From an uncultured Actinomycetota bacterium (GTDB lineage: Bacteria; Actinomycetota; Actinomycetes; Mycobacteriales; Nakamurellaceae): 64,000 nucleotides of DNA. Below are positions 1 through 64,000 of this stretch, piece after piece (positions within the stretch are counted from its first letter, which is position 1; every line of letters begins with the position of its first letter). The position numbers and the translations under genes were made by a program. The notes under the pieces are model-generated. The model searched no databases. It was not told where the DNA came from and saw only the letters and a program-made list of their open reading frames with translations. The stretch is from positions 295,320-359,319 of the forward strand of contig CAVOIW010000004.1 in NCBI GenBank assembly GCA_963695865.1. Direction: 5' to 3'.

Positions 1-1155
1 GAGCGTCCGGCGGGCGGCGCGGGAATACAGCCGCCGAGCACCCTCGGAGTCTCCGGAGAGTTCCATCAGGTGAGCGCGCACCGCGTCCGCGCGATGGTTT
101 CCGGGCGGCGAGGTCAGCTCGACCGCGTCGAGGTCGGCTAGACCGGCCGCCGGTCCCAGCACCATCGCCACCGCGACGCTACGACTCAACGCCACGATGG
201 GGCCCGGAGCTATCGTCATCAGCAGGTCGTACAGAGCCAGAATCTGCGGCCAGTCTGTCGCCGCCGCCGTGGTCGCCTCGCTGTGCACCGCAGCGATCGC
301 CGCCTGCAACTGATAGGGGCCGACCGCGGCAGTTTCCAGCGCGTCGGTGATCAACGCGATTCCCTCCGCGATGCCGCCGGCATCCCACTTGCGACGGTCC
401 TGGTCGCTCAGCGGAACGAGGTCCCCGGTCTCGTTGGTTCGGGCCGGGCGCCGTGCGTCGGTCATCAGCATCAGGGCCAGCAGGCCGGTCACTTCGCCAT
501 CGCCCGGGCGCTGGGCGTGGACCTGCCGGGTCAGCCGAATCGCCTCTCGGGTCAGATCGACTCTGGTCAGGGATGCGCCTGAACTGGCCGTGTGGCCTTC
601 GTTGAAGATCATGTAGAGCACTTCGAGCAGGGTTGAGATGCGAGCCGGTAGTTCCGCCGCCGGCGGCATCCGGAAGTCGGCTCCGCTGGCTCTGATTCGT
701 TGCTTGGCCCGGCTGATGCGTTGTGCCACAGTTGCTTCCGGAAGTAAGTAGGCACGGGCGATCTCCGCAGTGGTCAGACCGCCGACGGCGCGGAGAGTCA
801 GTGCGACCTGAGCCGCACGGCTCAACGACGGATGTGCGCACAGCAGAAAGAGCGTCAGGGTGTCGTCCTCGGCGGGTGCACTGCTGGAGTCCGTCGGGGC
901 CAGCAGCGCCACACTGCGCTCGCGTCGCAGCCGCGCTGAGTCGCTGCGCCAGAGCTCGATGCGCCGCCTGGATGCTGCCGTGATCAACCAGCCGGTCGGG
1001 TTGGCCGGCGTGCCGTCTCTCGGCCATTGCAGCGCGGCAGCCAGCAGTGCTTCCTGCACCGCGTCCTCGCACAGCGCCAGATCGCCGTATCGGCGTACCA
1101 GGGCCGACAGCACGCGGGGGGTCAGCTCGCGCAGCAGCGGCTCGATTCCCGACAC
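1..1155 (-). CDS. ECF-family RNA polymerase sigma factor with long C-terminal extension (ECF42-like). The 3' end runs off the left edge of the window.
   Basis: Minus-strand frame starting at GTG (complement of 1153-1155) reads VSGIEPLLRELTPRVLSALVRRYGDLALCEDAVQEALLAAALQWP (sigma-70 region-2 helix). Further on, around 300-360, the same frame reads LITDALETAAVGPYQLQAAIAAVH, typical of ECF sigma factors with a TPR-like C-terminal extension that pair with YciI/DGPF genes. The frame is still open at position 1. It is not in the ORF track because there is no stop inside the window. Internal stops were not checked exhaustively. Confidence 0.7.
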   Translation of the reverse strand, partial: MSGIEPLLRELTPRVLSALVRRYGDLALCEDAVQEALLAAALQWPRDGTPANPTGWLITAASRRRIELWRSDSARLRRERSVALLAPTDSSSAPAEDDTLTLFLLCAHPSLSRAAQVALTLRAVGGLTTAEIARAYLLPEATVAQRISRAKQRIRASGADFRMPPAAELPARISTLLEVLYMIFNEGHTASSGASLTRVDLTREAIRLTRQVHAQRPGDGEVTGLLALMLMTDARRPARTNETGDLVPLSDQDRRKWDAGGIAEGIALITDALETAAVGPYQLQAAIAAVHSEATTAAATDWPQILALYDLLMTIAPGPIVALSRSVAVAMVLGPAAGLADLDAVELTSPPGNHRADAVRAHLMELSGDSEGARRLYSRAARRTL

Positions 1156-1159
1156 GGGG

Positions 1160-1531
1160 TCACACGTCGAACATGCTCAAGTCGAATACCGGTCGCACCT
1201 CGACCGATCCGGTCAGCGCGTCGGGCACCGACGCGGCGATGTCGACGGCCGCGTCGATCGTCTCGCACTCGACCAGATAGAAGCCGGCCAGGTATTCCTT
1301 CACCTCGGCGAACGGTCCGTCGCTGGTCTGCGTGACACCGTTCCGCACCGAAACCCGTTTTGCCAGCTCGGGATCGGCCAGTCCCTCGGACGCGACCAGG
1401 TCGCCCGATTCCAGGAGTCGGTCCTTCAGATCGGCATGGGCCCGGCCGAACGCCCACCGTTGGTCGTCCGTCATCGTCTCCCACAGCGCCCTGGAGGCCG
1501 GATTGCTCTGGATCAGGATCAAGTACTTCAT
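1160..1531 (-). CDS. YciI-like / DGPF domain protein
   Basis: ORF 1160..1537 translates MDMKYLILIQSNPASRALWETMTDDQRWAFGRAHADLKDRLLESGDLVASEGLADPELAKRVSVRNGVTQTSDGPFAEVKEYLAGFYLVECETIDAAVD (YciI/DGPF fold). Likely start is the ATG at 1529-1531 (MKYLIL). Stop is 3 bp from the sigma-factor start, the classic DGPF-then-ECF42 arrangement. Confidence 0.85.
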   Translation of the reverse strand: MKYLILIQSNPASRALWETMTDDQRWAFGRAHADLKDRLLESGDLVASEGLADPELAKRVSVRNGVTQTSDGPFAEVKEYLAGFYLVECETIDAAVDIAASVPDALTGSVEVRPVFDLSMFDV

Positions 1532-1558
1532 GTCCACCTGCCTTCATGTCCACCTGCC
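1527..1558. repeat. Perfect 16-bp tandem duplication (ttcatgtccacctgcc x2) covering the YciI ribosome-binding site and start codon
   Basis: Read directly: 1527-1542 is identical to 1543-1558. On the minus strand each copy carries AGGTGG then ACATGAA (SD plus ATG). The copies are 16 bp apart, so the two ATGs are in different frames. Confidence 0.9.
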
Positions 1559-1714
1559 GTTCGGTTGGCTCGCATGTCCCTCTGCACATCATGTCGAGAC
1601 CGGTCCTCGAGTCTCTACGTACCTTGACAGAGCTCACCGACACCCGCCCCCGTGACGTCGTGGAGTTCTGATGGCACTGCAGTCGTACCCACCCGCGAGA
1701 AAGGACTCAGGCAA

Positions 1715-2101
1715 ATGCTCGAGCACTCCAAGGCCTTCAGTGGATTCTCGGTTGACGACATCGCCGAAGCGAAGCGCTTCTACGGCGAAACACTCGGTCT
1801 GTCGGTCACCGAGGCCAACGGAATGTTGAACCTCGTCACGCCTGACGATCGGGTGACGCTGATCTATCCCAAAGGGGAGCAGCATGTCCCCGCGACGTAC
1901 ACGATCCTGAACTTCCCGGTCGAGGACATCGACGCCGTCGTCGATGAACTCGCGGGCAGGGGCGTCGAGATGACGAGATTCCCCGGGATGCCGCAGGACG
2001 ACAAGGGAATCATGCGGGGCCGCGCGGCCGGACAGGGACCGGACATCGCCTGGTTCACCGATCCGGCCGGGAATGTGCTGTCGGTGCTGCAGGGCGACTG
2101 A
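1715..2101 (+). CDS. VOC family protein (glyoxalase / bleomycin-resistance fold)
   Basis: ORF 1652..2101. MLEHSKAFSGFSVDDIAEAKRFYGETLGLSVTEANGMLNLVTPDDRVTLIYPKGEQHVPATYTILNFPVEDIDAVVDELAGRGVEMTRFPGM is a typical VOC/glyoxalase-like sequence. ATG at 1715 is preceded by gagaaagga. Confidence 0.8.
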   Translation: MLEHSKAFSGFSVDDIAEAKRFYGETLGLSVTEANGMLNLVTPDDRVTLIYPKGEQHVPATYTILNFPVEDIDAVVDELAGRGVEMTRFPGMPQDDKGIMRGRAAGQGPDIAWFTDPAGNVLSVLQGD

Positions 2102-2269
2102 CCTGGCTGATCCTGACCGGAGAAATGCAGTCCGGGCGAGTGCTACGGCCGCCGCCGCCTGCGATACCGTGCTCACTCGAGCCCCGTCGGCGGCTGTCCC
2201 GGTCGCTGTCACTGACCGGGTGCCGGCTCGTAGCGACCGGCCATCGGGTTGGTCAGAACAGGAGATTCC

Positions 2270-2969
2270 ATGCCTGCTCGCAAGAGAGCCCTGGTCGTCC
2301 GGGGTGGCTGGGACGGCCATCAACCCGTCGAGGCCACCGACCTCTTCGTTCCGCACCTGCGCAGGTCCGACTACGACGTCGACATCCACGACTCGCCGAA
2401 AATCTATGCCGATGCCGACTACATGGCCGGGGTCGACCTCGTGCATGCAGTGCATGACGATGTCCACCATCGAACCGGCGGAGTTCGTCGGGCTCCGGGC
2501 AGCCGTCGCCGCCGGGACGGGTCTGGCCGGCTGGCACGGCGGCATCGCGGACTCCTATCGCAACAGCTCGGACTATCTGCACCTGATCGGCGGCCAGTTC
2601 GCGTGCCACCCCGGCAAACACCCGGACGAGCGGGTGGGCGAGCAATCGGACAACTACGTGCCGTACACCATCAACATGCTTCCGTCCGCGGTGTCCCACC
2701 CGATCACGGCCGGCATCCACGACTTCCAGCTGACGACCGAGCAGTACTGGGTGCTCTGCGACTCCTACATCGACGTCCTGGCCACCACCACCCAGCCGGT
2801 TCGGCCGTGGGATCCGTGGACCAGACCGGTTGTCTCTCCGGCGATCTGGACCAGGCAGTGGGGCCGCGGCCGGATTTTCGTCACCACCGCCGGCCACAAT
2901 GTCGACGTGCTGCGAGACGCGAACGTCACCGCGATCATCGAGAGGGGCCTGCTGTGGGCGAGCCGCTGA
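2270..2969 (+). pseudogene. ThuA-domain protein (trehalose-utilisation-like), with one frame change near 2440
   Basis: Frame 2 from ATG 2270 reads MPARKRALVVRGGWDGHQPVEATDLFVPHLRRSDYDVDIHDSPKIYADADYMAGVDL. It continues in frame 0 (ORF 2073..2969) as QCMTMSTIEPAEFVGLRAAVAAGTGLAGWHGGIADSYRNSSDYLHLIGGQFACHPG...VTTAGHNVDVLRDANVTAIIERGLLWASR. The junction lies in gtgcatgcagtgcatgac and implies a +1 shift. This is either a pseudogene or an assembly indel. Confidence 0.7.
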
Positions 2970-4068
2970 GGCTTGGCATCGTAGGCCTCGGGCACATCAG
3001 CAAGCAGTACCTGCAGACACTGGACCGGCTCGACTCCGTCGAGCTGGTGGCCGTCGCCGACCTGAACCAGGATCTCGCCAACCGGATCGCCGGCGAGCGG
3101 GCCGGCGTTCGAGCCGTTGCAGCGTTGCGGAGCTGGTCGGCATCGCCGACGTCCAGATGGTCCTCAACCTGACCATCCCGGCGGCACACGCCGACATCGC
3201 CCTGCAGGCGATCGCCGCCGGAAAGAGCGTCTACGGCGAAAAGCCGCTCGCCCTCGACACGGCACAGGGGCGGGCAGTGCTCGGTGCCGCCGACGCCGCT
3301 GGTGTCGTTCTCGGGTGCGCTCCTGACACCGTGCTCGGTACGGGCATCCAGACGGCTCGAAAAGCCGTGGACGACAACCTGATCGGCGCGCCGATCGCGG
3401 CCACCGCCACCATGGTCGTCCCGGGACACGAACGATGGCATCCCAATCCCGACTTCTACTACCAGCCGGGCGGCGGACCGCTCCTGGACATGGGCCCGTA
3501 CTACCTGACGTCGCTGGTGACCCTGCTCGGTCCGGTCACCTCTGTGATGGCGGTGTCGAGCCGCACCCGATCGACCCGCACCATCGGCTCCGGCGCCCGC
3601 GCAGGGCGAGATCATCCCGGTCGACATCGATACCCACCTCACCGGGGTGCTCACCCATGCCACCGGTGTGCTGTCGACCCTGGTGATGAGTTTCGACGCC
3701 GTCGCGAGTCGATCGGCGAACATCGAGATCCACGGCGAACTGGGCAGTCTCGTCGTACCCGACCCGAACTATTTCGACGGCGAGGTGGAGATCAGGAGGC
3801 TGGGGGAGACCACCTGGTCCGCTCTTCCGGTGAGCGCCGGATACCTCGGTGCCGGCCGAGGTATCGGCATCGCCGATCTCGCCGCCACTCCGGCCGGGCA
3901 ACTACCGCGAGCCAGCGGAGCGCTCGCCTACCACGTGCTGGAGATCATGGAAGCGCTGCTGTCCTCCGCCGCAGAGCGGCACAACGGTGCCCGTGGCGAG
4001 TACGGCGGAACGGCCATCTCCCGGTTCCGCTGCAGACGATGGGAATGCAGCCGCCCACCCCAGGTTGA
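2954..4068 (+). pseudogene. Gfo/Idh/MocA family NAD(P)-dependent oxidoreductase, with several frame changes
   Basis: GTG at 2954 overlaps the ThuA stop and reads GEPLRLGIVGLGHISKQYLQTLDRLDSVELVAVADLN (Rossmann N-terminus). The protein is reconstituted from frame 2, then frame 1 (AELVGIADVQMVLNLTIPAAHADIALQAIAAGKSVYGEKPLALD...), then frame 2 (EIIPVDIDTHLTGVLTHATGVLSTLVMSFDAV...HVLEIMEALLSSAAER), and probably frames 0 and 1 at the C-terminus (ERPSP/VPLQTMGMQPPTPG, stop 4066-4068). Shifts are near 3107, 3615 (extra g in caggg), about 3985 and about 4017 (extra c in tctccc). Confidence 0.7.
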
Positions 4069-4135
4069 GCCGCGACGGCCGCCGGTATCGCATTCCGGCT
4101 GGCCCGGTGACATCGGCCATCGCCCACGGCAGGCT

Positions 4136-6565
4136 TTATACGGTCACGACGTCGACCGGTGTGACCAGAATGCGGTCGTGCCCGACGGTCCGCAGCGGCC
4201 CGGTCAACCGGAACTCGCTGCGGCATCTGATGTCCGAGGCGGACAAGCCGACGAGCACCTCGATCAGGCCTGGCTCGACGATGCGGGTGAGGTCACGGCC
4301 GGTGAAGGCGGTGCGGTCGGCGTGGACGCGGAACGTCACCTCGGCTGCCGCGCCCGGCTCCAGGGTCGTGCGAACAAAGCCGGTCAGCACCTTGACCGGC
4401 CGCACCACTTGCGCCACCACATCGTGCAGATACAGCTGGACCACCTCGTCGCCGGCCCGCGGACCGGTATTCGTCAACTTGACCGTCACAGTGAGTTCGC
4501 CGTCCGTGGGTATCTCGCTGTCGCTGATTTCCAGGTCCGACAACGCGAAGGTCGTGTACGACGCGCCGTGGCCGAACGGGAACAACGGCGTCGGATCGAT
4601 GCTGCTGATGCCCACGTCGTCGGCGCCCAGTGGGGGCTGGAGGTACGTCCCCGGCTGGCCGCCCGGTGCCCTCGGGATCTGCACAGGCAGCTTGCCGCCG
4701 GGCTGGAGCCGACCGGAGATGATCCCGGCGATGGCTCCCGCGCCCTCTTCGCCGGGCATGAACGCCTGGATCAATCCGGCTGCCCCGGCGTGTACGTCAC
4801 CCAGCGCGTAGGGGCGGCCGGAGACGACCACCACCACGACCGGGGTGCCCGTCGCGACCAGCTCTGCGATCAGCTCCGCCTGCACACCCGGCAGCTGCAG
4901 ATCCGCGGCATCACATCCCTCGCCGGACGTGCCGAGGCCGAACAGGCCCGCGAGGTCGCCGACAAAGGCGACGCAGACGTCGGCCTCCCTCGCCGCCGAG
5001 GCCGCCGCCGCAAGCCCCGACCGGTCCGATCCCTGGACGGAACAGCCCTGCGCATAGGTGATCTCGACGTCGCCCAGTTCCGCTCGGAGCCCGTCGAGCG
5101 CGGACGGCACCTCGATGCCCATCCCGCGACCCGGGTATCTGGGCAGCACATGATTCGGAAATGCGTAGCAGCCCATGAAGGTACGAGGATCGTCGGCGCA
5201 CGGACCCACCACCGCGACGCGGCGGGGCTCGGGCCGGTCGGCGCCGGACAAGGGCAGCGCTGTCCCCGCATCGAGCAGGATGATGGATCGTTCGGCCAAT
5301 TCCCGCGCCAGCGCCCGGTTCGACGCCGAGTCGAGGTCCCGGTCGGCGGCGCCCGAGACGGAGCCCTCCGGGGTCCACTCGGGATCGAGCAGCCCCAGCT
5401 CGAGCTTCTGCCGGAGCAGTCGCCCGACGGCTCGGTCGATCTGCGCTTCCGGAATCTCGCCGAGCCGCACCCGCTCGACCAGATGCTGCCCGAAGCCGAG
5501 AGTGTCGGGCAGTTCGACGTCCATGCCTGCGCCGAGTGCCAGCACGCCTGCCTGCTCGAAGTCCGCCGCAACGTGGTGCATCGTGGCCAGGAACGGAACC
5601 GCCCAGTAGTCGGAGACGACCGTGCCAGTGAAGCCCCACCGTTCCCGCAGAATCTCGGTGAGCAAGTAAGGGTCCGCAGCGGCCGGGACCCCGTCGATGT
5701 CGGAATAGGAGTTCATCACGGACCCGGCACCCGCCAGCGCAATGGCCGTCTCGAACGGCGGCAGGATGACGTCGAGCAATTCCCGCCGCCCCAACGACAC
5801 CGGCGCGTGGTTGCGCGCCGCGCGGGAGGCCGAGTAGCCGGCAAAGTGTTTCAGCGTGGCGATGACGCCCGAGCTCTGCAGACCACGAACGTACGCTGAG
5901 CCGAGCATCGAGACCAGGTACGGATCCTCGCCGATGGTCTCCTCGACACGGCCCCAGCGATAGTCACGAACGACGTCCAACACGGGCGAGAGTCCTTGGT
6001 GGACGCCGACAGCGGCCATATCCGCTCCGATCGCGGCCGCCATCCGCTCGATCAGTTCGGCGTCGAACGTTGCCCCCCAGGCGATGGCCGATGGGTACAC
6101 GGTTGCCCCGAAGGTGGTGAACCCGGTCAGGCACTCCTCGTGGACCAGCGCCGGGATGCCGAGCCGCGAATTGGCCAGGACGACGCGGTGCTGACGCACG
6201 AGTTCTGCGGAGCCTTCTGCGGCGGTAACAGGCGCACTGCCGTACACGCGGGTGAGCTGGCCCAGCCCGTGCTGACTCGCCTCCTCCAGGCCGACGGTGC
6301 CGGAAGCCGCGAAGACGTCCGCCATCGGCGCGACATTGAATGTCACGTCCTCGTCGGATGTCGGGCCGTCTGGGGTCGTCGGCGGCTGTTCCGAAGGACT
6401 CTCCGCCGGCATGTCGTTGCCGAGCCAACGGCTGCCGAGTTGTCCGACCTTCTCCTCGAGGGTCATCTGCGCCAGCAGCAGGTCGACCCGCTCGGACACG
6501 GTCGATGTCGGATCCTGCCACGGGCGCGAAGCCACCGGCCCGGCAGCGTTCGACGGCGTCGTCAT
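4136..6565 (-). CDS. Glycoside hydrolase family 3 beta-glucosidase (GH3 N- and C-terminal domains plus Fn3-like C-terminal domain)
   Basis: ORF 4136..6676 is an uninterrupted 846 aa. MTTPSNAAG...LLAQMTLEEKVGQL is the classic GH3 N-terminus. Likely start ATG is the complement of 6563-6565, preceded by GGAGAG. The C-terminus ...GELTVTVKLTNTGPRAGDEVVQLYLHDV... matches the GH3 Fn3-like domain. Confidence 0.9.
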   Translation of the reverse strand: MTTPSNAAGPVASRPWQDPTSTVSERVDLLLAQMTLEEKVGQLGSRWLGNDMPAESPSEQPPTTPDGPTSDEDVTFNVAPMADVFAASGTVGLEEASQHGLGQLTRVYGSAPVTAAEGSAELVRQHRVVLANSRLGIPALVHEECLTGFTTFGATVYPSAIAWGATFDAELIERMAAAIGADMAAVGVHQGLSPVLDVVRDYRWGRVEETIGEDPYLVSMLGSAYVRGLQSSGVIATLKHFAGYSASRAARNHAPVSLGRRELLDVILPPFETAIALAGAGSVMNSYSDIDGVPAAADPYLLTEILRERWGFTGTVVSDYWAVPFLATMHHVAADFEQAGVLALGAGMDVELPDTLGFGQHLVERVRLGEIPEAQIDRAVGRLLRQKLELGLLDPEWTPEGSVSGAADRDLDSASNRALARELAERSIILLDAGTALPLSGADRPEPRRVAVVGPCADDPRTFMGCYAFPNHVLPRYPGRGMGIEVPSALDGLRAELGDVEITYAQGCSVQGSDRSGLAAAASAAREADVCVAFVGDLAGLFGLGTSGEGCDAADLQLPGVQAELIAELVATGTPVVVVVVSGRPYALGDVHAGAAGLIQAFMPGEEGAGAIAGIISGRLQPGGKLPVQIPRAPGGQPGTYLQPPLGADDVGISSIDPTPLFPFGHGASYTTFALSDLEISDSEIPTDGELTVTVKLTNTGPRAGDEVVQLYLHDVVAQVVRPVKVLTGFVRTTLEPGAAAEVTFRVHADRTAFTGRDLTRIVEPGLIEVLVGLSASDIRCRSEFRLTGPLRTVGHDRILVTPVDVVTV

Positions 6566-6813
6566 CAGCTCTCCTGCTTCCGTTGATCCCGGCCCCAAGG
6601 TCCGACGAAACGTACCCTGCCACTTGCGCTGTCGGCGTTCAAGGGTCAGCAGGTGGAGCTCGATGCCAAGCCGCACCGGAGTCGCCCGCGGTCGATGGGT
6701 TTCCGCGTCGGCGCTCCGGGTTACGGTGAAGCAGAGCGGTCGCTAGGCATCAGATACGGCGTGGCCGCCAGCCAATGCCGATGCCCCGGTACTCGATGGA
6801 AAGGACAGCACTG

Positions 6814-7248
6814 ATGGTTGACGACGACACGGGTCGCGAGAACGAGGGTGCCGACGACGTTCCGGCTCAGCTCGACAGCGGCGAGACGCTGTTCGACCGC
6901 GGTTTGGACGACTGGCTCGACGAGGGCTACTCACCGCCCGACCGCGAGCCGTCGGTCGACGTGCCTACCGAGGCCGAAGAGCAGCAGGGTCTGAGTCTGG
7001 ACACGCTCCTGGCCGCCGAGGAGCCCGACGTCGGGGCGGGGGAGCCGCAGAACCTGTACTCCGAGTACGGCGATGAGGTCGGCGATCGGCGCGCGGGGCG
7101 ACTGGTCGACGGCGACGAGGGCGCCTACGTCGACACGGACAAGGACCTCTGGGCCGGTGATGTCGGCATCGACGGTGCCGGCGCCACCGCCGAGGAGGCC
7201 GCTGTCCACGTCATCGATCTCGACAGCGACGACGGCAGCGAGGACTGA
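6814..7248 (+). CDS. Highly acidic Asp/Glu-rich hypothetical protein (DUF5709-like)
   Basis: ORF 6775..7248. ATG at 6814 is preceded by gaaagga. Sequence MVDDDTGRENEGADDVPAQLDSGETLFDRGLDDWLDEGYSPPDREPSVDVPTEAEEQQGL...DLDSDDGSED. Family assignment is from memory only. Confidence 0.6.
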   Translation: MVDDDTGRENEGADDVPAQLDSGETLFDRGLDDWLDEGYSPPDREPSVDVPTEAEEQQGLSLDTLLAAEEPDVGAGEPQNLYSEYGDEVGDRRAGRLVDGDEGAYVDTDKDLWAGDVGIDGAGATAEEAAVHVIDLDSDDGSED

Positions 7249-7619
7249 TCGGCCGCCGTTCACCGGCCTGCGCCGCGCTTGACCGGCTCGGCTGGACGAC
7301 GCGAAAAAAATCGTTGCGAACGGGCCGATCCGCGGTTACCTTCGAAATCGAACCCGGAAGGAGGTGGTCCCACGTTGAAGACGTACAGGACTTGTGAGGT
7401 GGCTGGCCGCTAGGCCGCCGTTCCATCACGTCGGACCGTGGTCCGTTCCCTACCGGGAACAGCGGTCAGGCAAGTAGTGGACAGTCACCCGACCCCCGGG
7501 CTGCCGACCATCGTCCAGTCGGCCCTCTGTCGCGACTCCAGCGTCAGGCGGAGGAACCGCCCGGGGGTTGTCCTGTCCCTGCTAGCTTTCTGCCCGTGAC
7601 GACCGCCGTTTTCCGTAGC

Positions 7620-8262
7620 TCACTGGTCCAGATATTTGATCACCGCCAGCACCCTGCGGTTGTCGTCCTCGCTCACCGGCAGGTCCAGCTTCGCGAAGAT
7701 GGCGGCGCTGTACTTTCCGACGGCCTTCTCGGTGATGAACATGCGCGCGGCGATGGCCGCGTTCGAACGTCCCTCGGCCATCAGTCCCAGCACCTCCGTC
7801 TCGCGAGGCGTGAGCCCGGCGAGCGGCGCGGCTGTTCTGGGCCTCGCGAGCAACTGCGCGATCACCTCCGGATCCATCGCCGTCCCGCCGCCGGCCACCC
7901 GCCGCACGGCCTCCACGAATTGATCGAGGTCGGAGATCCGGTCCTTCAACAGGTAGCCGATGCCGCCGTGGCCGCCGGCCAGCAATTCGCGGGCGTACAA
8001 CTGCTCGACGTACTGACTCAGCACCAGGATGGGCAGCCCAGGAATCTGCTGCCGGGCGGAAATGGCCGCCCGCAATCCCTCATCGGTGAACGTCGGCGGG
8101 AGCCGCACATCGACGATGCCCACATCCGGCCGGTGCTGCACAAGGGCACGCAACAGTCCCGGCCCGTTGTCCACCGCTTCGACCACCTCGAACCCGTGGG
8201 CTCGCAGCAGCCGGATCAACCCGTCGCGTAGGAGGGCTAGGTCTTCTCCGATGACAACACGC
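7620..8262 (-). CDS. NarL/FixJ (LuxR-type) two-component response regulator
   Basis: ORF 7620..8450. The real start is probably GTG (complement of 8260-8262): VRVVIGEDLALLRDGLIRLLRAHGFEVVEAVDNGPGLL...LTPRETEVLGLMAEGRSNAAIAARMFITEKAVGKYSAAIFAKLDL (REC domain plus LuxR HTH). The start overlaps the upstream kinase stop by about 26 bp. Confidence 0.9.
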
Positions 8263-9373
8263 ACGGCAGCTCCATGGAGATGATGGTCGGCCCGCCGATC
8301 GGGCTGGCCACGGTGACGGTCCCGTCGAATGCTGCCAGCCGACGCTCGATCCCGTGCAATCCGCCACCCGGGGTGGAGACCGCACCACCCACGCCGCTGT
8401 CGCCGACCGAGACACTGAGCCGTCCGTTCGCGTGCCGCATCCAGATCCACGCGTTACGCGCGCTCGAATGCTTGGCCGCGTTGGTCAACGCCTCGGCCAC
8501 CGCGAAGTAGACGGCCGATTCCACCGGCGCAGGGGCGCGGCCGACGAGTACGGCATCGACATCGACGGCCAACGGCGCCGCCAGGGCCAGCGCCTGTACG
8601 CCGCCGATCAAACCGCGGTCGGCCAGCACCGGCGGATGGATGCCGCGAACCAGCCCACGCAGATCACTGAGTGCGGCCGAGGCCGACTGCCGGCTCTCCG
8701 CGATCAGTTCTCTGGTCAGTTCGGGATCTGAGTCCATCATCTGCTCGGCCAACCCGAGGTTCATGCTCAGGGCCACCAACCGGGCCTGGGCCCCGTCGTG
8801 CAGATCCCGCTCGATGCGTCTGATCTCCGCGGCCTGGGTGTCGACCGTCTCGGCCCTCGACGTGGAAAGCTCGCCGATCCGCTGGGCCATCGCCTGTTCG
8901 TCCGTCCGACGCAGTACGACGGAGCTGATCGTCAGGTAGGTGCGCACCATCACCGGCGACGCGAACAAGCCCAGCGGAAACACGATGAAGAAGACGAGCG
9001 AGACGATCCCCAGCGCGAATCCGAGGATGGCCGAAATCAGCAGCTGCAGCAGATCACGGTAGGTCGCCGTGTCGGTCAGCCGGATCCGCAGGCTTTCCAG
9101 GATCCCCTCCGTCCCGACGGACTTGTACGGGCGCTCGACCGGACTGCCCAGCATCCGTCCGGCAAGGTCCCGTTCCCACATCGACAGACCCCGCACGAGC
9201 GACAACGTCAAGGTCAGCAGGGGCAGACCGACCCAGATCACGATGAGGGCGAACGACACCACGACCAGCGGCAGCAACAGGATCGACAGAAAGCCCTGGG
9301 CGGTGATCGCGCCGGCGGCGCCCAGGGTGGCCTTTGCACCTGTACGGCGGGCTGGTCTGCCTTCGGAGGTCAT
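8237..9373 (-). CDS. Sensor histidine kinase (HisKA_3 / NarL-partner type)
   Basis: ORF 8237..9859. Likely start ATG is the complement of 9371-9373 (MTSEGRPARRTGAKATL). Two transmembrane segments, H-box LHDGAQARLVALSMNLGLAE, and ATPase motifs ...AEALTNAAKHSSARNAWI...VGDSGVGG. The N-terminal extension in the track is not supported. Confidence 0.85.
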   Translation of the reverse strand: MTSEGRPARRTGAKATLGAAGAITAQGFLSILLLPLVVVSFALIVIWVGLPLLTLTLSLVRGLSMWERDLAGRMLGSPVERPYKSVGTEGILESLRIRLTDTATYRDLLQLLISAILGFALGIVSLVFFIVFPLGLFASPVMVRTYLTISSVVLRRTDEQAMAQRIGELSTSRAETVDTQAAEIRRIERDLHDGAQARLVALSMNLGLAEQMMDSDPELTRELIAESRQSASAALSDLRGLVRGIHPPVLADRGLIGGVQALALAAPLAVDVDAVLVGRAPAPVESAVYFAVAEALTNAAKHSSARNAWIWMRHANGRLSVSVGDSGVGGAVSTPGGGLHGIERRLAAFDGTVTVASPIGGPTIISMELPCVLSSEKT

Positions 9374-9408
9374 AGCTCGATTCTGACCTACCCGGCGGAC
9401 GGTGACCG

Positions 9409-9422
9409 GGGGTCTAGACCCC
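9409..9422. promoter_or_regulatory. Perfect 14-bp palindrome GGGGTCTAGACCCC in the divergent region between the kinase operon and the MMPL gene
   Basis: Read directly. It lies 36 bp upstream of the kinase start and about 160 bp upstream of the MMPL start. Candidate operator for the LuxR-type regulator or another dimeric regulator. Confidence 0.4.
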
Positions 9423-9584
9423 GAATCGGGTAGGGCCGAACCGCCCACGTCGCCGGGGTCGTCACCCTCGCCGGGTCGGCGGGCTGGACGGCTGCCGACT
9501 CGAACGGCGCCCGACGAGGCTGGTCTCACATCAGGACGGCGCCGCGGTGAGCGGCTCCCTGACCCCTTGAAGGAGACCGCGGCC

Positions 9585-11803
9585 ATGACCCTGTCAGTAG
9601 CGCGCCGAACAGCGCAACGCGATGCTGTACCACCGCGCACCACGTTGGTGGAGGTCGCGGCGGGATGGAGTCTCAAGCATCCGATCCTCGCCATCGCCGG
9701 GTGGGTCGCGCTGGTCGTGATGTGCGTGGTGGGCGGCAATCTGGCCGGCCTGAATTCGGCCGACGACGCCCAACTCGGTCCCGGTGAAGCCGGTCGGGCG
9801 GCGGCGATGATCCAGGCCGCGGGCCTGCAGGGCCACGACACCGAATCGGTGTTGATCACAGCGAGGAGCGGTCACCCGGATGCGAGCGGCCATGAAGGAC
9901 GCAGCCGCCGGCATCAGGCGGGAATTGGCCAGGCTCCCGATGGTCGCCGCAGTGGCCAAGCCGATGCCGTCTGGCGACCGGGTCGCGACGCTCGTCCAGG
10001 TGACCGTGGCCGAGGGCGTCGACGACGCGAAACCCCTGCTACAGGCGGTCTCCGACCTACGCACCCGGTACCCGGAGGTCGACGTGGCCCTGACCGGCGG
10101 GTTGACCATCGATGCCGATGTCAACGACCAACTCGGTCGGGACTTCGATTCCGCACTCATCCTCAGCCTGCCCATCACCATCCTGATCCTGCTGTTCGCC
10201 TTCGGCGCGCTGCTGGCGGCCGGGGTGCCGGTGCTGTTGGGTGTCGGCTCGGTGCTGGCCGCCGTCGGGCTGTACACCGTGGCCTCGCACGTCTTTCCCG
10301 ACGGCGGCTCGACGGCCGAGCTCATCCTGCTGATCGGCATGGCGGTCGGCGTCGACTACTCGTTGTTCTACCTCAAACGCGTGCGGGAGGAGCGACGGGC
10401 CGGCCGCTCTGAAGGCGACGCCCTGCGCGTGGCGACGGCCACCGCCGGCCATTCCGTCATGATCTCCGGATGCGCAGTGATGGTGGCGATGGCGGGACTG
10501 TTCCTGCTCCGGGACGTCAATTTCTCGGCGATGGCTGTCGGTGGGATCATCGTTGTCGCGCTTGCGGTGCTGAGCTCGGTGACGGTGTTGCCGGCCGTTC
10601 TGGCGCTACTTGGGGAGCGGGTGGACCGGCCCAGGATTCCGATCGTGTCCAGGTCGACCACGTCGGACCGGCCGGCCCGTGTGTGGCCGGTCCTGCTCCG
10701 GCCCGCGCTGCGTTTCCCCGCACTCACCCTGCTGATCGGTGTGGCCGGGATGTTGCTGCTCGCGTGGCCGGCGACCACCATGCACCTGAAGAATTCCACC
10801 GTCGCCGATCTGCCACCAACGTTGCCCAGTGTCGTTGCGATGCAACAGCTCACGGCGGCGTTCCCGGATCAGCGCAGCAGCCTGACGGTCGTCGCCCACG
10901 GGCGAGCCGAGTGCCGTGGCAGGCGTCGTCCGGCGCATCGAGGCCCAACTTCCCGGCCATCGCGACTTCGGCCCTGGTCCGATCTCGAAGACGGCCGCAA
11001 GCACCACCGAGCTGTCGGTGACGATCCCCTACGGCGAGGACAGCGACCAGGCGCGTGCAGCCTTGAACAGCATGCGTTCCACCGTGATACCGGCCGCAAT
11101 GGTGGGCGCCGCTGGAGTCGACGTCGCGGTCGGCGGCTCCCTGGCCGGGAACGTGGACTACGTTCACGAACTGTCCTCGGGCGCCTACCTTGTGGTCGGT
11201 TTCGTCGTGCTGATGACCTTCCTGCTGATGATGCTGACGTTCCGCTCTGTCGCTGTCGGCCTGGTCACCATCGCCGCGAACCTGCTGTCTGCCGGAGCCG
11301 CCTTCGGCGTGTTGGTGCTGGTCTTCCAGAGCCGTTGGGGTGCAGATCTTCTGGGCTTTCACCGCTCCGGTGGGATCATCGCATGGATCCCGGTCTTCGT
11401 CTTCGTCATCCTCTTCGGACTGTCGATGGACTACCACGTCCTGATGGTCTCGCGGATCAAGGAAGGAGTGGACAGCGGACTGTCTACCCGTGATGCCGTC
11501 CGGCAGGGTGTCACCGCATCCGCCCCGGTGATCACCAGCGCTGCGGCCGTCATGATCGGCGTGTTCGCGATCTTCGCCGGGTTGCACATGGTCGAGTTCA
11601 AGGAGCTCGGCATCGGCCTCGGAGCGGCGATCCTGCTGGACGCCGTGGTGGTGCGGATCCTCGTCCTGCCCGCCTTGATGGTGGTCCTGGGACGGTCGAA
11701 CTGGTGGGCCCCAGCGTTTCTCCGGCGCAGCGCCAGTGGGCCAGGGCTCCACGCCGACCCGTCCATCAAGGGCTCTGCGATGTCGGGCACAATGAGCGAA
11801 TGA
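9585..11803 (+). pseudogene. MMPL family RND-type transporter, with two frame changes
   Basis: ATG 9585 is preceded by gaaggag. Frame 0 reads MTLSVARRTAQRDAVPPRTTLVEVAAGWSLKHPILAIAGWVALVVMCVVGGNLAG...ITARSGHPD. Near 9880 it moves to frame 1: MRAAMKDAAAGIRRELARLPMVAAVAKP...LYTVASHVFPDGGSTAELILLIGMAVGVDYSLFYLKRVREERRAG... Near 10912 it moves to frame 2: AGVVRRIEAQLPGH...AGAAFGVLVLVFQSRWG...SMDYHVLMVSRIKEG... Stop is at 11801-11803. Both junctions are +1 shifts. Confidence 0.75.
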
Positions 11804-12403
11804 CGCGAGGATTCAGTGGTCGTCCACGTCGGCCGCGCAACGATCGTTTGCCTCCCGGTCAATACGACGTCGGCAAGGATTTCCCCGTGCTGACGGCCGA
11901 GGTCACGCCCAGGCTCGACCCCGAGAAGCTGTCCATCACCATCGACGGCCTCGTCGAGCGGGAGTCGACCTGGACCTGGAAAGAACTGCACGCTCTGCCC
12001 GGGTCCGTCTACAACGGTGACATCCACTGCGTGACAACATGGTCCAAGTTCGACACGAGCTTTGCCGGTGTCAGCGCCGACATTCTGCTCGCCGCCGCCT
12101 CGCCGCTGCCCGACGGCGACCCACGTGATGATCCGTTCGACCACCGGCTACACCACCAACCTTCCGCTGTCGGACATCACCGACGGAAAGGCGTGGGTGG
12201 TCTGGGATCACGAGGGCCACCCTCTTCCGATCGAGCACGGTGGGCCGATGCGATTCCTGGTGCCGCACCTGTATTTCTGGAAGAGCGCAAAGTGGGTCAG
12301 CAGGTTGACCTTGATGGATCACGACCAACAAGGCTTCTGGGAGCGCAACGGTTACCACGACCACGGTGACCCGTGGAAGGAAGAGCGCTATCAAGGTGAC
12401 TGA
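11800..12403 (+). pseudogene. Sulfite-oxidase-like molybdopterin-dependent oxidoreductase catalytic subunit, with one frame change
   Basis: ATG at 11800 overlaps the MMPL stop (ATGA). Frame 1 reads MTRGFSGRPRRPRNDRLPPGQYDVGKDFPVLTAEVTPRLDPEKLSITIDGLVERESTWTWKELHALPGSVYNGDIHCVTTWSKFDTSFAGVSADILLAAASPLP. From about 12110 frame 2 reads THVMIRSTTGYTTNLPLSDITDGKAWVVWDHEGHPLPIEHGGPMRFLVPHLYFWKSAKWVSRLTLMDHDQQGFWERNGYHDHGDPWKEERY. The junction is a +1 shift (extra g in ggcgaccc). Confidence 0.75.
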
Positions 12404-12421
12404 ATCGGCCGGCGCCCCGCG

Positions 12422-13159
12422 ATGACCGGTCCCGAGATCGCCGAGTTGCCGGACGCCGGTGCACCGGCTGGGGCGTGGCGCACCGCTACTGTGCGAGAAG
12501 TCAGTCATCCCAATGCGATCGGTGTGCGGCTGTTGCTCGATGTGCCGGACCGCATCGACCATCTACCCGGCCAGCACTACGTTGTCCGCCTGCGGGCGGA
12601 CGACGGCTACACGGCCCAGCGTTCGTACTCGGTGGCCTCTGCGCCGCACGAACCGGGCATCGAGCTGTTCGTGGAGCGACTGGAGGACGGTGAGGTCTCC
12701 GGATTCCTGGCCGAGGTAGTGGCGCCGGGCGACAAGCTGGAGGTTCGCGGGCCGATCGGCGGCTGGTTCGTGTGGCGCGGCACCAGCCGCGCTCTCGCCA
12801 TCGGCGGTGGCTCAGGAGTGGTCCCACTGGTGTCCATGCTTCGTCATGCAGTCCATGTGGGCCGCCCCGGACTGCTGAGCCTGGTCGTGTCGGCGCGGAC
12901 GTACCCGGAACTGCCCTACGCGACGGAGCTATTGGCCGGGGGAGCGACCATTGCGCTCACCAGGGGTTCAGATCCCGCCGTCGGCAGACGGACGGGCCGA
13001 CTGGCGGCTGCGGATCTGGCGCCGCTGATCGCTGACGTGAAGACCGCTTTCGTCTGTGGCTCTGCGGGTTTCGCTGAAGCGGCCAGCACTCTGCTGGTCG
13101 GCACCGGGGTGCCGGCCACCTCGATCCGAGTCGAACGCTTCGGCCCGACCGGCAGCTGA
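12422..13159 (+). CDS. FAD/NAD(P)-binding ferredoxin-reductase-type (FNR-like) oxidoreductase. Likely electron-transfer partner of the adjacent molybdoenzyme.
   Basis: Intact 245-aa ORF: ...RSYSVASAPHEPGIELFVERLEDGEVSGFLAEVVAPGDKLEVRGPIGGWFVW...LAIGGGSGVVPLVSMLRH. These are FNR-family motifs (RxYS, GGxGxxP). Confidence 0.8.
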   Translation: MTGPEIAELPDAGAPAGAWRTATVREVSHPNAIGVRLLLDVPDRIDHLPGQHYVVRLRADDGYTAQRSYSVASAPHEPGIELFVERLEDGEVSGFLAEVVAPGDKLEVRGPIGGWFVWRGTSRALAIGGGSGVVPLVSMLRHAVHVGRPGLLSLVVSARTYPELPYATELLAGGATIALTRGSDPAVGRRTGRLAAADLAPLIADVKTAFVCGSAGFAEAASTLLVGTGVPATSIRVERFGPTGS

Positions 13160-13171
13160 TCCCGGCCCGCC

Positions 13172-14584
13172 CTAGACCCCGTACTCCACCGGCAGCCGCC
13201 CGCGGGCGACGGCCTTGATCAGCGCCTCATGGTCGGCCTCCGTCTGGTCGGCGTACCGCCGGGCGAACCGGGACAGTGCGGTGTCGAGCTTTTCCGAGGA
13301 ACCGACGTAGCCCGAGATCATCGACGCTCCACTGGTTCTGGCGTGTCCCTTGGCCAGCAGCTGACCCACGATGCCGGCGTAGTCGGTCAGCGCCTGCGAG
13401 TCGATGGCGTCCAGCGCCAGCGTTCCTTTCATGTTGCGGAACTGACGCACGTAGTACTGCCGCCCGTCGAACTCGGTCCAGCCAAGCAGCGGATCGCTCA
13501 CCGTCTGCAGCGCCTGCTGGTATTCCACCACCCGCTGTCCCTGGTGCGCATGCCATGCGGAGTCACCGTGCACGTACTGCGCCAGCACCGACCGCCGCGC
13601 CTGCTTGAGTTGCAGGAAGACCACGTCGTCGGGGCTGCTGCCCTCCAGCAGCGCGACGTACGCGCGCAGCCCGACGCTGCCGACGCCGACCACCTTGTGG
13701 GCGATGTCCACCAGCGTGTAGCCGGCCAGGGCGCGTCGCCAGTGCGACGCAAGCGTGGTCAGGTACTGGTCGAGGGCCGCCCCGATCATGTCCGATTCGG
13801 TCTGACTGACCCTGGTGATCAGCGGCGGTTCCTCGATGATCCGGCGAACTCCGGCGTGTTCCTCGGTGAACTTGGGCAGCGCCCGATCACTGGTCCTGGA
13901 CCGGGCCCGACGTGCGGCCCTGTCGATCTCGGCCTTCAGCGACCGCTGTGATGTCGTCGCCAGTAACTGGTCGACGTCCAGCCGCTGATATGAACGGGAC
14001 AGCAGCGGCTGGTCGGCGAGAACCCGCACCTCGCCGCGGTAGGCGGCGACACAAGCCGCGGTCGCCGCTGCGCAGGTTTGTTCGCTGTGATCGTTCTGCC
14101 GCCCGGCCACCCAGATGCTGGCCACCAACCGCCGGAGGTCCCATTCCCAGCCGCCGGGATGCGCTTCGTCGAAATCGTTCAGGTCGATGACCAGGTCGCG
14201 TTCCGGCGATGCGTAGAGCCCGAAGTTGCCGAAATGTGAGTCACCACAGGTCACCGGGGTGATGCCGGTGGCCGGAAGGTGCGCGACGTCCTCCGCCATC
14301 ACGACGGCAGTGCCGCGCAGGAATCCGTACGGCGAGGCCACCATTCGGCCCACCCGAAGCGGGATCAGACCCTTCAGCCGGCCACGATGCGATTCGATGA
14401 TCAACTCCACGGGATCCGGACGGTCGACCGGCGGATCCCATTCCCCCAGGGAGGAACGGCTGACCGTGTGTCGCAGGCTGCGCCCGAGCTGATAGCGCTC
14501 GGCCCGCGAGGTGGGTCGTCTGCGCAGCGATACGAACGAGTCGCTCTCCACCGGGGCAAAAACGACATGGCCGGCGGACGGCAC
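13172..14584 (-). CDS. DUF2252 domain protein
   Basis: Intact 470-aa ORF. Contains CGDSHFGNFG and the overall pattern of DUF2252 proteins. Confidence 0.7.
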   Translation of the reverse strand: MPSAGHVVFAPVESDSFVSLRRRPTSRAERYQLGRSLRHTVSRSSLGEWDPPVDRPDPVELIIESHRGRLKGLIPLRVGRMVASPYGFLRGTAVVMAEDVAHLPATGITPVTCGDSHFGNFGLYASPERDLVIDLNDFDEAHPGGWEWDLRRLVASIWVAGRQNDHSEQTCAAATAACVAAYRGEVRVLADQPLLSRSYQRLDVDQLLATTSQRSLKAEIDRAARRARSRTSDRALPKFTEEHAGVRRIIEEPPLITRVSQTESDMIGAALDQYLTTLASHWRRALAGYTLVDIAHKVVGVGSVGLRAYVALLEGSSPDDVVFLQLKQARRSVLAQYVHGDSAWHAHQGQRVVEYQQALQTVSDPLLGWTEFDGRQYYVRQFRNMKGTLALDAIDSQALTDYAGIVGQLLAKGHARTSGASMISGYVGSSEKLDTALSRFARRYADQTEADHEALIKAVARGRLPVEYGV

Positions 14585-14670
14585 GGCTGAATTCGGTCAT
14601 CGTGCCTCCTTCCACCTCGTAGCAGCGAACTCCATCATGAAATGCAGGTTCGCACCGAACACGGCTCGGC

Positions 14671-16353
14671 TCAGCTGGCGCGACCCCGTTCACCGCGATA
14701 CCGACGCACCAGCGCGTCCGTCGACGAATCACCTTGAGCGGGCGGCGCATCTTCGTCGGTGAGCACCGGCGTCAGCTGCTGCGCCTGGGTTTTCCCGAGT
14801 TCGACACCCCACTGGTCGAATGAGTCGATGCCCCAGATGACGCCTTCCACGAAGGTGGCGTGCTCGTACAGCGCGACCAGTTGACCGACGACGGACGGCG
14901 TCAGCCGGGGCGCAAGGATGCTGGTGGACGGTCGGTTCCCGGGCATCACCTTGTGCGGGACCACATTCGGCGGCGTGCCCTCCGCGGCAATTTCGTCGGC
15001 GGTCTTGCCGAACGCGAGCACCGCGGTCTGGGCGAAGTAGTTGCTCATCAGCAGATCGTGCATGCTGCCGGTGCCGTCCACCGTCGGCAGGTCGTCCAAT
15101 GGCTCCGACAGACCGATGAAGTCCGCCGGCACCAGGCGGGTGCCCTGGTGCAGGAGCTGATAGAAAGCATGCTGTCCGTTCGTTCCTGGCTCGCCCCAGA
15201 AGATCTCACCGGTCGAGGTCGACACGGGCGACCCGTCGGACCGGACCGACTTGCCGTTGCTCTCCATGGTCAGTTGCTGCAGGTAGGCGGGGAACCGATT
15301 CAGGTCGTTGCAGTAGGGCAGTACCGCCCGCGACTCGGCACCGAAGAAGTTGGAATACCAGACCCCCAACAGACCCATGATCACCGGGGCGTTCTGGGCC
15401 AGCGGCGCCGTGGCGAAATGTTCGTCGATGGCATGGAACCCGGCCAGCAGCTCGGCGAAGTTCGCCCTCCCGACCGCACACATCACGGACAGACCGATCG
15501 CCGAGTCGACCGAATAGCGGCCGCCGACCCAATCCCAGAAGCCGAACATGTTGGCCGTGTCGATGCCGAACGCGGACACCCGCTCGGCGTTGGTGGAGAC
15601 GGCCACGAAATGTTTGGCCACCGCTGCCGTCGCCTCGTCGCCCTCCAGGCCGAGTCCGGCCAACAGCCAGCGCCGGGCCGCCGTCGCGTTCGTCAGGGTC
15701 TCGAGAGTGGAGAACGTCTTCGAGGCGACGATGAAAAGCGTGGTCTCCGGGTCGAGATCGGCCGTCTTGCCCACGAGGTCGGACGGGTCCACGTTGGACA
15801 CGAATCGGCAGCTGATGCCCGCGTCCGCGTAGGCCCGCAGAGCCTGATAGATCATCACCGGGCCGAGGTCGGATCCGCCGATACCGATGTTGACCACCGT
15901 CATGATCTTCTTGCCGGTCGCGCCGACCCACTCGCCGGACCGCAGCCGGTCGGTGAATTCGCCCATTCGATCCAGCACCTCGTGCACATCGCTCACGACG
16001 TCCTGACCGTCCACGGTCAGGGCGGCGTCATCCGGTAGGCGGAGCGCGGTGTGCAGCACGGCCCGGTCTTCGCTGGTGTTGATGTGTTCGCCGCGCAGCA
16101 TGGCGTCCCGCCGCTGCTCGACGCCGGCGACGCGGGCCAGGTCGACAAGTAGGCCGAGCGTCTCGCGGGTGACGCGGTGCTTCGAATAGTCCAGGTACAG
16201 GTCGCCTGCCGAAACCGTGAGCTCCCGCCCGCGGTCGGGGTCGTCGGCGAAGATCTGGCGGAGGTGCAGGGCCTGGACCGCGGGGAGGTGGGAGGCGAGT
16301 GCCGCCCACTCATCGGTGGTCGAGATGTCGATTGATCCGGTCTGCTGGGTCAT
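14671..16353 (-). CDS. pgi: Glucose-6-phosphate isomerase
   Basis: Intact 560-aa ORF with canonical PGI motifs: [55 protein letters not shown]. Confidence 0.95.
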
Positions 16354-16696
16354 GGCTCTTCGCTTCCTCAGCCGTTCTCGAGTCGGTGTGGGGCACCCAT
16401 CTTCGCCCAGTTGGCACCGGCACCGCGCACCGGGGACCCGGATGGGCGGTCGGGTCGGGAGGAAAAGAACCAGTTGGACTTGGAGTAGCGCTCGGGGTCA
16501 GCATTTGTGAAGATGCCATACCCTTTCTTTACCGGAATAGGACGAAACGAGTCGCATGGCGTTGCGGTCTCGGCGGGATTGAAATCCACTCTGCTAGGAA
16601 AGCGAGATTTCTGGTTAATACTGCGTTTCTGGGCTTGCGCCGGGTATCGACCCGCAGAGCACCCTGACGTGTCCCTCAAACCTGACGGAGGTAGCT

Positions 16697-18394
16697 GTGA
16701 CGCAGGTCGAAACGGAACCGCAGGAGCCGTCCGCCCATCACATGCAGCGGACGATCGGGTTTTGGGGGCTGATGTTCGTCTCGCTCGGGTCGATCATCGG
16801 GTCCGGGTGGCTGTTGGGTGCGTTCGACGCTGCGATATCCGCCGGTCCCGCGGCCATTCTTGCGTGGATTCTGGCTGCCGGCATGCTGACGGTGCTGGCC
16901 CTGGTGCACGCGGAACTCGGTGCGGCCTACCCGGTGGCCGGTGGCACAGCAAGGTTCCCGTACTTCGCTTTCGGAACGCTGGCCGGATTCACCGCCGGCT
17001 GGGCCGCTTGGCTACAAGCTGTCGCGATTGCCCCGATCGAGATCGAGGCGTCCATTTCCTACGTCAGTTCGGTGCACTGGGTCCAGGTGCATTTCCTCAT
17101 GCTGCATCCTGACGGGACCCTCAACTGGCGGGGACTCATCGTCGCAACGATCGGCATGATCATCTTCACGGTCATGAACCTCGCAGGAGCGAAGTTCTTG
17201 TCCGAGTCCAATTCCATCATGGTGATCTGGAAGACCGCGGTACCGCTGCTGGCCATCGTCGTGATCGTGGCGTTGTCCTTCCACCCGTCCAATTTCACCC
17301 ATGCCGGCGGCGGTTTCATGCCGCATGGAATGCACGGGGTATTCGCCGCCCTTGCGTTGGGTGTGGTTTTCGCGCTCCAAGGATTCGAGCAAGCTGTTCA
17401 GCTTGCCGGCGAGGCCAAAAATCCGAAGAAAGACTTGTCGAGGGCCGTCATCACCGCCATGCTGACCGGCGCATTGATCTACGTCGGTCTACAGATCGCC
17501 TTCATCGGCGGCGTGGAACCCGGGAACGTGGCGTCCGGGTGGAGCAACCCGCTCGGTACGGCGGCGGGTCAGACCGACTACGGCCCCTACTACACGCTGG
17601 CGCTGGCCGCCGGCGCCTCGTGGCTGGCCTACGTCCTGATCATCGACGGCGTCGTATCACCTGCCGGGACCGGCCTGGTGTATGTCGGCACCACGGCCAG
17701 AATCTCCTACGCGCTCGGCCAGGAGGAGGTACTGCCACGGCAGTTGACGAGGGTCAACAAGCGCGGGGTGCCGGCCTTCTCGATCATCTTGGCGGCTGTC
17801 GTCGGGGAGCTCTGCTTCCTGCCGTTCCCCAGTTGGTCGTCGCTGGTCGTGGTGGTGACCGCGGCAACCGCGATCATGTACGCGTTCGCCCCCGTCTCGC
17901 TGGCCGGTCTGCACAAACGGGATGTCGGCCGCGAGAGCAGCTACCGGATGCCCATGCCCAAGGTGCTGGCTCCGATCGGCTTCATCTCGGCCAATCTGAT
18001 CATCTACTGGGGCGGTTTCGACACCACCTGGAAACTGGTGGTCGCGATGCTGGTCGGTCGGGTGCTGTTCGAGATCCGCCTCAGGCGGGTCGATCCGCTG
18101 AAGCGGACCGACATCGACTGGAAGGCCGCTTCCTGGATCTGGCCGTGGTTGATCGGTCTCACCATTCTCGGATTGATCGGCCGGTACGGAAAAGATCAGT
18201 ACCCGAACCTTCCGGAGCTACCGGAGTGGTGGGACCTTGCCGTCGTGATTCTGTTCTCGCTGGGGATCTTCTACTACGCGGTGGACATGGCGATGGACAA
18301 GGCCAAGGTCAAGGCGGCCGTTCAGGTGGACATCGACAACACGTCGGCATTTGTGATTCCCGAGCTGCCGGAACTCGCCAAGTCCAAGGGTTGA
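16697..18394 (+). CDS. APC superfamily amino-acid/polyamine permease
   Basis: Intact 565-aa ORF. GTG start is preceded by gacggagg. There are 12 or more predicted transmembrane segments; MQRTIGFWGLMFVSLGSIIGSGWLLG is the APC signature region. Confidence 0.85.
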   Translation: MTQVETEPQEPSAHHMQRTIGFWGLMFVSLGSIIGSGWLLGAFDAAISAGPAAILAWILAAGMLTVLALVHAELGAAYPVAGGTARFPYFAFGTLAGFTAGWAAWLQAVAIAPIEIEASISYVSSVHWVQVHFLMLHPDGTLNWRGLIVATIGMIIFTVMNLAGAKFLSESNSIMVIWKTAVPLLAIVVIVALSFHPSNFTHAGGGFMPHGMHGVFAALALGVVFALQGFEQAVQLAGEAKNPKKDLSRAVITAMLTGALIYVGLQIAFIGGVEPGNVASGWSNPLGTAAGQTDYGPYYTLALAAGASWLAYVLIIDGVVSPAGTGLVYVGTTARISYALGQEEVLPRQLTRVNKRGVPAFSIILAAVVGELCFLPFPSWSSLVVVVTAATAIMYAFAPVSLAGLHKRDVGRESSYRMPMPKVLAPIGFISANLIIYWGGFDTTWKLVVAMLVGRVLFEIRLRRVDPLKRTDIDWKAASWIWPWLIGLTILGLIGRYGKDQYPNLPELPEWWDLAVVILFSLGIFYYAVDMAMDKAKVKAAVQVDIDNTSAFVIPELPELAKSKG

Positions 18395-18542
18395 TGGACC
18401 CGACCGGCCGGTGGTGGACCGGCCGAGACGCCTCTATCAATACAGCCTGTGACGGACGGCCGTCGATGTCATCCGCCGGAAACACGACCTTGACACGAAT
18501 GCACTTGTCGCGAGGTCGTCTGGGTCGCCGATGATTCCTCCC

Positions 18543-19976
18543 ATGTCAACGTCTCTTGCAGAAGTAGCTGCCGACCGTCACTACGGCGCCAAGAGTCGCC
18601 GCGGTCGAGCCTGGTGGCGCCGAAGTCATCCCGCTGTCCGAGCGGCACGGGAAGCCCGTCCAGATGTTGTGGACCTGGATCGCCCCGAACATGGAGTTCG
18701 CGACCATCTTCGTCGGCGTGCTGGGCGCTGTTCTTCGGCCTGAGCTTCTGGCAGGTGTTCTGCGGCCATCGTGCTCGGGCAACGTGCTTGGGCAGCATCT
18801 CGCACGGCAGTGCTCTCCAGCTGGGGGCCCGAGCACCGGCTTCTGCCAGATGGTGCTGTCCCGTCGCGCCTTCGGCTTCCTCGGCAACTGGCTGCCGGCC
18901 GGACTGAACGCGCTGGTCGCCGGTATCGGCTGGTTCGCCGTCAACAGTGTCAGCGGCGGCTTGGCGCTGGCCGCCCTGACCGAGCATGAACAAGTACGTC
19001 TGCCTGGTCATCGTGGTGGCGATGATGTTGGTTCTGGCCTTCTTCGGGCACAATCTGATCCAGGTCTTCGAGCGGTACGCCGCTCCTGTTGCTGACGGTC
19101 ATCTTCGTGGTCGGCGGCATCATCATCTTCACCAAGGCGCATACCTCGGCGCCCGCCGCCGGAGCATTTCCCCGGTGCCTGGTGGGTTCTGCTCGGTGCC
19201 ACCTTCGGCTACGCCGCCGGATGGAATCCGTACGCCTCCGACTACACCCGCTATCTGCCGCCGGGCACCGGAGCGGCGGCCGGCATCTGGGCCGGTACTC
19301 GGCGTCCTGGTCTCCTGCATCCTGCTGGAAACCTTCGGCGCAGCAGCGTATCGTCGCGCTCGGCGGACAAGGCGGCCCTCGACCCCGGGCGTCCTACACC
19401 AGCGTGCTGCCGACCTGGCTCGGCAAAGCTGACCCTGCTCGGCATCTACCGTCGGCGCGATCGCGGCCAACGCGCTCAACGTCTACTCGAGCGCCATGTC
19501 TTTCAGCGCCATGGGTCTACGCTTCCGAGACCCCGTCGTTGCGGCGCCATCGCCGCGGTGGTGATGGGACTGCTCGGATTCATCGTCGCCGTGATCGGGA
19601 TCGATCACATCGACAAGTACGAGAACTTCTTGCTGGTCATCTCCTACTGGATCGGGCCATGGTTGGGGGTGGTGTTCGCCGACCGATTCCTGCGCCGGCC
19701 CGACCAGACGAGCTGGTCTACGGCGACCGCGACTACAAGAACTGGGCCGGCCCGATCGCCATGTTCGTCGCCGCGGTGATTTCCATCTGGCTGTTCTCTG
19801 CCCAGACCTTCTACAAGGGCGTCATCCCGAACCACGTTCCGCAGATCGGCGATCTGACCTTCGAGGTCGGCTTCGTGCTGGCCGTTCGGTCTCTGTACGT
19901 CGTCGCTGTACAAGTCTCTGGCTGGCCCGATCACGGTCGCTACCGCGAGCAGTTGGCCGCGGCGGAAAGGGCCTGA
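18543..19976 (+). pseudogene. NCS1 family purine/cytosine permease (CodB-like), heavily frame-disrupted
   Basis: Recognisable NCS1 segments are scattered over all three plus frames: MSTSLAEVAADRHYGA; VIPLSERHGKPVQMLWTWIAPNMEFATIFVGVLGAVL; FGLSFWQ; QMVLSRRAFGFLGNWLPAGLNALVAGIGWFAVNSVSGGLALAALTEH; NKYVCLVIVVAMMLVLAFFGHNLIQVFERYA; LTVIFVVGGIIIFTKAHTSAPAAG; VLGVLVSCILLETFGAAA; ...VVMGLLGFIVAVIGIDHIDKYENFLLVISYWIGPWLGVVFADRFLRRPD...ELVYGDRDYKNWAGPIAMFVAAVISIWLFSAQTFYKGVIPNHVPQIGDLTFEVGFVLA. At least about 10 frame switches in 1.4 kb, and no in-frame stops noticed. Confidence 0.7.
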
Positions 19977-20018
19977 CATCCTTGGCAGGATTCCGATCTT
20001 CAGGCTGCGAGTGAGCAC

Positions 20019-20983
20019 ATGGGCAGCGTTCCCACCATCGATCTGACGCCGTGGTTCGAGGGTGGCGCAGGCCGGTCGGGCCGCGGTCGCCGACGAGGTC
20101 GACAAGGCACTGCAGTCGGTCGGGTTCTTCCTGATCACCGGTCACGGCGTCTCGAGAGCCGACCGCGCTGCGGTGCGGAAGGCGGCGCGTGAGTTCTTCG
20201 CCCTGCCGATCGCGGTGAAGCAGGCGTACGCCGTCACCGTCGGCGGACGGGGTTGGCTGCCACCCGGTGTGGAGGCCAACGGACTTGCCGAAGGTACCGA
20301 GACGCCTCCGGATCTCAAGGAGTCCTATTCGATCGGCGCGCAGGAGAAGACCGGCATCGAGGAGGTGGACGAGTTCTGGTTCGCCGACAACGTGTGGCCC
20401 GCCGAGGTTCCGGCGCTGGAGGCTGCGGCGACCGGCTATCTCGCTCAGATGCGTGAACTGGCGGAGACCCTGCTGAAAATCGCCGAGGTGGCTCTGCAGC
20501 AGAACGCCGGCTTCTTCACGGGCAAGACGACGCACTCCACGCACACCATGAACATCAATTGGTACCCGCCGGTCGGAATCGCGGGCGAACCCGAACCTGG
20601 CCAGTTCCGGATCGGGCCCGCACACCGACTTCGGCACCTTCACGATCCTGGACCGGGAACCAGGTAAGGGCGGCTTGCAGGTGTGGTCGCCCGACGGCGA
20701 CTGGGAGGACGCGCCCTACGATCCGGACGCGTTCACGATCAACACCGGTGATCTGCTGGCGCGGTGGAGCGGCGACCGCTGGAAGTCCAACCGGCATCGG
20801 GTGCTGCCACCCCAGGCCGAGGCGCCCGACGAGGATCTCGTGTCGCTGGTCTACTTCTACGAGGCGAACTGGGACGCCGTGGTGGAATCGGTTCCGCCGC
20901 CCGTCGGGAAACCGAACGACTATCCGCCGGTGATCGCGTCCGAATTCCTCAAGCGACTGCTGGACGCCATCACCGTCGGCTGA
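20019..20983 (+). pseudogene. 2-oxoglutarate/Fe(II)-dependent oxygenase (isopenicillin-N-synthase-like family), with two frame changes
   Basis: Frame 0 from ATG 20019 reads MGSVPTIDLTPWFEGG. From about 20062 frame 1 reads AQAGRAAVADEVDKALQSVGFFLITGHGV...FWFADNVWPAEVPALEAAATGYLAQMRELAETLL...HTMNINWYPPVGIAGEPEPGQFR. From about 20650 frame 2 reads GPHTDFGTFTILDREPGKGGLQVWSPDGDWEDAPYDPDAFTINTGDLLARWSGDRWKSNRHRVLPP... These are the HxD...H and RxS motifs of 2OG oxygenases. Both junctions are +1 shifts. Confidence 0.7.
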
Positions 20984-21004
20984 CCGGAGGTCGTCACCGC
21001 AAGC

Positions 21005-21506
21005 TCAGCCGACGGCGACGCCCATGTCCAGCAACGTCACCCTGAGCAGGAACCCGGCCTCGTCACCGACGATGCCGCTGACCAGCTCGACCATCCGTTC
21101 GGTGAACTCGGGCCCGTGCGCCACCTCGTCGGCGGTCGGTGCCAGGTGGTGGGCCAGCTCGTGCAGGACGACGAGTTCCCGCAGCGCCCACGCCGAACCG
21201 CCCTCGTGCAGCGGCACCGCGATCACACCGGGGAAGCGCTCGTAGTGGGCCTTGCTCTGGCCGGCGCGGCCGCGCAGGAAGACCGGGCGAGGCGGCCCGC
21301 GGCCAGCGTGCCCCGACCCAGCGCAGCGCCAGCACCGCGTCAACGTAGGCCTGGACGGATTCCAGTGAGGCGAACTTCCGCTCCATTGGGAGGGTGACGT
21401 GCGACCCGGCCACGTCGACGATGGGGAACTCGACGGACCGGTCGAAGATTCTGCGCACCAGTGCTTCCGCCTCGTAGACCTTCGAGCGTTGACGGTCGGC
21501 CGCCAT
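21005..21506 (-). pseudogene. HExxH zinc-metallohydrolase-like protein (SprT/DUF45-like), downstream partner of the DUF2786 gene, with one frame change
   Basis: ATG is the complement of 21504-21506, 2 bp after the DUF2786 stop. It reads MAADRQRSKVYEAEALVRRIFDRSVEFPIVDVAGSHVTLPMERKFASLESVQAYVDAVLALRWV. Near 21320 it shifts into the frame of ORF 21005..21343: PVFLRGRAGQSKAHYERFPGVIAVPLHEGGSAWALRELVVLHELAHHLAPTADEVAHGPEFTERMVELVSGIVGDEAGF (HELAHH zinc motif). Confidence 0.6.
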
Positions 21507-21508
21507 GA

Positions 21509-22342
21509 TCAGCCGATCGCCGGCCTGGAGCCGCCGATCGCGCGTTCGCCGCCGAGCCTTGCCGTCCGGCCGGCCCGGTCGCCCGCTCGGCTGGCCAGCT
21601 CGGAATAGCCTGAGTTGGCGGACGCGCCGCGCCAGTGGCCCCGTGCGGTCGAAGATGCCCGGTAGTGATCGCGGAGTTCGACCTCCTTGGCCCGCAACAC
21701 CAGGGCGACGCCGGTGCTGCCGGACGGATCGGCTCGGACGGCCTGCTGCTCGGCCTGCTCGGTCGCCTCCTTCAGGCGGGCTCCGATCCGCAGGGCAAAG
21801 GCCTGCTGGAAGTTGACCCTGGCGGTCGTCGCGTGGATCGGGCGCTCCTGCCACTCATCCGCAAACGCTCGCCGACCTGGCCAGCCACCTTCTCTTTCCA
21901 CCCGGACCCACCTACCGACGGTCTCCTGCGCATAGCGCTTGGACTTGATGTACTCGTCGGAGGCCCGGACCATCTGCACCACCAGCGACGAGTACAGCGC
22001 CTGCGTGGAATCGATGTCGGTGTCGAAACCGTAGGCGTAGACCCGCGTCGAATCCCGGGCGATGTCGCAGATGACATTGTTGGCGCGACCGATCTCGAGG
22101 AACAACTGGACGAACGTGCGCAGCCCCCGCTTGCCCTGCTCGCCGATGGTGATGGTTCGCTGGGTGGGGACCGCACGCTTTTCCTTCGCCGAGGTGTGCG
22201 CCCTGGCCATGGCCAGATCGACGGAGGACAGTGTCGCCAATCGCTGCGCCGCCTGCAGATAGGCATCGGCTTCGTGCTCGTTGTCGGTGGTCTCGGCCTT
22301 GCGCAGCAGGCCGGCGATCTTCGTCAGGTATTTGTCGCTCAT
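21509..22342 (-). CDS. DUF2786 domain protein
   Basis: Intact 277-aa ORF. MSDKYLTKIAGLLRKAETTDNEHEADAYLQAAQRLATLSSVDLAMA is the conserved DUF2786 N-terminus. Confidence 0.75.
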   Translation of the reverse strand: MSDKYLTKIAGLLRKAETTDNEHEADAYLQAAQRLATLSSVDLAMARAHTSAKEKRAVPTQRTITIGEQGKRGLRTFVQLFLEIGRANNVICDIARDSTRVYAYGFDTDIDSTQALYSSLVVQMVRASDEYIKSKRYAQETVGRWVRVEREGGWPGRRAFADEWQERPIHATTARVNFQQAFALRIGARLKEATEQAEQQAVRADPSGSTGVALVLRAKEVELRDHYRASSTARGHWRGASANSGYSELASRAGDRAGRTARLGGERAIGGSRPAIG

Positions 22343-22492
22343 GGTCCGACCAGTGTGACCGATGCCCCCGACAGCCGGGCGGCGAGCGCCATTCCACCCG
22401 GATCCGGCACGGCACAGGCGGCCATGCCACCATGGCGAAGTTCCCGGTGGACACAGGCTGGAAGCGACGACGCTGGGCGAACAGGAGCAGAG

Positions 22493-23994
22493 ATGGACCC
22501 GTTGGTGACCGTGGCCCAGGGGCAGCTGCGCGGCCGGGAGAAGGACGGCGTGAACTCATTCCTGGGCATCCCGTACGCCCAGCCTCCGTTCGGCGCGCTG
22601 CGGTTCGCCGCGCCGGTGCCCGCGAACGGGTGGGACGGAATCAGGGACGCGCTCGAATTCGGTGCCACCGCCCCCAAGCCGGGGTACCTGCCGCCGATCG
22701 ACGCGATCCTGCCCGAGGTGACCATCGAGGGCACGGACTGTCTGAACCTGAACGTCTGGTCCCCGCAGGACGCGACCGGACTACCGGTTCTGGTCTGGAT
22801 CCACGGTGGTTCCTTCGTGAACGGCAGCGGCGCCGTGTCGATGTACAACGGGGCCGCCTTCGCGCGGGACGGCGTGGTGTGCGTGACGATCAACTATCGT
22901 CTTGGCGTCGACGGATTCGGATACATCGACGGCACGCCACCGAACCGCGGTCTGCTCGATCAGATAGCGGCTCTGGAGTGGGTGCGGGACAACATCGCTG
23001 CCTTCGGCGGCGACCCGACGAAGGTCACGGTGGCCGGGGAGTCGGCAGGCGCGTTCAGCGTGGCGAGCCTGCTGGCCATGCCCGCTGCGACGGGCCTGTT
23101 CGGCAGGGCGATTCTGCAGAGCGGAGCCGGCCAGCACGTGCTCACGCCGACGGCCGCGGCGAAGGTGACGGCCGAGGTCGCCGCGCGGCTCGGCGTGGAG
23201 CCGATTGCCGAGGCGCTCGCCGCCGTACCCGTCGACGATCTGATTCGAGCGCAGCAGGCCGTCGCGATCGAGATCGCTGCCGCGGCCGGTCATGAGCGGT
23301 GGGCGGAGATCACTCCCAACATGATGGCCTTCGAACCGGTGGTCGACGGCGACATCCTCCCCGGCCGTCCGATCGATGCCATGGCCAACGGGAGTTCCAG
23401 CCAGGTCGATCTACTGGTCGGCACCACCACGGAGGAGCACGCCCTGTTCCTCGTCCCGACCGGCATCGCGGCCGGCATCGGAGCTACCCAGCTCCGCGCG
23501 GCGCTCTCGTCGTACGGAGTCGATGTCGACAGGCTCATCGCGACCTATCAAGCGGATCGGCCTGGCGCGACGCCAGGGCGAGATCCTGATCGCCGCCCTG
23601 ACCGACTGGTTCTTCCGTATACCCGCCGTCCGGGTCGCCGAGGCCCGCGGTGCCCTCGGAGTGGACACCCACGTCTACGAGTTCGCCTGGCGCAGCCCGC
23701 AATTCGGCGGACAGCTCGGCGCCTGCCATGCGCTGGAGATCGGCTTCGTCTTCGACAATCTCGGCGATCGTCGACGGTCTGGGCCCGGCGCAGGCCGGTG
23801 CTCTGACCGGTCCGACTCCACCGCAGTCGTTGGCGGACGAGATGCACAGGGCCTGGGTGTCGTTCGTCCGGGACGGCAACCCCGGGTGGCCGCCCTACGG
23901 CACGGCCCGCACCGTGATGCGTTTCGACGAGGTCAGCGCCGAGGTGGACGATCCGCGGCCGGCCGAACGCGAACTGTGGGCCGGTGTGCGATAG
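22493..23994 (+). pseudogene. Type-B carboxylesterase / lipase family protein, with two frame changes near 23570 and 23765
   Basis: Frame 2 from ATG 22493 reads MDPLVTVAQGQLRGREKDGVNSFLGIPYAQPPFGALRFAAPVP...CLNLNVWSP...VWIHGGSFVNGSG...VTVAGESAGAFS (GESAG nucleophile elbow). Frame 0 continues EILIAALTDWFFRIPAVRVAEARGALGVDTHVYEFAWRSPQFGGQLGACHALEIGFVFDNLGD. Frame 1 continues VDGLGPAQAGALTGPTPPQSLADEMHRAWVSFVRDGNPGWPPYGTARTVMRFDEVSAEVDDPRPAERELWAGVR, stop 23992-23994. Both junctions are +1 shifts. Confidence 0.75.
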
Positions 23995-23998
23995 CCGC

Positions 23999-25273
23999 TC
24001 ACGAGCTCGCCGAGCGGGTGTCGAGCGGGTCAGCGAGCTTTTCCAGGTCCACTTGCGTTCCTGCGTATCCCGCCGTGACCAGCCGCGCGAGCTCGTCCTG
24101 TACGTCCCAGACGTTGACATTCATGCCGGCCAGCACCCGGCCCTCCGACACCCAGAATGCGATGAATTCCCGGCCGGGTACGTCGCCCCGGAAGACGACC
24201 CGGTCGTAGCCGCCCGGCTCGATGTAGCCGACATACTCCATTCCGAGGTCGTACTGGTCCGTGTAGAAATATGGAAGTTCGTCGTACGTGGCCGGTTCGC
24301 CGAGCATCGATGCGGCAGCAACGGCCGGTTGTTTCGTGGCGTTCGCCCAGTGCTCGACCCGGATGCGACGGTTGATCAGGGGGTGCTCGGCGTTCGCGAT
24401 GTCACCGGCGGCGAAGATGTCCGGATCGCTGGAGCGCAGGCCCGCATCGACCAGCACCCCATTGCCCACGTCCAGGCCGGCGGCCGCGGCGAGGTCGATA
24501 TTGGGGATCGCCCCGATGCCGATGACGACGGCGTCGCCGCTCACGACCTTTCCGTCTTCGAGGCGGACGCCGGTGGCCCGGCCGTCGGCCACCAGGATCT
24601 CGGAGATCTGCACGCCCAGGTGCAGATCGACCTCGTGCTGTCGATGGAGATCGGCGAATACCTGCGCGACCTCCGGACCCAGCACGCGCAACAGCGGCAG
24701 CTCGGCGGGCTCCACCACCGTCACCGCAACGCCGGCCTCGCGGGCCGCCGCGGTGATCTCAAGACCGATCCAACCGGCCCCGACCACGACGATCGACGAC
24801 GCGGCCGAGATCGTCGCCTTCAGCTCGTCGGACTGGCCGATCCTCCGCAGGTAGTGCACGCCCGCAGTCCCGTCCGGAAGACCGGGAAACGGCCGCGGCC
24901 GGCATCCGGTCGTCAGCAACAACTTGTCGTAGCGGATGGGATCGCCGTCCGCCACCAGAACCAGATGCGCGGCCGGATCAATGCCGGTCACAGTCGTCGA
25001 CAACCGCAGGTCGACCCTGTGGGCCCCGTACCAGGACGCCGGATGTACGAAAACGCTGTCCCGCTCGTCGGAGCCCTTCAGGTAGCCCTTGGACAGCGGC
25101 GGTCGTTCGTACGGCGGTTCCGTCTCGTCGCCGACCAGGACGATTCGACCGGCGAACCCCTTGTCCAACAGCGCTTCCGCCGCCTTCGCGCCGGCCAGAC
25201 CGGCGCCGACGATCACAAAGGTCCTCTCGTCCCGGCTCTCGGTGTCACTGGCTGCGCCGGCCGGATGTGCCAT
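23999..25273 (-). CDS. FAD-dependent pyridine-nucleotide-disulfide oxidoreductase, ferredoxin/rubredoxin-reductase type
   Basis: ATG is the complement of 25271-25273: MAHPAGAASDTESRDERTFVIVGAGLAGAKAAEALLDKGFAGRIVLVGDETEPPYERPPLSKGYL...IVVVGAGWIGLEITAAA...AAGDIA... The 5' 285 codons of ORF 23999..26098 are antisense to the SDR gene and are discarded. Confidence 0.85.
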   Translation of the reverse strand: MAHPAGAASDTESRDERTFVIVGAGLAGAKAAEALLDKGFAGRIVLVGDETEPPYERPPLSKGYLKGSDERDSVFVHPASWYGAHRVDLRLSTTVTGIDPAAHLVLVADGDPIRYDKLLLTTGCRPRPFPGLPDGTAGVHYLRRIGQSDELKATISAASSIVVVGAGWIGLEITAAAREAGVAVTVVEPAELPLLRVLGPEVAQVFADLHRQHEVDLHLGVQISEILVADGRATGVRLEDGKVVSGDAVVIGIGAIPNIDLAAAAGLDVGNGVLVDAGLRSSDPDIFAAGDIANAEHPLINRRIRVEHWANATKQPAVAAASMLGEPATYDELPYFYTDQYDLGMEYVGYIEPGGYDRVVFRGDVPGREFIAFWVSEGRVLAGMNVNVWDVQDELARLVTAGYAGTQVDLEKLADPLDTRSASS

Positions 25274-25348
25274 GGTCACGTCGGTGTGCTCCTGCCGCTG
25301 GTGGGAAACTGCGCTGGTGGATAGATTGCGAGTGAAGGAGTCCCGGAC

Positions 25349-26119
25349 ATGACCGTAGACCCAGCTGACCGGCCACCCGCGTCGCGCGGCGTGGCTGTGG
25401 TCACCGGCGCCAGCAGTGGCATCGGCGCCGCAACCGCTCGACAACTGGCCGCTCTCGGCTTCCAGGTGACGATCGTCGCTCGTCGGATGGACCGGCTGAC
25501 CGATCTGGCGGCCGGGATCGGCGCCGTGCCCTACCAACTGGATGTCACCGACCGGGCCGCCGTCGACCGGTTCGCCGACACCCTTCCGGTGGTCGACGTG
25601 CTGATCAACAACGCCGGCGGGGCGTTCGGCGCAGATCCGGTCGCCGGCTCCGATCCCGCCGACTGGCAGGCGATGTTCGACGTCAATGTGATGGGCAGTC
25701 TGCACATGACCCAGGCGCTCCTGCCGAAACTGATCGCCAGCGGCGCCGGGACGCTCGTCTTCATGTCTTCGACGGCCGGATTTGTCGCCTACGAGGGCGG
25801 AGGCGGCTATGTCGCGGCCAAGCACGGCACACATTCCTTGGCGGCGACCCTGCGGCTGGAACTGGTGGCAGAGCCGGTCCGGGTGATCGAAATCGCCCCC
25901 GGCATGGTCCGTACCGACGAGTTCGCAGTGAAGCGGATGCGCGGTGACGAGGAGAAGGCCGCCGGGGTGTACCAGGGCGTGGCCGAGCCGCTGACCGCCG
26001 AGGACGTGGCCGACACGGTCGCGTGGGCCGTCACCAGGCCGCCGCACGTCAACGTCGACCTGCTCGTGCTGCGGCCGAGAGCGCAGGCGGCACAACACAA
26101 GGTGGACCGGCGGAGCTGA
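25349..26119 (+). CDS. SDR family short-chain dehydrogenase/reductase
   Basis: Intact 256-aa ORF. TGASSGIGAATARQLA, NNAG and YVAAKHG are the SDR motifs (TGxxxGxG, NNAG, YxxxK). RBS gaaggag. Confidence 0.9.
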   Translation: MTVDPADRPPASRGVAVVTGASSGIGAATARQLAALGFQVTIVARRMDRLTDLAAGIGAVPYQLDVTDRAAVDRFADTLPVVDVLINNAGGAFGADPVAGSDPADWQAMFDVNVMGSLHMTQALLPKLIASGAGTLVFMSSTAGFVAYEGGGGYVAAKHGTHSLAATLRLELVAEPVRVIEIAPGMVRTDEFAVKRMRGDEEKAAGVYQGVAEPLTAEDVADTVAWAVTRPPHVNVDLLVLRPRAQAAQHKVDRRS

Positions 26120-26142
26120 GGCGGCCGCTCGCCGCCCGGCAA

Positions 26143-26169
26143 CGGGCCGTTACCGGCCCGACATTTTCC
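26143..26169 (+). terminator. Candidate intrinsic terminator after the SDR gene: CGGGCCG-ttac-CGGCCCG hairpin followed by acattttcc
   Basis: Read directly. It is a 7-bp perfect stem with a 4-nt loop and a short T-run, 24 bp after the SDR stop. Confidence 0.4.
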
Positions 26170-26223
26170 TGCGGTTTGCTGGCACTGGAGACCGACCGGG
26201 CGATCGGGGCAGAGGAGGATTTC

Positions 26224-27029
26224 GTGGATCTGAACACGGTCACGACGTACCGCCGCGCTTCCGTTCGTTCCGACCTGGCGCTTGCCCCGGGTGAGCGACT
26301 GCTGGGCGGCGGCACCTGGTTGTTCTCGGAACCACAGGTGGAGACCAGCGGGCTCGTCGACCTGACGACCATGGGCTGGCCGGCGATCGAGTATCCCGAC
26401 GACGGGCTCCGCATCGGCGCCACCTGCACCATCGCCGAGTTGGCCGACCTGCGGGAGCGGGCAGGCTGGCGTGCGCATCCGCTGTTCTTCCAATGTGCAA
26501 CTGCGCTGTTGGCCTCGTTCAAGGTCTGGCAGGTGGCCACCGTCGGCGGCAACGTGTGCCAGTCCTTCGCCGCGGCCGGGATGGTGTCACTGTGTGCCGG
26601 CCCTGGATGGCGTCGCCCTGGTGTGGCGGCCGGACGGCGGCGACTACCGCATCGCGGTCGCCGACTTGATCACCGGAAACGGCACCAATCGACTCGCCGC
26701 CGGGGAAACGCTGCGGTCCATCGACATTCCCGGGTATGCCCTTCGCGCCAGAACGGGCTTCCGCAAGATCGCGTTGGCCGCATTGGGTAGGTCCGGCGCA
26801 GTGCTGACCGGACGGGTGGACGAGGACGGAAGCGCCGTCTTCTCCATCACCGCGGCGACCCTTGCGCCCGGTCGTGCTGCGCTACCCGTCCCTGCCGGAC
26901 GAGCTGACATTGCGGGTCGATGTCGGTGACGCACCTGGCTATTACACGGACCCGCTCGGCTCGGCAGATTGGCGCCGTCAGGTCAGCGGCGTTCTGCTCG
27001 AAGAGATCCGTCGGGAAATCGCCGTATGA
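26224..27029 (+). pseudogene. Xanthine-dehydrogenase-family FAD-binding subunit (CoxM/XdhB-like), with two frame changes
   Basis: GTG 26224 after gaggagga. Frame 1 reads VDLNTVTTYRRASVRSDLALAPGERLLGGGTWLFSEPQVETSGLVDLTTMGWPAIEYPDDGLRIGATCTIAELADL...VATVGGNVCQSFAAAGMVSLCA. From about 26590 (extra g in ccggccc) frame 2 reads ALDGVALVWRPDGGDYRIAVADLITGNGTNRLAAGETLRSIDIPGYALRARTGFRKIAL...FSITAATLAP. From about 26868 (extra g in cccggtc) frame 0 reads VVLRYPSLPDELTLRVDVGDAPGYYTDPLGSADWRRQVSGVLLEEIRREIAV, stop 27027-27029. Confidence 0.75.
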
Positions 27030-27514
27030 GATTTCGACGTCAACGGGGACGAACTCGAGGGTCAGCCGCGGCCCGGTCAGTGCCTGCGCACACTGCTGCG
27101 CGAGCATGCCCATTTCGAAGTGAAAAAGGGTTGCGACGCCGGCGATTGCGGCGCGTGCACCGTCATCGTGGACGGTGGCCCTGTGCACTCGTGCATCTAC
27201 CCGGCCGTGCGGATCGAAGGCCGTTCGGTGACAACGGTTTCGGGTCTCGGCACGGTGGATGACCTGCATCCGATGCAGCAGGCCTTCGTCGACAACTTCG
27301 GATTCCAGTGCGGGTTCTGCACCGCCGGGATGATCGTCACCGCGTCGACGCTGGAACCCGACCAGCTGGACGACCTTCCGCGGCTGATGAAGGGAAACAT
27401 CTGCCGCTGCACTGGATATCGGTCTGTTCGGCAAGCCATTACTCAGGGCCTGGCCGGGCCGATGGAGAACGGGCGGCGCACTGGAACCCGGTCCCACGGT
27501 GGGCTGCTCGGTGA
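27026..27514 (+). pseudogene. Xanthine-dehydrogenase-family [2Fe-2S] small subunit (CoxS/XdhC-like), frame-disrupted
   Basis: ATG 27026 overlaps the previous stop (ATGA). After removing one t from gatttcga, the N-terminus reads [75 protein letters not shown]...[21 protein letters not shown]...[15 protein letters not shown]. These are the two Fe-S cysteine clusters. The C-terminus needs another shift to reach the TGA at 27512-27514, which forms a GTGA overlap with the large-subunit start. Confidence 0.7.
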
Positions 27515-29786
27515 AACCGCCGGCCGCTGCGCGGGTCGTCACCGGCACGGAACCGTACACGTTCGACACCGCCCTCCCGGGCACTCTGTTCCTCAGGGTG
27601 CTCGGATCACCCCATCCGCATGCCCGCATCACCTCGATCGACACCACCGATGCGGAGCGCACCCCCGGGGTCGAGCTCGTGCTGACGCACAAAAATGTTC
27701 CCCGGCAACGGTATTCGACGGCACGGCACGAGAACCGGATGGATGATCCGGACGACACCCGAATGATTGATGACGTGGTCCGGTTCGTCGGCCAGCGGGT
27801 CGCTGCGGTGATCGCCGAGACGGCAGCCGCAGCCGAAGAGGCCTGCCGGCGCATTCACATCGAATACGAGGTACTGCCCGCAGTTTTCGACCCGGAGCAG
27901 GCCCGGGCGGCCGGCGCACCGATCCTGCATCCCGAGCTGACGCTCGGTCGACCGGGTGGACGAGGCCGGCCGGAATGTGATCGCGAGCATTCATGAGGGG
28001 GTCGGCGGCGACGTCCAGGATGCGCTTGACGCTTCGGCGGTCACCGTGACCGGGAGCTGGCAGACCCAGCGCATCGCCCACGGTCAATTGGAGACCCACG
28101 GCAGCATGGGCTGGCTCGACGAAACCGGGAGACTGGTACTGCGTACCAGTTCGCAGGTCCCGTTTCTGGTGCGCGACGAGCTGTGCGTGCTGTTCGGCCT
28201 ACCCACCGACCGCGTTCGGGTCTTCACCAAGCGGGTCGGCGGGGGCTTCGGCGGGAAGCAGGAGATGCTCACCGAGGACCTGGTGGCACTGGCCGTGCTT
28301 CGGACGGGCCGACCGGTCAGCTACGAGATGAGCCGGACGGAAGAGTTCATCCGAACCTCGGTGCGGCATCCGTTGCGCGTCAGGGTCAGTCTGGGTGCCA
28401 CCGCGAACGGGCTGCTGACCGCTATGAAGATCGACGTGCTGAGCGACACCGGCGCCTACGGAAATCACGCCGTCGGAGTGCTGTTCCATGGCTGCTCCGA
28501 ATCGATCAGCCTCTACAACTGCCCGGTCAAGCGGCTGGATGCGGAGGTCGTCTACACCAACAACACGCCGTCCGGGGCCTTTCGTGGGTATGGCCTCGGC
28601 CAGGTGATCCTCGGTGTCGAGTCGGCGATGGACGAACTGGCGATCAGAACCGGCATCGATCCGTTCGAGCTGCGCCGCATCAATTCGGTCAAGGCCGGCG
28701 ATCCGCTCATCGTCGTGCATCCCGAGCCCGAGAAGGACCTGTCCTTCGGAAGTTATGGTCTGGACCAGTGTCTGGATATGGCGGAGGCGGCGTTGCGGAC
28801 AGGCAACGGCGTGCCGGCTCCCGTGGGTGAGCACTGGCGGGTCGGCGAGGGTATGGCAGTAGCCATGATCGCCACCATGGCCCCTCGCGGACACATTTCG
28901 AAGACCACCATCACCGTGCACCGGGACGGGCGCTACGTGCTGGGCGTTGGCACCAGCGAATTCGGCAACGGAACCACCACGGTGCACACCCAGATCGTGT
29001 CAACGGTCATGGCGACGACCACCGACCGGATCGAGATGACCAACTCCGACACCGACGGGGCCGTTTACGACACCGGCGCCTTCGCCTCCGCCGGCACCAC
29101 CGTCGCCGGCAAGGCGCTGCACGGTGCCGCCGTGAACCTGCGGGAAATATTGCTGGGCACGGCTTCCAGGGTCTCGGGGGTGCCGGCGGACGAATGCCTG
29201 ATCGGCCCGGACGGGGTGGACGCCGCCGGTCAGCGACTGACCTGGGCCGAATTGATCGAGCAGGCGCCGGGGGAGTGCCGCCGCGGCGACGGGGTGTTCG
29301 CGGACGGCAGCGAATACGGGGACATGCGCTCGCTCGCGTTCAATGTGCAGGCGTTCCGCGTTGCCGTCGACATCAGGACAGGCGAAGTTCGCATCCTGCA
29401 GTCCGTCCAGGCCGCGGACGCCGGGACGGTGATGAATCCGGAACAGTGCCGTGGGCAGGTCGAGGGGGGCGTCGCCCAGGCCATCGGAAGTTCGCTGTAC
29501 GAGGAGGTTCTCGTCGACGACCACGGGAGCGGTTGCCAATCCGGTTTTCCGCACCTATCGGATGCCGCAGATGGCCGACATCCCGATCACGGAGGTCTAT
29601 TTCGCGCAGACCAGCGACGACCGCGGACCCTTCGGCGCGAAATCGATGAGCGAGAGTCCCTACAACCCGGTCGCTCCCGCTCTCGGAAACGCGATTCGGC
29701 GGGCCGTCGGCATTCGACCTTTCGAGACGCCTTTTTCGCGTGACCGGGTGTGGCGGCTGCTGGCCGCCGACCCTTCCGCGCACTGA
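27511..29786 (+). pseudogene. Xanthine-dehydrogenase / aldehyde-oxidase family molybdopterin-binding large subunit (CoxL/XdhA-like), with two frame changes
   Basis: Frame 1 reads [64 protein letters not shown]... From about 27945 (extra g in ccgggtgg) frame 2 reads VDEAGRNVIASIHEGVGGDV...VFTKRVGGGFGGKQEM...GAFRGYGLGQ...NPEQCRGQVEGGVAQAIGSSLYEEVLVDDHG. From about 29525 (extra g in cacggga) frame 0 reads AVANPVFRTYRMPQMADIPITEVYFAQTSDDRGPFGAKSMSESPYNPVAPALGNAIRRAVGIRPFETPFSRDRVWRLL, stop 29784-29786. Confidence 0.8.
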
Positions 29787-29817
29787 CGACCGGTCCCCGA
29801 CCGCAGAGCTGATCCGA

Positions 29818-31107
29818 TGACTGTGTTTCGCGGCAACGTCGATCGACACACCCGGCGACCCGTTCCACATGGATCCGTCGGATGCGCTGGTCGTCGACCA
29901 GGACGGCGGGGTGGCGGTCCAGGACGGAATCATCGTCGGGCGCGGTGCTTTCGCTGAGCTGCAACATGAGTATCCAGTGGAACCGGTGGTCGATCTCCGC
30001 GGCGGGATGCTGGTCCCGGGTTTCGTCGACACCCACGTCCACTTTCCGCAGATGCGATCGATGGGCGGCCTCGGTATGCCGCTGCTCGATTGGCTCGAAC
30101 GTTGTGCGTTGCCTGAAGAGAGCAGATTCGCCGACGCCGCTTACGCGCGCGTCGTGGCCGCGGAATTCATCGACGGCCTCATCTCGGGCGGCACTACGTC
30201 CGCGTTGGTCTTCGGTTCGCATTTCGCGCCCGCAATGGACGAACTGTTCGTGGAGTCGGAGCGACGCGGAATCAATGTGACGTCGGGTCTGGTGGTCAGC
30301 GATCGGGTTCTGCGAGAAGACCTGCTCAATTCGGCAGCAGCCGGATTTGCGCAGAGCACTGCCCTGATCAAGCGTTGGCACGGGCGCGGCCGGTTGCGCT
30401 ACGCCGTCACCCCGAGATTTTCGCTGTCCACGTCCGACGACACGCTTGCCGCGTGCGGCCAGCTGCTGACGGAGGACGTCTGGTTCACCTCTCACATCAA
30501 CGAGAACCTGTCCGAGGTAGCGACTGTCAGGGACCTGTTTCCAGATGCCAAGCATTATCTGGACACCTACCATCGGCACGGACTGGTCACCGATCGAAGC
30601 GTCTTCGCCCACAGTGTGCACACCGGCGATGCCGAACTGGAGCTGATGGCGGGGATGGGCGCCTGGGCCTCGCACTGTCCGACCAGCAACTCCGCCCTGG
30701 GCAGCGGGTTGTTCCCGATGCGCCGTCATATCGAATCCGGGGTCGGGGTCGCACTCGGCTCCGACGTCGGCGCCGGCACCGGACTGTTTCTGCTGAAGGA
30801 AGGCCTCCAGGCGTACTTCATGCAACAGCTACTGGGAGAACAAGGCCTGGCGCTCACTCCCGTGCACCTGCTCTACCTGGCCACCAGGGCCGGCGCCCGC
30901 GCTCTGGGCATCAGCCACCGCGTCGGCGACTTCGGCGTCGGCAAGGAATTCGACGCCGTCTGGCTACGACCGCCCCCGCGCACGGCGCTGGCCGTCAACC
31001 TGGACAACGCCACTGACCCGATCGACGCCCTGGCAAGGGTTTTCGCCCTCGCCACACCTGCCGACGTGGCCGGCGTCTGGGCTCTGGGTGAACGGATCCA
31101 CGGATAG
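29818..31107 (+). pseudogene. guaD: Guanine deaminase (amidohydrolase superfamily), with one frame change near the 5' end
   Basis: ATG 29818 reads MTVFRGNV. After a +1 shift near 29845 (extra g in gtcgatcgac) it reads ...DPFHMDPSDALVVDQDGGVAVQDGIIVGRGAFAELQHEYP...GFVDTHVHFPQMRSMGGLGMPLLDWLE...WFTSHINENLSEVATV...AHSVHTGDAELELMAG...ALGSDVGAGT. These are the guanine-deaminase metal-binding motifs. Stop is 31105-31107. Confidence 0.8.
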
Positions 31108-31177
31108 CAATGTCTCTTGTGTTGGGGGTCGTCTGCGATGCTGGCGTCCGACAACCATCCGGAGGAGGGAGCGCGGA

Positions 31178-31462
31178 ATGACCAAGGCACCACAACCGAT
31201 CGACCATCTGTTCACCGCGGCGATCGAGAAAGACGGCTCGTACGCCACTTACGTGACCGTGCCCGGCTCGGCGGAACTGTTCGGAACGAGGCGACCCGTG
31301 AAGGTCGCCGGCACGATCGACGGGCACCAGTTCACCGCGACGCTGATGCCGTCGGGCACCGGTCCGCACTGGCTGCCGCTCAAAGCGGCGCTGTGCAAGG
31401 CAATCGGCAAGGACAAGGCCGGCGAAGAAGTAGCCTTTCATCTCGAGCAACGGCTGAGCTGA
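31178..31462 (+). CDS. DUF1905 domain protein
   Basis: ATG 31178 after ggaggaggga. MTKAPQPIDHLFTAAIEKDGSYATYVTVPGSAELFGTRRPVKVAGTIDGHQFTATLMPSGTGPHWLPLKAALCKAIGKDKAGEEVAFHLEQRLS is a typical DUF1905 sequence. Confidence 0.75.
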   Translation: MTKAPQPIDHLFTAAIEKDGSYATYVTVPGSAELFGTRRPVKVAGTIDGHQFTATLMPSGTGPHWLPLKAALCKAIGKDKAGEEVAFHLEQRLS

Positions 31463-32621
31463 ACCACCGGAAGTAGGTTACGAATTCAATTCCGGAGCGT
31501 TGATCGTCGGCTTGTGCGCTCTGGTGGAGTCGGCACTCGGAGCGCCGCCCTGAAAGCCCTTTGCGGACTGCTTCGAAGATTGCTGAGCCCTGGCCCACCA
31601 GTGAAGCGGCGATCTCGCCCAGTCCGTCCGCACCGTTCAGCACCGTGACGTTGGCGTTGTTCAGGCCCGTGGCGGCCGATTTCACGATATCGGGCAGCTG
31701 CTCGATCAACATCCGGTCGAGGGCGACGCGGTTGTTCGAGGCAGCGGCGGCCGCGAGCATCTTGATCCGCTCTGCCTCTGCTGCGGCCAGGATCGTGGTC
31801 TTCTGGGCTTCGGCCTGAGCCGGTTTGACCACCTCTGCGACCAGCTGTTGTTCCCGCAGTTCGGCATTGCGCTCCGCCACGTCTTTCTGCGCCTGGAGCA
31901 CCTCCAGTTGGGCCTGTGCCATCGACAGCGGTCCAGCCTGGGCGGCCGCGGCCTGCGCACGGTCCACCTCAGCCTTGTACTGCGCCTGGACGATGGTCGT
32001 CTGCCGCTGGTACTCGGCCTGCTTGCGCAGAGAGTCCTGCTCGGCCTGCGCCGCCATCTGGTTGGCGTTGGACTGGGCGATCGCGGCGGCCTGCTGGATG
32101 GCCGCGTTGTGTGGAGCGGACATGGCGAGGATGTAGCCCAGTCGACCGTCGTCGATCGACTGGATCTGTAGGGCGTCGACCGTCAGTCCGATCTTCGCCA
32201 TCTCCTCCTTCGATCCGTCCAGTACCTCGGAGGCAAGCTTCTGCCGCTCGGTGACGATCTCCTCGACGGTCATCGAGCCGATGATGGAGCGCAGGTGCCC
32301 GGCGAAGATGCGGCCGGTCAGGACCGACATCTGGTCCTGGTCGGACAGAAACCGCTGGCCGGCGGAGACGATGGACTCGATGTCGCTGCCGACCTTGAAC
32401 GCGATGACGGCCTTGACGTTGAGCGCGATGCCCTGCCGGGTGACACACGTTTCCTGGACCTCGGATTCGGTCATGGCCAGGGACAGCAGGTTGGCCCGCC
32501 GGAACAGCGGAACGACGAACGCGCCGTGCCCCACCACGACGCGAAACGGCGCACCGGTGCTGGACCGGCCACCGGAGATCAGTAGCGCTTCGTCAGGGTC
32601 AGGGACGCGGTAGCCGAACAT
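31380..32621 (-). CDS. SPFH / band-7 (flotillin-like) protein. The 3' end is uncertain.
   Basis: ORF 31380..32621 (413 aa): MFGYRVPDPDEALLISGGRS...FRVVVGHGAFVVPLF...IALNVKAVIAFKVGSD... followed by a long Ala/Gln-rich coiled coil. As listed, the last 27 codons overlap the convergent DUF1905 gene by 83 bp. A +1 shift near 31530 (extra g in tcaggg) would instead end the protein ...KGLSGGAPSADSTRAHKPTINAPELNS at TAA, complement of 31478-31480. Confidence 0.8.
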   Translation of the reverse strand: MFGYRVPDPDEALLISGGRSSTGAPFRVVVGHGAFVVPLFRRANLLSLAMTESEVQETCVTRQGIALNVKAVIAFKVGSDIESIVSAGQRFLSDQDQMSVLTGRIFAGHLRSIIGSMTVEEIVTERQKLASEVLDGSKEEMAKIGLTVDALQIQSIDDGRLGYILAMSAPHNAAIQQAAAIAQSNANQMAAQAEQDSLRKQAEYQRQTTIVQAQYKAEVDRAQAAAAQAGPLSMAQAQLEVLQAQKDVAERNAELREQQLVAEVVKPAQAEAQKTTILAAAEAERIKMLAAAAASNNRVALDRMLIEQLPDIVKSAATGLNNANVTVLNGADGLGEIAASLVGQGSAIFEAVRKGLSGRRSECRLHQSAQADDQRSGIEFVTYFRWFSSAVARDERLLLRRPCPCRLPCTAPL

Positions 32622-32720
32622 GTGGGCTCCTTCTGCTTGCGGGATGAGTCATGGGATGAATGGAGCCGAAAGGATTCCGCCGGGTTTTCCGGCGGAGGAA
32701 CGAACCGGGTCGGAAGCCCT

Positions 32721-32942
32721 TCACTGCGGCAGCGGGAAGTCCGTCCAGGGCACAACTGTCACGTGCCGATGCGGCTTGACCTCAACGACCATCACCGTCT
32801 GACCGCGCTCGATGGGCGCATCGCTGTCGGCGATGTAGCACTCCCGGACGCCGCCGATGGTCAGCATCACTTCTCCGGAGCCTTTGCTGCCCCGGATCGC
32901 GACGAGCACTTTGCCCACCGCGCCGATCGTCCCGTCAGTCAT
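32721..32942 (-). CDS. NfeD-like protein containing only the C-terminal OB-fold domain (73 aa)
   Basis: MTDGTIGAVGKVLVAIRGSKGSGEVMLTIGGVRECYIADSDAPIERGQTVMVVEVKPHRHVTVVPW matches the NfeD C-terminal beta-barrel. It lies 100 bp upstream of the flotillin gene. An in-frame TAA 11 codons upstream of the ATG rules out the usual N-terminal transmembrane part in this frame. Confidence 0.65.
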   Translation of the reverse strand: MTDGTIGAVGKVLVAIRGSKGSGEVMLTIGGVRECYIADSDAPIERGQTVMVVEVKPHRHVTVVPWTDFPLPQ

Positions 32943-33091
32943 CTGGTGCCCTCTCGACCTACTACTCGCACCTTACGTTGCGGTGATCACCCGCAGGTAC
33001 CGATACGCGAACTGCCCCCGCTCGACATGATCGTCGAGCGGGGGCAGAAGGGTGCGCTGCCGTGCGGCCCGCGACGGGCCGCGGAACAGGT

Positions 33092-34195
33092 TCAGGACTG
33101 CCAGAAGTTCTCGGCCGCGCTGCTGTTCGAGTCGCCGTACCCGTAGCCGTAGGGATCGGTCCCGGTGCTGCCGTAGCCGTAGCCGTAGGGATCCGTTCCG
33201 GTGCTGTCGCCCGAGCCGTAGCCGTAGCCGTACGGGTCCGTTCCGGTGCTGTCGCCCGAACTGCCGTCGCCGTAACCCCACGGGTCACTCTGGGTGTCGC
33301 TCCAGCCTGGGTAACCCCAGCCGTAGGGCGTGGTCGTGTCGCCCAGCCCATCGCCGGAACCGGTGCTGCCAGAGCCGGTGCTCCCGGAGCCGTCGCCGAG
33401 CTGGGTCCAGCCGGAGGAGCCCTGACCGCTGACGTCCCGGCCACTCGTATCGGAACCGCTGCTGAGCCACTTGACGGCGAAGGTGTCACCGTTCGTGAGC
33501 TCGGAAACGCTCGCCATCGGGGTGCCGTCGGCGGCGACCATGGCGATCTTGCGGGCACTGTCGATGTCGCTGATCTTCTTCCCGTCGACCTGCACGTCGG
33601 AGAACGTCATGGTCTTGAAGTCGGCCAGCGGCAGGACGCTGTTGCCTTCCGTGGATCCCGAAGGTGCCTCGGCGATGATCTCCGCCGATGCGCCGGTGCC
33701 GGACGGCGACGAACCGGTCTCGGTCTTGGTCCAGTTCTGTGTGGTGTCGGTCAGCACCAGCTTGTACTGGTCACTGCCGGCCACCGAAACGACGGAGGCC
33801 TTGATCTTGTCGCCGGCCTTGACCGTGTTGGGCAGTGACACCGAATTCTCCGGGAAGAATTCGTACCAGGCGGAGTACGACGGCGTGCCTGAGTCGCAGT
33901 CGGACGAGGTCCCGGTCTGTTCGACCGAGCTGCTGCCGTCGCCGTCGAGGCCGACCCAATATGCCGAGTAGCTCGTCTCGCCCGGGGCGCAGGTGACGGA
34001 CGGCACCGTCCAGGAAGCAGAAACAGAGCTGTAGGTGCCGCCGGTCACGTCCCAGCCGGACCAGTCCGCGCTGGACTCGCCGTTGGGGGCCGCCGCCGCG
34101 TAGTTCACAGTTCCAGCCGCGTGCGCCGCCGGAACACCAACGGCGAAGAAGGCGACGGCCGCCGAACCCACCGCCAATGATTTGAGTGCTAACAC
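33092..34195 (-). CDS. Secreted peptidase G1 / A4 (eqolisin, scytalidoglutamic-peptidase-like) family protein with a C-terminal Gly/Tyr/Asp-rich repeat tail
   Basis: GTG is the complement of 34193-34195, after ggaggaatt. Signal peptide VLALKSLAVGSAAVAFFAVGVPAAHAAG. The mature domain contains YSAYWVGLDG...VEQTGT...YSAWYEFFPENS...SAEIIAEAP, matching the conserved eqolisin blocks (WxGxDG, QTG, AWYEW/FP, and AEWIVE with the catalytic Glu). The C-terminus is three tandem copies of (S)TGTDPYGYGYGSGD and ends ...NFWQS. Confidence 0.7.
   Translation of the reverse strand: MLALKSLAVGSAAVAFFAVGVPAAHAAGTVNYAAAAPNGESSADWSGWDVTGGTYSSVSASWTVPSVTCAPGETSYSAYWVGLDGDGSSSVEQTGTSSDCDSGTPSYSAWYEFFPENSVSLPNTVKAGDKIKASVVSVAGSDQYKLVLTDTTQNWTKTETGSSPSGTGASAEIIAEAPSGSTEGNSVLPLADFKTMTFSDVQVDGKKISDIDSARKIAMVAADGTPMASVSELTNGDTFAVKWLSSGSDTSGRDVSGQGSSGWTQLGDGSGSTGSGSTGSGDGLGDTTTPYGWGYPGWSDTQSDPWGYGDGSSGDSTGTDPYGYGYGSGDSTGTDPYGYGYGSTGTDPYGYGYGDSNSSAAENFWQS
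33128..33270. repeat. Tandem repeat of about 45 bp inside the peptidase gene, encoding TDPYGYGYG units
   Basis: Read directly on the plus strand: gccgtagccgtagccgtagggatccgttccggtgctgtcgcccga repeated about 3 times with small variations. Confidence 0.7.
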
Positions 34196-34312
34196 AATTC
34201 CTCCAGCTACTTTGCCGCCGCAACTCTTCGGCGGTCCTGTATCTATGGATACGGAGGCAAGATGTGAAAGGCCACGGCAGGAGCGGAACGACACCTATGA
34301 ACTCAGCCGGGC

Positions 34313-35551
34313 TCAGGACTTCCCGGTGAGACGCCGCTCCTTGATCGCCTTCGGCGTCGCGAACGCCGAGTAGCGCGGAACCCAGATTCCCAGCCCGGCA
34401 GCCGCCAGCACACCGATCGACCCGACTACCACGATGCCGGCGGCCAACGTGACGGCCGACGCCACCAGGGCCAACGCGACGGGTCCCGCCGCGTTTCCCG
34501 AATCACTGAGCAGGCGCCAGATCCCCAGGAACTTGATCCGGCCGGCGGTGGGCGCGGCATCGGCCCCGAGAGTCATCATGATTCCGGATCCGATGCCATT
34601 TCCGAAACTCATCACCATCGCGACGATGGTCAACGAGAGCGCACCGGTCGTCAGCGGGAGAGCCATCATCGCCAGGCCCAGGATCGTCATCGACGGCAGT
34701 GCGATCGCCAGGCGGCCGTAACGGTCCATCACCTTGCCCGAAGGATAGAACAGCGCCATGTCGACGGCGCTTGCGATTCCGAAGATGAGACTGGTCTGTG
34801 CTGCATCCAGGCCCAGATGTTCCGCCCACAGCGGCAGCACCACCTGCCTGGCCGCACGTACCGCGCCGACCGCGACGATCGCCAACCCGAGGGTGGCGAA
34901 CAACCGCCGATGGTCGGCGAGCATCTTGCGCGAACTGATAACACCCCGAACGGGGGTCGGGTGGCCAGCCGGCAGCGAGACGTCGGGGACCACCAGCAAC
35001 AGCACACCAGTGCCGAGGGCAGTGACCATGGCGACCACGTATGCGGCCCGGAGGTCGAACAGCGCGATAACCGCCGCCCCGATGAACGGGCCGATGAACA
35101 GACCGATCCGATGCGAGCCGCCGAGGGTCGACATCGCCCTGGCGCGAAGGCCTTCGGGAATGACCTCGGCCAGATACGACTGGCGGGCCAGATAGAACGT
35201 GGCGTTGGCCATCCCGATCAGAATCAGCGCCGCCCCGAGTACCAACAGGTCGGGCGCGAAGAAGCATCCCAGGAGACCGACGGCCGCCACACCCGCGGCC
35301 AGCATCATGGCCCGTCGATCCCCGATTCGATCGGCCAGTGCCGAGGCCGGGATGTCCCCGAGAATCTGTCCGACACCCAGCAGGGCGAGCATGAAGCCGG
35401 CCGTTCCTGGCGACGCACCGAGCTGCAGAGCGGTCAGCGCGATGACGGGAGCGGTGGCCCCGTTCCCGATCTCGTACACCATGGCCGGCAGGAACACCGA
35501 AGCCGCGATCGACTTCAGCGTCAGGGTCGACGGCGGATTCACGCGCTGCAA
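34313..35551 (-). CDS. MFS transporter
   Basis: Intact 412-aa ORF with 12 transmembrane segments. The start (TTG 35551 or GTG 35542) abuts the LacI stop. Confidence 0.85.
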   Translation of the reverse strand: MQRVNPPSTLTLKSIAASVFLPAMVYEIGNGATAPVIALTALQLGASPGTAGFMLALLGVGQILGDIPASALADRIGDRRAMMLAAGVAAVGLLGCFFAPDLLVLGAALILIGMANATFYLARQSYLAEVIPEGLRARAMSTLGGSHRIGLFIGPFIGAAVIALFDLRAAYVVAMVTALGTGVLLLVVPDVSLPAGHPTPVRGVISSRKMLADHRRLFATLGLAIVAVGAVRAARQVVLPLWAEHLGLDAAQTSLIFGIASAVDMALFYPSGKVMDRYGRLAIALPSMTILGLAMMALPLTTGALSLTIVAMVMSFGNGIGSGIMMTLGADAAPTAGRIKFLGIWRLLSDSGNAAGPVALALVASAVTLAAGIVVVGSIGVLAAAGLGIWVPRYSAFATPKAIKERRLTGKS

Positions 35552-36568
35552 CTACGACGCGCTGCTTTCCCGGTTGATGAGTTGGTGGGCGACGCGGACG
35601 TCTCGGGGCTTGACGTCGGTGCCCTGTACTCGATCGAGAAGCATGGTCAGCGCCGCTTTGGCGATGGCCGCCTTGTCCGGGCGGATCGAGGTCAGCGTGG
35701 GGATGGAAAAGCGGCTCTCGTCGATGTCGTCGAATCCGACGACCTTCATCTGTTTGGGAACGGGGATGCCGTGTTCGTGCAGCTCTCGGAGCGCCCCGAT
35801 GGCCAGTTCGTCGCTGAAGCAGAACAGCCCGTCCGGGGGGTCCGCAGCATCCAGGAGTTGTCGAATGGCCGGGGCCGCATCACTTCTGGTGTAACCGGGG
35901 GTTTGGATGTACAGCCCATCGTCGTGCAGTGCGCCCGCGGCGCGGAGTGCCGCACGATAGCCTTTGAGCCGTAACCGCGAGGTCTGGTCCGCGACAGTGG
36001 GGTTGCCGCCGATGGCCGCGATCCTCGTGCAACCGGACTGCAGCAGGTGGCGGGTGGCGTCGCCGGCTGCCTTGACGTTGTCGATGCCGACGTGGTCCAT
36101 CGCCGATGCCGCCGTGCGTTCGCCGAGTAGGACGATCGGGACGTTGGTACGGATGTTGGCCAAGGCCTTGCCGTGCAGGCCTTGCGAGCTCAGCAGGATG
36201 CCGTCGACCCAGCCGGACCTGGCGGCGACGTCGAGCAGCGCGAGTTCCCGGTCGGTCTGGCCGCCCGTCTCGTCGATCAGCACGGTGCAGCCCAGCGGGC
36301 TGGCATATTCGACCACCTCGTGGGCGATCTCACCGAAGTACGGCACAGCGATGAAAGGCAGTAGCAGGGTGATGTTTCCGGTCCGTCCCTGCCGCAGGCT
36401 TCTGGCCATCAGGTTCGGCTTGTAGTTCAGCTCGTCGAGCGAGGCCTGCACCTTGATCCGCATCTTCGCCGAGACGTAGGGGTAGTTGTTCACGACGTTC
36501 GACACCGTCCGCGGGGCAACGCCGGCGTGCAGGGCGACGTCGCGCAGGGTGACGGCCACGAGCATCAC
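35552..36568 (-). CDS. LacI family transcriptional regulator
   Basis: Intact 338-aa ORF. N-terminal HTH VTLRDVALHAGVAPRTVSNVVNNYPYVSAKMRIKVQASLDELNYKPNLMARSL, then a periplasmic-binding-protein-like sugar-binding domain. Confidence 0.9.
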   Translation of the reverse strand: MMLVAVTLRDVALHAGVAPRTVSNVVNNYPYVSAKMRIKVQASLDELNYKPNLMARSLRQGRTGNITLLLPFIAVPYFGEIAHEVVEYASPLGCTVLIDETGGQTDRELALLDVAARSGWVDGILLSSQGLHGKALANIRTNVPIVLLGERTAASAMDHVGIDNVKAAGDATRHLLQSGCTRIAAIGGNPTVADQTSRLRLKGYRAALRAAGALHDDGLYIQTPGYTRSDAAPAIRQLLDAADPPDGLFCFSDELAIGALRELHEHGIPVPKQMKVVGFDDIDESRFSIPTLTSIRPDKAAIAKAALTMLLDRVQGTDVKPRDVRVAHQLINRESSAS

Positions 36569-36602
36569 CTTCTCATACGTAAGCGGGCTATTCAGCCGGA
36601 AG

Positions 36603-38471
36603 TCATCCCGTCCAGCCGAAGGTGGAGCCGGGGGCTGGGTTTTCGCCGTCTTTGGCGCCGGTGACGATGTGGTGCAGCGTCGGGATGGAGAGCTTCGGGG
36701 TGCCGTCGGCGAAGAGCAGGCCGTTGGTCTCCTGTCCGGTGTCCATCAGCTGGGTGTAGCAGAATCCGCTGACCACGGGGCTGTCCCGAAGCGCCTCGAA
36801 CAGCTGCAGCACCAGCGCGGCATATTCGGAATCGGACTGGACTTCGGCGTATCCCCAGGCATCCCGGTCGGTGGCCAGTGATACTCCACCGAATTCGGTA
36901 ATCATCAGCGGCGCATCCCCGGACAGGAATGTGTTCAGTTGCTTGTCCCGCAGAATCGGGCGGCGGCCCTGGGCGCCGATGCCCAGCCGAAGATCATTGG
37001 TCACGGTCAGTTCGTTCGCGTAGCGGGCCCGCAAGATCTCCGGGTCGGTGGTGTAGTCGTGCAGGCCGAGGATGTCGCTGTCGACGTGTTCCCAGCCGTC
37101 GTTGGAGATGACGGGGCGGGACGGGTCGAGCGCGCGGGTCAGGCTGGCCAGGGCTTGAGCGTATTGCTGTGCGGCGGGGCTGGTCGCGATGTCCTGCACC
37201 CCCCAGCTTTCGTTCAACGGCACCCAGACCATCACCGACGGGTGGTTGCGGTCCCTGCGCACCAGATCGAGCCATTCCCTGACCAGTAATTCGATGGCAG
37301 CCGCGGAAAACTCGTACGCGGCTGCGGTCTCAGCCCAGACCAACAGCCCCAGCACGTCCGCCCAGTACAGGAAACGGGGATCTTCGGCCTTCTGGTGTGC
37401 GCGGACGGCATTGAAGCCCATCGCCTTGATCACCTCGACCTCGCCGCGGAGCTGGTCGGTCCCGGTGGACGCCCAATGGGTCTCGGGCCGGTAGCCCTGG
37501 TTGAGTACGGCCCGGACGTAGTACGGCTGTCCGTTGAGTTCGAACGCGCCCCGACCGACGCCCACACTGCGCAACCCGGTGTAGCTGGTCACCGCATCCA
37601 CCCGGTCGCCGGTGTGCCGGTCACGTAGGACCAACTCGATGTCGACCAGTGCCGGATGCTCAGGGGTCCACAGCAACCGGGCCCGATCCTGGCCGTTGCG
37701 CAGCGCGGCGATGGTCACGTCGATGCTGGTGCTCTTGTCCCGGACGACGATCGACTGCTCGGCCAGCACTTCCGCACCGAGGCGGAACGTCATGTCCAAC
37801 ACAAGGTCCCGGGACGGCGCCCGACTCAGCGTCACGCCGGCACGGACCACGCCTGCTTTCAGGTCGGATGTGAATGCCGTGTCGACCAAGTGGTCGGTCG
37901 GCACGGTTTCGGTCCACACGGGCTGCCAGATGCCGGTGGTCCGCTCGTACCAGATCCCGTGCGGACGGTCCTGCCAGTCCTGCTTCCCGCGAGGCTGGGC
38001 AAGATCGGCGGGGTCGTCCGCCGCCCGCACCACCAGCACGTGCTCGGCGGCGTCGGGGTCAAGGGCGTCGGTGACGTCTGCGGTGAACGGTGTCTGGCCG
38101 CCGACGTGGTCGGCGACGAGGTGACCGTCGCACCACACCCGGGCGTGATGGTCCACCGCTCCGAAATGCACGAGAACACGCGAATCCGGCGCAGCCGCCG
38201 CCGGTACCAGCGTGTCGTGCGACACCGTCCGGCGATACCAGACGATGGGATGGAACCCGACGTCACCGATCCCCGAGGCCGGGGACTCCGGGGGATAGGG
38301 CACCTCGATGGTCCGGTCGAAGCGATGGGCGTCGGCTGCTGCGAACCAGCGGGCGCGTGCGCCGTCATCCGCGTCGTCGTGCGCGAACTCCCACCTGCCG
38401 TCGAGGCTCGCCCACCCGGGCCGGACCATCGTCGGCCGCGGATACAAACCGTCCTGCTGCGTTGCGCTCAC
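36603..38471 (-). CDS. Glycoside hydrolase family 2 (beta-galactosidase / beta-glucuronidase / beta-mannosidase-like)
   Basis: Intact 622-aa ORF. GH2 sugar-binding, Ig-like and TIM-barrel regions are present (...WYRRTV..., NAVRAHQ, WVPLNESWG, ...MITEFGGVS...). Confidence 0.85.
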   Translation of the reverse strand: MSATQQDGLYPRPTMVRPGWASLDGRWEFAHDDADDGARARWFAAADAHRFDRTIEVPYPPESPASGIGDVGFHPIVWYRRTVSHDTLVPAAAAPDSRVLVHFGAVDHHARVWCDGHLVADHVGGQTPFTADVTDALDPDAAEHVLVVRAADDPADLAQPRGKQDWQDRPHGIWYERTTGIWQPVWTETVPTDHLVDTAFTSDLKAGVVRAGVTLSRAPSRDLVLDMTFRLGAEVLAEQSIVVRDKSTSIDVTIAALRNGQDRARLLWTPEHPALVDIELVLRDRHTGDRVDAVTSYTGLRSVGVGRGAFELNGQPYYVRAVLNQGYRPETHWASTGTDQLRGEVEVIKAMGFNAVRAHQKAEDPRFLYWADVLGLLVWAETAAAYEFSAAAIELLVREWLDLVRRDRNHPSVMVWVPLNESWGVQDIATSPAAQQYAQALASLTRALDPSRPVISNDGWEHVDSDILGLHDYTTDPEILRARYANELTVTNDLRLGIGAQGRRPILRDKQLNTFLSGDAPLMITEFGGVSLATDRDAWGYAEVQSDSEYAALVLQLFEALRDSPVVSGFCYTQLMDTGQETNGLLFADGTPKLSIPTLHHIVTGAKDGENPAPGSTFGWTG

Positions 38472-38679
38472 CGATGGCCCCTTCCGAGTGCTGCACGTCC
38501 TGTGCCGCGGCGCGCCGACTCAGCTTGGACCACATCGTGCACCGATGCAAGACCCGCCCACCTGCAGCGTCGACCACGAGCGGCGCAAACGGGGGCTATT
38601 TCGCTGGACCTATTGCCTCGATGCAAGAAATGTGTCAGGGTCGCCTGGTGTCGAAGACGTCACAGCGAAGGGACATGCC

Positions 38680-40030
38680 ATGACGGGATCTGTGTCACGC
38701 CGCCGTTTCCTCGCCGCCGGTGGTGGTCTGACCCTGGCCGGCCTATTGGCCGGCTGTGGCGGTCCCATTACCAGTGGCGTGACGGGTGCCCCGCCGAACA
38801 CCGCCGACGTGATTTATCTGGCACCTGTTCGGCGGTGGTGACGGCGCGAACATGAAGACCATGGTGAATGCGGTCCAGAAGTCCACCGGTCATTCGGTCG
38901 AGGCCACACTGCTTTCCTGGGGCAATCCCTATTACACAAAGCTGGCCCTGGCCGCCTCGAGCCAGCGACCCCCGGATGTGGGGATTTCCCACCTGTCCCG
39001 ACTCTCGCTGCTGGCCCAGGCCGGCCTGCTGGAGCCCATCCAGGATGTCGGCGCAACGGAGGCCGGAATCACCTCGGACAAATTCACTCCGGCGGCCTGG
39101 TCGAAGGCCACCGTGGAGGGCAAGGTATATGCGGTTCCGCTGGACACCCATCCGTTCGTCATGTACTACAACGCCGACCTGGCCAAGAAGGCCGGCCTGC
39201 TGAACGCCGCCGGTACCGACCTCAAGCCGCTCAATGGTCGGCAGGATTTCATCAACGCCCTCAAAGCCATGAAATCGGCCGGCGCCAAATTCGGCGCCGT
39301 CTCCTCCAACACCGCCGATCCGGCGACCAACTGGCGCCTTTTCATGACGTACTATTCCGGGCTGGCCGGGCCCATCGTCGAGGACCGGGGCACCCGGGTC
39401 ACCCTCGACCCGGCCGCGTGCGAAGAGACTTTCGCTTTCATGCAGAGCATGACCGGATCGCTCGGCCTGATGCCGCCGAGCGCTACGAGTACCACGGCGG
39501 GCACCTTGTTCGGTGGAGGTCAGTCCGGCTTCCTGTTCGACGGTGTCTGGCAGCTGCCGACCTATACCGGAACCACGCTACCCAACGGCAAGCCGCTGGA
39601 GTTCAACATCGTTCCGTTCCCGGCCATTCTCGGCACGCAAGCCTTATCGCCTACGCCGATTCGCATTCGCTTGGTCATCCCGGTCAGCCCGGGCCGGTCG
39701 GCCCAGCGGACAGCCGACGCCGTTGAATTCATCAAGGGGCTTCTGAACAACAGTCTCACCTGGTCCGGTGGCGGCCACGTTCCGGCATGGCTGCCGGTGC
39801 AGCGGAGCAAGGCATTCCTGCGCGAAAAGCCGCAGAGCAATTACATCCAGGCTGCGTTCAACGCCGTCTACGATCCACCCGCCTGGTACACCGGTGCAGG
39901 TTCGGATTTCCAGAATCAAATCGGATCCGTCATCAGCAGTGTGCAGGCCGGACAGATCACCCCGAAGGCGGGCGTGAGTGCCATGATCGCGAACCTGCAA
40001 ACCTTCTCCAAGACGCGGCCCCCCGTCTAG
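38680..40030 (+). pseudogene. Sugar ABC-transporter substrate-binding lipoprotein (Tat-type signal, lipobox LAGC), with one frame change near 38818
   Basis: Frame 1 from ATG 38680 reads MTGSVSRRRFLAAGGGLTLAGLLAGCGGPITSGVTGAPPNTADVIYL. After a +1 shift (extra c in tatctggcac) frame 2 reads WHLFGGGDGANMKTMVNAVQKSTGHSVEATLLSWGNPYYTKLALAASSQRPPDVGISHLSRL...KVYAVPLDTHPFVMYYN..., a CUT1-type SBP. Stop is 40028-40030. Confidence 0.75.
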
Positions 40031-40140
40031 CGGGAACGCCTCCGTGGGCGGAATCGACGGGGAGCGGTTCAACCGCAAGTCATCCCGGTGCAACACAACT
40101 TCAACACAACGTCCGGTGCAGTAGGAGCAGGAGCGGAACA

Positions 40141-41091
40141 ATGGCCACCACCACAGCGCCACCGATTGTCACCACGGATCGACAAGTAAACGGGACGGAG
40201 CGGACCGCCGCCTCCCGGGTCAACCGAGCAGGCTGGCTGTTCTCCACCCCATTCCTGGTGACGTACGTGCTGTTCCTGATCGGTCCGGTCATCATCGGTC
40301 TGGTCATCAGTTTCTTCAACACCGCAACAGTGACGCCCGGGTTGGGCGGCTGGGTCGGCGTGTCGAACTACAGGGAAGTGCTCACCAGTTCCGACTTCTG
40401 GGCGTCGATGTGGCATTCGGTGTTGTTCACCCTGCTGACCACACCACTGTTGGTGGTGCTGCCGTTGTTGTTCGCGATCCTCTGCGCGAGGATCGTGCGG
40501 CACCGGTGGTTCTTCCGGTTGGTTTTCTTCGCGCCGTACGTGGTGCCCTCGTCCGCGGTGTGTCTGATCTTCGCGTTCATGTACACCCCCGAGACGGGTC
40601 TGATCAGCAAGGCTTTCGGCTGGGTCGGGCTGACCGCGCCGAACTTCCTGGGCAGCGTCGGCGGAGCGTGGTTCGGCGTCACCCTGCTGACCCTGTGGTG
40701 GACGTTCGGGCTGAACTTCATTCTGTACACCGCAGGAATCCAGGACATCTCCGAAGAGGTGTACGAGGCATCGGCCATCGACGGCGCCTCGCCGTGGCAG
40801 CAGATCACGCGCATCACCGTGCCGCTGCTGCGGCCCACCATCGTGTTGGTGCTGATTCTGCAGATTCTGGCCTCACTCAAGGTGTTCGACCAGATCTACA
40901 TCCTGCTGGCCGGCGGTCCTGGCAACAAGACCCGGCCGGTCATCGAATACATCTACGACACGGGCTTCACGTCCTATCGAGGCGGTTACGCCGCGGCCGC
41001 GACGATGGTGTACCTCGTCGTACTGATCGTCATCGCTGCGGCGTGGGTTCTGCTGACCCGCCGCAGCGACACCGCGAACACCAACGCATAA
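40141..41091 (+). CDS. Sugar ABC-transporter permease (MalF/UgpA-like)
   Basis: ATG 40141 after ggagcaggagcgg. Intact 316 aa. EAA-loop region ASAIDGASPWQQITRITVPLLRP. Confidence 0.85.
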   Translation: MATTTAPPIVTTDRQVNGTERTAASRVNRAGWLFSTPFLVTYVLFLIGPVIIGLVISFFNTATVTPGLGGWVGVSNYREVLTSSDFWASMWHSVLFTLLTTPLLVVLPLLFAILCARIVRHRWFFRLVFFAPYVVPSSAVCLIFAFMYTPETGLISKAFGWVGLTAPNFLGSVGGAWFGVTLLTLWWTFGLNFILYTAGIQDISEEVYEASAIDGASPWQQITRITVPLLRPTIVLVLILQILASLKVFDQIYILLAGGPGNKTRPVIEYIYDTGFTSYRGGYAAAATMVYLVVLIVIAAAWVLLTRRSDTANTNA

Positions 41092-41105
41092 GGGAAGGCG
41101 ACACG

Positions 41106-41990
41106 ATGACGACCACCCTCGTCCGCGAAGACGCTACGCGCACCAGGCACAAGTCGGAACTGGAATCGAGCAACGGAGCAAAGATATTCAACCGGCTCGC
41201 GGCGACCTGCATGGTGCTGTTCGGCTTGATCTGGCTGGTGCCGTTCGTGTTCGCCGTAGTGACATCGCTGCGGCCGGACAACGAAATCACCGCCAACCCG
41301 TCCGGCTGGTGGTCGAATCATTGGACCTTGCAGGCCTATGGCACTGCCTTGAAGGACAATCCAATAGGTTGGTGGTATCTCAACAGCTTCATCATTGCGA
41401 CGCTCTCCGTTGTTTTCACGGTCGTCGTCTGCTCGATGATCGGCTTCGCCCTGGCGCAGTTGAGATTTCGCGGTCGCGGCGTCGTCACCGCCCTTGTTCT
41501 GATCGGGCTCATGGTGCCGACCCAGGCAATGGTCTTGCCGCAGTTCATCGAGTTCCGGTTCCTCCACCTGCTGGGAACGTACTGGGCCCTGGTCCTGCCC
41601 GCCATCGCGGCGCCGATCGCCGTATTCGTCTATCAAGCATTCATGAAAGGCCTGCCGCCCGCTCTGATCGAGGCGGCCAGGCTGGATGGAGCAAGTTGGT
41701 GGATGATCTACCGACGGGTCTGTATGCCCTTGTGCCGCCCGGCCACCTCCGCCGTCGCGATCCTGACCTTCGTGATGAGCTGGAATGCCTTCCTGTGGCC
41801 CTTGCTGGTGCTGACCCAGGCCAAGTCGCAGACCATCCCCGTCGGACTGTCCGGACTCGTGGGCGGCTCCGCGAACGTGTACGCCGAAGTGATGGCATCC
41901 GCCGTGCTGGGCATCATCCCGCTGTTCGCCGTATTCCTCATCTTCCAACGGCAGATCGTTCAGGGCGTCGCCCAGACCGGCATCAAATAG
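41106..41990 (+). CDS. Sugar ABC-transporter permease (MalG/UgpE-like)
   Basis: ATG 41106 after aagggaagg. Intact 294 aa. ...EAARLDGASWWMIYRRVCMPLCRPA... is the EAA motif. Confidence 0.85.
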   Translation: MTTTLVREDATRTRHKSELESSNGAKIFNRLAATCMVLFGLIWLVPFVFAVVTSLRPDNEITANPSGWWSNHWTLQAYGTALKDNPIGWWYLNSFIIATLSVVFTVVVCSMIGFALAQLRFRGRGVVTALVLIGLMVPTQAMVLPQFIEFRFLHLLGTYWALVLPAIAAPIAVFVYQAFMKGLPPALIEAARLDGASWWMIYRRVCMPLCRPATSAVAILTFVMSWNAFLWPLLVLTQAKSQTIPVGLSGLVGGSANVYAEVMASAVLGIIPLFAVFLIFQRQIVQGVAQTGIK

Positions 41991-42054
41991 CGGCCGCCCC
42001 GCCATCGAAAACGACGCAATACGTCAAGACGCAGGAAATCACGGAGGAAAGCTG

Positions 42055-42897
42055 ATGGACACCATTCCCGCCGTGGCCGCGGTGCCATTGCCCAGTCGCG
42101 AGGAGATCCGCACAACGATCTATCGGGATGGAATCATCGGCTGCCCCGGCGCATTCAGCCGGGAGTGGGTCGAGGAGCTGGCCGTGGACATCGACGCCGC
42201 TTTCCGGGAAGCACGCAGCCGCCCTGGCGGCGCGGTGGGGCGAGGCCCGGATCGGTGGTACGTGGAAATTCACCCGGAGGCGCTCCGCGGCTTCGTCGAC
42301 ATCGCCGCCCACCCGTGGATCCAGACGGTCAGCGAGGCGATCCTGGGACCCGACTACCACTTCGTCGAGGTCGGTTTCGACATTCCCGGCCCTGGCGCGG
42401 TGAACCAACCGTGGCACCGCGACTTCCCGATCCCGCCGGAGACGAAGAGGGAGCGGCGGCTGACCTCCCTCGCGTTCAACATCACGGCCGTTGATACCGA
42501 ACCCGATATGGGTCCGTTCGAAATCGCACTCGGCACCCAGTGGGACGACGGGCCCGAATTCGAGCACGGCATGTTCCCGCCCCGTGATCTCTATCCCCGC
42601 TACGCCGAGCGGGCCGTTCGCAAATTCCCGCAGATGGGCGACATCTCCGCGCGGACCGCCTTGACCATCCACCGCGGCACCACCAGCCACTCCGCCAAAT
42701 CGCGGCCGGTCCTGGTCGTCGGTGTCGACGGTCCCGACGCCGGCAACGCCGATCGACACGACCTGGCCGTGACCACCGACTACGCCGCAGCCCTGCCGCC
42801 GTCGGTGCGGCGGCATCTGATCTGCCCCGTGGTCGACACCCTCACCCCGATCACCCAGAAGCACACCATCGAAGGCCTGGTCATGGGCGACGCCTGA
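42055..42897 (+). CDS. Phytanoyl-CoA dioxygenase (PhyH) family protein
   Basis: Intact 280-aa ORF. WHRDFP...(HxD)...TIHRGTTSHS pattern of PhyH-type Fe(II)/2OG oxygenases. Confidence 0.7.
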   Translation: MDTIPAVAAVPLPSREEIRTTIYRDGIIGCPGAFSREWVEELAVDIDAAFREARSRPGGAVGRGPDRWYVEIHPEALRGFVDIAAHPWIQTVSEAILGPDYHFVEVGFDIPGPGAVNQPWHRDFPIPPETKRERRLTSLAFNITAVDTEPDMGPFEIALGTQWDDGPEFEHGMFPPRDLYPRYAERAVRKFPQMGDISARTALTIHRGTTSHSAKSRPVLVVGVDGPDAGNADRHDLAVTTDYAAALPPSVRRHLICPVVDTLTPITQKHTIEGLVMGDA

Positions 42898-42964
42898 CCG
42901 CAGGCCGTCGCACCGGGGCCGGCGGCCCCTTTCACCGGCGTCGACCTACTCAGGCGAGGAGTAT

Positions 42965-44827
42965 GTGATGCGTACCGTCCCGCTCGTGGCCATCGCCGCC
43001 GCGGTGCTGGCCTTCTCGCCGGCAACCGCCGGCGCCGCGCCGGCTGCCGTTGCAACCGCCGGCCCGGCCGGCGCGGCCGCCGTGACCCCGCCCAGCCACC
43101 GCAACCCGATGCCACTGGTGCTGCCCGGCGGGCAGGACGCGGCGAGCTGCGCCGATCCCATGGTCATCCACGGCCAGCAACGCTCCGACCGGAACTGGTA
43201 CCTGTACTGCACCTCCGACGCCCTGACCGCCGCGCCCGGCCCGGACGGTTTGCCCGTCATTCACAACCTGCCGATGTACCGCTCCACCAACCTGACCACG
43301 TGGCACTACGCCGGGGACGCCTTCGCCGACAAGCCAGCCTGGGTGGCTCCGGCCGGCGGCATGTGGGCGCCCGACGTGACCTATCGCAACGGTCTGTACT
43401 ACCTGTACTACGCCGCATCGGACACGACTCTGCCCGGCGGCGGCTCCGCCATCGGAGTGGCCACCAGCACCAGTCCCACCGGCCCGTGGACCGACTCGGG
43501 CGGACCGGTCGTCGCGCCGCAGAACGCACCGAACGACACAAAGCGGCGCTGGGAGTTCGACCCGGAAGTTGTCACCGCCGGTTCCCACACCTACCTCTAC
43601 TTCGGCAGCTACTTCGGCGGCATCCACGCCAGGGAGCTGACTCCGGACGGGCTGCATTCGCTGCCGGCGACCGAGACCGCCATCGCAATCGACAACCGTT
43701 ACGAAGCAACGACCATCGTCCAGCACGCCGGTTGGTACTACTTCATGGGCTCGGCCACGAACTGCTGCAACGGCCCGCTCACCGGCTACGCCGTCTTCGC
43801 CGCACGATCCCGCAACCCGCTGGGGCCGTTCCTGGATCGGGACGGCAGGTCGATCCTCGCCGGACGGGTCGGCGGCACACCGGTGATCACCCAGAACGGC
43901 AACCGCTGGGTCGGCACCGGCCACAACACCGTGATCACCGACTTCGCCGGCCAGGACTGGACCATCTACCACGCCGTCGACCGCAACGATCCGTACTACG
44001 CGGGCGACGTCGGCTACACCAAGCGGCCCGCCCTGATCGATCCTCTGGACTGGCGCGACGGCTGGCCCGTCGTCAGGGCCGGCCGCGGCCCCTCCGACAC
44101 TCTCCAGCCAGGGCCGGTCGCCCAACCGGGCGAGCGACCCACCTACCGTCCGCACTTCGCACCTACACCTCAACCCGGCCGGCCGATCGCGCAGCTCTCC
44201 GACAACTTCACCGGAACAACGCTGTCGTCACGGTGGACCTGGGTCCGGCCGCCCGCCGCCGCCGACGCGCCGACCGTCAACGGCGGGGCGCTGACCTGGA
44301 GAACACAGCCCGGGGACCTGCACCCCGAGACCGCAGGGTCGGCACTGGCGTCCGTGCTCAGCGAACCAGCACCGACCGGTGACTACGTCGTGGACACCAA
44401 GGTCGCAGTGAACGTCCCCGCCGAAGGGTGCTGTCAGAATTTCGTGCAGGGCGGTGTCGTGATCTACGGCGACGACGGCAACTACGTCAAGCTCGCATCG
44501 GTGTCGATCTGGGATACCCGGCAAACCGAATTCGGCAAAGAAGTCACGCCGGTCCCCGCTAAAACCCCGAACTACGGCAACACCGTCGTCGGACCCGTCG
44601 GCACCTGGACCTACCTGCGCATCATCCACCACCGCCTGGGCGACCAAGACGCCTACACCGCGTACACCAGCGTGGACGGCCGGCACTACGACACCGGCGG
44701 CACCTGGACCGCCGACCTCGGCGCCCACCCCCGCATCGGCCTGATCTCGATGGGGGGCGCTGGGTACACCACTACCTTCGGCTACCTCACCGTCAGTCGA
44801 GTCGCCCCGTCCGGCCCGTGCCGCTGA
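42965..44827 (+). CDS. Secreted glycoside hydrolase family 43 protein (arabinanase/xylosidase-type) with C-terminal beta-sandwich domain
   Basis: Intact 620-aa ORF. Signal peptide MMRTVPLVAIAAAVLAFSPATAGAA. The catalytic region contains ...CADPMVIHG...MWAPDVTYRNGLYYLYYAA...YFGSYFGGI...WVGTGHNTVI... (five-bladed propeller, GH43). C-terminal about 200 aa is a concanavalin-like domain. Confidence 0.8.
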   Translation: MMRTVPLVAIAAAVLAFSPATAGAAPAAVATAGPAGAAAVTPPSHRNPMPLVLPGGQDAASCADPMVIHGQQRSDRNWYLYCTSDALTAAPGPDGLPVIHNLPMYRSTNLTTWHYAGDAFADKPAWVAPAGGMWAPDVTYRNGLYYLYYAASDTTLPGGGSAIGVATSTSPTGPWTDSGGPVVAPQNAPNDTKRRWEFDPEVVTAGSHTYLYFGSYFGGIHARELTPDGLHSLPATETAIAIDNRYEATTIVQHAGWYYFMGSATNCCNGPLTGYAVFAARSRNPLGPFLDRDGRSILAGRVGGTPVITQNGNRWVGTGHNTVITDFAGQDWTIYHAVDRNDPYYAGDVGYTKRPALIDPLDWRDGWPVVRAGRGPSDTLQPGPVAQPGERPTYRPHFAPTPQPGRPIAQLSDNFTGTTLSSRWTWVRPPAAADAPTVNGGALTWRTQPGDLHPETAGSALASVLSEPAPTGDYVVDTKVAVNVPAEGCCQNFVQGGVVIYGDDGNYVKLASVSIWDTRQTEFGKEVTPVPAKTPNYGNTVVGPVGTWTYLRIIHHRLGDQDAYTAYTSVDGRHYDTGGTWTADLGAHPRIGLISMGGAGYTTTFGYLTVSRVAPSGPCR

Positions 44828-44830
44828 TCG

Positions 44831-45586
44831 CTAGACACCTTTGACGAACAGGTAGACAGCGATCGCCACGCCGAGGGTCACCACGCTCCAACGGAGTGCG
44901 GTCTCGTTCACATGGCGGGCGATGCGAGCGCCCACGTATCCGCCGATCAGCGTGGCCGGTGCGGCTATCAGTACCGCCGTCCAGTTGACGGGGCCGAAGA
45001 AGCCGAAGATGAGCACGCTGATGGAGCAGTCGACGAACGACACGACGCCCTTCAGGGCGTTCAGCCTGCGAAGCGTGTCAGGGACGGTCAGGGCGAGCAC
45101 GCCGAGAATGATGACGCCGAGCGCGGCTCCGAAGTAGCCGCCGTAGACCGTCGCTGCGATCATCGCCGGGAATTGGACCGTCCAGATACGGCCACCCTCG
45201 CGAGGCTCACCGACCCGCTTCTTGATGGTGGGTTGGAAGGCCAGCATGCCGGCGGCGACGAGGACGAGAAGGGGGACGATCACGTCGAAGGCACCCGGCG
45301 GCGTGACGAGGAGCAGGACGCATCCGGTGGTCGTGCCGATGAGGGTGGCCAGTAGCAGGGGCCGCATCCTCGCCCGTTGTCCGACCAGTTCCGGGCGGAA
45401 CCCCAGCACGCCACCGGCGTACCCGGGCCAGGTCGCCACCGAGTTGGTTACGTTCGCGGCCAGGGGTGACATACCGGTGGCCAGCAGCGCCGGGAACAGG
45501 ATCAGCGACCCGCCGCCGGCGATCGAATTGATCGCTCCACACAGCAGCCCGGCGATCGCGATCAGCGCGACAGAGGAGGGACTCAC
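44831..45586 (-). CDS. TauE/SafE family sulfite/anion exporter (DUF81)
   Basis: Intact 251-aa ORF with 7-8 transmembrane segments, Gly-rich GGGS and PALL motifs. Confidence 0.8.
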   Translation of the reverse strand: MSPSSVALIAIAGLLCGAINSIAGGGSLILFPALLATGMSPLAANVTNSVATWPGYAGGVLGFRPELVGQRARMRPLLLATLIGTTTGCVLLLVTPPGAFDVIVPLLVLVAAGMLAFQPTIKKRVGEPREGGRIWTVQFPAMIAATVYGGYFGAALGVIILGVLALTVPDTLRRLNALKGVVSFVDCSISVLIFGFFGPVNWTAVLIAAPATLIGGYVGARIARHVNETALRWSVVTLGVAIAVYLFVKGV

Positions 45587-45646
45587 CGCGCCACCCTACG
45601 CAGCCGCCACTCGATGACGCGGGCCTGGGCGGTACACCTTCTACTG

Positions 45647-45660
45647 CGAACAAATGTTCG
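45647..45660. promoter_or_regulatory. LexA / Cheo-type SOS box CGAACAAATGTTCG overlapping the start codon of the 45654 gene
   Basis: Read directly: gcGAACaaATGTTCGa. It has the GAAC-N4-GTTC dyad and differs from the Gram-positive consensus CGAACATATGTTCG at one spacer base. It extends to the actinobacterial TCGAAC-N4-GTTCGA at 11 of 12 positions. The ATG of the ORF lies inside the box. Confidence 0.6.
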
Positions 45661-45983
45661 ATAACATTGATGTCGTGGAGAGCCCATCGCTGAACAGGTA
45701 CGTGAACGAGATCAACCCCAAGGTGGTCCCGACCAGGCCACAGGGGCGCGTCCCGGCTATCGCCAGGTTGGTTCTGGACGCGGCGGGCAGCTACGAGATG
45801 TGGCCATGCACTGCCCTGCGCTGGACGGAAGAAGCGGTCATGGTCACCATCCAGTTCACGCCGGGGGAGTCGCAGAGCGCACGCCCGCTGTGGCTGGCGG
45901 TCGACGACGTGGCGAGGGTGCTCCGGCAGGCGATACCTTCCGCACCCCAGCCGCCGAACGAAGCCGGGCGGTCGACCGACTGA
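45654..45983 (+). CDS. Hypothetical 109-aa protein, putatively LexA-regulated (SOS)
   Basis: ORF 45654..45983: MFDNIDVVESPSLNRYVNEINPKVVPTRPQGRVPAIARLVLDAAGSYEMWPCTALRWTEEAVMVTIQFTPGESQSARPLWLAVDDVARVLRQAIPSAPQPPNEAGRSTD. Third-position GC is high, consistent with coding. No family recognised. The start codon is embedded in a near-consensus SOS box. Confidence 0.55.
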   Translation: MFDNIDVVESPSLNRYVNEINPKVVPTRPQGRVPAIARLVLDAAGSYEMWPCTALRWTEEAVMVTIQFTPGESQSARPLWLAVDDVARVLRQAIPSAPQPPNEAGRSTD

Positions 45984-45998
45984 TACCAACCCGGCACC

Positions 45999-46448
45999 TC
46001 AGCGGGCCCTGCCCGCCCGAAGCGTCTCCATTGCCTTGTCCAACCGTCGCTGCCGCGTCTCCGGGGTCTTCGCGCCCTCGATCGCCAGTACGTGCGCCGA
46101 CTGATTGCTGTAAGACAGGGTCTCGAAGAATTTCCTGACCACCGGTTCGGCGGCCAGCCGTTCGGCGAAGTCGGCTGGCACCGTGACTTCGCGTGGTGCG
46201 TCATCGATCTCGACGCGGACGTCGACCTCGTCACCCGCCGTCAGTCCGGTGATCTTCCTGATCTCCGCGCTGACCGGGATGAGAAAGCGCTCACCGCGCG
46301 GCGCGATGGTGCTCCGGTAGGTATGGCCGTTGATCGTCACCGACACCGCCGGCTTCTTGCCCCGGCCCAATGCCGTGACCACCTCGGGTGGCACCAGGAG
46401 GCCGGTGGCCGTCTTGCCTTCCAACTGCAACGTGGTTCGGAAGTTCAT
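45999..46448 (-). CDS. DUF1905 plus YdeI/OmpD-associated domain protein
   Basis: Intact 149-aa ORF. MNFRTTLQLEGKTATGLLVPPEVVTALGRGKKPAVSVTINGHTYRSTIAPRGERFLIPVSAEIRKITGLTAGDEVDVRVEIDDAPREV (DUF1905), then ...ADFAERLAAEPVVRKFFETLSYSNQSAHVLAIEGAKTPETRQRRLDKAMETLRAGRAR (YdeI-like). It starts 15 bp after the LigD-Pol stop on the same strand. Confidence 0.8.
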   Translation of the reverse strand: MNFRTTLQLEGKTATGLLVPPEVVTALGRGKKPAVSVTINGHTYRSTIAPRGERFLIPVSAEIRKITGLTAGDEVDVRVEIDDAPREVTVPADFAERLAAEPVVRKFFETLSYSNQSAHVLAIEGAKTPETRQRRLDKAMETLRAGRAR

Positions 46449-46463
46449 GCCGGGAGTATGCCG

Positions 46464-47432
46464 CTACTCGGGTACATCTTCCGCACCGGCCAATTCGTCT
46501 CGTTCCGCCCACTCGATGAGTGGGTCGATGGAGAACACCGCTTCGTCGATCCCGGCATGCAGATCGCCGAGTTCGGCGAACCTCGCCGGAACGGTGCCCA
46601 TCGTGCACTCCTGGGGCTGCACCTCGTCGACCTCCGACCACGAGATCGGCGTGGACACCGTCCCTCTCGGTACTCCCCGCACCGAGTACGCGCTGGCAAT
46701 CGTGTGGTCCCGGGCGTTCTGGTTGTAGTCGACGAACAACTTGCGCGGGTCCCGGTCCTTTCGCCACCAGGTGGTGGTCACGTCGTCCGGAATGCGCCGC
46801 TCGACCTCACGGGCGAAGGCCAGGGCCCCGCGGCGGACGTCCTTGAATCCCCACTGCGGGTCGATCCGGACGTAGACGTGCATGCCGTGACCGCCAGAGG
46901 TCTTCGGCCAGCCGACGGCACCGATTTCATCCAGGAGGTCGTGCACGACATGCGCTACCCGGCGCACGGTGTCGAACGGGCAGTCCGGGCCGGGATCCAG
47001 GTCGATCCGCCATTCGTCAGGGCGCTCGGTGTCTGCCCGCCTGGAGTTCCAGGGATGGAATTCGACGCAGGACATCTGGACCGACCAGATCACGTCCGCA
47101 AGCCGGGTCACGCACAATTCGTCTGCGTTGCGGCCGGACGGAAAGTCCACGCGGACCGTTTCGATCCACTCCGGTGCGCCCCGGGGAATTCTTTTCTGGT
47201 GCACCTTTTCGCCGGCGAGCCCGTCCGGGAAACGATGCATCATGCACGGACGTTCGCGCAGCGCACGGACGATGCCGTCCCCGACGGACAGGTAGTAATT
47301 CGCGAGATCCAGCTTGGTGAAGCCGCTTTCGGGAAAGTACACGCGATCGGGATTGGAGATCCGCACGTCGACGTCGCCCACCTTCAGTTCCACTGCCGGT
47401 GAAGTGCCGCGGGCCGCCATGCCGTCCAACAT
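46464..47432 (-). CDS. Standalone LigD polymerase / primase-polymerase domain protein (NHEJ polymerase, archaeo-eukaryotic primase fold)
   Basis: ORF 46464..47537. Probable start is the ATG at 47430-47432 (MLDGMAARG...). ...DVDVRISNPDRVYFPESGFTKLDLANYYLSVGDGIVRALRERPCMMHRFPDG...WIETVRVDFPSGRNADELCVTRLADVIWSVQMSCVEFHPWNSRRAD...GGHGMHVYVRI...KLFVDYNQNARDHTIASAYSVRG matches LigD-Pol (PolDom) motifs. It starts 10 bp after the dinB stop. Confidence 0.85.
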   Translation of the reverse strand: MLDGMAARGTSPAVELKVGDVDVRISNPDRVYFPESGFTKLDLANYYLSVGDGIVRALRERPCMMHRFPDGLAGEKVHQKRIPRGAPEWIETVRVDFPSGRNADELCVTRLADVIWSVQMSCVEFHPWNSRRADTERPDEWRIDLDPGPDCPFDTVRRVAHVVHDLLDEIGAVGWPKTSGGHGMHVYVRIDPQWGFKDVRRGALAFAREVERRIPDDVTTTWWRKDRDPRKLFVDYNQNARDHTIASAYSVRGVPRGTVSTPISWSEVDEVQPQECTMGTVPARFAELGDLHAGIDEAVFSIDPLIEWAERDELAGAEDVPE

Positions 47433-47442
47433 ATCTGGCCGC

Positions 47443-48642
47443 TCAGTCCGGCAGCATCGGCATGGCCCAGCCGGAGTCTCGGCCCAGCAGGACGCCGCGA
47501 GTGAGCGCCGCGCTGCCAAATCTGTGCCGCACGTCATCCAAGGCAGAATCCAGCGCTGTGGCGCTGAACTCGCGGAACGGCAACTCCAATTGAACGGCGT
47601 CGTCTTCGTGCCGGAAGCCTGCCACTGATATTCCTACCAACGTCAGGCCGCGTTCGGAGACCAGCGGTTCGGCGGCCGCCATCAGTTCGCGAATCGCGAG
47701 CAGGATCTCCGGGGTCTGTGAGGTGGCGCGAGGGAGTGTGTGCGATCGGGTGGCCCTGGAGAAATCGTCGAATCGAAGGCGCAGCATCACCGTGCGCCCC
47801 CGCCGGTCGGCATCCCGCATTCGCCTGGTCACCCGATCCACCAGGCCGAGCAGGACGGCATCGAGGTCGGCTGTGCTGCGCCGGGTTCGCCCGAGAGCGC
47901 GCTGCGCACCGATGGATGATCTGCGCCTTCCGACCTGAACCCGCCGCGGGTCCTGATTGTGCGCCAGCGCGTGCAGGTGCCGGCCCGACCCTTTACCCAG
48001 CATGGCGACCAAGGTCGATTCGCCCAACTCCGCGACCTGACCGACCGTGCCGATGCCGTGGGCGTGCAGTTTGCCGGCCGTGACCTTGCCGACCCCCCAC
48101 AGTCTCTCGACCGCGAGCGGGTGCAGGAATTCGAACTCCGCGTCGGGCGGAACCTCGAGCAGGCCATCGGGTTTGGCCACTCCGCTGGCTACTTTGGCGA
48201 GGAATTTGGTGCGCGCGACGCCAACGGTGATGTTGAGTCCCACTTCGTCGCGTACCCGCCGACGCAGCCGGACCGCGATGTCGACCGGCGAACCCGCAAC
48301 GCGGCGCAGGCCGCCGACATCCAAAAAGGCCTCGTCGATCGAGATGCCCTCGACCAAGGGCGTCGTCTGCTCGAACACTTCGAAGACAGCTCGGCTCGCC
48401 GCGGTATAGGCCGAGAACCTCGGCTCGACCACGACGGCATCGGGGCAGGCCTGACGAGCTTGGAATCCGCTCATCGCCGACCGCACTCCGAACGCCTTGG
48501 CCTCATAACTGGCCGCCAGCACGACACCGCCGCCGACGATCACCGGCCGCCCGCGCAACGCCGGGTTGTCCCGCTGCTCGACCGAGGCGAAGAAGGCATC
48601 GAGGTCGGCATGCAGGATCGTTGCGTGGGCGGACACGAACAT
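47443..48642 (-). CDS. dinB: DNA polymerase IV (Y-family translesion polymerase)
   Basis: Intact 399-aa ORF. MFVSAHATILHADLDAFFASVEQRDNPALRGRPVIVGG...ISIDEAFLDV... are the Y-family palm motifs (DxDAFFASVE, SIDEAFLD). The ATG is embedded in an SOS box. Confidence 0.9.
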   Translation of the reverse strand: MFVSAHATILHADLDAFFASVEQRDNPALRGRPVIVGGGVVLAASYEAKAFGVRSAMSGFQARQACPDAVVVEPRFSAYTAASRAVFEVFEQTTPLVEGISIDEAFLDVGGLRRVAGSPVDIAVRLRRRVRDEVGLNITVGVARTKFLAKVASGVAKPDGLLEVPPDAEFEFLHPLAVERLWGVGKVTAGKLHAHGIGTVGQVAELGESTLVAMLGKGSGRHLHALAHNQDPRRVQVGRRRSSIGAQRALGRTRRSTADLDAVLLGLVDRVTRRMRDADRRGRTVMLRLRFDDFSRATRSHTLPRATSQTPEILLAIRELMAAAEPLVSERGLTLVGISVAGFRHEDDAVQLELPFREFSATALDSALDDVRHRFGSAALTRGVLLGRDSGWAMPMLPD

Positions 48643-48649
48643 ATGTTCG
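48636..48649. promoter_or_regulatory. LexA / Cheo-type SOS box CGAACATATGTTCG (perfect palindrome) overlapping the dinB start codon
   Basis: Read directly at 48636-48649. It is identical to the Gram-positive Cheo-box consensus and matches the actinobacterial TCGAAC-N4-GTTCGA core GAAC-N4-GTTC. The dinB ATG (complement of 48640-48642) sits in the spacer. The plus-strand ORF 48655..48909 starts 6 bp to the right. Confidence 0.65.
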
Positions 48650-48921
48650 CATGAATGAGGCGTGATGGGAATGATCCAGACGCATCCTGCGCCGCACTCG
48701 TGCGTCCTTCGGGCATGAGTTCGACACAGACCACAGCCCAGAGATCACTCCACCACGCCGCCGTCAGATTCGTCCCCGCAACGGCGAACGAGCGTCGATC
48801 CCACCTGCGCGCCGTGCCCAACCATCTCGCCGTGGCGCCACTGGTGCAGCCACAGGCACCGGAGTGCGACGACAATTGCCATTACTGCCAGGGCCCCGAA
48901 ACCGACTGACTGGCGCGAGGC

Positions 48922-49860
48922 TCAACGGGCGATGGGCAGCGGTCTGCTGCTGATCCCGATCAAGGTGTCCTCCAGCAGGTTCGGCGGTTTCACGGCCGCG
49001 ATACAGGCGAGGTACCCCTGGAACAGCCCGGCCGCCGTCAGCGGCACCATCGAAGTGCCGTCCAGTACGTAGGCCGAGATCACCAGCCGGCCAGCACGCG
49101 TGGGGTCCGCCGTGCGCAACGACCGGGTTGCCATGCCCAGACACGACCTGTTGACCTGGGTGACCGTCGTGCCAGCTGCGGTGACCTCGGTCACCGCCAG
49201 AATCTCGAAGCGGTGCGGTGTGGAACACCCCACCTGCTGATCCGCCATCTGCTGCTCGCTCGTGGACTGCAGCGACCGCCAGCAGGTGGCAAACTCCGGC
49301 GGCAGCACACCGGTGGTCAGTGCATCGCTGAGCCGGCCACGGTACGGCCTCCGGTCGGGTGTCACGCCGACACAGGCTGTCCACGTCCGGCCGGCCCGGA
49401 TCTGCAGGGCGCTGGGCCCGACTGACACCGATTGCACGGTCACGGCCGCCTGCCAGGCTATCCCTGGGGTCGTGATCGTCGCGGGATCGAACGGGCCGAT
49501 CGAGCCGACGTAGTTCACCTCCGACAGCTCACACGTCGAGCTGTCGAACTCGTAGGACGCGACGGTGGTACGGCGCAAGTCGTGCTGAGCGAGATCGACC
49601 GACATCACCTCGCCGATGACCGGCCCGGCGCAACTCCCGTATTCCATCGTCGGATAGGTCACCTGCGCATTCACATCGCTGCTCTGATCCGTCGGCGGCA
49701 GGGGCGAAATCGCCCGCACGCAGTCGCCGACCGACGGCGGGTCCGCAATTACAGCCGCGACCGGTGATCCCTTCACCTGATGACCAACCGCGCTGGGAAC
49801 GACGAGGGCCGCGAGTGCCACCGCGGTCAACACCAGCACTCCGAACAGTCGCCGATCCAC
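48922..49860 (-). CDS. Secreted or membrane-anchored hypothetical protein (septum-formation-family-like, Cys-containing)
   Basis: Intact 312-aa ORF. N-terminal hydrophobic segment MDRRLFGVLVLTAVALAALVVPSAVG, with GDCV and several conserved Cys. Family call is tentative. Confidence 0.55.
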   Translation of the reverse strand: MDRRLFGVLVLTAVALAALVVPSAVGHQVKGSPVAAVIADPPSVGDCVRAISPLPPTDQSSDVNAQVTYPTMEYGSCAGPVIGEVMSVDLAQHDLRRTTVASYEFDSSTCELSEVNYVGSIGPFDPATITTPGIAWQAAVTVQSVSVGPSALQIRAGRTWTACVGVTPDRRPYRGRLSDALTTGVLPPEFATCWRSLQSTSEQQMADQQVGCSTPHRFEILAVTEVTAAGTTVTQVNRSCLGMATRSLRTADPTRAGRLVISAYVLDGTSMVPLTAAGLFQGYLACIAAVKPPNLLEDTLIGISSRPLPIAR

Positions 49861-50035
49861 CAGATCATTCCTACACCGCGTCCGGATACGTCGCCCGCCC
49901 GTCGAGCGCGCGGGTGACTACGGCACCGCGTCGACGTGAGGTTCCGCTGCCGACGCGGAAGAATGGGGCCACCATGGTGAGGTGCCGCTGCCGCGATCGA
50001 GCAGGGCACGGTGCAACGACGAGAGGACTGCCGGA

Positions 50036-50311
50036 ATGACGAACGCGGACGACAACTCAGAGCGGACCGATGATCGGACATCGGGCTGGGGTGGCGACAA
50101 GGTGGTACGGGACCACGAGCAGGTAGAGCCCGAAGACGGGCCGGGTTGGAGCGGCGCCAAGGTGGTACGCGACCACGCCGGGGAAGCGGAGGCGGATTCG
50201 GAGGCTGGGTGGAGCGATACCGAGGTGGTGCGCGACCAGGGCGAGAACGCGGACCCGGAGCCCGACGCCGGTTGGAGCGGCACTCAGGTCGCGAAGGACG
50301 AGGGCCTGTAG
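50036..50311 (+). CDS. Small acidic protein made of four tandem ~21-aa GW-x-(K/E)VVRDH repeats
   Basis: ATG 50036 after gagagga. MTNADDNSERTDDRTSGWGGDKVVRDHEQVEPEDGPGWSGAKVVRDHAGEAEADSEAGWSDTEVVRDQGENADPEPDAGWSGTQVAKDEGL. The DNA shows about 63-bp tandem units from 50084 onward. Confidence 0.55.
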   Translation: MTNADDNSERTDDRTSGWGGDKVVRDHEQVEPEDGPGWSGAKVVRDHAGEAEADSEAGWSDTEVVRDQGENADPEPDAGWSGTQVAKDEGL

Positions 50312-50342
50312 GTCTACTCCCGATCGCGGTGCGTCGCGTCGG

Positions 50343-51140
50343 TCAGGGCGCCTGACAGGTTGGGCACCAGAACAGGTTGCGTCCCACCAGTTCCGCAGTC
50401 GCGATCGGCGTTCTACACACTCGGCAGGGTTGTCCGGTGCGGCGGTAGACGTAGCCTGCTTCCGCCCTGGACAGCGGTCCACGCCGTCGCGGCCGGTGCT
50501 CGTCGCGCACCGTCTCTATCCGGCCGGTGCGAACGCCGGCGCGCATCAGGGTCACCAGGTCAGCCCACATCGCGAGCCACAGGTCTTCCTCGACCAATCG
50601 GCCGGGGCGGAACGGGTCGAGTCGGTGGCGGAACAGGATCTCCGCCCGATACACGTTGCCGATACCCGCCAGCACGGTCTGGTCCATCAGCAGAGCTGCT
50701 ATGACCACCCGGCTGCGGGAGATCTTCCGGTAGGCGAGGCCGGCATCGCTGCCGGCCCTGATCGGATCGGGCCCCAACCGCCGGCGCAGCGCATCCACCG
50801 CCTCCGGATCCATCAGTTCGCAGGCAGTGGGGCCACGAAGGTCACTCCAGGCATCCTCGGTCACCATGCGGAGGCGAAGCGCCCCTTTGGGTTCGGGTGG
50901 CTCGTGCGAGCCGGTGATGAAGGACCCGTAGAGGCCGAGATGCACGTGGAGGGCCGGGGCGTCCTGGTAGTGCTGGAACAGATGCTTGCCGTACGCCTCG
51001 ACCCGCAGCAGGCGTCGACCGTCGAGCACTTCGGCGCCTTGGGCGAAGCGTCCCTGCGGGCTGGACAACGTGATGATCCGGCCGCCGAACACTTTTTGCT
51101 GCGCACGGGCGAGGCGATGCAGGGTATGGCCCTCAGGCAT
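50343..51140 (-). CDS. nei: Fpg/Nei family DNA glycosylase (endonuclease VIII-like)
   Basis: Intact 265-aa ORF. MPEGHTLHRLA has the N-terminal catalytic Pro. The H2TH region is present, and the C-terminal zinc finger is CRVCRTPIATAELVGRNLFWCPTCQ. Confidence 0.9.
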   Translation of the reverse strand: MPEGHTLHRLARAQQKVFGGRIITLSSPQGRFAQGAEVLDGRRLLRVEAYGKHLFQHYQDAPALHVHLGLYGSFITGSHEPPEPKGALRLRMVTEDAWSDLRGPTACELMDPEAVDALRRRLGPDPIRAGSDAGLAYRKISRSRVVIAALLMDQTVLAGIGNVYRAEILFRHRLDPFRPGRLVEEDLWLAMWADLVTLMRAGVRTGRIETVRDEHRPRRRGPLSRAEAGYVYRRTGQPCRVCRTPIATAELVGRNLFWCPTCQAP

Positions 51141-51308
51141 CGAAGTCCGAACTGATCACGACCGCACTGTACGGCGACCACCGACGGCGGGCGTATCAGC
51201 GAACCACCTCCGCCGCTCCTGTGCACACACCGGGCAGGTCCCGCGCGCACTCCGCGCCGGTATCGATCCGCCACCCGTCCGCCCGAAAGAGATGACCAGG
51301 AGCAGGCC

Positions 51309-51947
51309 ATGTTCGCGCCGACATCTGCCAGGGTCGAACCCGCGCCCTTCCCGACCGGCGCGGAGATCCCGTCTCCAGCCACCACCCGCTGGTTCGTCGA
51401 TGCGTTCCGTTCCACCCTGCGGGTGTCGGTCAAGGTCGGGCTGCTGACCGTGCATGGCACGTTCCCGGATGTGACCGGCCACGTCGAACTCGCGGGAGAT
51501 CCGCTCGCGAGCCGGGTGGCGGTGAGCGTGCGCACCGCTTCCCTGACCAGTGGAAGCGCCTGCATGGATTCACTTCTGCACGGTGCCGGCATCCTGGACA
51601 GCGCCAGGAACCCGCTGATCAGGTTCGAGTCAACCGGCCTGCAGCGACGTCCGCGGGGTCAGTGGCTCCTTCGCGGCCTGCTGGCGACGGACAGCGCGAC
51701 TCTCGACGTGACTCTCGAGATGAGCGAACCGGTCCAGCAGGGCGGCACGTACCTGTTCCGGGCCAGCGGAGTGCTGCGATCCGGGGACGCAACTCGATTG
51801 CTCGCCCGGAACGGGGTGCAGCGGGTGCTGGGCAAGACGATGAAACTGGACCTGACCGTGTCGGCCGTCCCGCGGGAGGCCATCACCCCGGGTGAGCTGT
51901 TCTGCGATCATCGACGAATGCGCTGCCATCCGCGGGCCGAGCCATGA
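51309..51947 (+). CDS. YceI-like family protein
   Basis: Intact 212-aa ORF. ...WFVDAFRSTLRVSVKVGLLTVHGTFPDVTGHVEL... is the YceI-like beta-barrel pattern. Confidence 0.7.
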   Translation: MFAPTSARVEPAPFPTGAEIPSPATTRWFVDAFRSTLRVSVKVGLLTVHGTFPDVTGHVELAGDPLASRVAVSVRTASLTSGSACMDSLLHGAGILDSARNPLIRFESTGLQRRPRGQWLLRGLLATDSATLDVTLEMSEPVQQGGTYLFRASGVLRSGDATRLLARNGVQRVLGKTMKLDLTVSAVPREAITPGELFCDHRRMRCHPRAEP

Positions 51948-52417
51948 CGACGGCATCCGGCTCGGGACGGATCGATCTTCCCCTGCGGGTGACCGACGCG
52001 TTGACCATCGGTCTCGACGAGCTCGATTGGCGTTTCTCCCGTTCGTCCGGTCCCGGTGGCCAGGGCGTGAACACGGCCGACAGCCGGGTCGAACTGCTCT
52101 GGAGTCCGGCCGACTCGCCGGCCGTGGCCGGTCTTCCGGTCCACTTGCGGACCCGTCTGCTGGATCGGCTGGAACCCCAGCTGGTGAACGGGTCGATCGT
52201 CGTCGTGGTCTCCGACCATCGGGCCCAACTGCGGAACCGGGAGCAGGCCCGCCGCCGGCTGGCTGAGATCCTGAGATCCGCGCTGGCGCCCGCACCGGCC
52301 GCCCGACGCCCCAGCAGACCGACCCGTGGTTCTATCGAGCGGCGGTTGGCCGGCAAGAAGGCCAGGTCGGCCCTCAAGGCATCCCGATCGGGCCGGCCTG
52401 GACCGCAGGGCGACTGA
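51944..52417 (+). CDS. arfB: Alternative ribosome-rescue factor ArfB (peptidyl-tRNA hydrolase, class I release-factor GGQ domain)
   Basis: ATGA overlap with the YceI stop. ...SRSSGPGGQGVNTADSRVELLW... is the GGQ motif. The C-terminal basic tail is ...RRPSRPTRGSIERRLAGKKARSALKASRSGR. Confidence 0.85.
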   Translation: MTTASGSGRIDLPLRVTDALTIGLDELDWRFSRSSGPGGQGVNTADSRVELLWSPADSPAVAGLPVHLRTRLLDRLEPQLVNGSIVVVVSDHRAQLRNREQARRRLAEILRSALAPAPAARRPSRPTRGSIERRLAGKKARSALKASRSGRPGPQGD

Positions 52418-52510
52418 GTGTCCGGGGCGACGGAACGACCGACAAAGCTGGAGGGGAGCGCCGACCACCTAAGCTCCGCAGCAGTGGTGACGGCATCGAG
52501 AGGAACGAAG

Positions 52511-53610
52511 ATGTGGTCGGCGATCAGCGGCGCCTTCAGCCGGGTTCTCCGTCGGCCGATCGTCCGGCACGGCATCAAGTCCTTCGAGCGGTTCAGCGCC
52601 CGGCTGGGCTGGCAGTTCGCCGGAGCGCTCACCTACTTCTCCTTGCTGGCGCTCGTCCCCATCCTGATGGTCGCCTTCTCCGTCGCCGGGTTCGTGCTCG
52701 CGTCCCGTCCGGCGACGCCTCCAGGCGTTGGAGGACTCCATCGTTTCCCTGCTGCCCACCTCGTCAGACATGGCCGATGAGGTCAACACGGTGCTCAACA
52801 GCGCGATCGACGCCCGTCTGACCGTCGGCCTTCTCGGACTGGGCATTGCGCTCTACACGGGTATCAGCTGGATGGGCAATCTGCGGAGTGCGATCCAGGC
52901 GATGTGGCGCCCGGACTTCGACTCGGAGCAGGAGATCGCCGCCGAGCCGCTGTGGCGGTACTACCTGAAGAATCTCGGCTACCTGGCGACTCTGGGAGTG
53001 GGTGTGGCTCTATCCCTCGGACTGACCACCATTGGCACCAACGCCCAGGCCACCGTGTTGGACTGGCTGGGACTGAGCGATGCGAGCTGGGTGGCGCCGC
53101 TGGTCACGGCCGGGCCCATCGTGCTGGCGACCATTGCCGACACAGCGCTGTTCATGGCGCATCTACTGGTTCATCCCGCCGAAGGCATACCGACCCCGCC
53201 GGAAACCGCTGGTCCGGGGGGCCGTCACGGCGGCGGTGGGATTCGAGCTGCTCAAGTTCGGGCTCACCTATCTGCTGCCACAGCTGCTGACGTCGCCCAC
53301 CGCAAAGATCTTCGGTCCGATCATCGGGCTGCTGATCTTCTTCAACGCCACGGCGACCGTGGTGCTGTTCGTGGCCGCCTGGATCGCCACGGCGGCGGGG
53401 AGCCGGTCCGCCGAGCACCCGCGGCCCTACGTCCGCTCACCGCACGGGGCGCGTATCCACCGTCGTGCCGCTGCCAACAGGGTGCTGCTGTCGGCCAGCA
53501 GTCTCGAGGAGCTCGACCGGGTCGCCGAAGCACACGGCACCAGCAGGGATCAGCTGATCCGGACGGCGGTCGCCAGATATCTGGCAGCACCGGACGATCC
53601 AACATCCTGA
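52511..53610 (+). pseudogene. YihY/BrkB (virulence-factor BrkB / RNase-BN-like) family membrane protein, with two frame changes
   Basis: Frame 2 from ATG 52511 reads MWSAISGAFSRVLRRPIVRHGIKSFERFSARLGWQFAGALTYFSLLALVPILMVAFSVAGFVLASRP. From about 52718 (extra c in acgcctcc) frame 0 reads LQALEDSIVSLLPTSSDMADEVNTVLNSAIDARLTVGLLGLGIALYTGISWMGNLRSAIQAMWRPDFDSEQ...ADTALFMA. From about 53163 (extra c in gcgcatc) frame 1 reads IYWFIPPKAYRPRRKPLVRGAVTAAVGFELLKFGLTYLLPQLLTSPTAKIFGPIIGLLIFFNATATVVLFVAAWIA..., stop 53608-53610. Confidence 0.75.
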
Positions 53611-53659
53611 CCAGCAGGGGCCGTTTGGGGCCGGGATGGTTGGTGAAATGAGCACAGTC

Positions 53660-55135
53660 ATGGGGCTGCCGTCACGTCGCTGGTTGTTCGGCGATCAACT
53701 CGGTCCTCACTTCCTGGACGACCCGGACCAGCCGGTGCTGATGATCGAATCCCGGGCGGTCTTCGCCCGTCGACGCTTTCATCGCCAGAAGGCCCACCTG
53801 GTTCTGTCCGCCATGCGACACCGGGCTGCCGAACTGGGCGAGCGATGCGAGTACGTCGCGGCGGCGACCTACCGGGAGGCGGTCAGTGGGCCGTTGAGCG
53901 TCTGCCATCCGACCAGCCGCGGCGCGCTGAAGTTCGTCGCGGGACTGACCGACGTCGACGTGCTCCCGGCGCGCGGATTTGCCAGCAGCGCCGCGGAGTT
54001 CGAGCAGTGGGCGTCCGCCCGGGGTGGTCGGCGACTGTTGCTGGAGGACTTCTACCGGGACGCCAGGCGACGCCTCGGCATCCTGATGGACGGCGACGAA
54101 CCAGTCGGGGGCCGGTGGAACTACGACGCCGAGAACCGTGAACCAGCCCCGAAGTCGGGCTCGCTCGCGGTACCGGAACCGTGGTGGCCGACCGAGGACG
54201 ACATCGACGAACAGGTGCGGCACGACTTGGACCGCTGGGAGCGGGATGGCGACGTGTCGTTCATCGGTGTGGACGGCCCGCGCCGGTTCGCCGCGACGCG
54301 AGCCGAGGCACTGGCGGCAATGCGGCACTTCCTCACCGAACGTCTCGACGCCTTCGGCCCTCACGAGGACGCGATGCTGGCCGGCGACTCCTGGCTGGCT
54401 CACTCACTGCTCTCGGCGCCGCTCAATCTCGGGCTGTTGGACCCGGTCGAAGTGGTGACCGCCGCCGAGCAGGTGTACCGCGACGGGCAGGCACGGATCG
54501 CCTCGGTCGAAGGCTTCGTCCGGCAGATCATCGGCTGGCGCGACTATGTCTGGCATCTGTACTGGCAACAGCCCCCGTCGTACCGCGACCGCAATTTTCT
54601 GAGCGCGGACCATCCGGTACCCGGATGGTTCGCCGAGCTGGATGCCGACAGCGTCGAAGCCCGCTGCCTGTCCGGCGTCCTGCGCGACGTCCGCGACCAC
54701 GGCTGGGTCCATCACATTCCCCGACTGATGGTGCTCGGGAACTATGCGATGCAACATGGTTGGCGTCCGGCCGAGGTCACCGACTGGTTCCATCGCGCGT
54801 TCGTCGACGGGTACGACTGGGTGATGGTGCCGAATGTCGTCGGCATGTCGCAATATGCCGACGGTGGCGTGATGGCCACCAAGCCCTACGCGGGCGGCGG
54901 CTCCTACATCGACCGGATGAGCGATTACTGCGGCGACTGCCGCTACCGACCGAAGGTGCGCGTCGGTGAGGAGGCGTGTCCGTACACGGCCGGCTACTGG
55001 GCTTTTCTCGCCCGCAATCGCGGGATTCTGGCCGGCAATCACCGGCTGGCGCAGCCACTTCGCGGCCTCGACCGGTTGGCCGACCTCGAGGATCTGCTGG
55101 CGCAGGAGCGCGCGAGAGGCGAACGGGCACCCTGA
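53660..55135 (+). CDS. Cryptochrome/photolyase-family protein of the iron-sulfur bacterial type (FeS-BCP; PhrB-like (6-4) photolyase or CryB)
   Basis: ORF 53636..55135 is intact at 499 aa; likely start ATG 53660 (MGLPSRRWLFGDQL). FAD-binding photolyase region ...HIPRLMVLGNYAMQHGWRPAEVTDWFHRAFVDGYDWVMVPNVVGMSQYADGG... The C-terminal four-Cys block is RMSDYCGDCRYRPKVRVGEEACPYTAGYWAF. Confidence 0.8.
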   Translation: MGLPSRRWLFGDQLGPHFLDDPDQPVLMIESRAVFARRRFHRQKAHLVLSAMRHRAAELGERCEYVAAATYREAVSGPLSVCHPTSRGALKFVAGLTDVDVLPARGFASSAAEFEQWASARGGRRLLLEDFYRDARRRLGILMDGDEPVGGRWNYDAENREPAPKSGSLAVPEPWWPTEDDIDEQVRHDLDRWERDGDVSFIGVDGPRRFAATRAEALAAMRHFLTERLDAFGPHEDAMLAGDSWLAHSLLSAPLNLGLLDPVEVVTAAEQVYRDGQARIASVEGFVRQIIGWRDYVWHLYWQQPPSYRDRNFLSADHPVPGWFAELDADSVEARCLSGVLRDVRDHGWVHHIPRLMVLGNYAMQHGWRPAEVTDWFHRAFVDGYDWVMVPNVVGMSQYADGGVMATKPYAGGGSYIDRMSDYCGDCRYRPKVRVGEEACPYTAGYWAFLARNRGILAGNHRLAQPLRGLDRLADLEDLLAQERARGERAP

Positions 55136-55184
55136 TGACGGGGGTCGGTGTTCCGACCTGTCCCGGGTGGGGTAAGAAACCAGC

Positions 55185-56169
55185 ATGGAGCAACGCACAC
55201 TCGGCCGCACCGGCCGCAAGATATCGGTCATCGGATTGGGCACCTGGCAGCTCGGTGCCGACTGGGGTGATGTCGACGAGAACGACGCCCTTGCCGTGCT
55301 GAGCGCCGCCGTCGCCGAGGGAGTCAATTTCTTCGACACCGCGGATGTCTACGGCGACGGTCGCAGCGAGCAGTTGATCGGCCGGTACCTGCGGGAGAAT
55401 CCGGGTGAAGACATCTTCGTCGCCACCAAGATGGGCCGGCGGATGGACCAGCTTCCGGAGAACTACGTGCTCGAGAACTTCCGCACGTGGACGGACCGCT
55501 CGCGGACGAACCTGGGAGTGGACCGACTGGATCTGGTGCAGTTGCATTGCCCGCCGACCCCGGTCTTCTCCTCCGATGCCGTCTACGACGCGCTTGACAC
55601 GCTGGTCGCCGAGGACCGGATCGCCAACTACGGGGTGAGCGTCGAAACCTGCGACGAGGCGTTGGCCGCCATCGCCCGCCCCGGCACGGCGAGCGTGCAG
55701 ATCATCCTCAATGCCTTCCGGCTCAAGCCCTTGGAGCAGGTGCTGCCGGCCGCGGTCGAGGCTGGGGTCGGCATCATCGCCCGGGTGCCGTTGGCCTCCG
55801 GGTTGCTCTCCGGCCGGTACACGACCAGTTCGACCTTCGCGGCCGACGATCACCGGAATTACAACCGTCACGGTGAGGCGTTCGACGTCGGCGAGACCTT
55901 CTCCGGTGTCGACTTCGCGGTCGGTGTGCAGGCGGCGCAGGAATTCGCCGCCCTGATGCCGCCCGGCGTCTCACCGGCGCAGGGTGCCCTGCGGTGGATC
56001 ATCCAGCAGGACGGCGTCACTTCGGCGATTCCCGGCGCCCGGAATCAGCGAGCAGGCCGCCAAGAACGCCTCCGCCGCGGCGATTCCGGCGCTTCCGGAC
56101 GAGACGCTGCAACAGATCTCGGATCTGTACGACGCCAAGATCCGGCCACAGGTCCACGACCGCTGGTAG
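55185..56169 (+). pseudogene. Aldo/keto reductase family oxidoreductase, with one frame change near 56040
   Basis: Frame 0 reads MEQRTLGRTGRKISVIGLGTWQLGADWGDVDENDALAVLSAAVAEGVNFFDTADVYGDGRSEQLIGRYL...LVQLHCP... through ...VTSAIPGARN. After a +1 shift frame 1 reads EQAAKNASAAAIPALPDETLQQISDLYDAKIRPQVHDRW, stop 56167-56169. Confidence 0.8.
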
Positions 56170-56205
56170 CAACAACGCTGCTTGGCCTGTTCGGGGAGGG
56201 ATGAG

Positions 56206-56640
56206 ATGGACGACCCATTCGACCTCGAGCGTTTCGTGGTCGCGCAGGACGCAGGCGGCGCCATCGAGAGGGCACTCGACGAGCTTCGCCACGGCCGGAA
56301 GGCGAGCCACTGGATGTGGTTCGTCTTCCCGCAGATCGCCGGCCTTGGGTCCAGCGAGATGGCGCAGCGGTATGCGATCTCGTCCCTGGACGAGGCGAGA
56401 TCGTATCTGGAGCACCCCGTGCTGCGGCCGCGGTTGCTCGGAGGCGGCCGAGATCGTGGCCCAGACCCAGGGTTCCACCGCCGAACGGATCTTCGGATCC
56501 GTCGACGCACAGAAATTGCGGTCCTGCATGACGCTGTTCCTGCGCGCGGCGCCGGTGGAGCCAGTCTTCAGCAAGGTGCTGGGCCTGTTCTTCGACGGCG
56601 TTCCGGATCGGAAGACGGACGAGTTGCTGGACATCACCTG
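56206..56640 (+). pseudogene. DUF1810 domain protein, with one frame change near 56440
   Basis: ATG 56206 after ggggaggg. Frame 1 reads MDDPFDLERFVVAQDAGGAIERALDELRHGRKASHWMWFVFPQIAGLGSSEMAQRYAISSLDEARSYLEHPVLRPRLL. After a +1 shift (extra g in ctcggaggc) frame 2 reads EAAEIVAQTQGSTAERIFGSVDAQKLRSCMTLFLRAAPVEPVFSKVLGLFFDGVPDRKTDELLDIT, stop 56638-56640. Confidence 0.75.
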
Positions 56641-56661
56641 AGCGGCCGGTCAACGGGCCGG

Positions 56662-57610
56662 TCAGCCCTTGATCGCGCCGCCGAGACCGGAGCCGCGCAG
56701 AAACGAGCGCTGGAAGACGATGAAACCGGCGATGGGAACGATGGTCGCGATCAGCAGCGCCGCCAGGAACGTGCCCAGGTCGGTCTGCGGTTCGATCGCC
56801 GGCAGTCGCACCGACAAGGGCTGCTCGTCTGGGTTGGTCAGCACCAGCAGCGGCCAGAGGAAATCCTTCCAACTCGCCAGCACCGCGAACACCGAGACGA
56901 CGCCCGAGAATGGGCTTGGACATCGGCAGCACGATGGAGAAGAACAAGCGGAACGCCCCGGCTCCGTCCACCCGCGCCGCCTCGAATATCTCGCGCGGCA
57001 GATTGTCGAAGAACCGTTTCACAATCACGACGTTGAACGCGCTGGCCCCGGCGGGCAGCCAGATGGCCCAGTAACTGTCGATGAACGAAGTGTGTAGCAG
57101 CGGAGGATGGACGATCTCGATGTAGAGCGGGACCAGCAGCACCACCGGCGGGATGAAAAGGGTGGCCAACACCAGTCCGGTGATGACATTGGCATATCTG
57201 GGTCGCAACACAGACAATGCGAATCCGGCGGTGGTCGCCACCAGGAGTTGAGACAGCCAGGCGCCCAAGGCGAGCACGACGGTGTTCCAGAAATAGACGC
57301 CGATCTTCACGTTGAACCACGCGTCGTACAGATTGTGCCAATCGGTGCCATGAGGAAATAGCGCCATCGGTTGTTGGAGTGTGTCGATGGTCGGCGTGAT
57401 GGCCGACTTCGCCAACCACAGCATGGGTCCGAGACCAGCCACTATCAGAAGCGCCAGCAGCATCATCTGCGTTCCGCCGATGCCGAAGCGAACGCTCGGT
57501 CGCTGCCAGTCGGTCGACGAGATGACCGCCTGTTCGGTCGCTTCGTTCCTGCGGCGCTTGACCTTCGGGCCGGCCGCCATCGGCTCGGCCACCACAATCG
57601 ATTCTGTCAC
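56662..57610 (-). pseudogene. Sugar ABC-transporter permease (MalG-like), with one frame change near 56895
   Basis: Minus-strand ORF 56045..57610 carries MTESIVVAEPMAAGPKVKRRR...LLIVAGLGPMLWLAKSAITPT...EAARVDGAGAFRLFFSIVLPMSKPILG. It then continues in the frame of ORF 56662..56892: FAVLASWKDFLWPLLVLTNPDEQPLSVRLPAIEP...VFQRSFLRGSGLGGAIKG. Confidence 0.75.
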
Positions 57611-58579
57611 GAGGTGCTCCAGGAACGAGTGACGCGGAGATAGATCATCGACATCAGGCCGAGGAAGACGGCCAACATCAGACTCAGAGCGGTCGCGCTG
57701 CCGTAGTCGCCGCCGAGGCTGTTGCCGAATGCGTAGTTGTAGATCATGAGCAGGATCGTCATGGTGGAGTTGCTGGGCCCGCCCGCGGTGAACAGGTAGG
57801 GCTCCAGGAAAACCTGTGCCGTGCCGATGATCTGCAGGATCATCGTCAGCAACAACACACCCCGCAGCTGCGGCATGGTGATGTGCCAGATCTTGTTCCA
57901 GATCGTTGCGCCGTCGACACCGGCGGCCTCGTACAGTTCGCGATTAACGCCGGTGATCGCCGCGAGGTAGATGATCACCGTTGCGCCGGCGTTGGCCCAT
58001 GTCGATTCGAGCACGAGGGATGGCATGGCGGTGGATCGGGGACTGCAGCCATGGGTACGGGCCGAGATGCACCCATCCCAGGATGGTGTTGAAGACGCCC
58101 GTCGGGCTGGGGTCGTAGAAGGTCTTCCACAGCAGCACGGCCACCACCGGCGGAATCACCACTGGGAGATAGGCCAGAACACTGAAAACCCCGCGGTAGC
58201 GCCGCACCTCGCTCATCAGCACGGCGGCGACGAGCGGAATCGGGTAGCCGAAGATCAGCGCCAGCAGCGCAAAGTACGCCGTGTTTCTGATGGCGATCGG
58301 CAACAGCGGATCATCCAGCACATTGCTGAAGTTCTGCCATCCCACCCAGGTCGCCGGCCGCACCAGGTTGGTGTGCTGGAACGACATGGTGACGGTGCGG
58401 ACGATCGGGTACCAGGAGAAGGCACCGAAGGTGAAGAGCATCGGCAACAGGAAGACGACCGTCGTCAGGCCGCCGCCTTTGACCCAGCTGGCCGGAGTGC
58501 GCCGCGGGCGTGAAGTCGCCTGGCGCCCTGTCGTCATCGTTTCGTTGGACACTGTCGACGCGGCAGCCGGGGAGTCCAT
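57607..58579 (-). pseudogene. Sugar ABC-transporter permease (MalF-like), with one frame change near 58020
   Basis: ORF 57944..58621 carries MDSPAAASTVSNETMTTGRQ...LTTVVFLLPMLFTFGAFSWYPIVRTVTMSFQHTNLVRPATWVGWQNFSNVLDDPLL...VFNTILGWV. It continues in the frame of ORF 57607..58026: PSLVLESTWANAGATVIIYLAAITGVNRELYEAAGVDGATIWNKIWHITMPQLRGVLLLTMILQIIGTAQVF... The exact start is uncertain (58579 or 58537). Confidence 0.7.
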
Positions 58580-58617
58580 GCGGAGTTCCCCGGCTGCCGG
58601 CCGGTCCGATCTGACCG

Positions 58618-60153
58618 TCACTTGCCTTGGGAGATCAGGCCTTGCGCCTGGTCGTTGGCCGCGGAAAGCAGCTGCTTGATGTCAGCGTTCTTGTTGGTCA
58701 GTACGGCCTGCACCACGGGATCCAGTGAGTGGTAAACGCTCTGGGTCGATGCCGCAGGCTCGGCGGCGAGGGTCTGGTTGAAGATGTTGTTCGTGTATCC
58801 CGTCATCTGCTCGACGGGCACGTTGATGTACGGCTTGATCCAGGTGTTGGCGAGGTCGTACTGCTCCTTGTTGAACACCGGGAGCGCCGGAACGCCGACC
58901 GGCTGCTTGGACGCGATCAGGGTCTTCGCGTTACGCACGGCCTGCTGCTCGTTGACGAGCGGCTGCTCGTAGAAGAAATCGATCCACTTGACGGCGGCCG
59001 CCACCTCGTCCGGGTTGGCATCGGGCTTGACCGCCGCGAGAGTGCCTCCGCCCAGGACTGCCGCCTGGGCGCTGTCACCGACCGGGATCGTGGTCAGGCC
59101 ATACATCTTCGGATTCAGGTTGGCCGACTGCACGAGGTTCGTGTAGACGTCGGAGCCACTGACGTACATGCCCACCTTGCCGGCAACAAAGGCCTGGTTG
59201 ATATCGCTCCAGCCGTAGTCCTGAGTCGCTCCCATCGAATTGTCCGTCCAGCGCATGGTCTTCAGGGCATTCAAGGCGGCGACCGTCTGCGGGTTGTCGA
59301 GGGTGGCCTTGGCAGTCTTTCCCGTCCCGGTCTCCATCCGGCCGCCGAGCGAGTACGCGAGGGTGGTCAGAATCCAGCCCGCGGTGTTGTCGTTCTTGCC
59401 CATCTCGGCGTAGCCGGCCATTCCGGTCTTGGCGGTGATCGCCTTGGCGTCCGCCTGGACCTGGGCCCAGGTGGTCGGCGGCTTGTCGGGGTCGAGGCCG
59501 GCCTTGGTGAACAGGTCACGGTTGTAGTGCAGCGCCTGCGCGTAGGCGGCAGTCGGAACCGCAATGATCTTGCCGGAGGAGTCGGTGCCCTCCGCGATCA
59601 CGGCCGGGTTGTACTTGCTGTAGTACGGAAGCGCCTTGACCTGCGAGGTCAGATCGGCCAGCTGACCGTTGTCACCCAGTGTCCGACCGTCGGTGAACGG
59701 CACCGTGAACACGGTCGGAAGCGTTCCGGCGGCGAGCTTGGCCGCGAAAGTCGGTCCCGTCCACTGGTATTCGACGCCCTGCACGGTGATGCTCGGATTG
59801 GCCAGCTCGAATTCCTTGATCTGGTTGTTGAACTGGGTCTTCGCCTCGGCCGTCATACCGGGGATGAGGGAGGCAACGCTGATCGTCACCGGCTTGCCCG
59901 CGGGCGAGCTGGGCGCCGAACTGGCCGCGGCGGACGCGCTGGGCGCGGTGGACGCGCTGGCCGCGGTACTGCTTGCAGCGCTGCTCGGCGCGGCCGGACT
60001 GCTGACGGGGGCGGCAGCACTGGCAGCCGCGGGACTTGGCGACGCGCTGCTGACCGAGCTCTGGTTTGCACTGTTGCTGCTACTGCTGCAGCCGGCCACG
60101 AGACATGCCGTGGCGAGGACGGCGATGGTGGCGCCGGTGCGCTTGAACTTCAT
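58618..60153 (-). CDS. Sugar ABC-transporter substrate-binding lipoprotein with long Ser/Ala-rich linker
   Basis: Intact 511-aa ORF. ATG after aaaggagaag. Signal plus lipobox MKFKRTGATIAVLATACLVAGC, then about 70 aa of S/A/P-rich low complexity, then a CUT1-type SBP fold. Confidence 0.85.
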   Translation of the reverse strand: MKFKRTGATIAVLATACLVAGCSSSSNSANQSSVSSASPSPAAASAAAPVSSPAAPSSAASSTAASASTAPSASAAASSAPSSPAGKPVTISVASLIPGMTAEAKTQFNNQIKEFELANPSITVQGVEYQWTGPTFAAKLAAGTLPTVFTVPFTDGRTLGDNGQLADLTSQVKALPYYSKYNPAVIAEGTDSSGKIIAVPTAAYAQALHYNRDLFTKAGLDPDKPPTTWAQVQADAKAITAKTGMAGYAEMGKNDNTAGWILTTLAYSLGGRMETGTGKTAKATLDNPQTVAALNALKTMRWTDNSMGATQDYGWSDINQAFVAGKVGMYVSGSDVYTNLVQSANLNPKMYGLTTIPVGDSAQAAVLGGGTLAAVKPDANPDEVAAAVKWIDFFYEQPLVNEQQAVRNAKTLIASKQPVGVPALPVFNKEQYDLANTWIKPYINVPVEQMTGYTNNIFNQTLAAEPAASTQSVYHSLDPVVQAVLTNKNADIKQLLSAANDQAQGLISQGK

Positions 60154-60286
60154 CGACTTCTCCTTTTTCGGGGTCGCTCACGGCGCCGGTGCCGTGAGCA
60201 GGCCATCACTGCGAGTGGGGGTGAATCGTGCCGGTTGGGTCAACCGGCACCTGGATTTACAGGCGACGCGGTGGATCTGGTGTCGG

Positions 60287-61939
60287 TCAGCCGGTGGTGG
60301 GCATGCGGAGCCAGACGGCGGTGTCGGTTGGCAACTGACCTCCTTCGATCTCTTCGCTGGCGAGCACGATCTCGGAACGGTCGGGCAGGGGGCACGCATC
60401 GGCGCCGAAATTGACGAGGCAGACGATCTCATCGCCTCGCTTGAAGGCGAGAACCGCTGGTGCTGCTTGGCATCCACTGAAAAGTCGGGCCGGCGAACGC
60501 CGGGCTGGATCGCCGAATGCGCAGGCCCTCGCGATAGAGGGCGAGCGTCGACGAGCGATCCTCGCGATTGCGCCCCCACGGTCAGGCCTCCCCATCCCGG
60601 TGGTTGGTCGAGCCACGGGCGCCTCGTGGCGCCCGGCGGGCTGAACCCGTAGGGCGGTTCGTCGCCGGACCAGGGGAGCGGTACCCGGCAGCCGTCGCGT
60701 CCAGGGTTCAGTCGGCCAGATCTGAAATACATCGGGATCCTGCCGCCGCTCGTCAGGAATGTCCTCGACCTCGGGCAACCCGAGTTCCTCGCCCTGGTAG
60801 ATGTACATCGAACCGGGCAGCGCCATGGTCAGCAGCGCCGCGGCCCTGGCCCTGCGCGTACCGAGTGCCAGGTCTGTCGGCGTGCCGGCGCGGCGGGTGT
60901 CGAACGAGAACGAGGTATCCGTGCGGCCGTACCGGGTGACCGGCCGGGTGACGTCATGGTTGGACAACACCCACGTGGCCGGGGCCGAGACCAGTTGGTG
61001 CGTCGAGAGAGTCTGGTCGATGCAGGCACGGAGCGCCGTCGGGTCCCACGGACATCCGAGGTACGGAAAGTTGAACACGGTGTGCAGTTCGTCCGCGCGC
61101 AGGTAGCGGGCAAGGCGCTGGGCGTCGGGCAGCCACACCTCACCGATCAGCACCCGCGGCTCCGCATAGGAGTCGGCAACGTCTCGCCATTGGCGGTACA
61201 CCTCGTGCAGCGAATCGCGATCGGTGAAGGGATGCTCGGCACCCGACGCGAGCAGATCCTCCTCGGCCAGGGCGGGGTCCTTGACGAGCAGCGCCGCCGA
61301 GTCGATCCGGAAACCGGCCACTCCGCGGTCGAACCAGAACCGCAGCACTGCTTCGTGTTCGGCCCAGACGTCCGGGTGTGTCCAGTTGAGATCGGGCTGT
61401 TCCGAGGCGAACAGGTGCAGGTACCACTCGCCCGGCGAGCCGTCCTCATCCTTCGTCCTCGTCCAGGCCGGTCCACCGAATATCGACTGCCAGCCGTTCG
61501 GCGGAAGTTCGCCGCTGTCACCGGTGCCGGGCCGGAACCAGAACCGGGCCCGTTCCAGCGAATCGGGTGCCGCGGCCAGAGCCGCGCGGAACCATGCGTG
61601 CTCTTCTGAGACGTGGTTCGGGACGATGTCGACGATGGTCCGGATTCCGACCGCACGTGCTTGCGTGATCAGCGTCTCGGCGTCGCGCAGAGTGCCGAAC
61701 GACGGGTCGATCGAGCGGTAATCGCTGACGTCGTAACCGCTGTCGGCCATCGGCGACGGATACCAGGGGTTGAACCACAGGGCATCGACGCCGAGCGCAG
61801 AGAGGTACTCGAGCTTGGCCCGCACTCCGGCCAGGTCGCCGGTGCCATCACCGTCCGTGTCGTAGAAGCTGCGGACGTACACCTGATAGACCACTGCACT
61901 GCGCCACCACGGGTCGCCGTCACTTCGCACAGCCGCCTC
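60287..61939 (-). pseudogene. GH13 alpha-glucosidase / oligo-1,6-glucosidase family, with three or more frame changes in the C-terminal third (about 60470-60760)
   Basis: Main frame reads ...DPWWRSAVVYQVYVRSFYDTDGDGTGDLAGVRAKLEYLSALGVDALWFNPWYPSPMADSGYDVSDY...IVDIVPNHVS...GFRIDSAALL...GEVWLPD...YIYQGEELGLPE... (GH13 regions I-IV). C-terminal pieces lie in other frames: GRDGCRVPLPWSGDEPPYGFSPPGATRRPWLDQPPGWGGLTVGAQ, then DRSSTLALYREGLRIRRSSPAFAGP, then back to ...AVLAFKRGDEIVCLVNFGADACPLPDRSEIVLASEEIEGGQLPTDTAVWLRM, stop 60287. Probable start is GTG near 61937-61939. Confidence 0.75.
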
Positions 61940-62097
61940 ATCTTCCGGTCGAAGTGACTCGGTGCTCTCCGACTTTGGAGGACGCCGTGACGGTCTCCCG
62001 AGAAGCAAACACCTGGGAGCCAGCGACAGGAACACTACTCACACACGAGAACGGCGTGCAAGAGATGAACGAACGTATGCAGAATTGTTACTACGGG

Positions 62098-63120
62098 TCA
62101 GGCTGATGCATCGGCGCGCGCCGACAACGGCGCTGTTGACCCGCGCACAACCAGTTCCGGCTCGTAGAACAGCTCCTCGCTCGGTACATCCGAGCCCTCC
62201 ATCTGGGAGGTGAGCAGGGCGACAGCAGCTCGGCCGATGGCCTCGATCGGCTGCCGGACGGTGGTCAGCGGGGGATCGGTGCAGTTCATGAACGCGGAAT
62301 CGTCGAACCCCACGACCGACAGATCGGACGGCACCCGGAGACCTTGCCGGCGGGCGGCCCGGATCGCACCGAGAGCCAACGGATCGCTGGCGCACACGAT
62401 GCCGGTCGCGCCCTGCTTCAGCAGTCGGTTCGTCGCGGCCTGTCCGCCTTCCAGCGAGAACATGGTGCGCTCGACGAGGAGCGGATCGAAGCTGAGCCCC
62501 GCGCGGCTCGCCGATGCACTGAAGGCCTCCAGCTTCCGCATCGACGGAACATGGTCCGGCGGACCGAGAATCAGCCCGATGCGCTCGTGTCCGAGGGAGA
62601 CGAGATGGCCGTACGCCTGGTCCATCGCCACCCCGTCGTCGGTGGACACTCGTGGAAAGTCGAGGTGCTCGGCCGCGGCGTTCACCAGCACAACGGGCAG
62701 TCGAAGTTTGAGCAGGCGCCTGTAGTGATCGTGTGGCGCCTCCGCCTCGGCGTACTGCCCACCGGCGAAGATCATTCCGGAGACCTGCCGCTCCAGCAGC
62801 ATGTCGACGTACTCGGTCTCGGACATGCTGCCCGTCCTCGTGCACAGGACGGCGTTGAATCCACGCTGCGCCAAGGCGCCGGCGACCACCTCGGCGAGCG
62901 CCGGAAAGATCGGGTTGGACAGTTCGGGGACGACCAGACCGACCATCCGGGCACGGCCGCTCCGCAGTGCGGTCGGCCGTTCGTACCCCATGACGTCCAG
63001 GGCAGTCAGGACGGCGGCACGAGTGGCGTCCGAGATGCCGGGCTTCCCGTTGAGGACCCGGCTCACCGTTGCCTCGCTCACGCCTGCCTGCTTGGCTACT
63101 TCTGCAAGATGTCTGGCCAT
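62098..63120 (-). CDS. LacI family transcriptional regulator
   Basis: Intact 340-aa ORF. HTH MARHLAEVAKQAGVSEATVSRVLNGKPGISDATRAAVLTALDVMGYERP, then a sugar-binding domain. Confidence 0.9.
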   Translation of the reverse strand: MARHLAEVAKQAGVSEATVSRVLNGKPGISDATRAAVLTALDVMGYERPTALRSGRARMVGLVVPELSNPIFPALAEVVAGALAQRGFNAVLCTRTGSMSETEYVDMLLERQVSGMIFAGGQYAEAEAPHDHYRRLLKLRLPVVLVNAAAEHLDFPRVSTDDGVAMDQAYGHLVSLGHERIGLILGPPDHVPSMRKLEAFSASASRAGLSFDPLLVERTMFSLEGGQAATNRLLKQGATGIVCASDPLALGAIRAARRQGLRVPSDLSVVGFDDSAFMNCTDPPLTTVRQPIEAIGRAAVALLTSQMEGSDVPSEELFYEPELVVRGSTAPLSARADASA

Positions 63121-63141
63121 GCCGCAATCCTACGACAGAAC

Positions 63142-63168
63142 TTTGCAAAAAGTTGCAACATTTGCGCC
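63142..63168. promoter_or_regulatory. AT-rich operator-like element: adjacent 8-bp palindromes TTTGCAAA and GTTGCAAC (plus partial TTTGCG) just upstream of the LacI gene
   Basis: Read directly: ctTTGCAAAaaGTTGCAACatttgcg. It is unusually AT-rich for this sequence and sits 22-48 bp upstream of the LacI start codon. TGCAA-type half-sites resemble LacI/GalR-family operators. Confidence 0.45.
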
Positions 63169-63197
63169 AGGCGAGTCGAGCCGTCCTACCGGCCCGA

Positions 63198-64000
63198 TCA
63201 GTGCGCCGCGCTCGCCACCCGCAGCGGAACGAGCAGAGCGAGCGCTTCGCTGAGGCGCCGGATGGCGTGCATGGCGACAGAATCAGCTGGTCCGGCTTGC
63301 TCCAGCAGTGGCCGCACCCGGGACTGCACGTCCGCCATACCGGGCGCCAGCGGCGGCGGGTTCCGCAATTCCGGCGCCTTACCCAGTCTGCGCGCCTCGG
63401 CCGCCAGTTCCCGGCAGGCCTGCGCCAGGGCTGCATTCTGCTGGCCGGTCGACACTGCAGCGGCCAAGGCCCTGGCCGACGCGCCGCAGGTGCCGAGCAC
63501 CGAGATCCGATGGCGCAGCGCGAATCGGTCGGCTCCGAACAACCGGCCCCTGGTCAGGGCTCGCCTGGTCCGCACCAGTTGTCGTCCGCTGGCGTCCAGC
63601 GCCATCGTCAAACTGAGTGGATCCCGCTCCGGGATCTGGCCGTCGAGTACGTCGGCGCAGGAATCGACCAGGTCGCCGAGGCCTTCAAGAAACGTCTGGC
63701 GGGCGACGCGGAGGGTGGCGCGGCTGTGGGTCGGCAGCACGACAAGGGAGACGACGACTCCGATGGTGGCACCGACAACCGTTTCGAACAACCGGATCTC
63801 GAGCAACTCGTCGCTGAATGTGCCGAGCAGGGTGTAGAGCTGCCCGAGCATGACGGTGATGAAGAAAATCATCGCCCCATAGGAGACGGCCTGCAGGAAG
63901 AAGGCGAGGAAGATGCACAGCAGGATGGCAGCGATGGCCACCGGTGCATGACCCTCGGTGAAGTTGGCCAGGCCGACGGCGGCGACCAATCCGAGTACGG
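63198..64000 (-). CDS. FUSC (fusaric-acid-resistance / aromatic-acid-exporter-like) family membrane protein, C-terminal part. The 5' end lies beyond the right edge.
   Basis: ORF 63198..63989 reads ...AILLCIFLAFFLQAVSYGAMIFFITVMLGQLYTLLGTFSDELLEIRLFETVVGATIGVVVSLVVLPT... then a long cytoplasmic helical tail. The frame is still open at 64000. Confidence 0.6.
   Translation of the reverse strand, partial: VLGLVAAVGLANFTEGHAPVAIAAILLCIFLAFFLQAVSYGAMIFFITVMLGQLYTLLGTFSDELLEIRLFETVVGATIGVVVSLVVLPTHSRATLRVARQTFLEGLGDLVDSCADVLDGQIPERDPLSLTMALDASGRQLVRTRRALTRGRLFGADRFALRHRISVLGTCGASARALAAAVSTGQQNAALAQACRELAAEARRLGKAPELRNPPPLAPGMADVQSRVRPLLEQAGPADSVAMHAIRRLSEALALLVPLRVASAAH

Follow-up and report, generated by a model that had tools for sequence, protein, structure and literature searches.

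Disrupted genes or disrupted sequence

In the 64-kb stretch of DNA analysed here as a whole (the window), many coding sequences continue from one reading frame into another, which raises the question of whether these genes are broken in the organism or only in the deposited sequence. The window belongs to a 485,662-bp contig of an uncultured Nakamurella-like actinobacterium, most probably from a long-read metagenome. It was aligned, using a purpose-written frameshift-aware dynamic-programming aligner, to intact orthologues called on five related contigs and also to homologues from databases, and the coding path was followed with a codon-usage Viterbi model trained on the intact genes of the window. 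Two other procedures were dropped: a fixed-parameter GC3 hidden Markov model, which labelled too much of the window non-coding, and tblastn with all sister ORFs, which was swamped by the off-frame ORFs typical of high-GC DNA.

The frameshift-aware alignments resolved about 52 frame-changing events, which fall in 19 genes out of about 57. The frame changes noted in a preliminary description of the window are real in the sequence, and each gene that it named, including a flotillin listed as probable, is shifted where it had placed the shift; its count of about 35 was too low, and the share of genes affected is about one third instead of roughly half. Its observation that nearly all events are insertions holds over the whole window, i.e., 50 insertion events (46 single-base and 4 two-base) against 2 one-base deletions (p = 6e-13), a ratio of 25 to 1 in which the longest indel seen was 2 bases. 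As also described, in-frame stop codons were absent from every corrected alignment of the broken genes, and the window events included neither nonsense mutations nor larger indels. Taking out the extra bases gave, in 18 genes, full-length proteins of orthologue size with every codon present and zero codon gaps at the junctions; the ThuA gene is the one of the 19 that is backed by Pfam and not by an orthologue alignment.

The strong clustering noted earlier was reproduced: event counts per 2-kb bin have a variance/mean ratio of 8.0 (p = 1e-35), and of 1.7 (p = 0.006) once the block in the NCS1 permease gene is removed. When traced along the codon-usage Viterbi path, the blocks span both strands and several operons. 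One takes in the NCS1 and 2OG oxygenase genes on the forward strand and the HExxH gene on the reverse strand; another takes in the AKR and DUF1810 genes on the forward strand and two ABC permease genes on the reverse strand. Core genes such as pgi are unbroken within the window.

Complete genes are recovered from adjacent frames

The ThuA gene (2288..2952, forward strand) has one +1 change within 2440-2456, where frame 2 passes into frame 3. Both frames were read directly, a close reference protein being lacking (the fetched related loci returned spurious low-identity matches only); the repaired protein gives one continuous match to Pfam ThuA (positions 2-206/209) through the junction, and the Viterbi path agrees. 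The Gfo/Idh/MocA oxidoreductase gene (2954..4044, forward) has two extra bases at about 3117 and one each at about 3595-3604, 3971 and 4020. Alignment to three homologues of 362-369 aa (P0263, P0264 and P0266; 75% identity) covered 362/362 codons with zero codon gaps and zero stops, and the Pfam domains continue through the junctions. Extra bases at 9883-9885 and 10900-10903 carry the MMPL transporter gene (9585..11797, forward) through tblastn frames 3, 1 and 2, and 737 codons align with no gaps to the intact 738-aa orthologue on the related contig L081. The sulfite-oxidase-like molybdoenzyme gene (11800..12400, forward) has an extra C in CCC at 12109-12111, seen in the DNA alignment as ctgCccgac against ctg-ccgac; with this one base skipped, 200 codons align to L081 at 98% amino acid identity. 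The N-terminus of a sensor kinase (9431-9560) also shows indels relative to L081 and L085, which could not be polarised and were left out of the count.

In the purine-utilisation genes, the XDH FAD-binding subunit (26224..27023, forward) carries one extra base at 26597-26600 and a second at 26859-26864; it was aligned to L084, and Pfam FAD_binding_5 continues through the junction. The preliminary description had listed three XDH subunits with two events each. This is right for the FAD subunit, but the Fe-S and molybdopterin parts form one fused XDH-family gene (27039..29765, forward) with three events, at 27471-27477, 27942-27943 and 29525-29528. With these 3 bases skipped, 907 codons align at 81% identity to the orthologue on L084 (XDH928), and the gene product is about 928 aa in all relatives; 120 XDH homologues of about 920-940 aa have the Fer2, Fer2_2, hammerhead and MoCoBD domains in a single chain. 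The guanine deaminase (amidohydrolase) gene (29817..31104, forward) has an extra base at 29840-29842, eight codons in, and aligns to GuaD of L084 over 429/429 codons. On the reverse strand, the flotillin/Band 7 gene (31481..32621) has one base too many at 31556-31563, close to the C-terminal end (at aa 353 of 380), and aligns to its L084 counterpart over 380/380 codons at 92% identity.

The sugar ABC solute-binding protein (SBP) gene (38680..40027, forward) has an extra base at 38817-38818, followed by a compensated pair (+2 at 39645, +1 at 39669-39674) that leaves about 8 codons out of frame in an ORF that remains open; the region 38.9-52.7 kb, previously taken to be clean, contains this pair. 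Alignment to the L083 protein SBP448 covers 448/448 codons at 88% identity. The YihY/BrkB membrane protein gene (52511..53607, forward), with extra bases at 52717-52719 and 53158, runs through tblastn frames 2, 3 and 1 and aligns over 365 codons to YihY of L082. The same contig served for the aldo/keto reductase (AKR) gene (55185..56166, forward; extra base at 56045-56049), whose junction is bridged by Pfam Aldo_ket_red (2-290/291), and for the DUF1810 gene (56206..56638, forward; extra base at 56439-56441), where 144/144 codons align and Pfam DUF1810 (2-136/136) bridges the junction. Both ABC permease genes lie on the reverse strand and were aligned to an intact paralogue within the window: permease 2 (56668..57550) has an extra base at 56903-56908, a Pfam BPD_transp_1 match (3-174/184) through the junction and a DNA alignment to L082, and permease 1 (57610..58558) has an extra base at 58035-58036, which the DNA alignment to L082 resolves as an extra A at 58035. 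The GH13 alpha-glucosidase gene (60266..61963, reverse), aligned to P0383, P0385 and P0387, gains one base at each of three sites, about 60732-60736, 60555-60565 and 60467-60471. Their net shift of +3 keeps a 582-aa ORF open in which some 90 codons lie in the wrong frame, and the Viterbi path drops its coding signal at 60453-60746.

The densest block lies in the NCS1 permease gene

The NCS1 purine/cytosine permease gene (18531..19970, forward) holds 16 single and 2 double insertions and 2 one-base deletions (19700 and 19946), i.e., 20 events in 1.4 kb by frameshift-aware alignment, where about 10 had been estimated before. Relative to NCS1 of L081, the 20 frame corrections yield 471 codons at 89% identity with zero stops, and the Pfam Transp_cyt_pur match (2-440/440) bridges all junctions. 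The dN/dS of this gene is 0.117, its divergence being dominated by third positions as usual. The block starts beside a breakpoint at 18395/18433, where the window is without two genes, for an abhydrolase and a DUF1275 protein, found in L081, L084 and L086.

Further genes of this region are less heavily affected. The 2OG-Fe(II) oxygenase gene (20019..20980, forward) has an extra base at 20064-20068 and at 20614-20620 (GGGCCC), and aligns over 320/320 codons to L081 and L084. The gene for a 166-aa HExxH protein (21008..21506, reverse), with an extra base at 21283-21288, was aligned in the same way to L081 (93% identity) and L084. The carboxylesterase gene (22493..23991, forward) has one base too many at 23575-23579 (GGG) and another at about 23763; all 493/493 codons of the L084 COesterase are covered, and Pfam COesterase (2-486/515) spans both junctions.

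The extra bases are mostly outside homopolymers

The preliminary description had linked the insertions to G/C runs and the assembly to a homopolymer-prone process. Outside NCS1 there is a weak excess, with 10/26 scattered events compatible with a run of at least 3 bases against 17-21% for simulated random insertions. In the NCS1 block, 2/16 events are compatible with such a run, and all of A, C, G and T occur as inserted bases, at sites that are not repetitive. The homopolymer detail is only partly right. Four of the five junction strings given earlier coincide with events or lie no more than about 10 bases away, i.e., CAGGGCGAG (at 3602 and 23574), TCTCCCGGTT (4017), CACGGGAGC (29522) and CCGGGTGG (27952); the fifth, GATTTTCGA, is absent from the window. 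Junction contexts are heterogeneous, and neither a conserved slippery motif nor a long A/T tract was found at the junctions.

Relatives are intact and a sister assembly breaks other genes

To compare the broken genes with their neighbours, dN/dS was calculated; it ranged over 0.02-0.24 for the broken set and 0.05-0.20 for the intact one, with differences at the three codon positions of broken genes remaining at about 0.1, 0.05 and 0.35. In the relatives compared, the orthologues read in one frame and the shift sites of the window are absent. The NCS1, 2OG and HExxH genes had zero frameshifts in all four independent relatives (L081, L084, L087 and L089, from three data sources), and all 18 called genes of the syntenic contig L084 are intact. 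The relatives differ by 5-20% in sequence, and what they reveal is the normal, intact state of these genes, not their state in this strain.

A same-strain sequence was not found in the searched collections, where members of the protein clusters were 89-97% identical. The closest sequence, L085 (94.6% nucleotide identity), covers only 4.2-9.7 kb, a region free of confirmed events. A JGI scan returned relatives at only 79-85% nucleotide identity, and a contig search anchored on pgi returned 80 loci with almost no synteny and a best match of 78% amino acid identity. Sister contigs with Flye-style names in ERZ25039594 have breaks of their own, again biased to insertions (8 single and 2 double, with 1 deletion). 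The genes hit there, namely DinB, MFS, LigD, a 499-aa protein and an SBP, are unbroken in the window. Both assemblies break the AKR gene, though not at the same sites.

The breaks are very probably consensus errors

On these sequence comparisons, the extra bases are very probably residual consensus insertion errors of a long-read metagenome assembly and not real pseudogene mutations. The insertion bias, the absence of nonsense codons, the normal selection, the intact relatives and the sister breaks elsewhere all favour this reading, which the preliminary description had also preferred. The consensus step would have kept one extra base, rarely two, at about 50 sites, and each kept base would shift the frame by +1, so that gene callers break up or shorten the gene; where the shifts add to +3, as in GH13 and the SBP, the error would be concealed in an open ORF. 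The blocks would represent local drops in consensus quality, the worst of them, with its 20 events in 1.4 kb, beginning beside the breakpoint of a strain-variable deletion. We infer the sequencing platform, and that the drops likely reflect a mixture of strains or a small number of reads in support.

Indels in long-read consensus sequences break up gene calls, and polishing is needed for bins with coverage below 40x (PMC9262707); the effect of such indels worsens at low coverage (PMC8103633). With this IDEEL-type problem of Nanopore and PacBio genomes and MAGs (PMC9262707, PMC8103633, PMC12007338), the window has in common single-base breaks that vanish against orthologues, truncated or split proteins that reach databases, and a flaw that would worsen where support is poor and that polishing or frameshift-aware tools can mend. 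The usual cases are homopolymer indels, whereas the window has almost only insertions, mostly outside homopolymers, and an extreme local density. The textbook nanopore error profile, i.e., homopolymer deletions, is likewise unlike the insertion-dominated profile of the window.

A possible, though distinctly less probable, source of the artefact is the collapse of co-occurring strains, in which reads were misaligned around SNPs and the polisher kept both alleles as an insertion, low coverage not being the cause. Nearby allelic variants are reported to cause wrong read alignments and to bring indel errors into collapsed assemblies (PMC8445201). In the case described there, Trypanosoma brucei Tb427, apparent frameshifts in well-conserved genes clustered at close variants and were removed by phasing or correction; Tb427 is a diploid eukaryote with read evidence, whereas strain mixing in the window is only suspected, from the neighbouring structural variant. 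The densest block adjoins that strain-variable deletion, a relative of about 95% identity exists in a sample that, by its accession number and contig naming, may belong to the sample series of the sister assembly, and many NCS1 events resemble two alternative third-position bases side by side. However, the codon slots of the insertions match random expectation (about one third between positions 1 and 2, two thirds beside position 3), and sites next to mismatches with the sister sequence are not enriched (3/11 against about 26% expected). Strain collapse therefore has no positive signal beyond context, and "allele-doubling", i.e., both SNP alleles kept side by side, was rejected as unsupported.

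It is very unlikely that the insertions are real, which would require a very recent +1-biased mutation burst (for example, in a lineage lacking MutS/MutL-type repair or using an error-prone polymerase) to have just knocked out a third of the genes here while substitutions had yet to accumulate. The extra bases are present in the deposited sequence, slippage is plausible for the scattered events in GGG/CCC, where the excess over the simulated null is seen, core genes such as pgi are spared, and the related assembly likewise has many +1 breaks. Against this, the NCS1 gene retains its low dN/dS and lacks stops, and it does not fit neutral decay, because its 20 indels come without an excess of non-synonymous change. 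Spontaneous bacterial indels are biased towards deletions, whereas here insertions exceed deletions 25 to 1 and no indel is longer than 2 bases. All four bases are inserted at non-repeat sites in the dense block, the sister assembly breaks other genes, including DinB and LigD, and the NCS1, 2OG and HExxH genes are intact in four relatives. The blocks disregard operon and strand limits, which together with the NCS1 gene also speaks against the recent pseudogenisation by operon that had been entertained before. Genuine mass pseudogenisation is known from the reductive evolution of Mycobacterium leprae, which shares with the window many disrupted actinobacterial genes and the sparing of essential ones; decay of that type brings a mixture of nonsense mutations, deletions and frameshifts, goes with an elevated dN/dS and is common to strains, none of which was seen in the window. 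Slightly less credible still is a genuine, very recent and strongly +1-biased insertional mutator episode that arose independently in the Nakamurella-like lineage and its sister lineage and would have knocked out a third of the genes here ahead of any other decay. Recoding of a correct sequence, by programmed +1 ribosomal frameshifting or transcriptional slippage, has as its sole support the well-preserved downstream frames and is negligible in probability, given junctions that lack a conserved slippery motif or long A/T tract and shift sites found in none of the relatives compared; we know of no bacterial precedent for twenty shifts in one gene.

Consequences for the public record

Under the reading as consensus errors, the frame breaks almost certainly concern data quality and not biology: the organism itself almost certainly has intact genes, and the breaks are therefore without biological meaning. 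In the public record, roughly one in three genes of this 64-kb stretch is split or truncated, and fragments have already reached protein databases, such as the 588-aa piece of the fused XDH gene (P0085) in the protein set of the source assembly. Used unpolished, this MAG would bias pseudogene counts, completeness estimates, evolutionary inference and pathway calls (purine utilisation, sugar uptake), for which polishing or frameshift-aware correction of the contig is the remedy. Length-based checks would miss two of the genes, GH13 and the SBP, whose out-of-frame stretches are concealed in open ORFs.

Reference contigs and the host of the window

The window, with a GC content of 66–69% throughout, appears from its sequence matches to belong to a Nakamurella-like actinobacterium, with Nakamurella species as the nearest named relatives. 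A cluster at 90% or higher identity joins the response regulator to Nakamurella sp. UYEF19, Nakamurella sp. PAMC28650 and N. panacisegetis, and Nakamurella is also the best named match for Gfo/Idh/MocA and XDH. The genome collection yielded no species-level representative, with Pgi at most 78–79% identical to that of any representative, and no same-strain sequence was found among the collections searched. The intact proteins of the window are included in a public protein collection, as products of one 485,662-bp contig. Reference contigs were obtained through exact-sequence and homology look-ups: the sister contigs L081 and L082 (ENA assembly ERZ25039594; 83–89% nucleotide identity to the window), L083 and L084 (ERZ26273096; names of the form ‘ctgN_11x_l’), L085 (ERZ25039606; 94.6% identity, covering 4.2–9.7 kb only), and the JGI contigs L086, L087 and L089. 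L084 is syntenic with the window over ~17–35 kb, and all 18 of its called genes are full length. The Flye-style ‘contig_N’ names of the sister contigs follow a scheme also used by large Flye-plus-Medaka soil MAG projects (PMC12313526).

Frame changes in the window are almost exclusively insertions

A Viterbi path based on codon usage, with the intact genes of the window as its training set, gave many switches of frame within the same strand and without stop codons. tblastn with called sister genes showed single proteins hitting successive frames (MMPL 3→1→2, YihY 2→3→1, 2OG oxygenase 3→1→2, Mo-enzyme 1→2). Events were then placed gene by gene with a custom frameshift-aware protein-to-DNA aligner, with database homologues as references for Gfo/Idh/MocA and GH13 because neither has a syntenic reference. 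The purine/cytosine permease gene NCS1 (18531–19970, + strand) carries 20 events and Gfo/Idh/MocA four; three each were placed in the fused Fe-S/Mo XDH protein, the SBP and GH13, two each in MMPL, the 2OG oxygenase, the carboxylesterase, the XDH FAD subunit and YihY, and one each in ThuA, the Mo-enzyme, the HExxH protein, guanine deaminase, flotillin, AKR, DUF1810 and two ABC permeases. The event in ThuA, for which Pfam is the support, is the sole one without a close reference protein, and its junction (2440–2456) lies within the imperfect tandem GTGCATGCAGTGCATG. In the path-repaired proteins, Pfam domains run continuously over the junctions, and NCS1 matches Transp_cyt_pur 2–440 of 440 in one stretch.

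For almost all events the reference codons were complete and one base was skipped, which makes them insertions rather than two-base deletions. Insertions made up 50 of the events (46 single, 4 double) and one-base deletions 2 (binomial p = 6e-13), with no in-frame stop codon in the corrected alignments and no indel longer than 2 bases. Thus the preliminary description was borne out for the genes it named as frame-shifted, for the predominance of +1 changes and for the lack of premature stops and larger deletions. Its figure of ~35 events was an undercount, about 52 having been located, while its estimate that roughly half of the genes are affected was too high (19 of ~57).

It had also counted the Fe-S and Mo parts of XDH as two subunits. 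Instead, the XDH-family region at 27039–29765 is one fused gene, joining Fer2, Fer2_2, the hammerhead domain and MoCoBD_1/2; L084 and each of the 120 best homologues have it as a single protein of ~920–940 aa. Database protein P0085, from the source's own gene calls, is a 588-aa fragment of this ~925-aa gene. Two sets of shifts compensate and leave the ORF open, so that they would escape checks of ORF length: three +1 shifts in GH13 (60287–62035, – strand; ~90 codons mistranslated) and a +2 followed by a +1 in the SBP (39645–39674, + strand; ~8 codons). Compared with L081 and L085, the window has 1–3 additional bases at 9431–9560 (– strand), in the N-terminal and upstream part of the sensor kinase; assignable to neither sequence, they possibly mark a further error site. 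The sensor kinase of L085 is itself split, reading AA where the window reads AAA at 9034.

Sequence context and clustering of the insertions

Insertions were localized by trying all single-base deletions near each junction, with simulated random insertions as the null. Outside NCS1, 10 of 26 events fit a run of at least 3 bases, mostly GGG or CCC, against a random expectation of 17–21%; inside NCS1, 2 of 16 did. The earlier placing of the insertions in G/C runs thus holds for the smaller part of the scattered events and fails for the dense block, where all four bases occur among the insertions (e.g., ccaagaGtcgcc, cggTactc and gtaTcgtc). This insertion-dominated, mostly non-homopolymer profile differs from the classical nanopore pattern. 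When the NCS1 region was aligned to L081 at the DNA level, ~25 extra single bases fell in the window sequence and ~5 in that of the sister.

The clustering reported previously was recovered, with a variance/mean of 8.0 for 2-kb bins; with the NCS1 block removed it was 1.7 (p = 0.006). The event-free 13-kb stretch has p ~0.02. The NCS1 block, the densest, begins 140 bases past a junction at 18395/18433. In L081, L084 and L086 this place, between the amino-acid permease and NCS1, is occupied by an abhydrolase and a DUF1275 gene (~1.76 kb), neither of which the window has. At strain-variable sites of this sort, read support is likely to be thin or mixed. Collapse of nearby allelic variants is reported to yield indel errors and apparent frameshifts (PMC8445201), and the insertions might represent both alleles kept side by side at strain SNPs. 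This we consider the less likely reading, as neither test lent it support: insertion sites are not enriched beside mismatches to the sister, and their distribution over codon slots is that predicted for random placement (~1/3 between positions 1 and 2, ~2/3 adjoining position 3). Low local depth would explain the clustering more simply.

The frame changes very probably arose during assembly

We conclude with high confidence that the frame changes are residual consensus errors of the assembly, as first described. After frame correction, Nei–Gojobori dN/dS was 0.02–0.24 for broken genes, in the same range as intact neighbours measured against those same references (0.05–0.20); NCS1, despite 20 indels, gave 0.117, with third codon positions dominating the divergence. 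Drift long enough for 20 indels should also have left many unconstrained substitutions and stop codons. Indels in bacteria are deletion-biased, and a spectrum of 50 insertions and 2 deletions, none above 2 bases and without nonsense codons, is unlike natural mutation.

Comparison of the same genes in relatives points the same way, as NCS1, 2OG and HExxH need no frame correction in L081, L084, L087 and L089. The sister assembly has breaks of its own: L082 carries ten insertions, 8 of them single and 2 double, along with 1 deletion, in DinB, MFS, LigD, a 499-aa protein and an SBP, all intact in the window, and DUF2252 of L081 runs past its stop following an extra base and is called as 660 aa. 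AKR is broken in the window and in the sister assembly, at different sites. Breaks of one kind that do not overlap between two related genomes point to assembly as their origin. No frame correction was needed in L083 and L084, which belong to another assembly, wherever tested, and their genes are called full length. The event blocks span both strands and functionally unrelated genes, and a very recent, real +1 mutator episode is highly improbable.

Consensus indels in long-read assemblies are known to fragment gene calls, with metagenome bins below ~40x coverage requiring polishing (PMC9262707), and their effect on gene calls is greater at low coverage (PMC8103633). The frame changes carry practical weight for annotation of the record and little biological interest.

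Other features of the window

A 9.3-kb sugar-utilization island at 35540–44810 (LacI, GH2, ABC transporter, PhyH and a 620-aa secreted protein) parts MFS from TauE. These two genes are neighbours in L082 and L084, and L083 has the island beside IS110 and rve transposase genes. A Pyr_redox_2/Reductase_C ferredoxin-reductase gene (23991–25372, – strand), between the carboxylesterase and SDR, is missing from the syntenic L084. Between the DUF5709 and response-regulator genes, intergenic sequence at 7350–7576 (+ strand) matches the Rfam actinobacterial sRNA Ms_IGR-5 (71.6 bits against a gathering score of 45).

What the first reader, a model, noticed from the sequence alone, without database searches (positions are those of the whole stretch)
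45647..45983. Second SOS box with the same start-codon-embedded layout on an uncharacterised 109-aa protein: candidate new DNA-damage-inducible gene
CGAACAAATGTTCG (45647-45660) differs from the dinB box at one spacer base and again contains the ATG of its ORF. Both genes start Met-Phe because the box encodes aTGTTCg. The ORF has coding-like third-position GC, and I recognise no family. It sits 14 kb of intact sequence away from dinB, yet inside the same repair-rich neighbourhood. Two boxes sharing this unusual box-over-ATG arrangement suggest leaderless, LexA-occluded starts. That makes this small protein a good candidate for an undescribed SOS effector, for example a division or repair modulator.
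Basis: partly seen in the sequence, partly recalled or inferred. Interest (0 to 1): 0.7.

Follow-up and report, generated by a model that had tools for sequence, protein, structure and literature searches.

The report
LexA-controlled leaderless gene, small beta-barrel protein

Summary
The box is real. GCGAACAAATGTTCGA lies at 45646-45661 and matches the actinobacterial LexA operator at 11 of 12 specified positions. One box alone is not significant, since about one GAAC-N4-GTTC is expected per window. However, it sits at the same place in 11 of 11 Nakamurella-clade loci, while the DNA upstream of it is unconserved.

The ATG inside the box is not the start codon: it is out of frame in 5 of 11 loci and is CTG in a sixth. 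Every locus has a TAnnnT -10 hexamer directly after the box, then an ATG or GTG 6-7 nt later. The gene is therefore leaderless, starts at GTG 45675 and encodes 102 aa. LexA would cover -29 to -14.

The dinB box is 3 kb away, not 14 kb.

The ORF is under strong purifying selection (dN/dS about 0.08). It folds as a soluble SH3/Tudor-like beta-barrel and matches no Pfam, NCBIfam, PHROG or PADLOC family.

Distant relatives (88 clusters) occur on actinobacterial chromosomes, plasmids and integrated elements. Most carry the same box-plus-leaderless layout. Four sit next to orphan imuA' genes.

The best reading is a new SOS-regulon family acting as a non-catalytic accessory factor in damage tolerance. 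The function itself is inferred, not shown.

The parts
45646..45661 (+). 16-bp SOS (LexA) operator GCGAACAAATGTTCGA. It spans -29 to -14 relative to the inferred transcription/translation start.
   Evidence: 11 of 12 specified positions match tCGAAC-N4-GTTCGa. The S. venezuelae ChIP-seq motif is tCGAAC-N4-GNNCGa (PMC9380542). Present at the same position in 11 of 11 Nakamurella-clade loci; L008 has GTAC in the left half.
45654..45656 (+). ATG inside the operator. It is not the conserved start.
   Evidence: Out of frame with the ORF in L002, L004, L005, L008 and L019, and CTG in L001. About a third of database homologues are called with a spurious 'MFD...' extension.
45662..45667 (+). -10 promoter hexamer TAACAT (TAnnnT), directly abutting the operator.
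   Evidence: TAnnnT is invariant at this position in 11 of 11 loci (TAACAT, TACAAT, TACGAT, TAGGGT, TACAGT, TATAGT, TAGAGT, TAGACT, TACGCT). The function is inferred from the mycobacterial-type -10 consensus. The sigma-70 scan that requires a -35 element found nothing.
45675..45677 (+). GTG start codon, inferred to be +1 of a leaderless mRNA.
   Evidence: An ATG or GTG lies 6-7 nt after the -10 hexamer in all 11 loci, with no room for a Shine-Dalgarno sequence. The invariant residues R, Y, N, E lie just downstream, so no later start is possible.
45675..45983 (+). Coding sequence of the 102-aa protein (stop codon included).
   Evidence: Median dN/dS of the 77-codon core is 0.08, with dS about 1, over 45 pairs. 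GC3 is 0.86. No Rfam match.
45696..45749 (+). Conserved N-terminal arm (residues 8-25, RYxNExxPxxVPxRPQGR). It is ordered in the model but is mostly not regular secondary structure.
   Evidence: Invariant or near-invariant columns. pLDDT is about 93 for residues 11-30 in the second model.
45750..45917 (+). Five-stranded SH3/Tudor-like beta-barrel core (residues 26-81). It carries the family-invariant R31, R49, W50, W73 and D78.
48635..48650 (-). Companion SOS operator at the start of dinB (GCGAACATATGTTCGT on the - strand), 3 kb away. It heads the convergent dinB / ligD-PrimPol / ydeI gene string (45999-48642, - strand).
   Evidence: conserved in 9 of the 11 Nakamurella-clade loci. The held sequence of L018 ends before dinB, and L007 shows neither the box nor dinB. 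The same synteny is seen in L019, and partly in L018.

Best explanation
The feature is a LexA-repressed, sigma-A-type, leaderless promoter driving a 102-aa gene (GTG 45675 to stop 45983).

Regulation. In undamaged cells a LexA dimer on GCGAACAAATGTTCGA (-29 to -14) would block RNA polymerase from the abutting -10 hexamer TAACAT. After DNA damage, RecA-stimulated LexA self-cleavage frees the promoter. The mRNA then starts at the GTG and is translated without a leader.

Product. The protein is a soluble, non-catalytic SH3/Tudor-like beta-barrel with a conserved N-terminal arm. It belongs to an unannotated actinobacterial family.

Proposed function. It most likely acts as a small accessory or adaptor subunit in SOS damage tolerance. 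[quoted passage not shown] This would be analogous to UmuD', YolD/YqjX and standalone ImuB-C.

What is shown: the operator, its conservation, the position of the start codon, purifying selection, the fold class and the genomic associations.

What is inferred: LexA binding, damage induction, leaderless initiation and the accessory-factor role.
For: Regulatory layout:
- The box, the abutting TAnnnT and an ATG/GTG 6-7 nt later occur in 11 of 11 Nakamurella-clade loci. The 45 nt upstream are unconserved.
- The box stays with the small gene even where the upstream neighbour differs.
- The same logic recurs in distant relatives at 30-45% identity:
  - L015, L016, L020 and L025: box, then 6-7 nt, then TACCAT or TACCCT, then 6 nt, then the start (GTG in L015, L020 and L025; ATG in L016).
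  - L026, L021 and the second paralogue in L016: box abutting the -10.
  - L011: the -10 TAGACT lies upstream and the GTG lies inside the box.
  - L017: the box heads an imuA'-plus-small-gene operon.

Real gene: dN/dS is 0.08. 43 columns are invariant among 30 homologues.

Context:
- In Nakamurella the conserved order is TauE | small gene -> | <- YdeI <- LigD PrimPol <- DinB, with a second conserved SOS box at dinB (L018 shows the part up to YdeI).
- This DinB carries a clamp motif QLELPF, a RecA-NT-like motif and a conserved tail GRDxGxxMPMLPD.
- In L015, L016, L017 and L027 the gene is adjacent to an ImuA' homologue (NF058630 at 135, 157 and 115 bits against a cut-off of 65; L027 by tblastn and HMM). 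They share an SOS box or an operon.
- ATP-dependent ligase genes (L015, L027) and an SRAP gene (L016) lie nearby.

Precedent: small beta-barrel SOS subunits of Y-family and DnaE2 mutasomes are established (PMC6511836, PMC3765255, PMC12926913).
Against: - No experiment is available: no LexA binding, transcription start or induction data for Nakamurella.
- The -10 assignment rests on a consensus. The strict sigma-70 scan found nothing.
- imuA' adjacency holds in only 4 of about 12 independent distant loci, and in no Nakamurella locus.
- One subfamily, on Brachybacterium-type plasmids and a T4SS/TraG-bearing element near ssb, has no SOS box.
- No sequence or profile link exists to any known accessory subunit.
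- The SH3-like fold is generic and does not indicate a partner.
- The conserved DinB tail may be a feature of this DinB subfamily in general. That would make a partner specific to Nakamurella unnecessary.
Confidence: 0.55

Rival explanations
1. SOS-induced cell-division inhibitor. The small protein would be the Nakamurella functional analogue of SulA, YneA, ChiZ or DivS and would delay septation while DNA is repaired.
For: It is a small, lineage-restricted, LexA-boxed gene with no known family. SOS division inhibitors are typically non-homologous between lineages (own knowledge). Relatives on plasmids and prophage-like elements would parallel prophage-encoded inhibitors such as Kil, DicB and SfiC (own knowledge).
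Against: There is no membrane segment and no LysM or SulA Pfam match. The membrane-type inhibitors YneA, ChiZ, SidA and DidA have such features (own knowledge). The neighbours are repair and translesion genes, not division genes. The gene is not next to lexA in any locus seen. The core is unusually well conserved.
Confidence: 0.15
2. Mobile-element module. The family would be primarily a LexA-sensing switch or establishment factor of plasmids and integrative elements. Examples are an antirepressor like Tum or Gifsy Ant, or a RecA/SOS modulator like PsiB or DinI. The Nakamurella copy would be a domesticated remnant.
For: Distant members lie on Xylanimonas, Paraoerskovia, Brachybacterium and Cellulosimicrobium plasmids. 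Others lie in regions carrying recombinase/resolvase, excisionase-like HTH_17, tail-protein, TraG/T4SS, SSB or ParA genes. A LexA-boxed small gene is the classic layout of SOS-controlled antirepressors (own knowledge).
Against: The Nakamurella copy is chromosomal, syntenic across species and under strong purifying selection, with no mobile-element genes around it. An IS in L019 is an insertion. There are no tblastn hits in 50,697 phage genomes and no PHROG match. No conserved repressor gene partner was found. The recurring partner is imuA'.
Confidence: 0.15
3. Divergent standalone ImuB-C (Pfam DUF6504) protein. This would make it a member of the already described small SOS accessory family that accompanies DinB, LexA, SRAP and Ku/ligase.
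For: The published context profile of standalone ImuB-C matches closely: DinB, LexA control, SRAP and ATP-dependent ligase. So do its features: small, all-beta, a conserved C-terminal Trp and two conserved basic residues (PMC3765255). Standalone ImuB-C proteins exist in Actinobacteria, and ImuB-C contributes to ImuA binding (PMC12926913).
Against: None of 58 family members hits PF20114 or any recurrent Pfam family at E up to 5. hhalign of the family profile against an alignment of 31 Deinococcus DUF6504 proteins gives probability 0.05%. ImuB-C is reported as a beta-barrel that is not SH3-like (PMC12926913), whereas this protein matches SH3/Tudor barrels.
Confidence: 0.05
4. Chance dyad or wrong target. 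The palindrome would be fortuitous or would serve the divergent TauE gene, and the ORF would be a high-GC artefact.
For: About one GAAC-N4-GTTC is expected per 64 kb by chance. High-GC DNA produces long shadow ORFs, for example 45207-45989 on the - strand. The TauE start lies about 60 nt from the box.
Against: The box is conserved at a fixed distance from the small gene in 11 of 11 loci. These include four whose upstream sequence does not match the TauE-start region of the window. dN/dS is 0.08 in the + frame. There are 88 homologous clusters.
Confidence: 0.02

Closest known systems
Actinobacterial LexA/SOS regulon genes (operator TCGAAC-N4-GTTCGA; M. tuberculosis, C. glutamicum, S. venezuelae)
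   Same: The 16-bp palindrome is the same and overlaps the core promoter. The target set nearby is of the same kind (Y-family polymerase, end-joining enzyme). The S. venezuelae ChIP-seq motif is tCGAAC-N4-GNNCGa (PMC9380542).
   Different: This target gene family is not in any described LexA regulon that I could find. It has no Pfam or NCBIfam model. The operator abuts the -10 of a leaderless gene at a fixed spacing.
UmuD' (Pol V) and YolD/YqjX, the small SH3-like subunits of Y-family polymerases
   Same: All are small, SOS-controlled, non-catalytic and built on an SH3-like beta-barrel core with an N-terminal arm. All are encoded near a Y-family polymerase that has a RecA-NT motif and a conserved C-terminal tail (PMC6511836 and PMC12926913; for this DinB).
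Standalone ImuB-C (DUF6504, for example D. deserti Deide_1p01890 and G. sulfurreducens GSU0042)
   Same: Both are proteins of about 80-100 aa, all-beta and LexA-controlled. Both are found with DinB, SRAP, ligase and ImuA-type genes (PMC3765255, PMC8072749, PMC12926913).
   Different: There is no profile-level relationship. ImuB-C is reported to have a different barrel type. This family pairs with orphan imuA' genes that have no imuB or dnaE2 annotated or called within the few kb examined.
Tudor-like RNA-polymerase-interacting domains (CarD, Mfd RID, PcrA/UvrD C-terminus, DinX C-terminus DUF3553)
   Same: The SH3/Tudor barrel class is the same. The precedent is bacterial and repair-linked, and one example is fused to a mycobacterial Y-family polymerase (PMC6511836).

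Membership tests
LexA (SOS) regulon, actinobacterial type | Operator matching TCGAAC-N4-GTTCGA | tested here: met
   GCGAACAAATGTTCGA at 45646-45661 matches 11 of 12 specified positions. The motif is from PMC9380542.
LexA (SOS) regulon, actinobacterial type | Operator overlaps the core promoter or transcription start of the regulated gene | tested here: met
   The box spans -29 to -14 and abuts the conserved TAnnnT hexamer. The promoter itself is inferred from consensus and was not mapped.
LexA (SOS) regulon, actinobacterial type | Operator conserved in orthologous promoters (phylogenetic footprint) | tested here: met
   Found in 11 of 11 Nakamurella-clade loci, with unconserved flanks. It recurs in 8 independent distant lineages.
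LexA (SOS) regulon, actinobacterial type | LexA binding in vitro or in vivo, and RecA/LexA-dependent induction by DNA damage | not testable with these tools
   This needs EMSA, SPR or ChIP and RNA-seq with and without mitomycin C in Nakamurella.
Leaderless actinobacterial genes | -10 hexamer TAnnnT ending 6-7 nt before an ATG/GTG, with no Shine-Dalgarno sequence | tested here: met
   TAACAT, then 7 nt, then GTG in the window. The spacing is 6-7 nt in all 11 loci.
Leaderless actinobacterial genes | Mapped 5' end coincides with the start codon | not testable with these tools
   No transcriptome data are available.
ImuB-C / DUF6504 (PF20114) | Sequence or profile similarity to the family | tested here: not met
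   None of 58 members hits PF20114 at E up to 5. hhalign against 31 Deinococcus DUF6504 proteins gives probability 0.05%. That alignment is taxonomically narrow.
ImuB-C / DUF6504 (PF20114) | SOS-linked context with DinB, LexA, SRAP, ligase or ImuA | tested here: met
   The context definition is from PMC3765255.
ImuB-C / DUF6504 (PF20114) | Beta-barrel fold of the ImuB-C type (reported as not SH3-like) | tested here: inconclusive
   Our model is SH3/Tudor-like. No ImuB-C model was available for a direct comparison. The statement about the ImuB-C fold is from PMC12926913.
UmuD (Peptidase_S24) / YolD (PF08863) small polymerase subunits | Family HMM match | tested here: not met
   No Pfam or NCBIfam hit.
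UmuD (Peptidase_S24) / YolD (PF08863) small polymerase subunits | SH3-like beta core plus N-terminal arm, with SOS control | tested here: met
   This is a resemblance of kind, not homology.
SH3/Tudor-like small beta-barrel fold | Five-stranded barrel superposable on Tudor, PWWP, KOW and integrase-CTD domains | tested here: met
SOS cell-division inhibitors (SulA, YneA, ChiZ, DivS) | SulA fold, or a membrane anchor or LysM domain | tested here: not met
   No Pfam hit and no hydrophobic segment. An effect on division was not tested.

The most novel reading that the evidence does not exclude
The family is a previously unrecognised fourth type of small regulatory subunit of SOS mutasomes, alongside UmuD', YolD/YqjX and ImuB-C. 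[quoted passage not shown] The 'orphan' imuA' plus small-gene pairs on Micrococcales plasmids would then be portable, LexA-gated mutagenesis or damage-tolerance modules that plug into host polymerases.
Probability: 0.25. Interest if true: 0.75.

Novelty: new member of a known kind. Interest (0 to 1): 0.55.

Why it matters
LexA regulons outside the model organisms still hold unannotated genes, and small SOS proteins often act as control points for mutagenesis, division or RecA activity.

This family has a clear comparative signature:
- an operator, a -10 hexamer and a leaderless start at fixed spacing;
- a confident fold model;
- repeated linkage to imuA', dinB, ligD/ligase and SRAP on both chromosomes and plasmids.

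That makes it a concrete, testable candidate for a missing accessory factor of actinobacterial damage-induced mutagenesis. That pathway is relevant to the evolution of drug resistance in relatives such as mycobacteria.

There is also an annotation lesson. Because the Gram-positive/actinobacterial operator consensus contains ATGTTCG, gene callers often start SOS genes inside the box and produce false 'MFD/MFE' N-termini.

Tried and rejected
- Family libraries. Pfam, NCBIfam, PHROGs and PADLOC scans of the protein and of distant members gave no meaningful family.
- PDB sequence search with the family profile gave nothing below E 0.5.
- Phage collections. tblastn against 50,697 phage genomes with three different members found no match. 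Foldseek against viral models gave only a marginal hit to an uncharacterised Arthrobacter phage protein (E 1.4e-3).
- AFDB fold libraries were unavailable.
- The search for related loci with the broad alignment failed because no stretch was conserved enough. I used exact-protein contig look-ups instead.
- ImuB-C membership. The alignment in the supplement of PMC3765255 lay beyond the stored text. I located D. deserti ImuB-C on plasmid 1, collected its relatives and compared profiles. The result was negative.
- imuA' in the window or the Nakamurella loci. tblastn found none.
- A second dinB 14 kb away. There is none.
- ncRNA. There is no Rfam match in 45300-46200.
- Strict sigma-70 and terminator scan. 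No sites were found. This is uninformative for actinobacterial promoters that lack a -35 element.
- P0029 (N. panacisegetis) contig look-up. Not on record.

Full report
**Observation.** The sequence CGAACAAATGTTCG is at 45647-45660. Only one other perfect CGAAC-N4-GTTCG occurs in the window, at 48636-48649, and it differs at one spacer base. That second box lies on the start of the only dinB in the window (47443-48642, - strand). The two boxes are therefore 3 kb apart, not 14 kb. A perfect GAAC-N4-GTTC is expected about once per shuffled window (mean 1.07; 29 of 100 shuffles had 2 or more). The site cannot be called significant on its own.

**The gene is real.**
- The 109-aa ORF has no Pfam or NCBIfam match.
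- It has 29 close homologues (66-92% identity across the alignment) in Nakamurella and related metagenome-assembled genomes, with 43 invariant columns.
- For the 77-codon core in ten loci, the median dN is 0.086, dS is 0.97 and dN/dS is 0.08.
- GC3 is 0.86.
- There is no Rfam match.

**Where the gene starts.** I collected eleven orthologous loci: the window, L001-L008, L018 and L019. I anchored them on the box.
- The 45 nt upstream of the box share no conserved column.
- GAAC-N4-GTTCGA is conserved in all eleven (L008 has GTAC in the left half).
- It is always followed directly by a TAnnnT hexamer, and 6-7 nt later by an ATG or GTG that opens the conserved reading frame.
- The NTG inside the box is out of frame with that ORF in five loci (L002, L004, L005, L008, L019) and is CTG in L001.
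- The invariant R-Y-x-N-E motif lies just after the downstream start, so no later start is possible.

The gene therefore begins at GTG 45675 and encodes 102 aa. The layout is a -10 hexamer, a 6-7 nt gap with no ribosome-binding site, and then the start codon. That is the signature of actinobacterial leaderless genes (established knowledge; not mapped here).

It explains why about a third of database homologues are called with a false MFD... extension.

**Mechanism of regulation (inferred).** The 16-mer GCGAACAAATGTTCGA (45646-45661) matches the actinobacterial LexA motif at 11 of 12 specified positions. The S. venezuelae ChIP-seq consensus is tCGAAC-N4-GNNCGa (PMC9380542). The 16-mer spans -29 to -14, directly against the -10 hexamer TAACAT (45662-45667). 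Bound LexA would exclude RNA polymerase, and LexA cleavage after damage would release a leaderless mRNA.

The box belongs to this gene and not to the divergent TauE gene. It keeps its spacing in the four loci whose upstream sequence does not match the TauE-start region of the window.

**The wider family.** A profile search of 1.84 billion representatives found 88 clusters, mostly proteins of 80-140 aa. A second indexed search named hosts in Luteimicrobium, Haloactinopolyspora, Isoptericola and Brachybacterium. tblastn found copies on Xylanimonas, Paraoerskovia and Brachybacterium plasmids. None matches Pfam, PHROGs or PADLOC.

DNA around thirteen distant members shows the following.

| Loci | Layout |
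|---|---|
| L015, L016, L020, L025 | SOS box, 6-7 nt, TACCAT or TACCCT, 6 nt, start codon |
| L026, L021, second paralogue in L016 | Box abutting the -10, as in Nakamurella |
| L011 | TAGACT upstream of the box, with the GTG inside the box at leaderless distance |
| L017 | Box in front of a two-gene operon |
| L009 | Degenerate left half-site |
| L013/L023, L022, L024 (Brachybacterium-type subfamily on plasmids and a T4SS/TraG-bearing element, near ssb) | No box |

LexA control of a leaderless start is thus an ancestral trait retained across much of the family.

**Context and likely role.** In Nakamurella the order is conserved: TauE, then the small gene, then convergently YdeI(DUF1905/OmdA) <- LigD PrimPol <- DinB. 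The second SOS box lies at dinB (L018 is held only as far as YdeI). This DinB has a clamp motif (QLELPF), a RecA-NT-like motif (ALDxALDxVRHRFGxxALTRG) and a conserved terminal tail (GRDxGxxMPMLPD).

In four distant loci the family member lies next to an ImuA' homologue:
- divergently, sharing the box, in L015, L016 and L027;
- downstream in the same operon in L017.

The NF058630 scores are 135, 157 and 115 bits against a cut-off of 65. ATP-dependent ligase genes (L015, L027) and an SRAP gene (L016) lie nearby, and no imuB or dnaE2 is annotated or called in the few kb examined around these genes.

The published literature describes small beta-barrel SOS subunits that regulate Y-family and DnaE2 mutasomes: UmuD', YolD/YqjX and standalone ImuB-C. 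Their contexts are closely similar (DinB, LexA, SRAP, Ku/ligase, ImuA) (PMC6511836, PMC3765255, PMC12926913, PMC8072749).

I tested membership in ImuB-C (Pfam DUF6504) directly.
- No member hits PF20114.
- A profile-profile comparison with 31 Deinococcus DUF6504 proteins is null, at probability 0.05%.
- ImuB-C is reported to be a barrel that is not SH3-like.

So this protein resembles that class of factors but is not a detectable member of any of them.

**Rivals.**
- A division inhibitor cannot be excluded, but it lacks the usual membrane or LysM features and has the wrong neighbours.
- A mobile-element switch (antirepressor or PsiB-like) fits the plasmid and integrative-element copies. It fits the syntenic, strongly constrained chromosomal copy less well, and no repressor partner recurs.
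- Chance, or regulation of TauE, is refuted by the comparative data.

**Verdict.** Two of its details are wrong: the start codon inside the box, and the 14 kb distance. The regulatory reading is well supported by comparative evidence but untested experimentally. The accessory-factor function is an inference from fold class and repeated gene neighbourhoods. Novelty is a new gene family within a known kind of system, of moderate interest.

Noticed in passing
window 48634-48650 (- strand), dinB start: The dinB box is conserved in 9 of the 11 Nakamurella-clade loci. L018 ends before dinB, and L007 shows neither the box nor dinB. The codon inside the box varies: ATG in most, GTG in L001 and L004, ACG in L008. 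The invariant candidate start is the GTG two codons later (F-V-S). The left half-site GAACAT lies exactly 6 nt before that GTG and could itself act as the -10 hexamer of a leaderless dinB.
   Followed up: partly
window 45999-48642 (- strand): dinB, a standalone LigD PrimPol-domain gene and a YdeI/DUF1905-OmdA gene form a tight same-strand string behind the dinB SOS box. The listed LigD ORF overlaps the dinB 3' end. The YdeI stop codon is 15 bp from the small gene's stop. This is possibly an SOS-controlled operon coupling translesion synthesis and end-joining. The order is conserved in L019, where an IS is inserted.
   Followed up: partly
window 47443-47560 (DinB C-terminus): This DinB carries a clamp-binding motif QLELPF, a RecA-N-terminus-like motif (ALDSALDDVRHRFGSAALTRG) and a highly conserved tail GRDxGxxMPMLPD. 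That is the architecture reported for Y-family polymerases that bind RecA and a small subunit.
   Followed up: partly
L015 4190-4795, L016 3178-3870, L017 3282-3953, L027 3839-4546: 'Orphan' imuA' genes lie on Micrococcales plasmids and elements. They are SOS-boxed, and no imuB or dnaE2 is annotated or called in the few kb examined. Each is paired with a member of the small beta-barrel family. ATP-dependent ligase genes (L015, L027) and an SRAP gene (L016) lie close by.
   Followed up: partly
L016 6079-6375 (- strand) and L027 3498-3791 (- strand): A second, more divergent subfamily (motif IPVRxW...AxAW..RxVxVxY...AWxWAxAVxRR; HMM E 8e-6 and 5.5e-3). The pXCEL01 copy has its own perfect box TCGAACATACGTTCGA, then TAGAAT, then 6 nt, then ATG.
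   Followed up: partly
L029 4600-5806 (Rhodococcus sp. 008 plasmid pR8C1): An SOS box ATCGAACTTGTGTTCGA followed by TACTCT precedes an ImuA'-like gene (270 aa). A translationally coupled 110-aa protein follows it. The family HMM does not detect that protein, so it may be another analogous small partner.
   Followed up: no
P0046 (236 aa): One family member contains two tandem copies of the domain. Several long hits in the representative search (P0030, P0035, P0059) are repetitive proteins matching only a 25-30 residue stretch and look spurious.
   Followed up: no
window 45207-45989 (- strand) and 45791-46234 (- strand): Long antisense 'shadow' ORFs (260 and 147 aa) overlap the real gene. These are typical high-GC artefacts and are not supported by the codon-level conservation of the + frame.
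   Followed up: partly
S. venezuelae plasmid pSVJI1 (PMC9380542, Table 1): Published ChIP-seq and RNA-seq data show a LexA-bound, MMC-induced operon made of a hypothetical protein (pvnz_37140, box at -14) and DNA polymerase IV. This is another small unknown gene paired with dinB under LexA. tblastn of three family members against the plasmid collection returned no Streptomyces record, but I did not confirm that pSVJI1 is in that collection.
   Followed up: partly

What the first reader, a model, noticed from the sequence alone, without database searches (positions are those of the whole stretch)
48636..48649. Consensus SOS (LexA/Cheo) box centred on the dinB start codon: a LexA-controlled dinB / LigD-Pol / DUF1905 operon
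CGAACATATGTTCG at 48636-48649 is a perfect 14-bp palindrome. It is identical to the canonical Gram-positive Cheo box and fits the actinobacterial GAAC-N4-GTTC core. The dinB ATG lies inside the spacer. dinB (47443-48642), a standalone LigD polymerase-domain gene (46464-47432) and a DUF1905/YdeI gene (45999-46448) follow on the same strand with 10-bp and 15-bp gaps, so all three are probably co-transcribed from this LexA-gated start. This couples an error-prone Y-family polymerase with an NHEJ-type primase-polymerase, under damage induction, without an attached ligase domain. The DUF1905/YdeI protein is an unexpected third member and may have an undescribed role in damage tolerance.
Basis: partly seen in the sequence, partly recalled or inferred. 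Interest (0 to 1): 0.65.

Follow-up and report, generated by a model that had tools for sequence, protein, structure and literature searches.

The report
LexA-gated leaderless dinB promoter
The palindrome is a real, strongly conserved binding site for the DNA-damage repressor LexA at the promoter of a translesion DNA polymerase gene; this is a familiar kind of control, and its link to the two downstream genes is weaker than first proposed.

Summary
CGAACATATGTTCG is at 48636-48649 as described. The same dyad sits at the start of the orthologous dinB in 76 of 79 usable loci from three classes of Actinomycetota, while the DNA around it is unconserved, so it is a functional operator that fits the LexA consensus.

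The comparison changes the anatomy. The conserved block is TG-CGAACAT(A/G)TGTTCG-TG. The central ATG is a by-product of the LexA consensus and is ACG, CTG or GCG in ten loci. The near-invariant in-frame GTG at the box edge (48636-48634) is the likely start. GAACAT inside the box, with TG upstream and a TTGC-like -35 17 bp away, looks like the -10. That predicts a leaderless mRNA whose -10 and +1 are covered by LexA.

The three-gene operon is only partly supported. The 10- and 15-nt gaps are real and no terminator is seen. However, the primase-polymerase follows dinB in only 7 genomes, counting the window, and DUF1905 in 5. Both genes have their own conserved -10-like hexamers at leaderless spacing.

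The polymerase is Prim-PolC-like but lacks Loop 3, and no ligase or Ku is nearby. SOS-inducible DinB3 is already reported in M. smegmatis. This is a new member of a known kind.

The parts
48636..48649 (.). LexA operator (SOS box) CGAACATATGTTCG
   Evidence: Exact palindrome. Conserved at the orthologous dinB start in 76 of 79 loci from Actinomycetes, Acidimicrobiia and Thermoleophilia. The arms carry about 2 bits per position, while the flanking DNA carries less than 0.3 bits.
48643..48651 (-). Predicted extended -10 element TG-C-GAACAT, lying inside the operator (hexamer 48648-48643, TG 48651-48650)
   Evidence: TG is conserved at 86-90% and is not mirrored on the other side of the dyad. AACAT gives an ANNNT motif at -11..-7 from the GTG. 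This is a prediction; no transcription start site has been mapped.
48666..48671 (-). Predicted -35 hexamer TTCCCA, 17 bp upstream of GAACAT
   Evidence: Across 77 aligned loci (76 relatives plus the window) this position reads T 66%, T 47%, G 51%, C 56% in DNA that is about 67% G+C. Coordinates checked. Weak in the window itself (4 of 6 matches to TTGACA).
48634..48636 (-). Predicted true start codon GTG and transcription start (+1 = G at 48636), giving a leaderless dinB mRNA
   Evidence: In-frame GTG at box position 14 in 67 of 76 loci. It stays in frame where the box is displaced to -22, -19, -13, -52, -67 or +11. There is a C at -1. NCBI starts two Nakamurella orthologues here.
47443..48642 (-). 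dinB, a Y-family DNA polymerase IV (399 aa from the ATG at 48642; 397 aa from the GTG at 48636)
   Evidence: Pfam IMS, IMS_HHH and IMS_C. NCBIfam NF003015 scores 658.8 bits against a cut-off of 367, matching full length. Best solved relatives are Pol IV structures.
47428..47433 (-). Predicted -10 hexamer TATGTT of a separate leaderless promoter for the primase-polymerase gene
Evidence: TANNNT lies 5-7 nt before the ATG in the window, L001, L002, L003, L079, L081 and L082, and in Aldersonia L085.
46464..47420 (-). Stand-alone primase-polymerase (LigD_Prim-Pol domain), 318 aa from the ATG at 47420
   Evidence: Pfam 1.1e-91. Matches M. smegmatis Prim-PolC structures 6sa0 and 5op0 at E about 1e-101, but the ORF ends about 5 residues into Loop 3. 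Most close relatives are called at 318 aa.
46455..46460 (-). Predicted -10-like hexamer CATACT, 6 nt before the DUF1905 ATG
   Evidence: GGCATACTC(C/G)C-GGC-ATG is conserved in the window, L081, L082 and L002 despite different gap lengths. ANNNT lies at -11..-7 with C at -1.
45999..46448 (-). DUF1905 + OmdA (YdeI-like) protein, 149 aa
   Evidence: Pfam PF08922 and PF13376. No NCBIfam match and no informative solved-structure match. Found downstream of the primase-polymerase in L001, L002, L081 and L082 only.
45647..45660 (.). Second SOS box CGAACAAATGTTCG, upstream of a small + strand gene
   Evidence: Conserved upstream of the orthologous small gene in L001, L081 and L082 with perfect arms, and in L002 with one mismatch.
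45675..45983 (+). Small lineage-restricted protein, about 102 aa from the GTG at 45675. Predicted leaderless, with -10 TAACAT at 45662-45667 abutting the second SOS box
   Evidence: TANNNT, 6-7 nt, then GTG or ATG is conserved in 5 genomes. The centre of the box is CTG in L082, so the ATG at 45654 is not the start. GC3 is 0.85. Only 29 homologues were found, all at least 72% identical.

Best explanation
The palindrome is a LexA operator fused to the core promoter and start codon of a Y-family polymerase gene (dinB, NCBIfam NF003015).

On the - strand the conserved cassette reads: -35 TTGCNN, a 17-bp spacer, TG-C-GAACAT, ATGTTC, then GTG. The -10 hexamer (GAACAT, 48648-48643) is the left half of the LexA dyad. 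Transcription is predicted to start at the G of the GTG (48636), which is the last base of the dyad, giving a leaderless mRNA.

A LexA dimer bound to 48636-48649 would cover -13 to +1 and block RNA polymerase. RecA-stimulated LexA cleavage after DNA damage would free the promoter.

They probably receive SOS-dependent read-through. Each also has its own conserved -10-like hexamer at leaderless spacing, so they are not solely under LexA control.

Shown: the dyad, its conservation, the conserved flanks and the frame relations. Inferred: LexA binding, the transcription start, the GTG start and the read-through.

My sub-estimates: LexA operator that controls dinB, about 0.85. GTG-start leaderless architecture, about 0.6. 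Separate promoter for the primase-polymerase, about 0.6.
For: 1. The exact dyad is in the window. It matches the Gram-positive consensus CGAACRNRYGTTYC and the Firmicutes form TACGAACATATGTTCGTA (PMC2248561). It also matches the Streptomyces ChIP-seq consensus tCGAAC-N4-GNNCGa (PMC9380542).

2. The phylogenetic footprint is strong. The 80 loci were recovered with peptide patterns that do not include the box. 76 of 79 usable loci carry the box (at most 1 arm mismatch) at the dinB start, and 61 have it at the identical offset. Information is about 2 bits per position in the arms and below 0.3 bits farther upstream.

3. The flanks are conserved but not palindromic: TG on the 5' side (86-90%) and TG on the 3' side (94% and 90%). 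A symmetric LexA dimer does not explain this. An extended -10 plus a GTG start codon does. T-T-G-C is enriched 17 bp upstream of GAACAT.

4. An in-frame GTG sits at box position 14 in 67 of 76 loci, and an in-frame start at positions 14-17 in 72 of 76. Of the 15 loci where the box is displaced, 9 have an in-frame GTG at position 14.

5. In the window, ANNNT lies at -11..-7, C at -1 and G at +1 relative to the GTG. None of these holds for the ATG. Only 10% of window coordinates have a correctly placed ANNNT. In M. smegmatis, 79% of promoters have ANNNT at -13..-6, C is frequent at -1 and G or A at +1, 24% of transcripts are leaderless, and DNA-metabolism genes are enriched among them (PMC6448022). 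[quoted passage not shown] M. tuberculosis lexA itself is leaderless (PMC2897130).

6. There is a literature precedent. M. smegmatis dinB3 is induced by UV and ciprofloxacin, and UV induction is reduced in a recA mutant (PMC9346131). It is counted as part of the SOS response (PMC10421592).

7. Internal promoters are predicted. No terminator-like site lies between the genes.
Against: Nothing experimental exists for this organism. The window contains no lexA or recA.

GAACAT is a non-consensus -10 (G instead of T at the first position). The strict sigma-70 scan found no promoter in 45400-49000. The window's -35 matches TTGACA at only 4 of 6 positions.

62 of 76 loci also have a usable in-frame start codon at box position 8, and 3 loci have it only there. 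The ATG therefore cannot be excluded as the start in this genome, for example on read-through transcripts from upstream.

Orthology to M. smegmatis DinB3 was not tested directly. A 61%-identical dinB on a Tsukamurella plasmid has no box, so LexA control is not universal in the family.

The loci are phylogenetically related, so the counts overstate the number of independent observations.
Confidence: 0.7

Rival explanations
1. Translation starts at the ATG in the spacer (48642). dinB, the LigD-type polymerase and DUF1905 form one tricistronic operon whose only promoter is the LexA-gated one.
For: The ATG is in frame and heads the longest ORF. 62 of 76 orthologous loci have a start codon at that position. 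The NCBIfam NF003015 profile aligns from residue 1. The gaps are 10 and 15 nt with no terminator-like site between the genes. The gene order is kept in close relatives.
Against: 10 loci have ACG, CTG or GCG at that triplet, yet keep the box and the GTG. No ANNNT is correctly placed for a transcription start at the ATG, and there is no Shine-Dalgarno sequence upstream.

Conserved TANNNT or CATACT hexamers lie at leaderless spacing before both downstream genes. This includes L081, where a 264-nt spacer with a 22-bp perfect hairpin separates dinB from the polymerase gene.

The polymerase follows dinB in only 4 of the 80 species loci.
Confidence: 0.2
2. The dyad is bound by a regulator other than LexA that recognises a GAAC-N4-GTTC-like palindrome.
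For: No binding data exist for this organism. The outer flanks (G...T) differ from the actinobacterial T...A consensus.
Against: The 14 bp match the LexA consensus at every specified position (PMC2248561, PMC9380542). The regulated gene is a classical SOS gene. A second box in the window shows the LexA-type 3' flank GTTCGA. The promoter and start-codon constraints explain the flank deviations.
Confidence: 0.05
3. The palindrome is a chance sequence, or it acts as an RNA hairpin in the dinB leader.
For: The GAAC-N4-GTTC core alone is not enriched in the window. The palindrome can form a 6-bp stem.
Against: It is conserved in 76 of 79 loci across three classes while the neighbouring DNA is not. 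The RNA fold of 48600-48670 is no more stable than shuffled sequence: z = -0.44, and 68 of 200 shuffles fold at least as well.
Confidence: 0.02

Closest known systems
E. coli dinB and M. smegmatis dinB3 (MSMEG_6443): SOS-inducible Pol IV genes
   Same: A Y-family DinB polymerase gene under a LexA-type operator. E. coli dinB is LexA-repressed (PMC4176160). M. smegmatis dinB3 is induced by UV and ciprofloxacin, and UV induction is reduced in a recA mutant (PMC9346131, PMC10421592, PMC11653572). The sizes are similar: 399 aa here against 403 aa for DinB3. An aromatic residue occupies the steric-gate position (HADLDAFF), as described for DinB1 and DinB3 but not DinB2.
   Different: Direct orthology to DinB3 was not tested here. 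None of the papers I read describes the operator and promoter anatomy of dinB3. M. tuberculosis dinB1 and dinB2 are not damage-induced (PMC4176160). A Tsukamurella homologue at 61% identity lacks the box.
Cheo box / actinobacterial SOS box (LexA operator)
   Same: CGAAC-N4-GTTCG with an ATAT spacer equals the idealised Gram-positive consensus (PMC2248561). It fits tCGAAC-N4-GNNCGa (PMC9380542).
   Different: The outer flanks are G and T, not T and A. Here these positions appear to be taken over by an extended -10 TG and a GTG start codon.
Leaderless SOS genes of mycobacteria, for example M. tuberculosis lexA
   Same: The predicted transcription start coincides with the start codon, there is an ANNNT -10, and there is no Shine-Dalgarno sequence (PMC2897130, PMC4633059, PMC6448022).
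   Different: Here the -10 hexamer itself is predicted to be the left half-site of the operator. No transcription start data exist for this lineage.
Mycobacterial Prim-PolC (PolD1, MSMEG_6301), part of the LigC excision-repair complex
   Same: Stand-alone LigD_Prim-Pol protein matching 6sa0 and 5op0 at E about 1e-101. The DxD and SGGxGxH motifs, most of the 5'-phosphate pocket and the C-terminal helix are present. An Fpg/Nei glycosylase lies 2.9 kb upstream on the same strand. In some mycobacteria, LigC and Prim-PolC are reported to be co-transcribed with FPG (PMC5663958).
   Different: The ORF stops about 5 residues into Loop 3, so it lacks the pin residues said to define the short-gap-filling subfamily (PMC7442782, PMC5663958). 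There is no LigC, LigD ligase or Ku in the 64-kb window. It belongs to a separate, well-conserved group of 318-328 aa proteins found in Nakamurella, Aldersonia, Rhodococcus and Angustibacter. This group may correspond to PolD2, but that was not tested.

Membership tests
LexA operator (SOS box, Gram-positive / actinobacterial type) | Palindromic CGAAC-N4-GTTCG dyad matching the consensus | tested here: met
   The 14-bp dyad matches the consensus at every specified position, with both arms perfect. Consensus taken from PMC2248561 and PMC9380542.
LexA operator (SOS box, Gram-positive / actinobacterial type) | Located at or overlapping the core promoter of the regulated gene | tested here: inconclusive
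   The dyad overlaps the start codon and conserved promoter-like elements: extended -10, a -35 at 17 bp, and C at -1 with G at +1. No transcription start site has been mapped. The strict sigma-70 scan found nothing.
LexA operator (SOS box, Gram-positive / actinobacterial type) | Conserved in front of orthologous genes in other genomes | tested here: met
   Present in 76 of 79 usable loci, 61 at the identical offset, across three classes of Actinomycetota.
LexA operator (SOS box, Gram-positive / actinobacterial type) | Bound by LexA, and the gene is derepressed after DNA damage in a RecA-dependent way | not testable with these tools
   There is only a literature precedent for M. smegmatis dinB3 (PMC9346131, PMC10421592). 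No lexA or recA is in the window.
DinB / DNA polymerase IV (Y family), NCBIfam NF003015 subfamily | IMS catalytic core, HhH and little-finger domains, and a family score above the cut-off | tested here: met
   Pfam PF00817, PF11798 and PF11799. NF003015 scores 658.8 bits against a cut-off of 367, aligned 1-399 of 399. The DLD and SIDEAF motifs are present.
DinB / DNA polymerase IV (Y family), NCBIfam NF003015 subfamily | Orthology to M. smegmatis DinB3 (the msDinB3-like group of PMC6511836) | not tested
The link is inferred only from length (403 against 399 aa) and from the other actinobacterial NCBIfam models scoring below their cut-offs.
Prim-PolC (LigC-associated primase-polymerase) | Stand-alone LigD_Prim-Pol catalytic core | tested here: met
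   PF21686 at 1.1e-91. Matches 6sa0 and 5op0 at E about 1e-101, with conserved catalytic motifs in the alignment.
Prim-PolC (LigC-associated primase-polymerase) | Conserved C-terminal Loop 3 (G313-P333), with the pin residues | tested here: not met
   The alignment ends at chain position 317 and the ORF stops one residue later. The same short C-terminus is seen in all 7 genomes and in homologues of 318-328 aa. Loop 3 is defined in PMC5663958 and PMC7442782.
Prim-PolC (LigC-associated primase-polymerase) | Operonic association with an ATP-dependent ligase (LigC) | tested here: not met
   No DNA_ligase_A domain was found in any scanned ORF of the window, nor next to the gene in L081, L082 and L085.
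LigD / NHEJ module | Polymerase domain fused to or adjacent to a ligase domain, and associated with Ku | tested here: not met
   The protein is stand-alone. No ligase or Ku is in the window. The match to the full-length LigD models is far below their cut-offs.
Single polycistronic operon dinB / primase-polymerase / DUF1905 | Same strand, short gaps, and no terminator between the genes | tested here: met
   The gaps are 10 nt (22 nt from the revised start) and 15 nt. No terminator-like site lies in the gaps.
Single polycistronic operon dinB / primase-polymerase / DUF1905 | No internal promoters, and gene order conserved wherever the genes occur | tested here: not met
   Conserved -10-like hexamers at leaderless spacing lie before both downstream genes. 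The order is found in 4 of 80 species loci plus 2 close relatives. Genes downstream of dinB vary widely. The polymerase orthologue stands elsewhere in Rhodococcus and Aldersonia.
Leaderless transcript (mycobacterial type) | ANNNT at -13..-6, G or A at +1 coinciding with ATG or GTG, and no Shine-Dalgarno sequence | tested here: met
   Met in silico for the dinB GTG at 48636, the polymerase ATG at 47420, the DUF1905 ATG at 46448 and the small-ORF GTG at 45675. The background rate is 10%. The criteria come from PMC6448022 and PMC4633059.

The most novel reading that the evidence does not exclude
In the Nakamurella lineage a Loop-3-less, Prim-PolC-like primase-polymerase and a DUF1905/OmdA protein have been placed directly behind the ancient LexA-gated leaderless dinB cassette. 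After DNA damage, read-through would then co-induce a translesion polymerase, a gap-filling or repriming primase-polymerase and an uncharacterised partner as one damage-tolerance module, on top of their own basal promoters.

The same neighbourhood carries a second SOS-boxed, lineage-specific small gene. The region would then be a small SOS island with two previously undescribed members of the LexA regulon.
Probability: 0.3. Interest if true: 0.5.

Novelty: new member of a known kind. Interest (0 to 1): 0.35.

Why it matters
SOS control of dinB is textbook biology, so the finding itself is ordinary. Three things are useful.

1. It shows that one clade of actinobacterial DinB carries a very well conserved cassette in which operator, promoter and start codon are fused. 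The cassette occurs in Actinomycetes, Acidimicrobiia and Thermoleophilia. This contrasts with M. tuberculosis dinB1 and dinB2, which are not damage-induced.

2. It shows that an ATG in the centre of a Gram-positive SOS box is a built-in consequence of the consensus (N3N4 = AT followed by the G of GTTC). This can mislead start-codon calls. It did so twice in this window.

3. It identifies a widespread short primase-polymerase group that lacks the Loop 3 said to define Prim-PolC. In one lineage this gene sits behind an SOS promoter, which gives a testable lead on its role.

Tried and rejected
- Exact-sequence look-ups of the window's DinB (both starts), its DUF1905 protein, P0001 and P0149 found no record, so the source genome could not be fetched.

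- I could not obtain the M. smegmatis DinB3 sequence or its upstream region. The supplements of PMC6448022, PMC9346131 and PMC5656591 hold no usable entry for MSMEG_6443. Orthology and the operator of the experimentally studied gene therefore remain untested.

- The simple sigma-70 scan found no promoter in 45400-49000. Its two terminator-like hits are within chance and do not lie between the genes.

- The RNA-hairpin idea is rejected: z = -0.44.

- I compared TGTTCGTG with the PafBC / RecA-NDp motif as I remember it. I rejected this by eye because no TANNNT follows and the sequence is coding. This is not a formal test.

- A greedy longest-ORF call of the downstream genes was unreliable in this G+C-rich DNA. 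I replaced it with homology clustering of ORFs with high GC3.

- The + strand ORF 48655-48909, next to the box, was not pursued. It has no Pfam match, fails the GC3/GC2 coding filter, and the corresponding spacer is only about 60 nt in L001.

- The search of the plasmid collection gave only a Tsukamurella homologue without a box and a Mesorhizobium homologue that I did not examine.

Full report
**Observation**

The sequence CGAACATATGTTCG lies at 48636-48649 and is a perfect 14-bp palindrome. It is unique in the window. A one-mismatch copy, CGAACAAATGTTCG, lies at 45647-45660. Within two mismatches, 0.12 sites are expected and no shuffle out of 100 gave two. The 12-bp core GAAC-N4-GTTC is not enriched on its own: 2 found against 1.07 expected. 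The 14-bp form is enriched: 2 found against 0.19 expected, and 2 of 100 shuffles reached two.

The - strand ORF 47443-48642 starts with an ATG inside the spacer.
- a DinB-type Y-family polymerase with IMS, IMS_HHH and IMS_C domains;
- a stand-alone LigD_Prim-Pol protein;
- a DUF1905 + OmdA protein.

The window is 66.5% G+C. Its closest relatives are Nakamurella and unnamed Mycobacteriales genomes at 80-85% DinB identity.

**Is it functional?**

I recovered 80 species-level loci that encode relatives of this DinB (65-83% identity) using peptide patterns that do not include the box. One locus is cut at its 5' end. Of the other 79, 76 carry a CGAAC-N4-GTTCG box (at most one arm mismatch) at the dinB start. 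In 61 of these it sits at exactly the same offset as in the window.

The loci come from Actinomycetes (Nakamurella, Pseudonocardia, Lentzea, Micromonospora, Aldersonia, Jiangellaceae), Acidimicrobiia and Thermoleophilia (Gaiellaceae, Solirubrobacterales). In the alignment anchored on the box, the arms carry about 2 bits per position, while DNA more than 25 bp upstream carries less than 0.3 bits.

This is a clear phylogenetic footprint. The motif equals the Gram-positive LexA consensus CGAACRNRYGTTYC and the Firmicutes form TACGAACATATGTTCGTA (PMC2248561). It also fits the Streptomyces ChIP-seq consensus tCGAAC-N4-GNNCGa (PMC9380542). A chance origin and an RNA-hairpin role are rejected. The RNA fold gives z = -0.44.

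**Anatomy revised by the comparison**

The conserved block is longer than the dyad and is not symmetric: (A/G)TG-CGAACAT(A/G)TGTTCG-TG. A symmetric dimer would predict TG...CA. The observed TG...TG needs other constraints.

1. An ATG or GTG arises there automatically whenever the spacer ends in AT or GT before the G of GTTC.

2. The GTG that overlaps the last G of the box is in frame with dinB in 67 of 76 loci. An in-frame start lies at box positions 14-17 in 72 of 76. Of the 15 loci where the box is displaced, 9 have an in-frame GTG at position 14: those with offsets of -22, -19, -13, -52, -67 or +11. NCBI annotates the N. panacisegetis and Nakamurella sp. UYEF19 proteins from this GTG, as MSEYAS... 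and MSETAS....

3. With the G of this GTG as +1, the bases GAACAT (box positions 2-7) lie at -12..-7. The conserved TG lies at the extended -10 position. A T-T-G-C enrichment (66, 47, 51 and 56% in DNA of about 67% G+C) lies 17 bp upstream. Position -1 is C.

These are the features of mycobacterial promoters. ANNNT lies at -13..-6 in 79% of them, C is frequent at -1, and G or A at +1 (PMC6448022). Leaderless transcripts make up 24% and are enriched among DNA-metabolism genes (PMC6448022). A 5' ATG or GTG is necessary and sufficient for their translation (PMC4633059). M. tuberculosis lexA itself is leaderless (PMC2897130). In the window only 10% of coordinates have a correctly placed ANNNT. The GTG at 48636 has one and the ATG at 48642 does not.

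**Mechanism proposed**

LexA bound to 48636-48649 would cover the -10 hexamer through +1 of a leaderless dinB promoter, and would be released by RecA-stimulated self-cleavage after damage. The window elements are:
- -35 TTCCCA at 48671-48666;
- TG at 48651-48650;
- GAACAT at 48648-48643;
- +1 and the GTG at 48636-48634.

The operator and its conservation are shown. LexA binding, the transcription start and the start codon are inferred. The ATG cannot be excluded as an alternative start, because 62 of 76 loci keep a start codon there and three have only that one.

**The operon claim**

The geometry in the window favours read-through. The genes are on the same strand, the gaps are tiny, and no terminator-like site lies between them. 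Three observations weaken the idea of one LexA-gated start for all three genes.

1. The arrangement is local. The primase-polymerase follows dinB in only 4 of 80 species loci (L001, L002, L003, L079) and in two further 85%-identical relatives (L081, L082). DUF1905 follows in L001, L002, L081 and L082. Elsewhere, no gene family recurs downstream of dinB in more than 13 of 80 loci.

2. A TANNNT hexamer lies 5-7 nt before the polymerase ATG in all seven genomes: TATGTT, TAGGTT four times, TAGATT and TAGGGT. This holds although the gaps range from 10 to 264 nt and the surrounding DNA is unconserved. In L081 the spacer contains a 22-bp perfect hairpin. In Aldersonia the orthologue is not near dinB yet has TAGTTT, 6 nt, then ATG. 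The true start is therefore ATG 47420, giving 318 aa, the length called for most close relatives.

3. CATACT, 6 nt, then ATG is conserved before DUF1905.

The most likely picture is three leaderless units in tandem. Only the first is gated by LexA, and SOS-dependent read-through is added to the basal expression of the other two.

**What the downstream proteins are**

The polymerase is not an NHEJ LigD fragment in any demonstrable sense. Its best solved relatives are M. smegmatis Prim-PolC structures 6sa0 and 5op0 at E about 1e-101. The catalytic motifs, most of the 5'-phosphate pocket and the C-terminal helix are conserved.

Prim-PolC fills 1-3 nt gaps in LigC-dependent excision repair. It is defined by a strictly conserved Loop 3, G313-P333 (PMC5663958, PMC7442782). 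The window protein stops about five residues into that loop, as do all its dinB-linked orthologues and a large group of 318-328 aa proteins in Nakamurella, Aldersonia, Rhodococcus and Angustibacter at 79% identity or more. No ligase or Ku gene is in the window. It works like a Prim-PolC-type repair polymerase, but it fails two defining features of that family.

DUF1905/OmdA has no NCBIfam match and no informative solved-structure match. Apart from adjacency in five genomes, nothing connects it to DNA damage.

**Comparison with what is known**

LexA control of dinB is the founding example in E. coli (PMC4176160). In mycobacteria, M. tuberculosis dinB1 and dinB2 are not damage-induced (PMC4176160). 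M. smegmatis dinB3 is induced by UV, ciprofloxacin and ofloxacin. UV induction is reduced in a recA mutant, and dinB3 is counted in the SOS response (PMC9346131, PMC11653572, PMC10421592).

The window's DinB matches NCBIfam NF003015 at full length (658.8 bits against a cut-off of 367). It is of DinB3-like size. I could not fetch the DinB3 sequence, so orthology is inferred, not tested. A 61%-identical dinB on a Tsukamurella plasmid has no box; its start is preceded by GATACT, 6 nt, then ATG. LexA control is therefore not universal in the family.

**Verdict**

The start codon, the single-operon model, the NHEJ label and the DUF1905 inference need correction or remain unsupported. This is a new member of a known kind. 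A secondary point of interest is the conserved cassette in which the operator supplies the -10 element and abuts the start codon.

Noticed in passing
window 45647-45983 (+): A second SOS box, CGAACAAATGTTCG, lies 67 bp from the divergent TauE gene and just upstream of a small ORF with GC3 of 0.85. The box is conserved in L001, L002, L081 and L082. Its centre is CTG in L082, so the ATG at 45654 is not the start. TANNNT (TAACAT, 45662-45667), 6-7 nt, then GTG or ATG is conserved, which predicts a leaderless start at GTG 45675. The protein has no Pfam or NCBIfam match. Only 29 homologues were found, all at least 72% identical; the only one with a named source is from Nakamurella. It is a candidate lineage-specific SOS gene.
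   Followed up: partly
window 46464-47420 (-): The primase-polymerase belongs to a large, highly conserved group of short (318-328 aa) stand-alone Prim-Pols. They keep the Prim-PolC C-terminal helix but lack Loop 3. The group is found in Nakamurella, Aldersonia, Rhodococcus and Angustibacter, in varied gene contexts. It may correspond to mycobacterial PolD2, but I did not test this.
   Followed up: partly
L081 6200-6465: In an 85%-identical relative, a 264-nt spacer separates dinB from the primase-polymerase gene. It contains a 22-bp perfect inverted repeat (GCTGTCGCGACGTAATACCCAA ... TTGGGTATTACGTCGCGACAGC). This could be an inserted repeat element or a terminator.
   Followed up: no
window 50343-51140 (-) and 53636-55135 (+): An Fpg/Nei-family glycosylase lies 2.9 kb upstream of the primase-polymerase gene on the same strand. 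Its linkage to dinB is kept in L001, L081 and L082. In some mycobacteria, FPG is reported to be co-transcribed with LigC and Prim-PolC (PMC5663958). A photolyase-related DPRP protein lies nearby. Together with dinB these form a loose cluster of DNA-repair genes.
   Followed up: partly
window 47575-47592 (-), DinB residues 351-356: The sequence QLELPF follows the little-finger domain and resembles a beta-clamp-binding motif. About 43 further residues follow it, ending in MPMLPD. The motif is conserved in the Nakamurella orthologues P0029 and P0010. The literature I read says that M. smegmatis DinB3 lacks a clamp-binding motif.
   Followed up: no
window 45584-45598 (-): The TauE/SafE exporter gene (44831-45586) also shows TAGGGT, 6 nt, then GTG, which predicts another leaderless start. 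Leaderless architecture seems common in this region.
   Followed up: no
window 49982-50311 (+): A small acidic ORF of 109 aa (GC3 0.82) contains four copies of a GW(S/G)(G/D)..VV(R/A)(D/K) repeat. It lies between the Nei gene and the 312-aa secreted or membrane protein of unknown function (48922-49860). An ORF of 90-91 aa sits at the same position in L081 and L082.
   Followed up: no
window 7350-7576 (+): Rfam match to the actinobacterial sRNA Ms_IGR-5 (RF02471): 71.6 bits against a gathering score of 45. It lies downstream of a DUF5709 gene.
   Followed up: no
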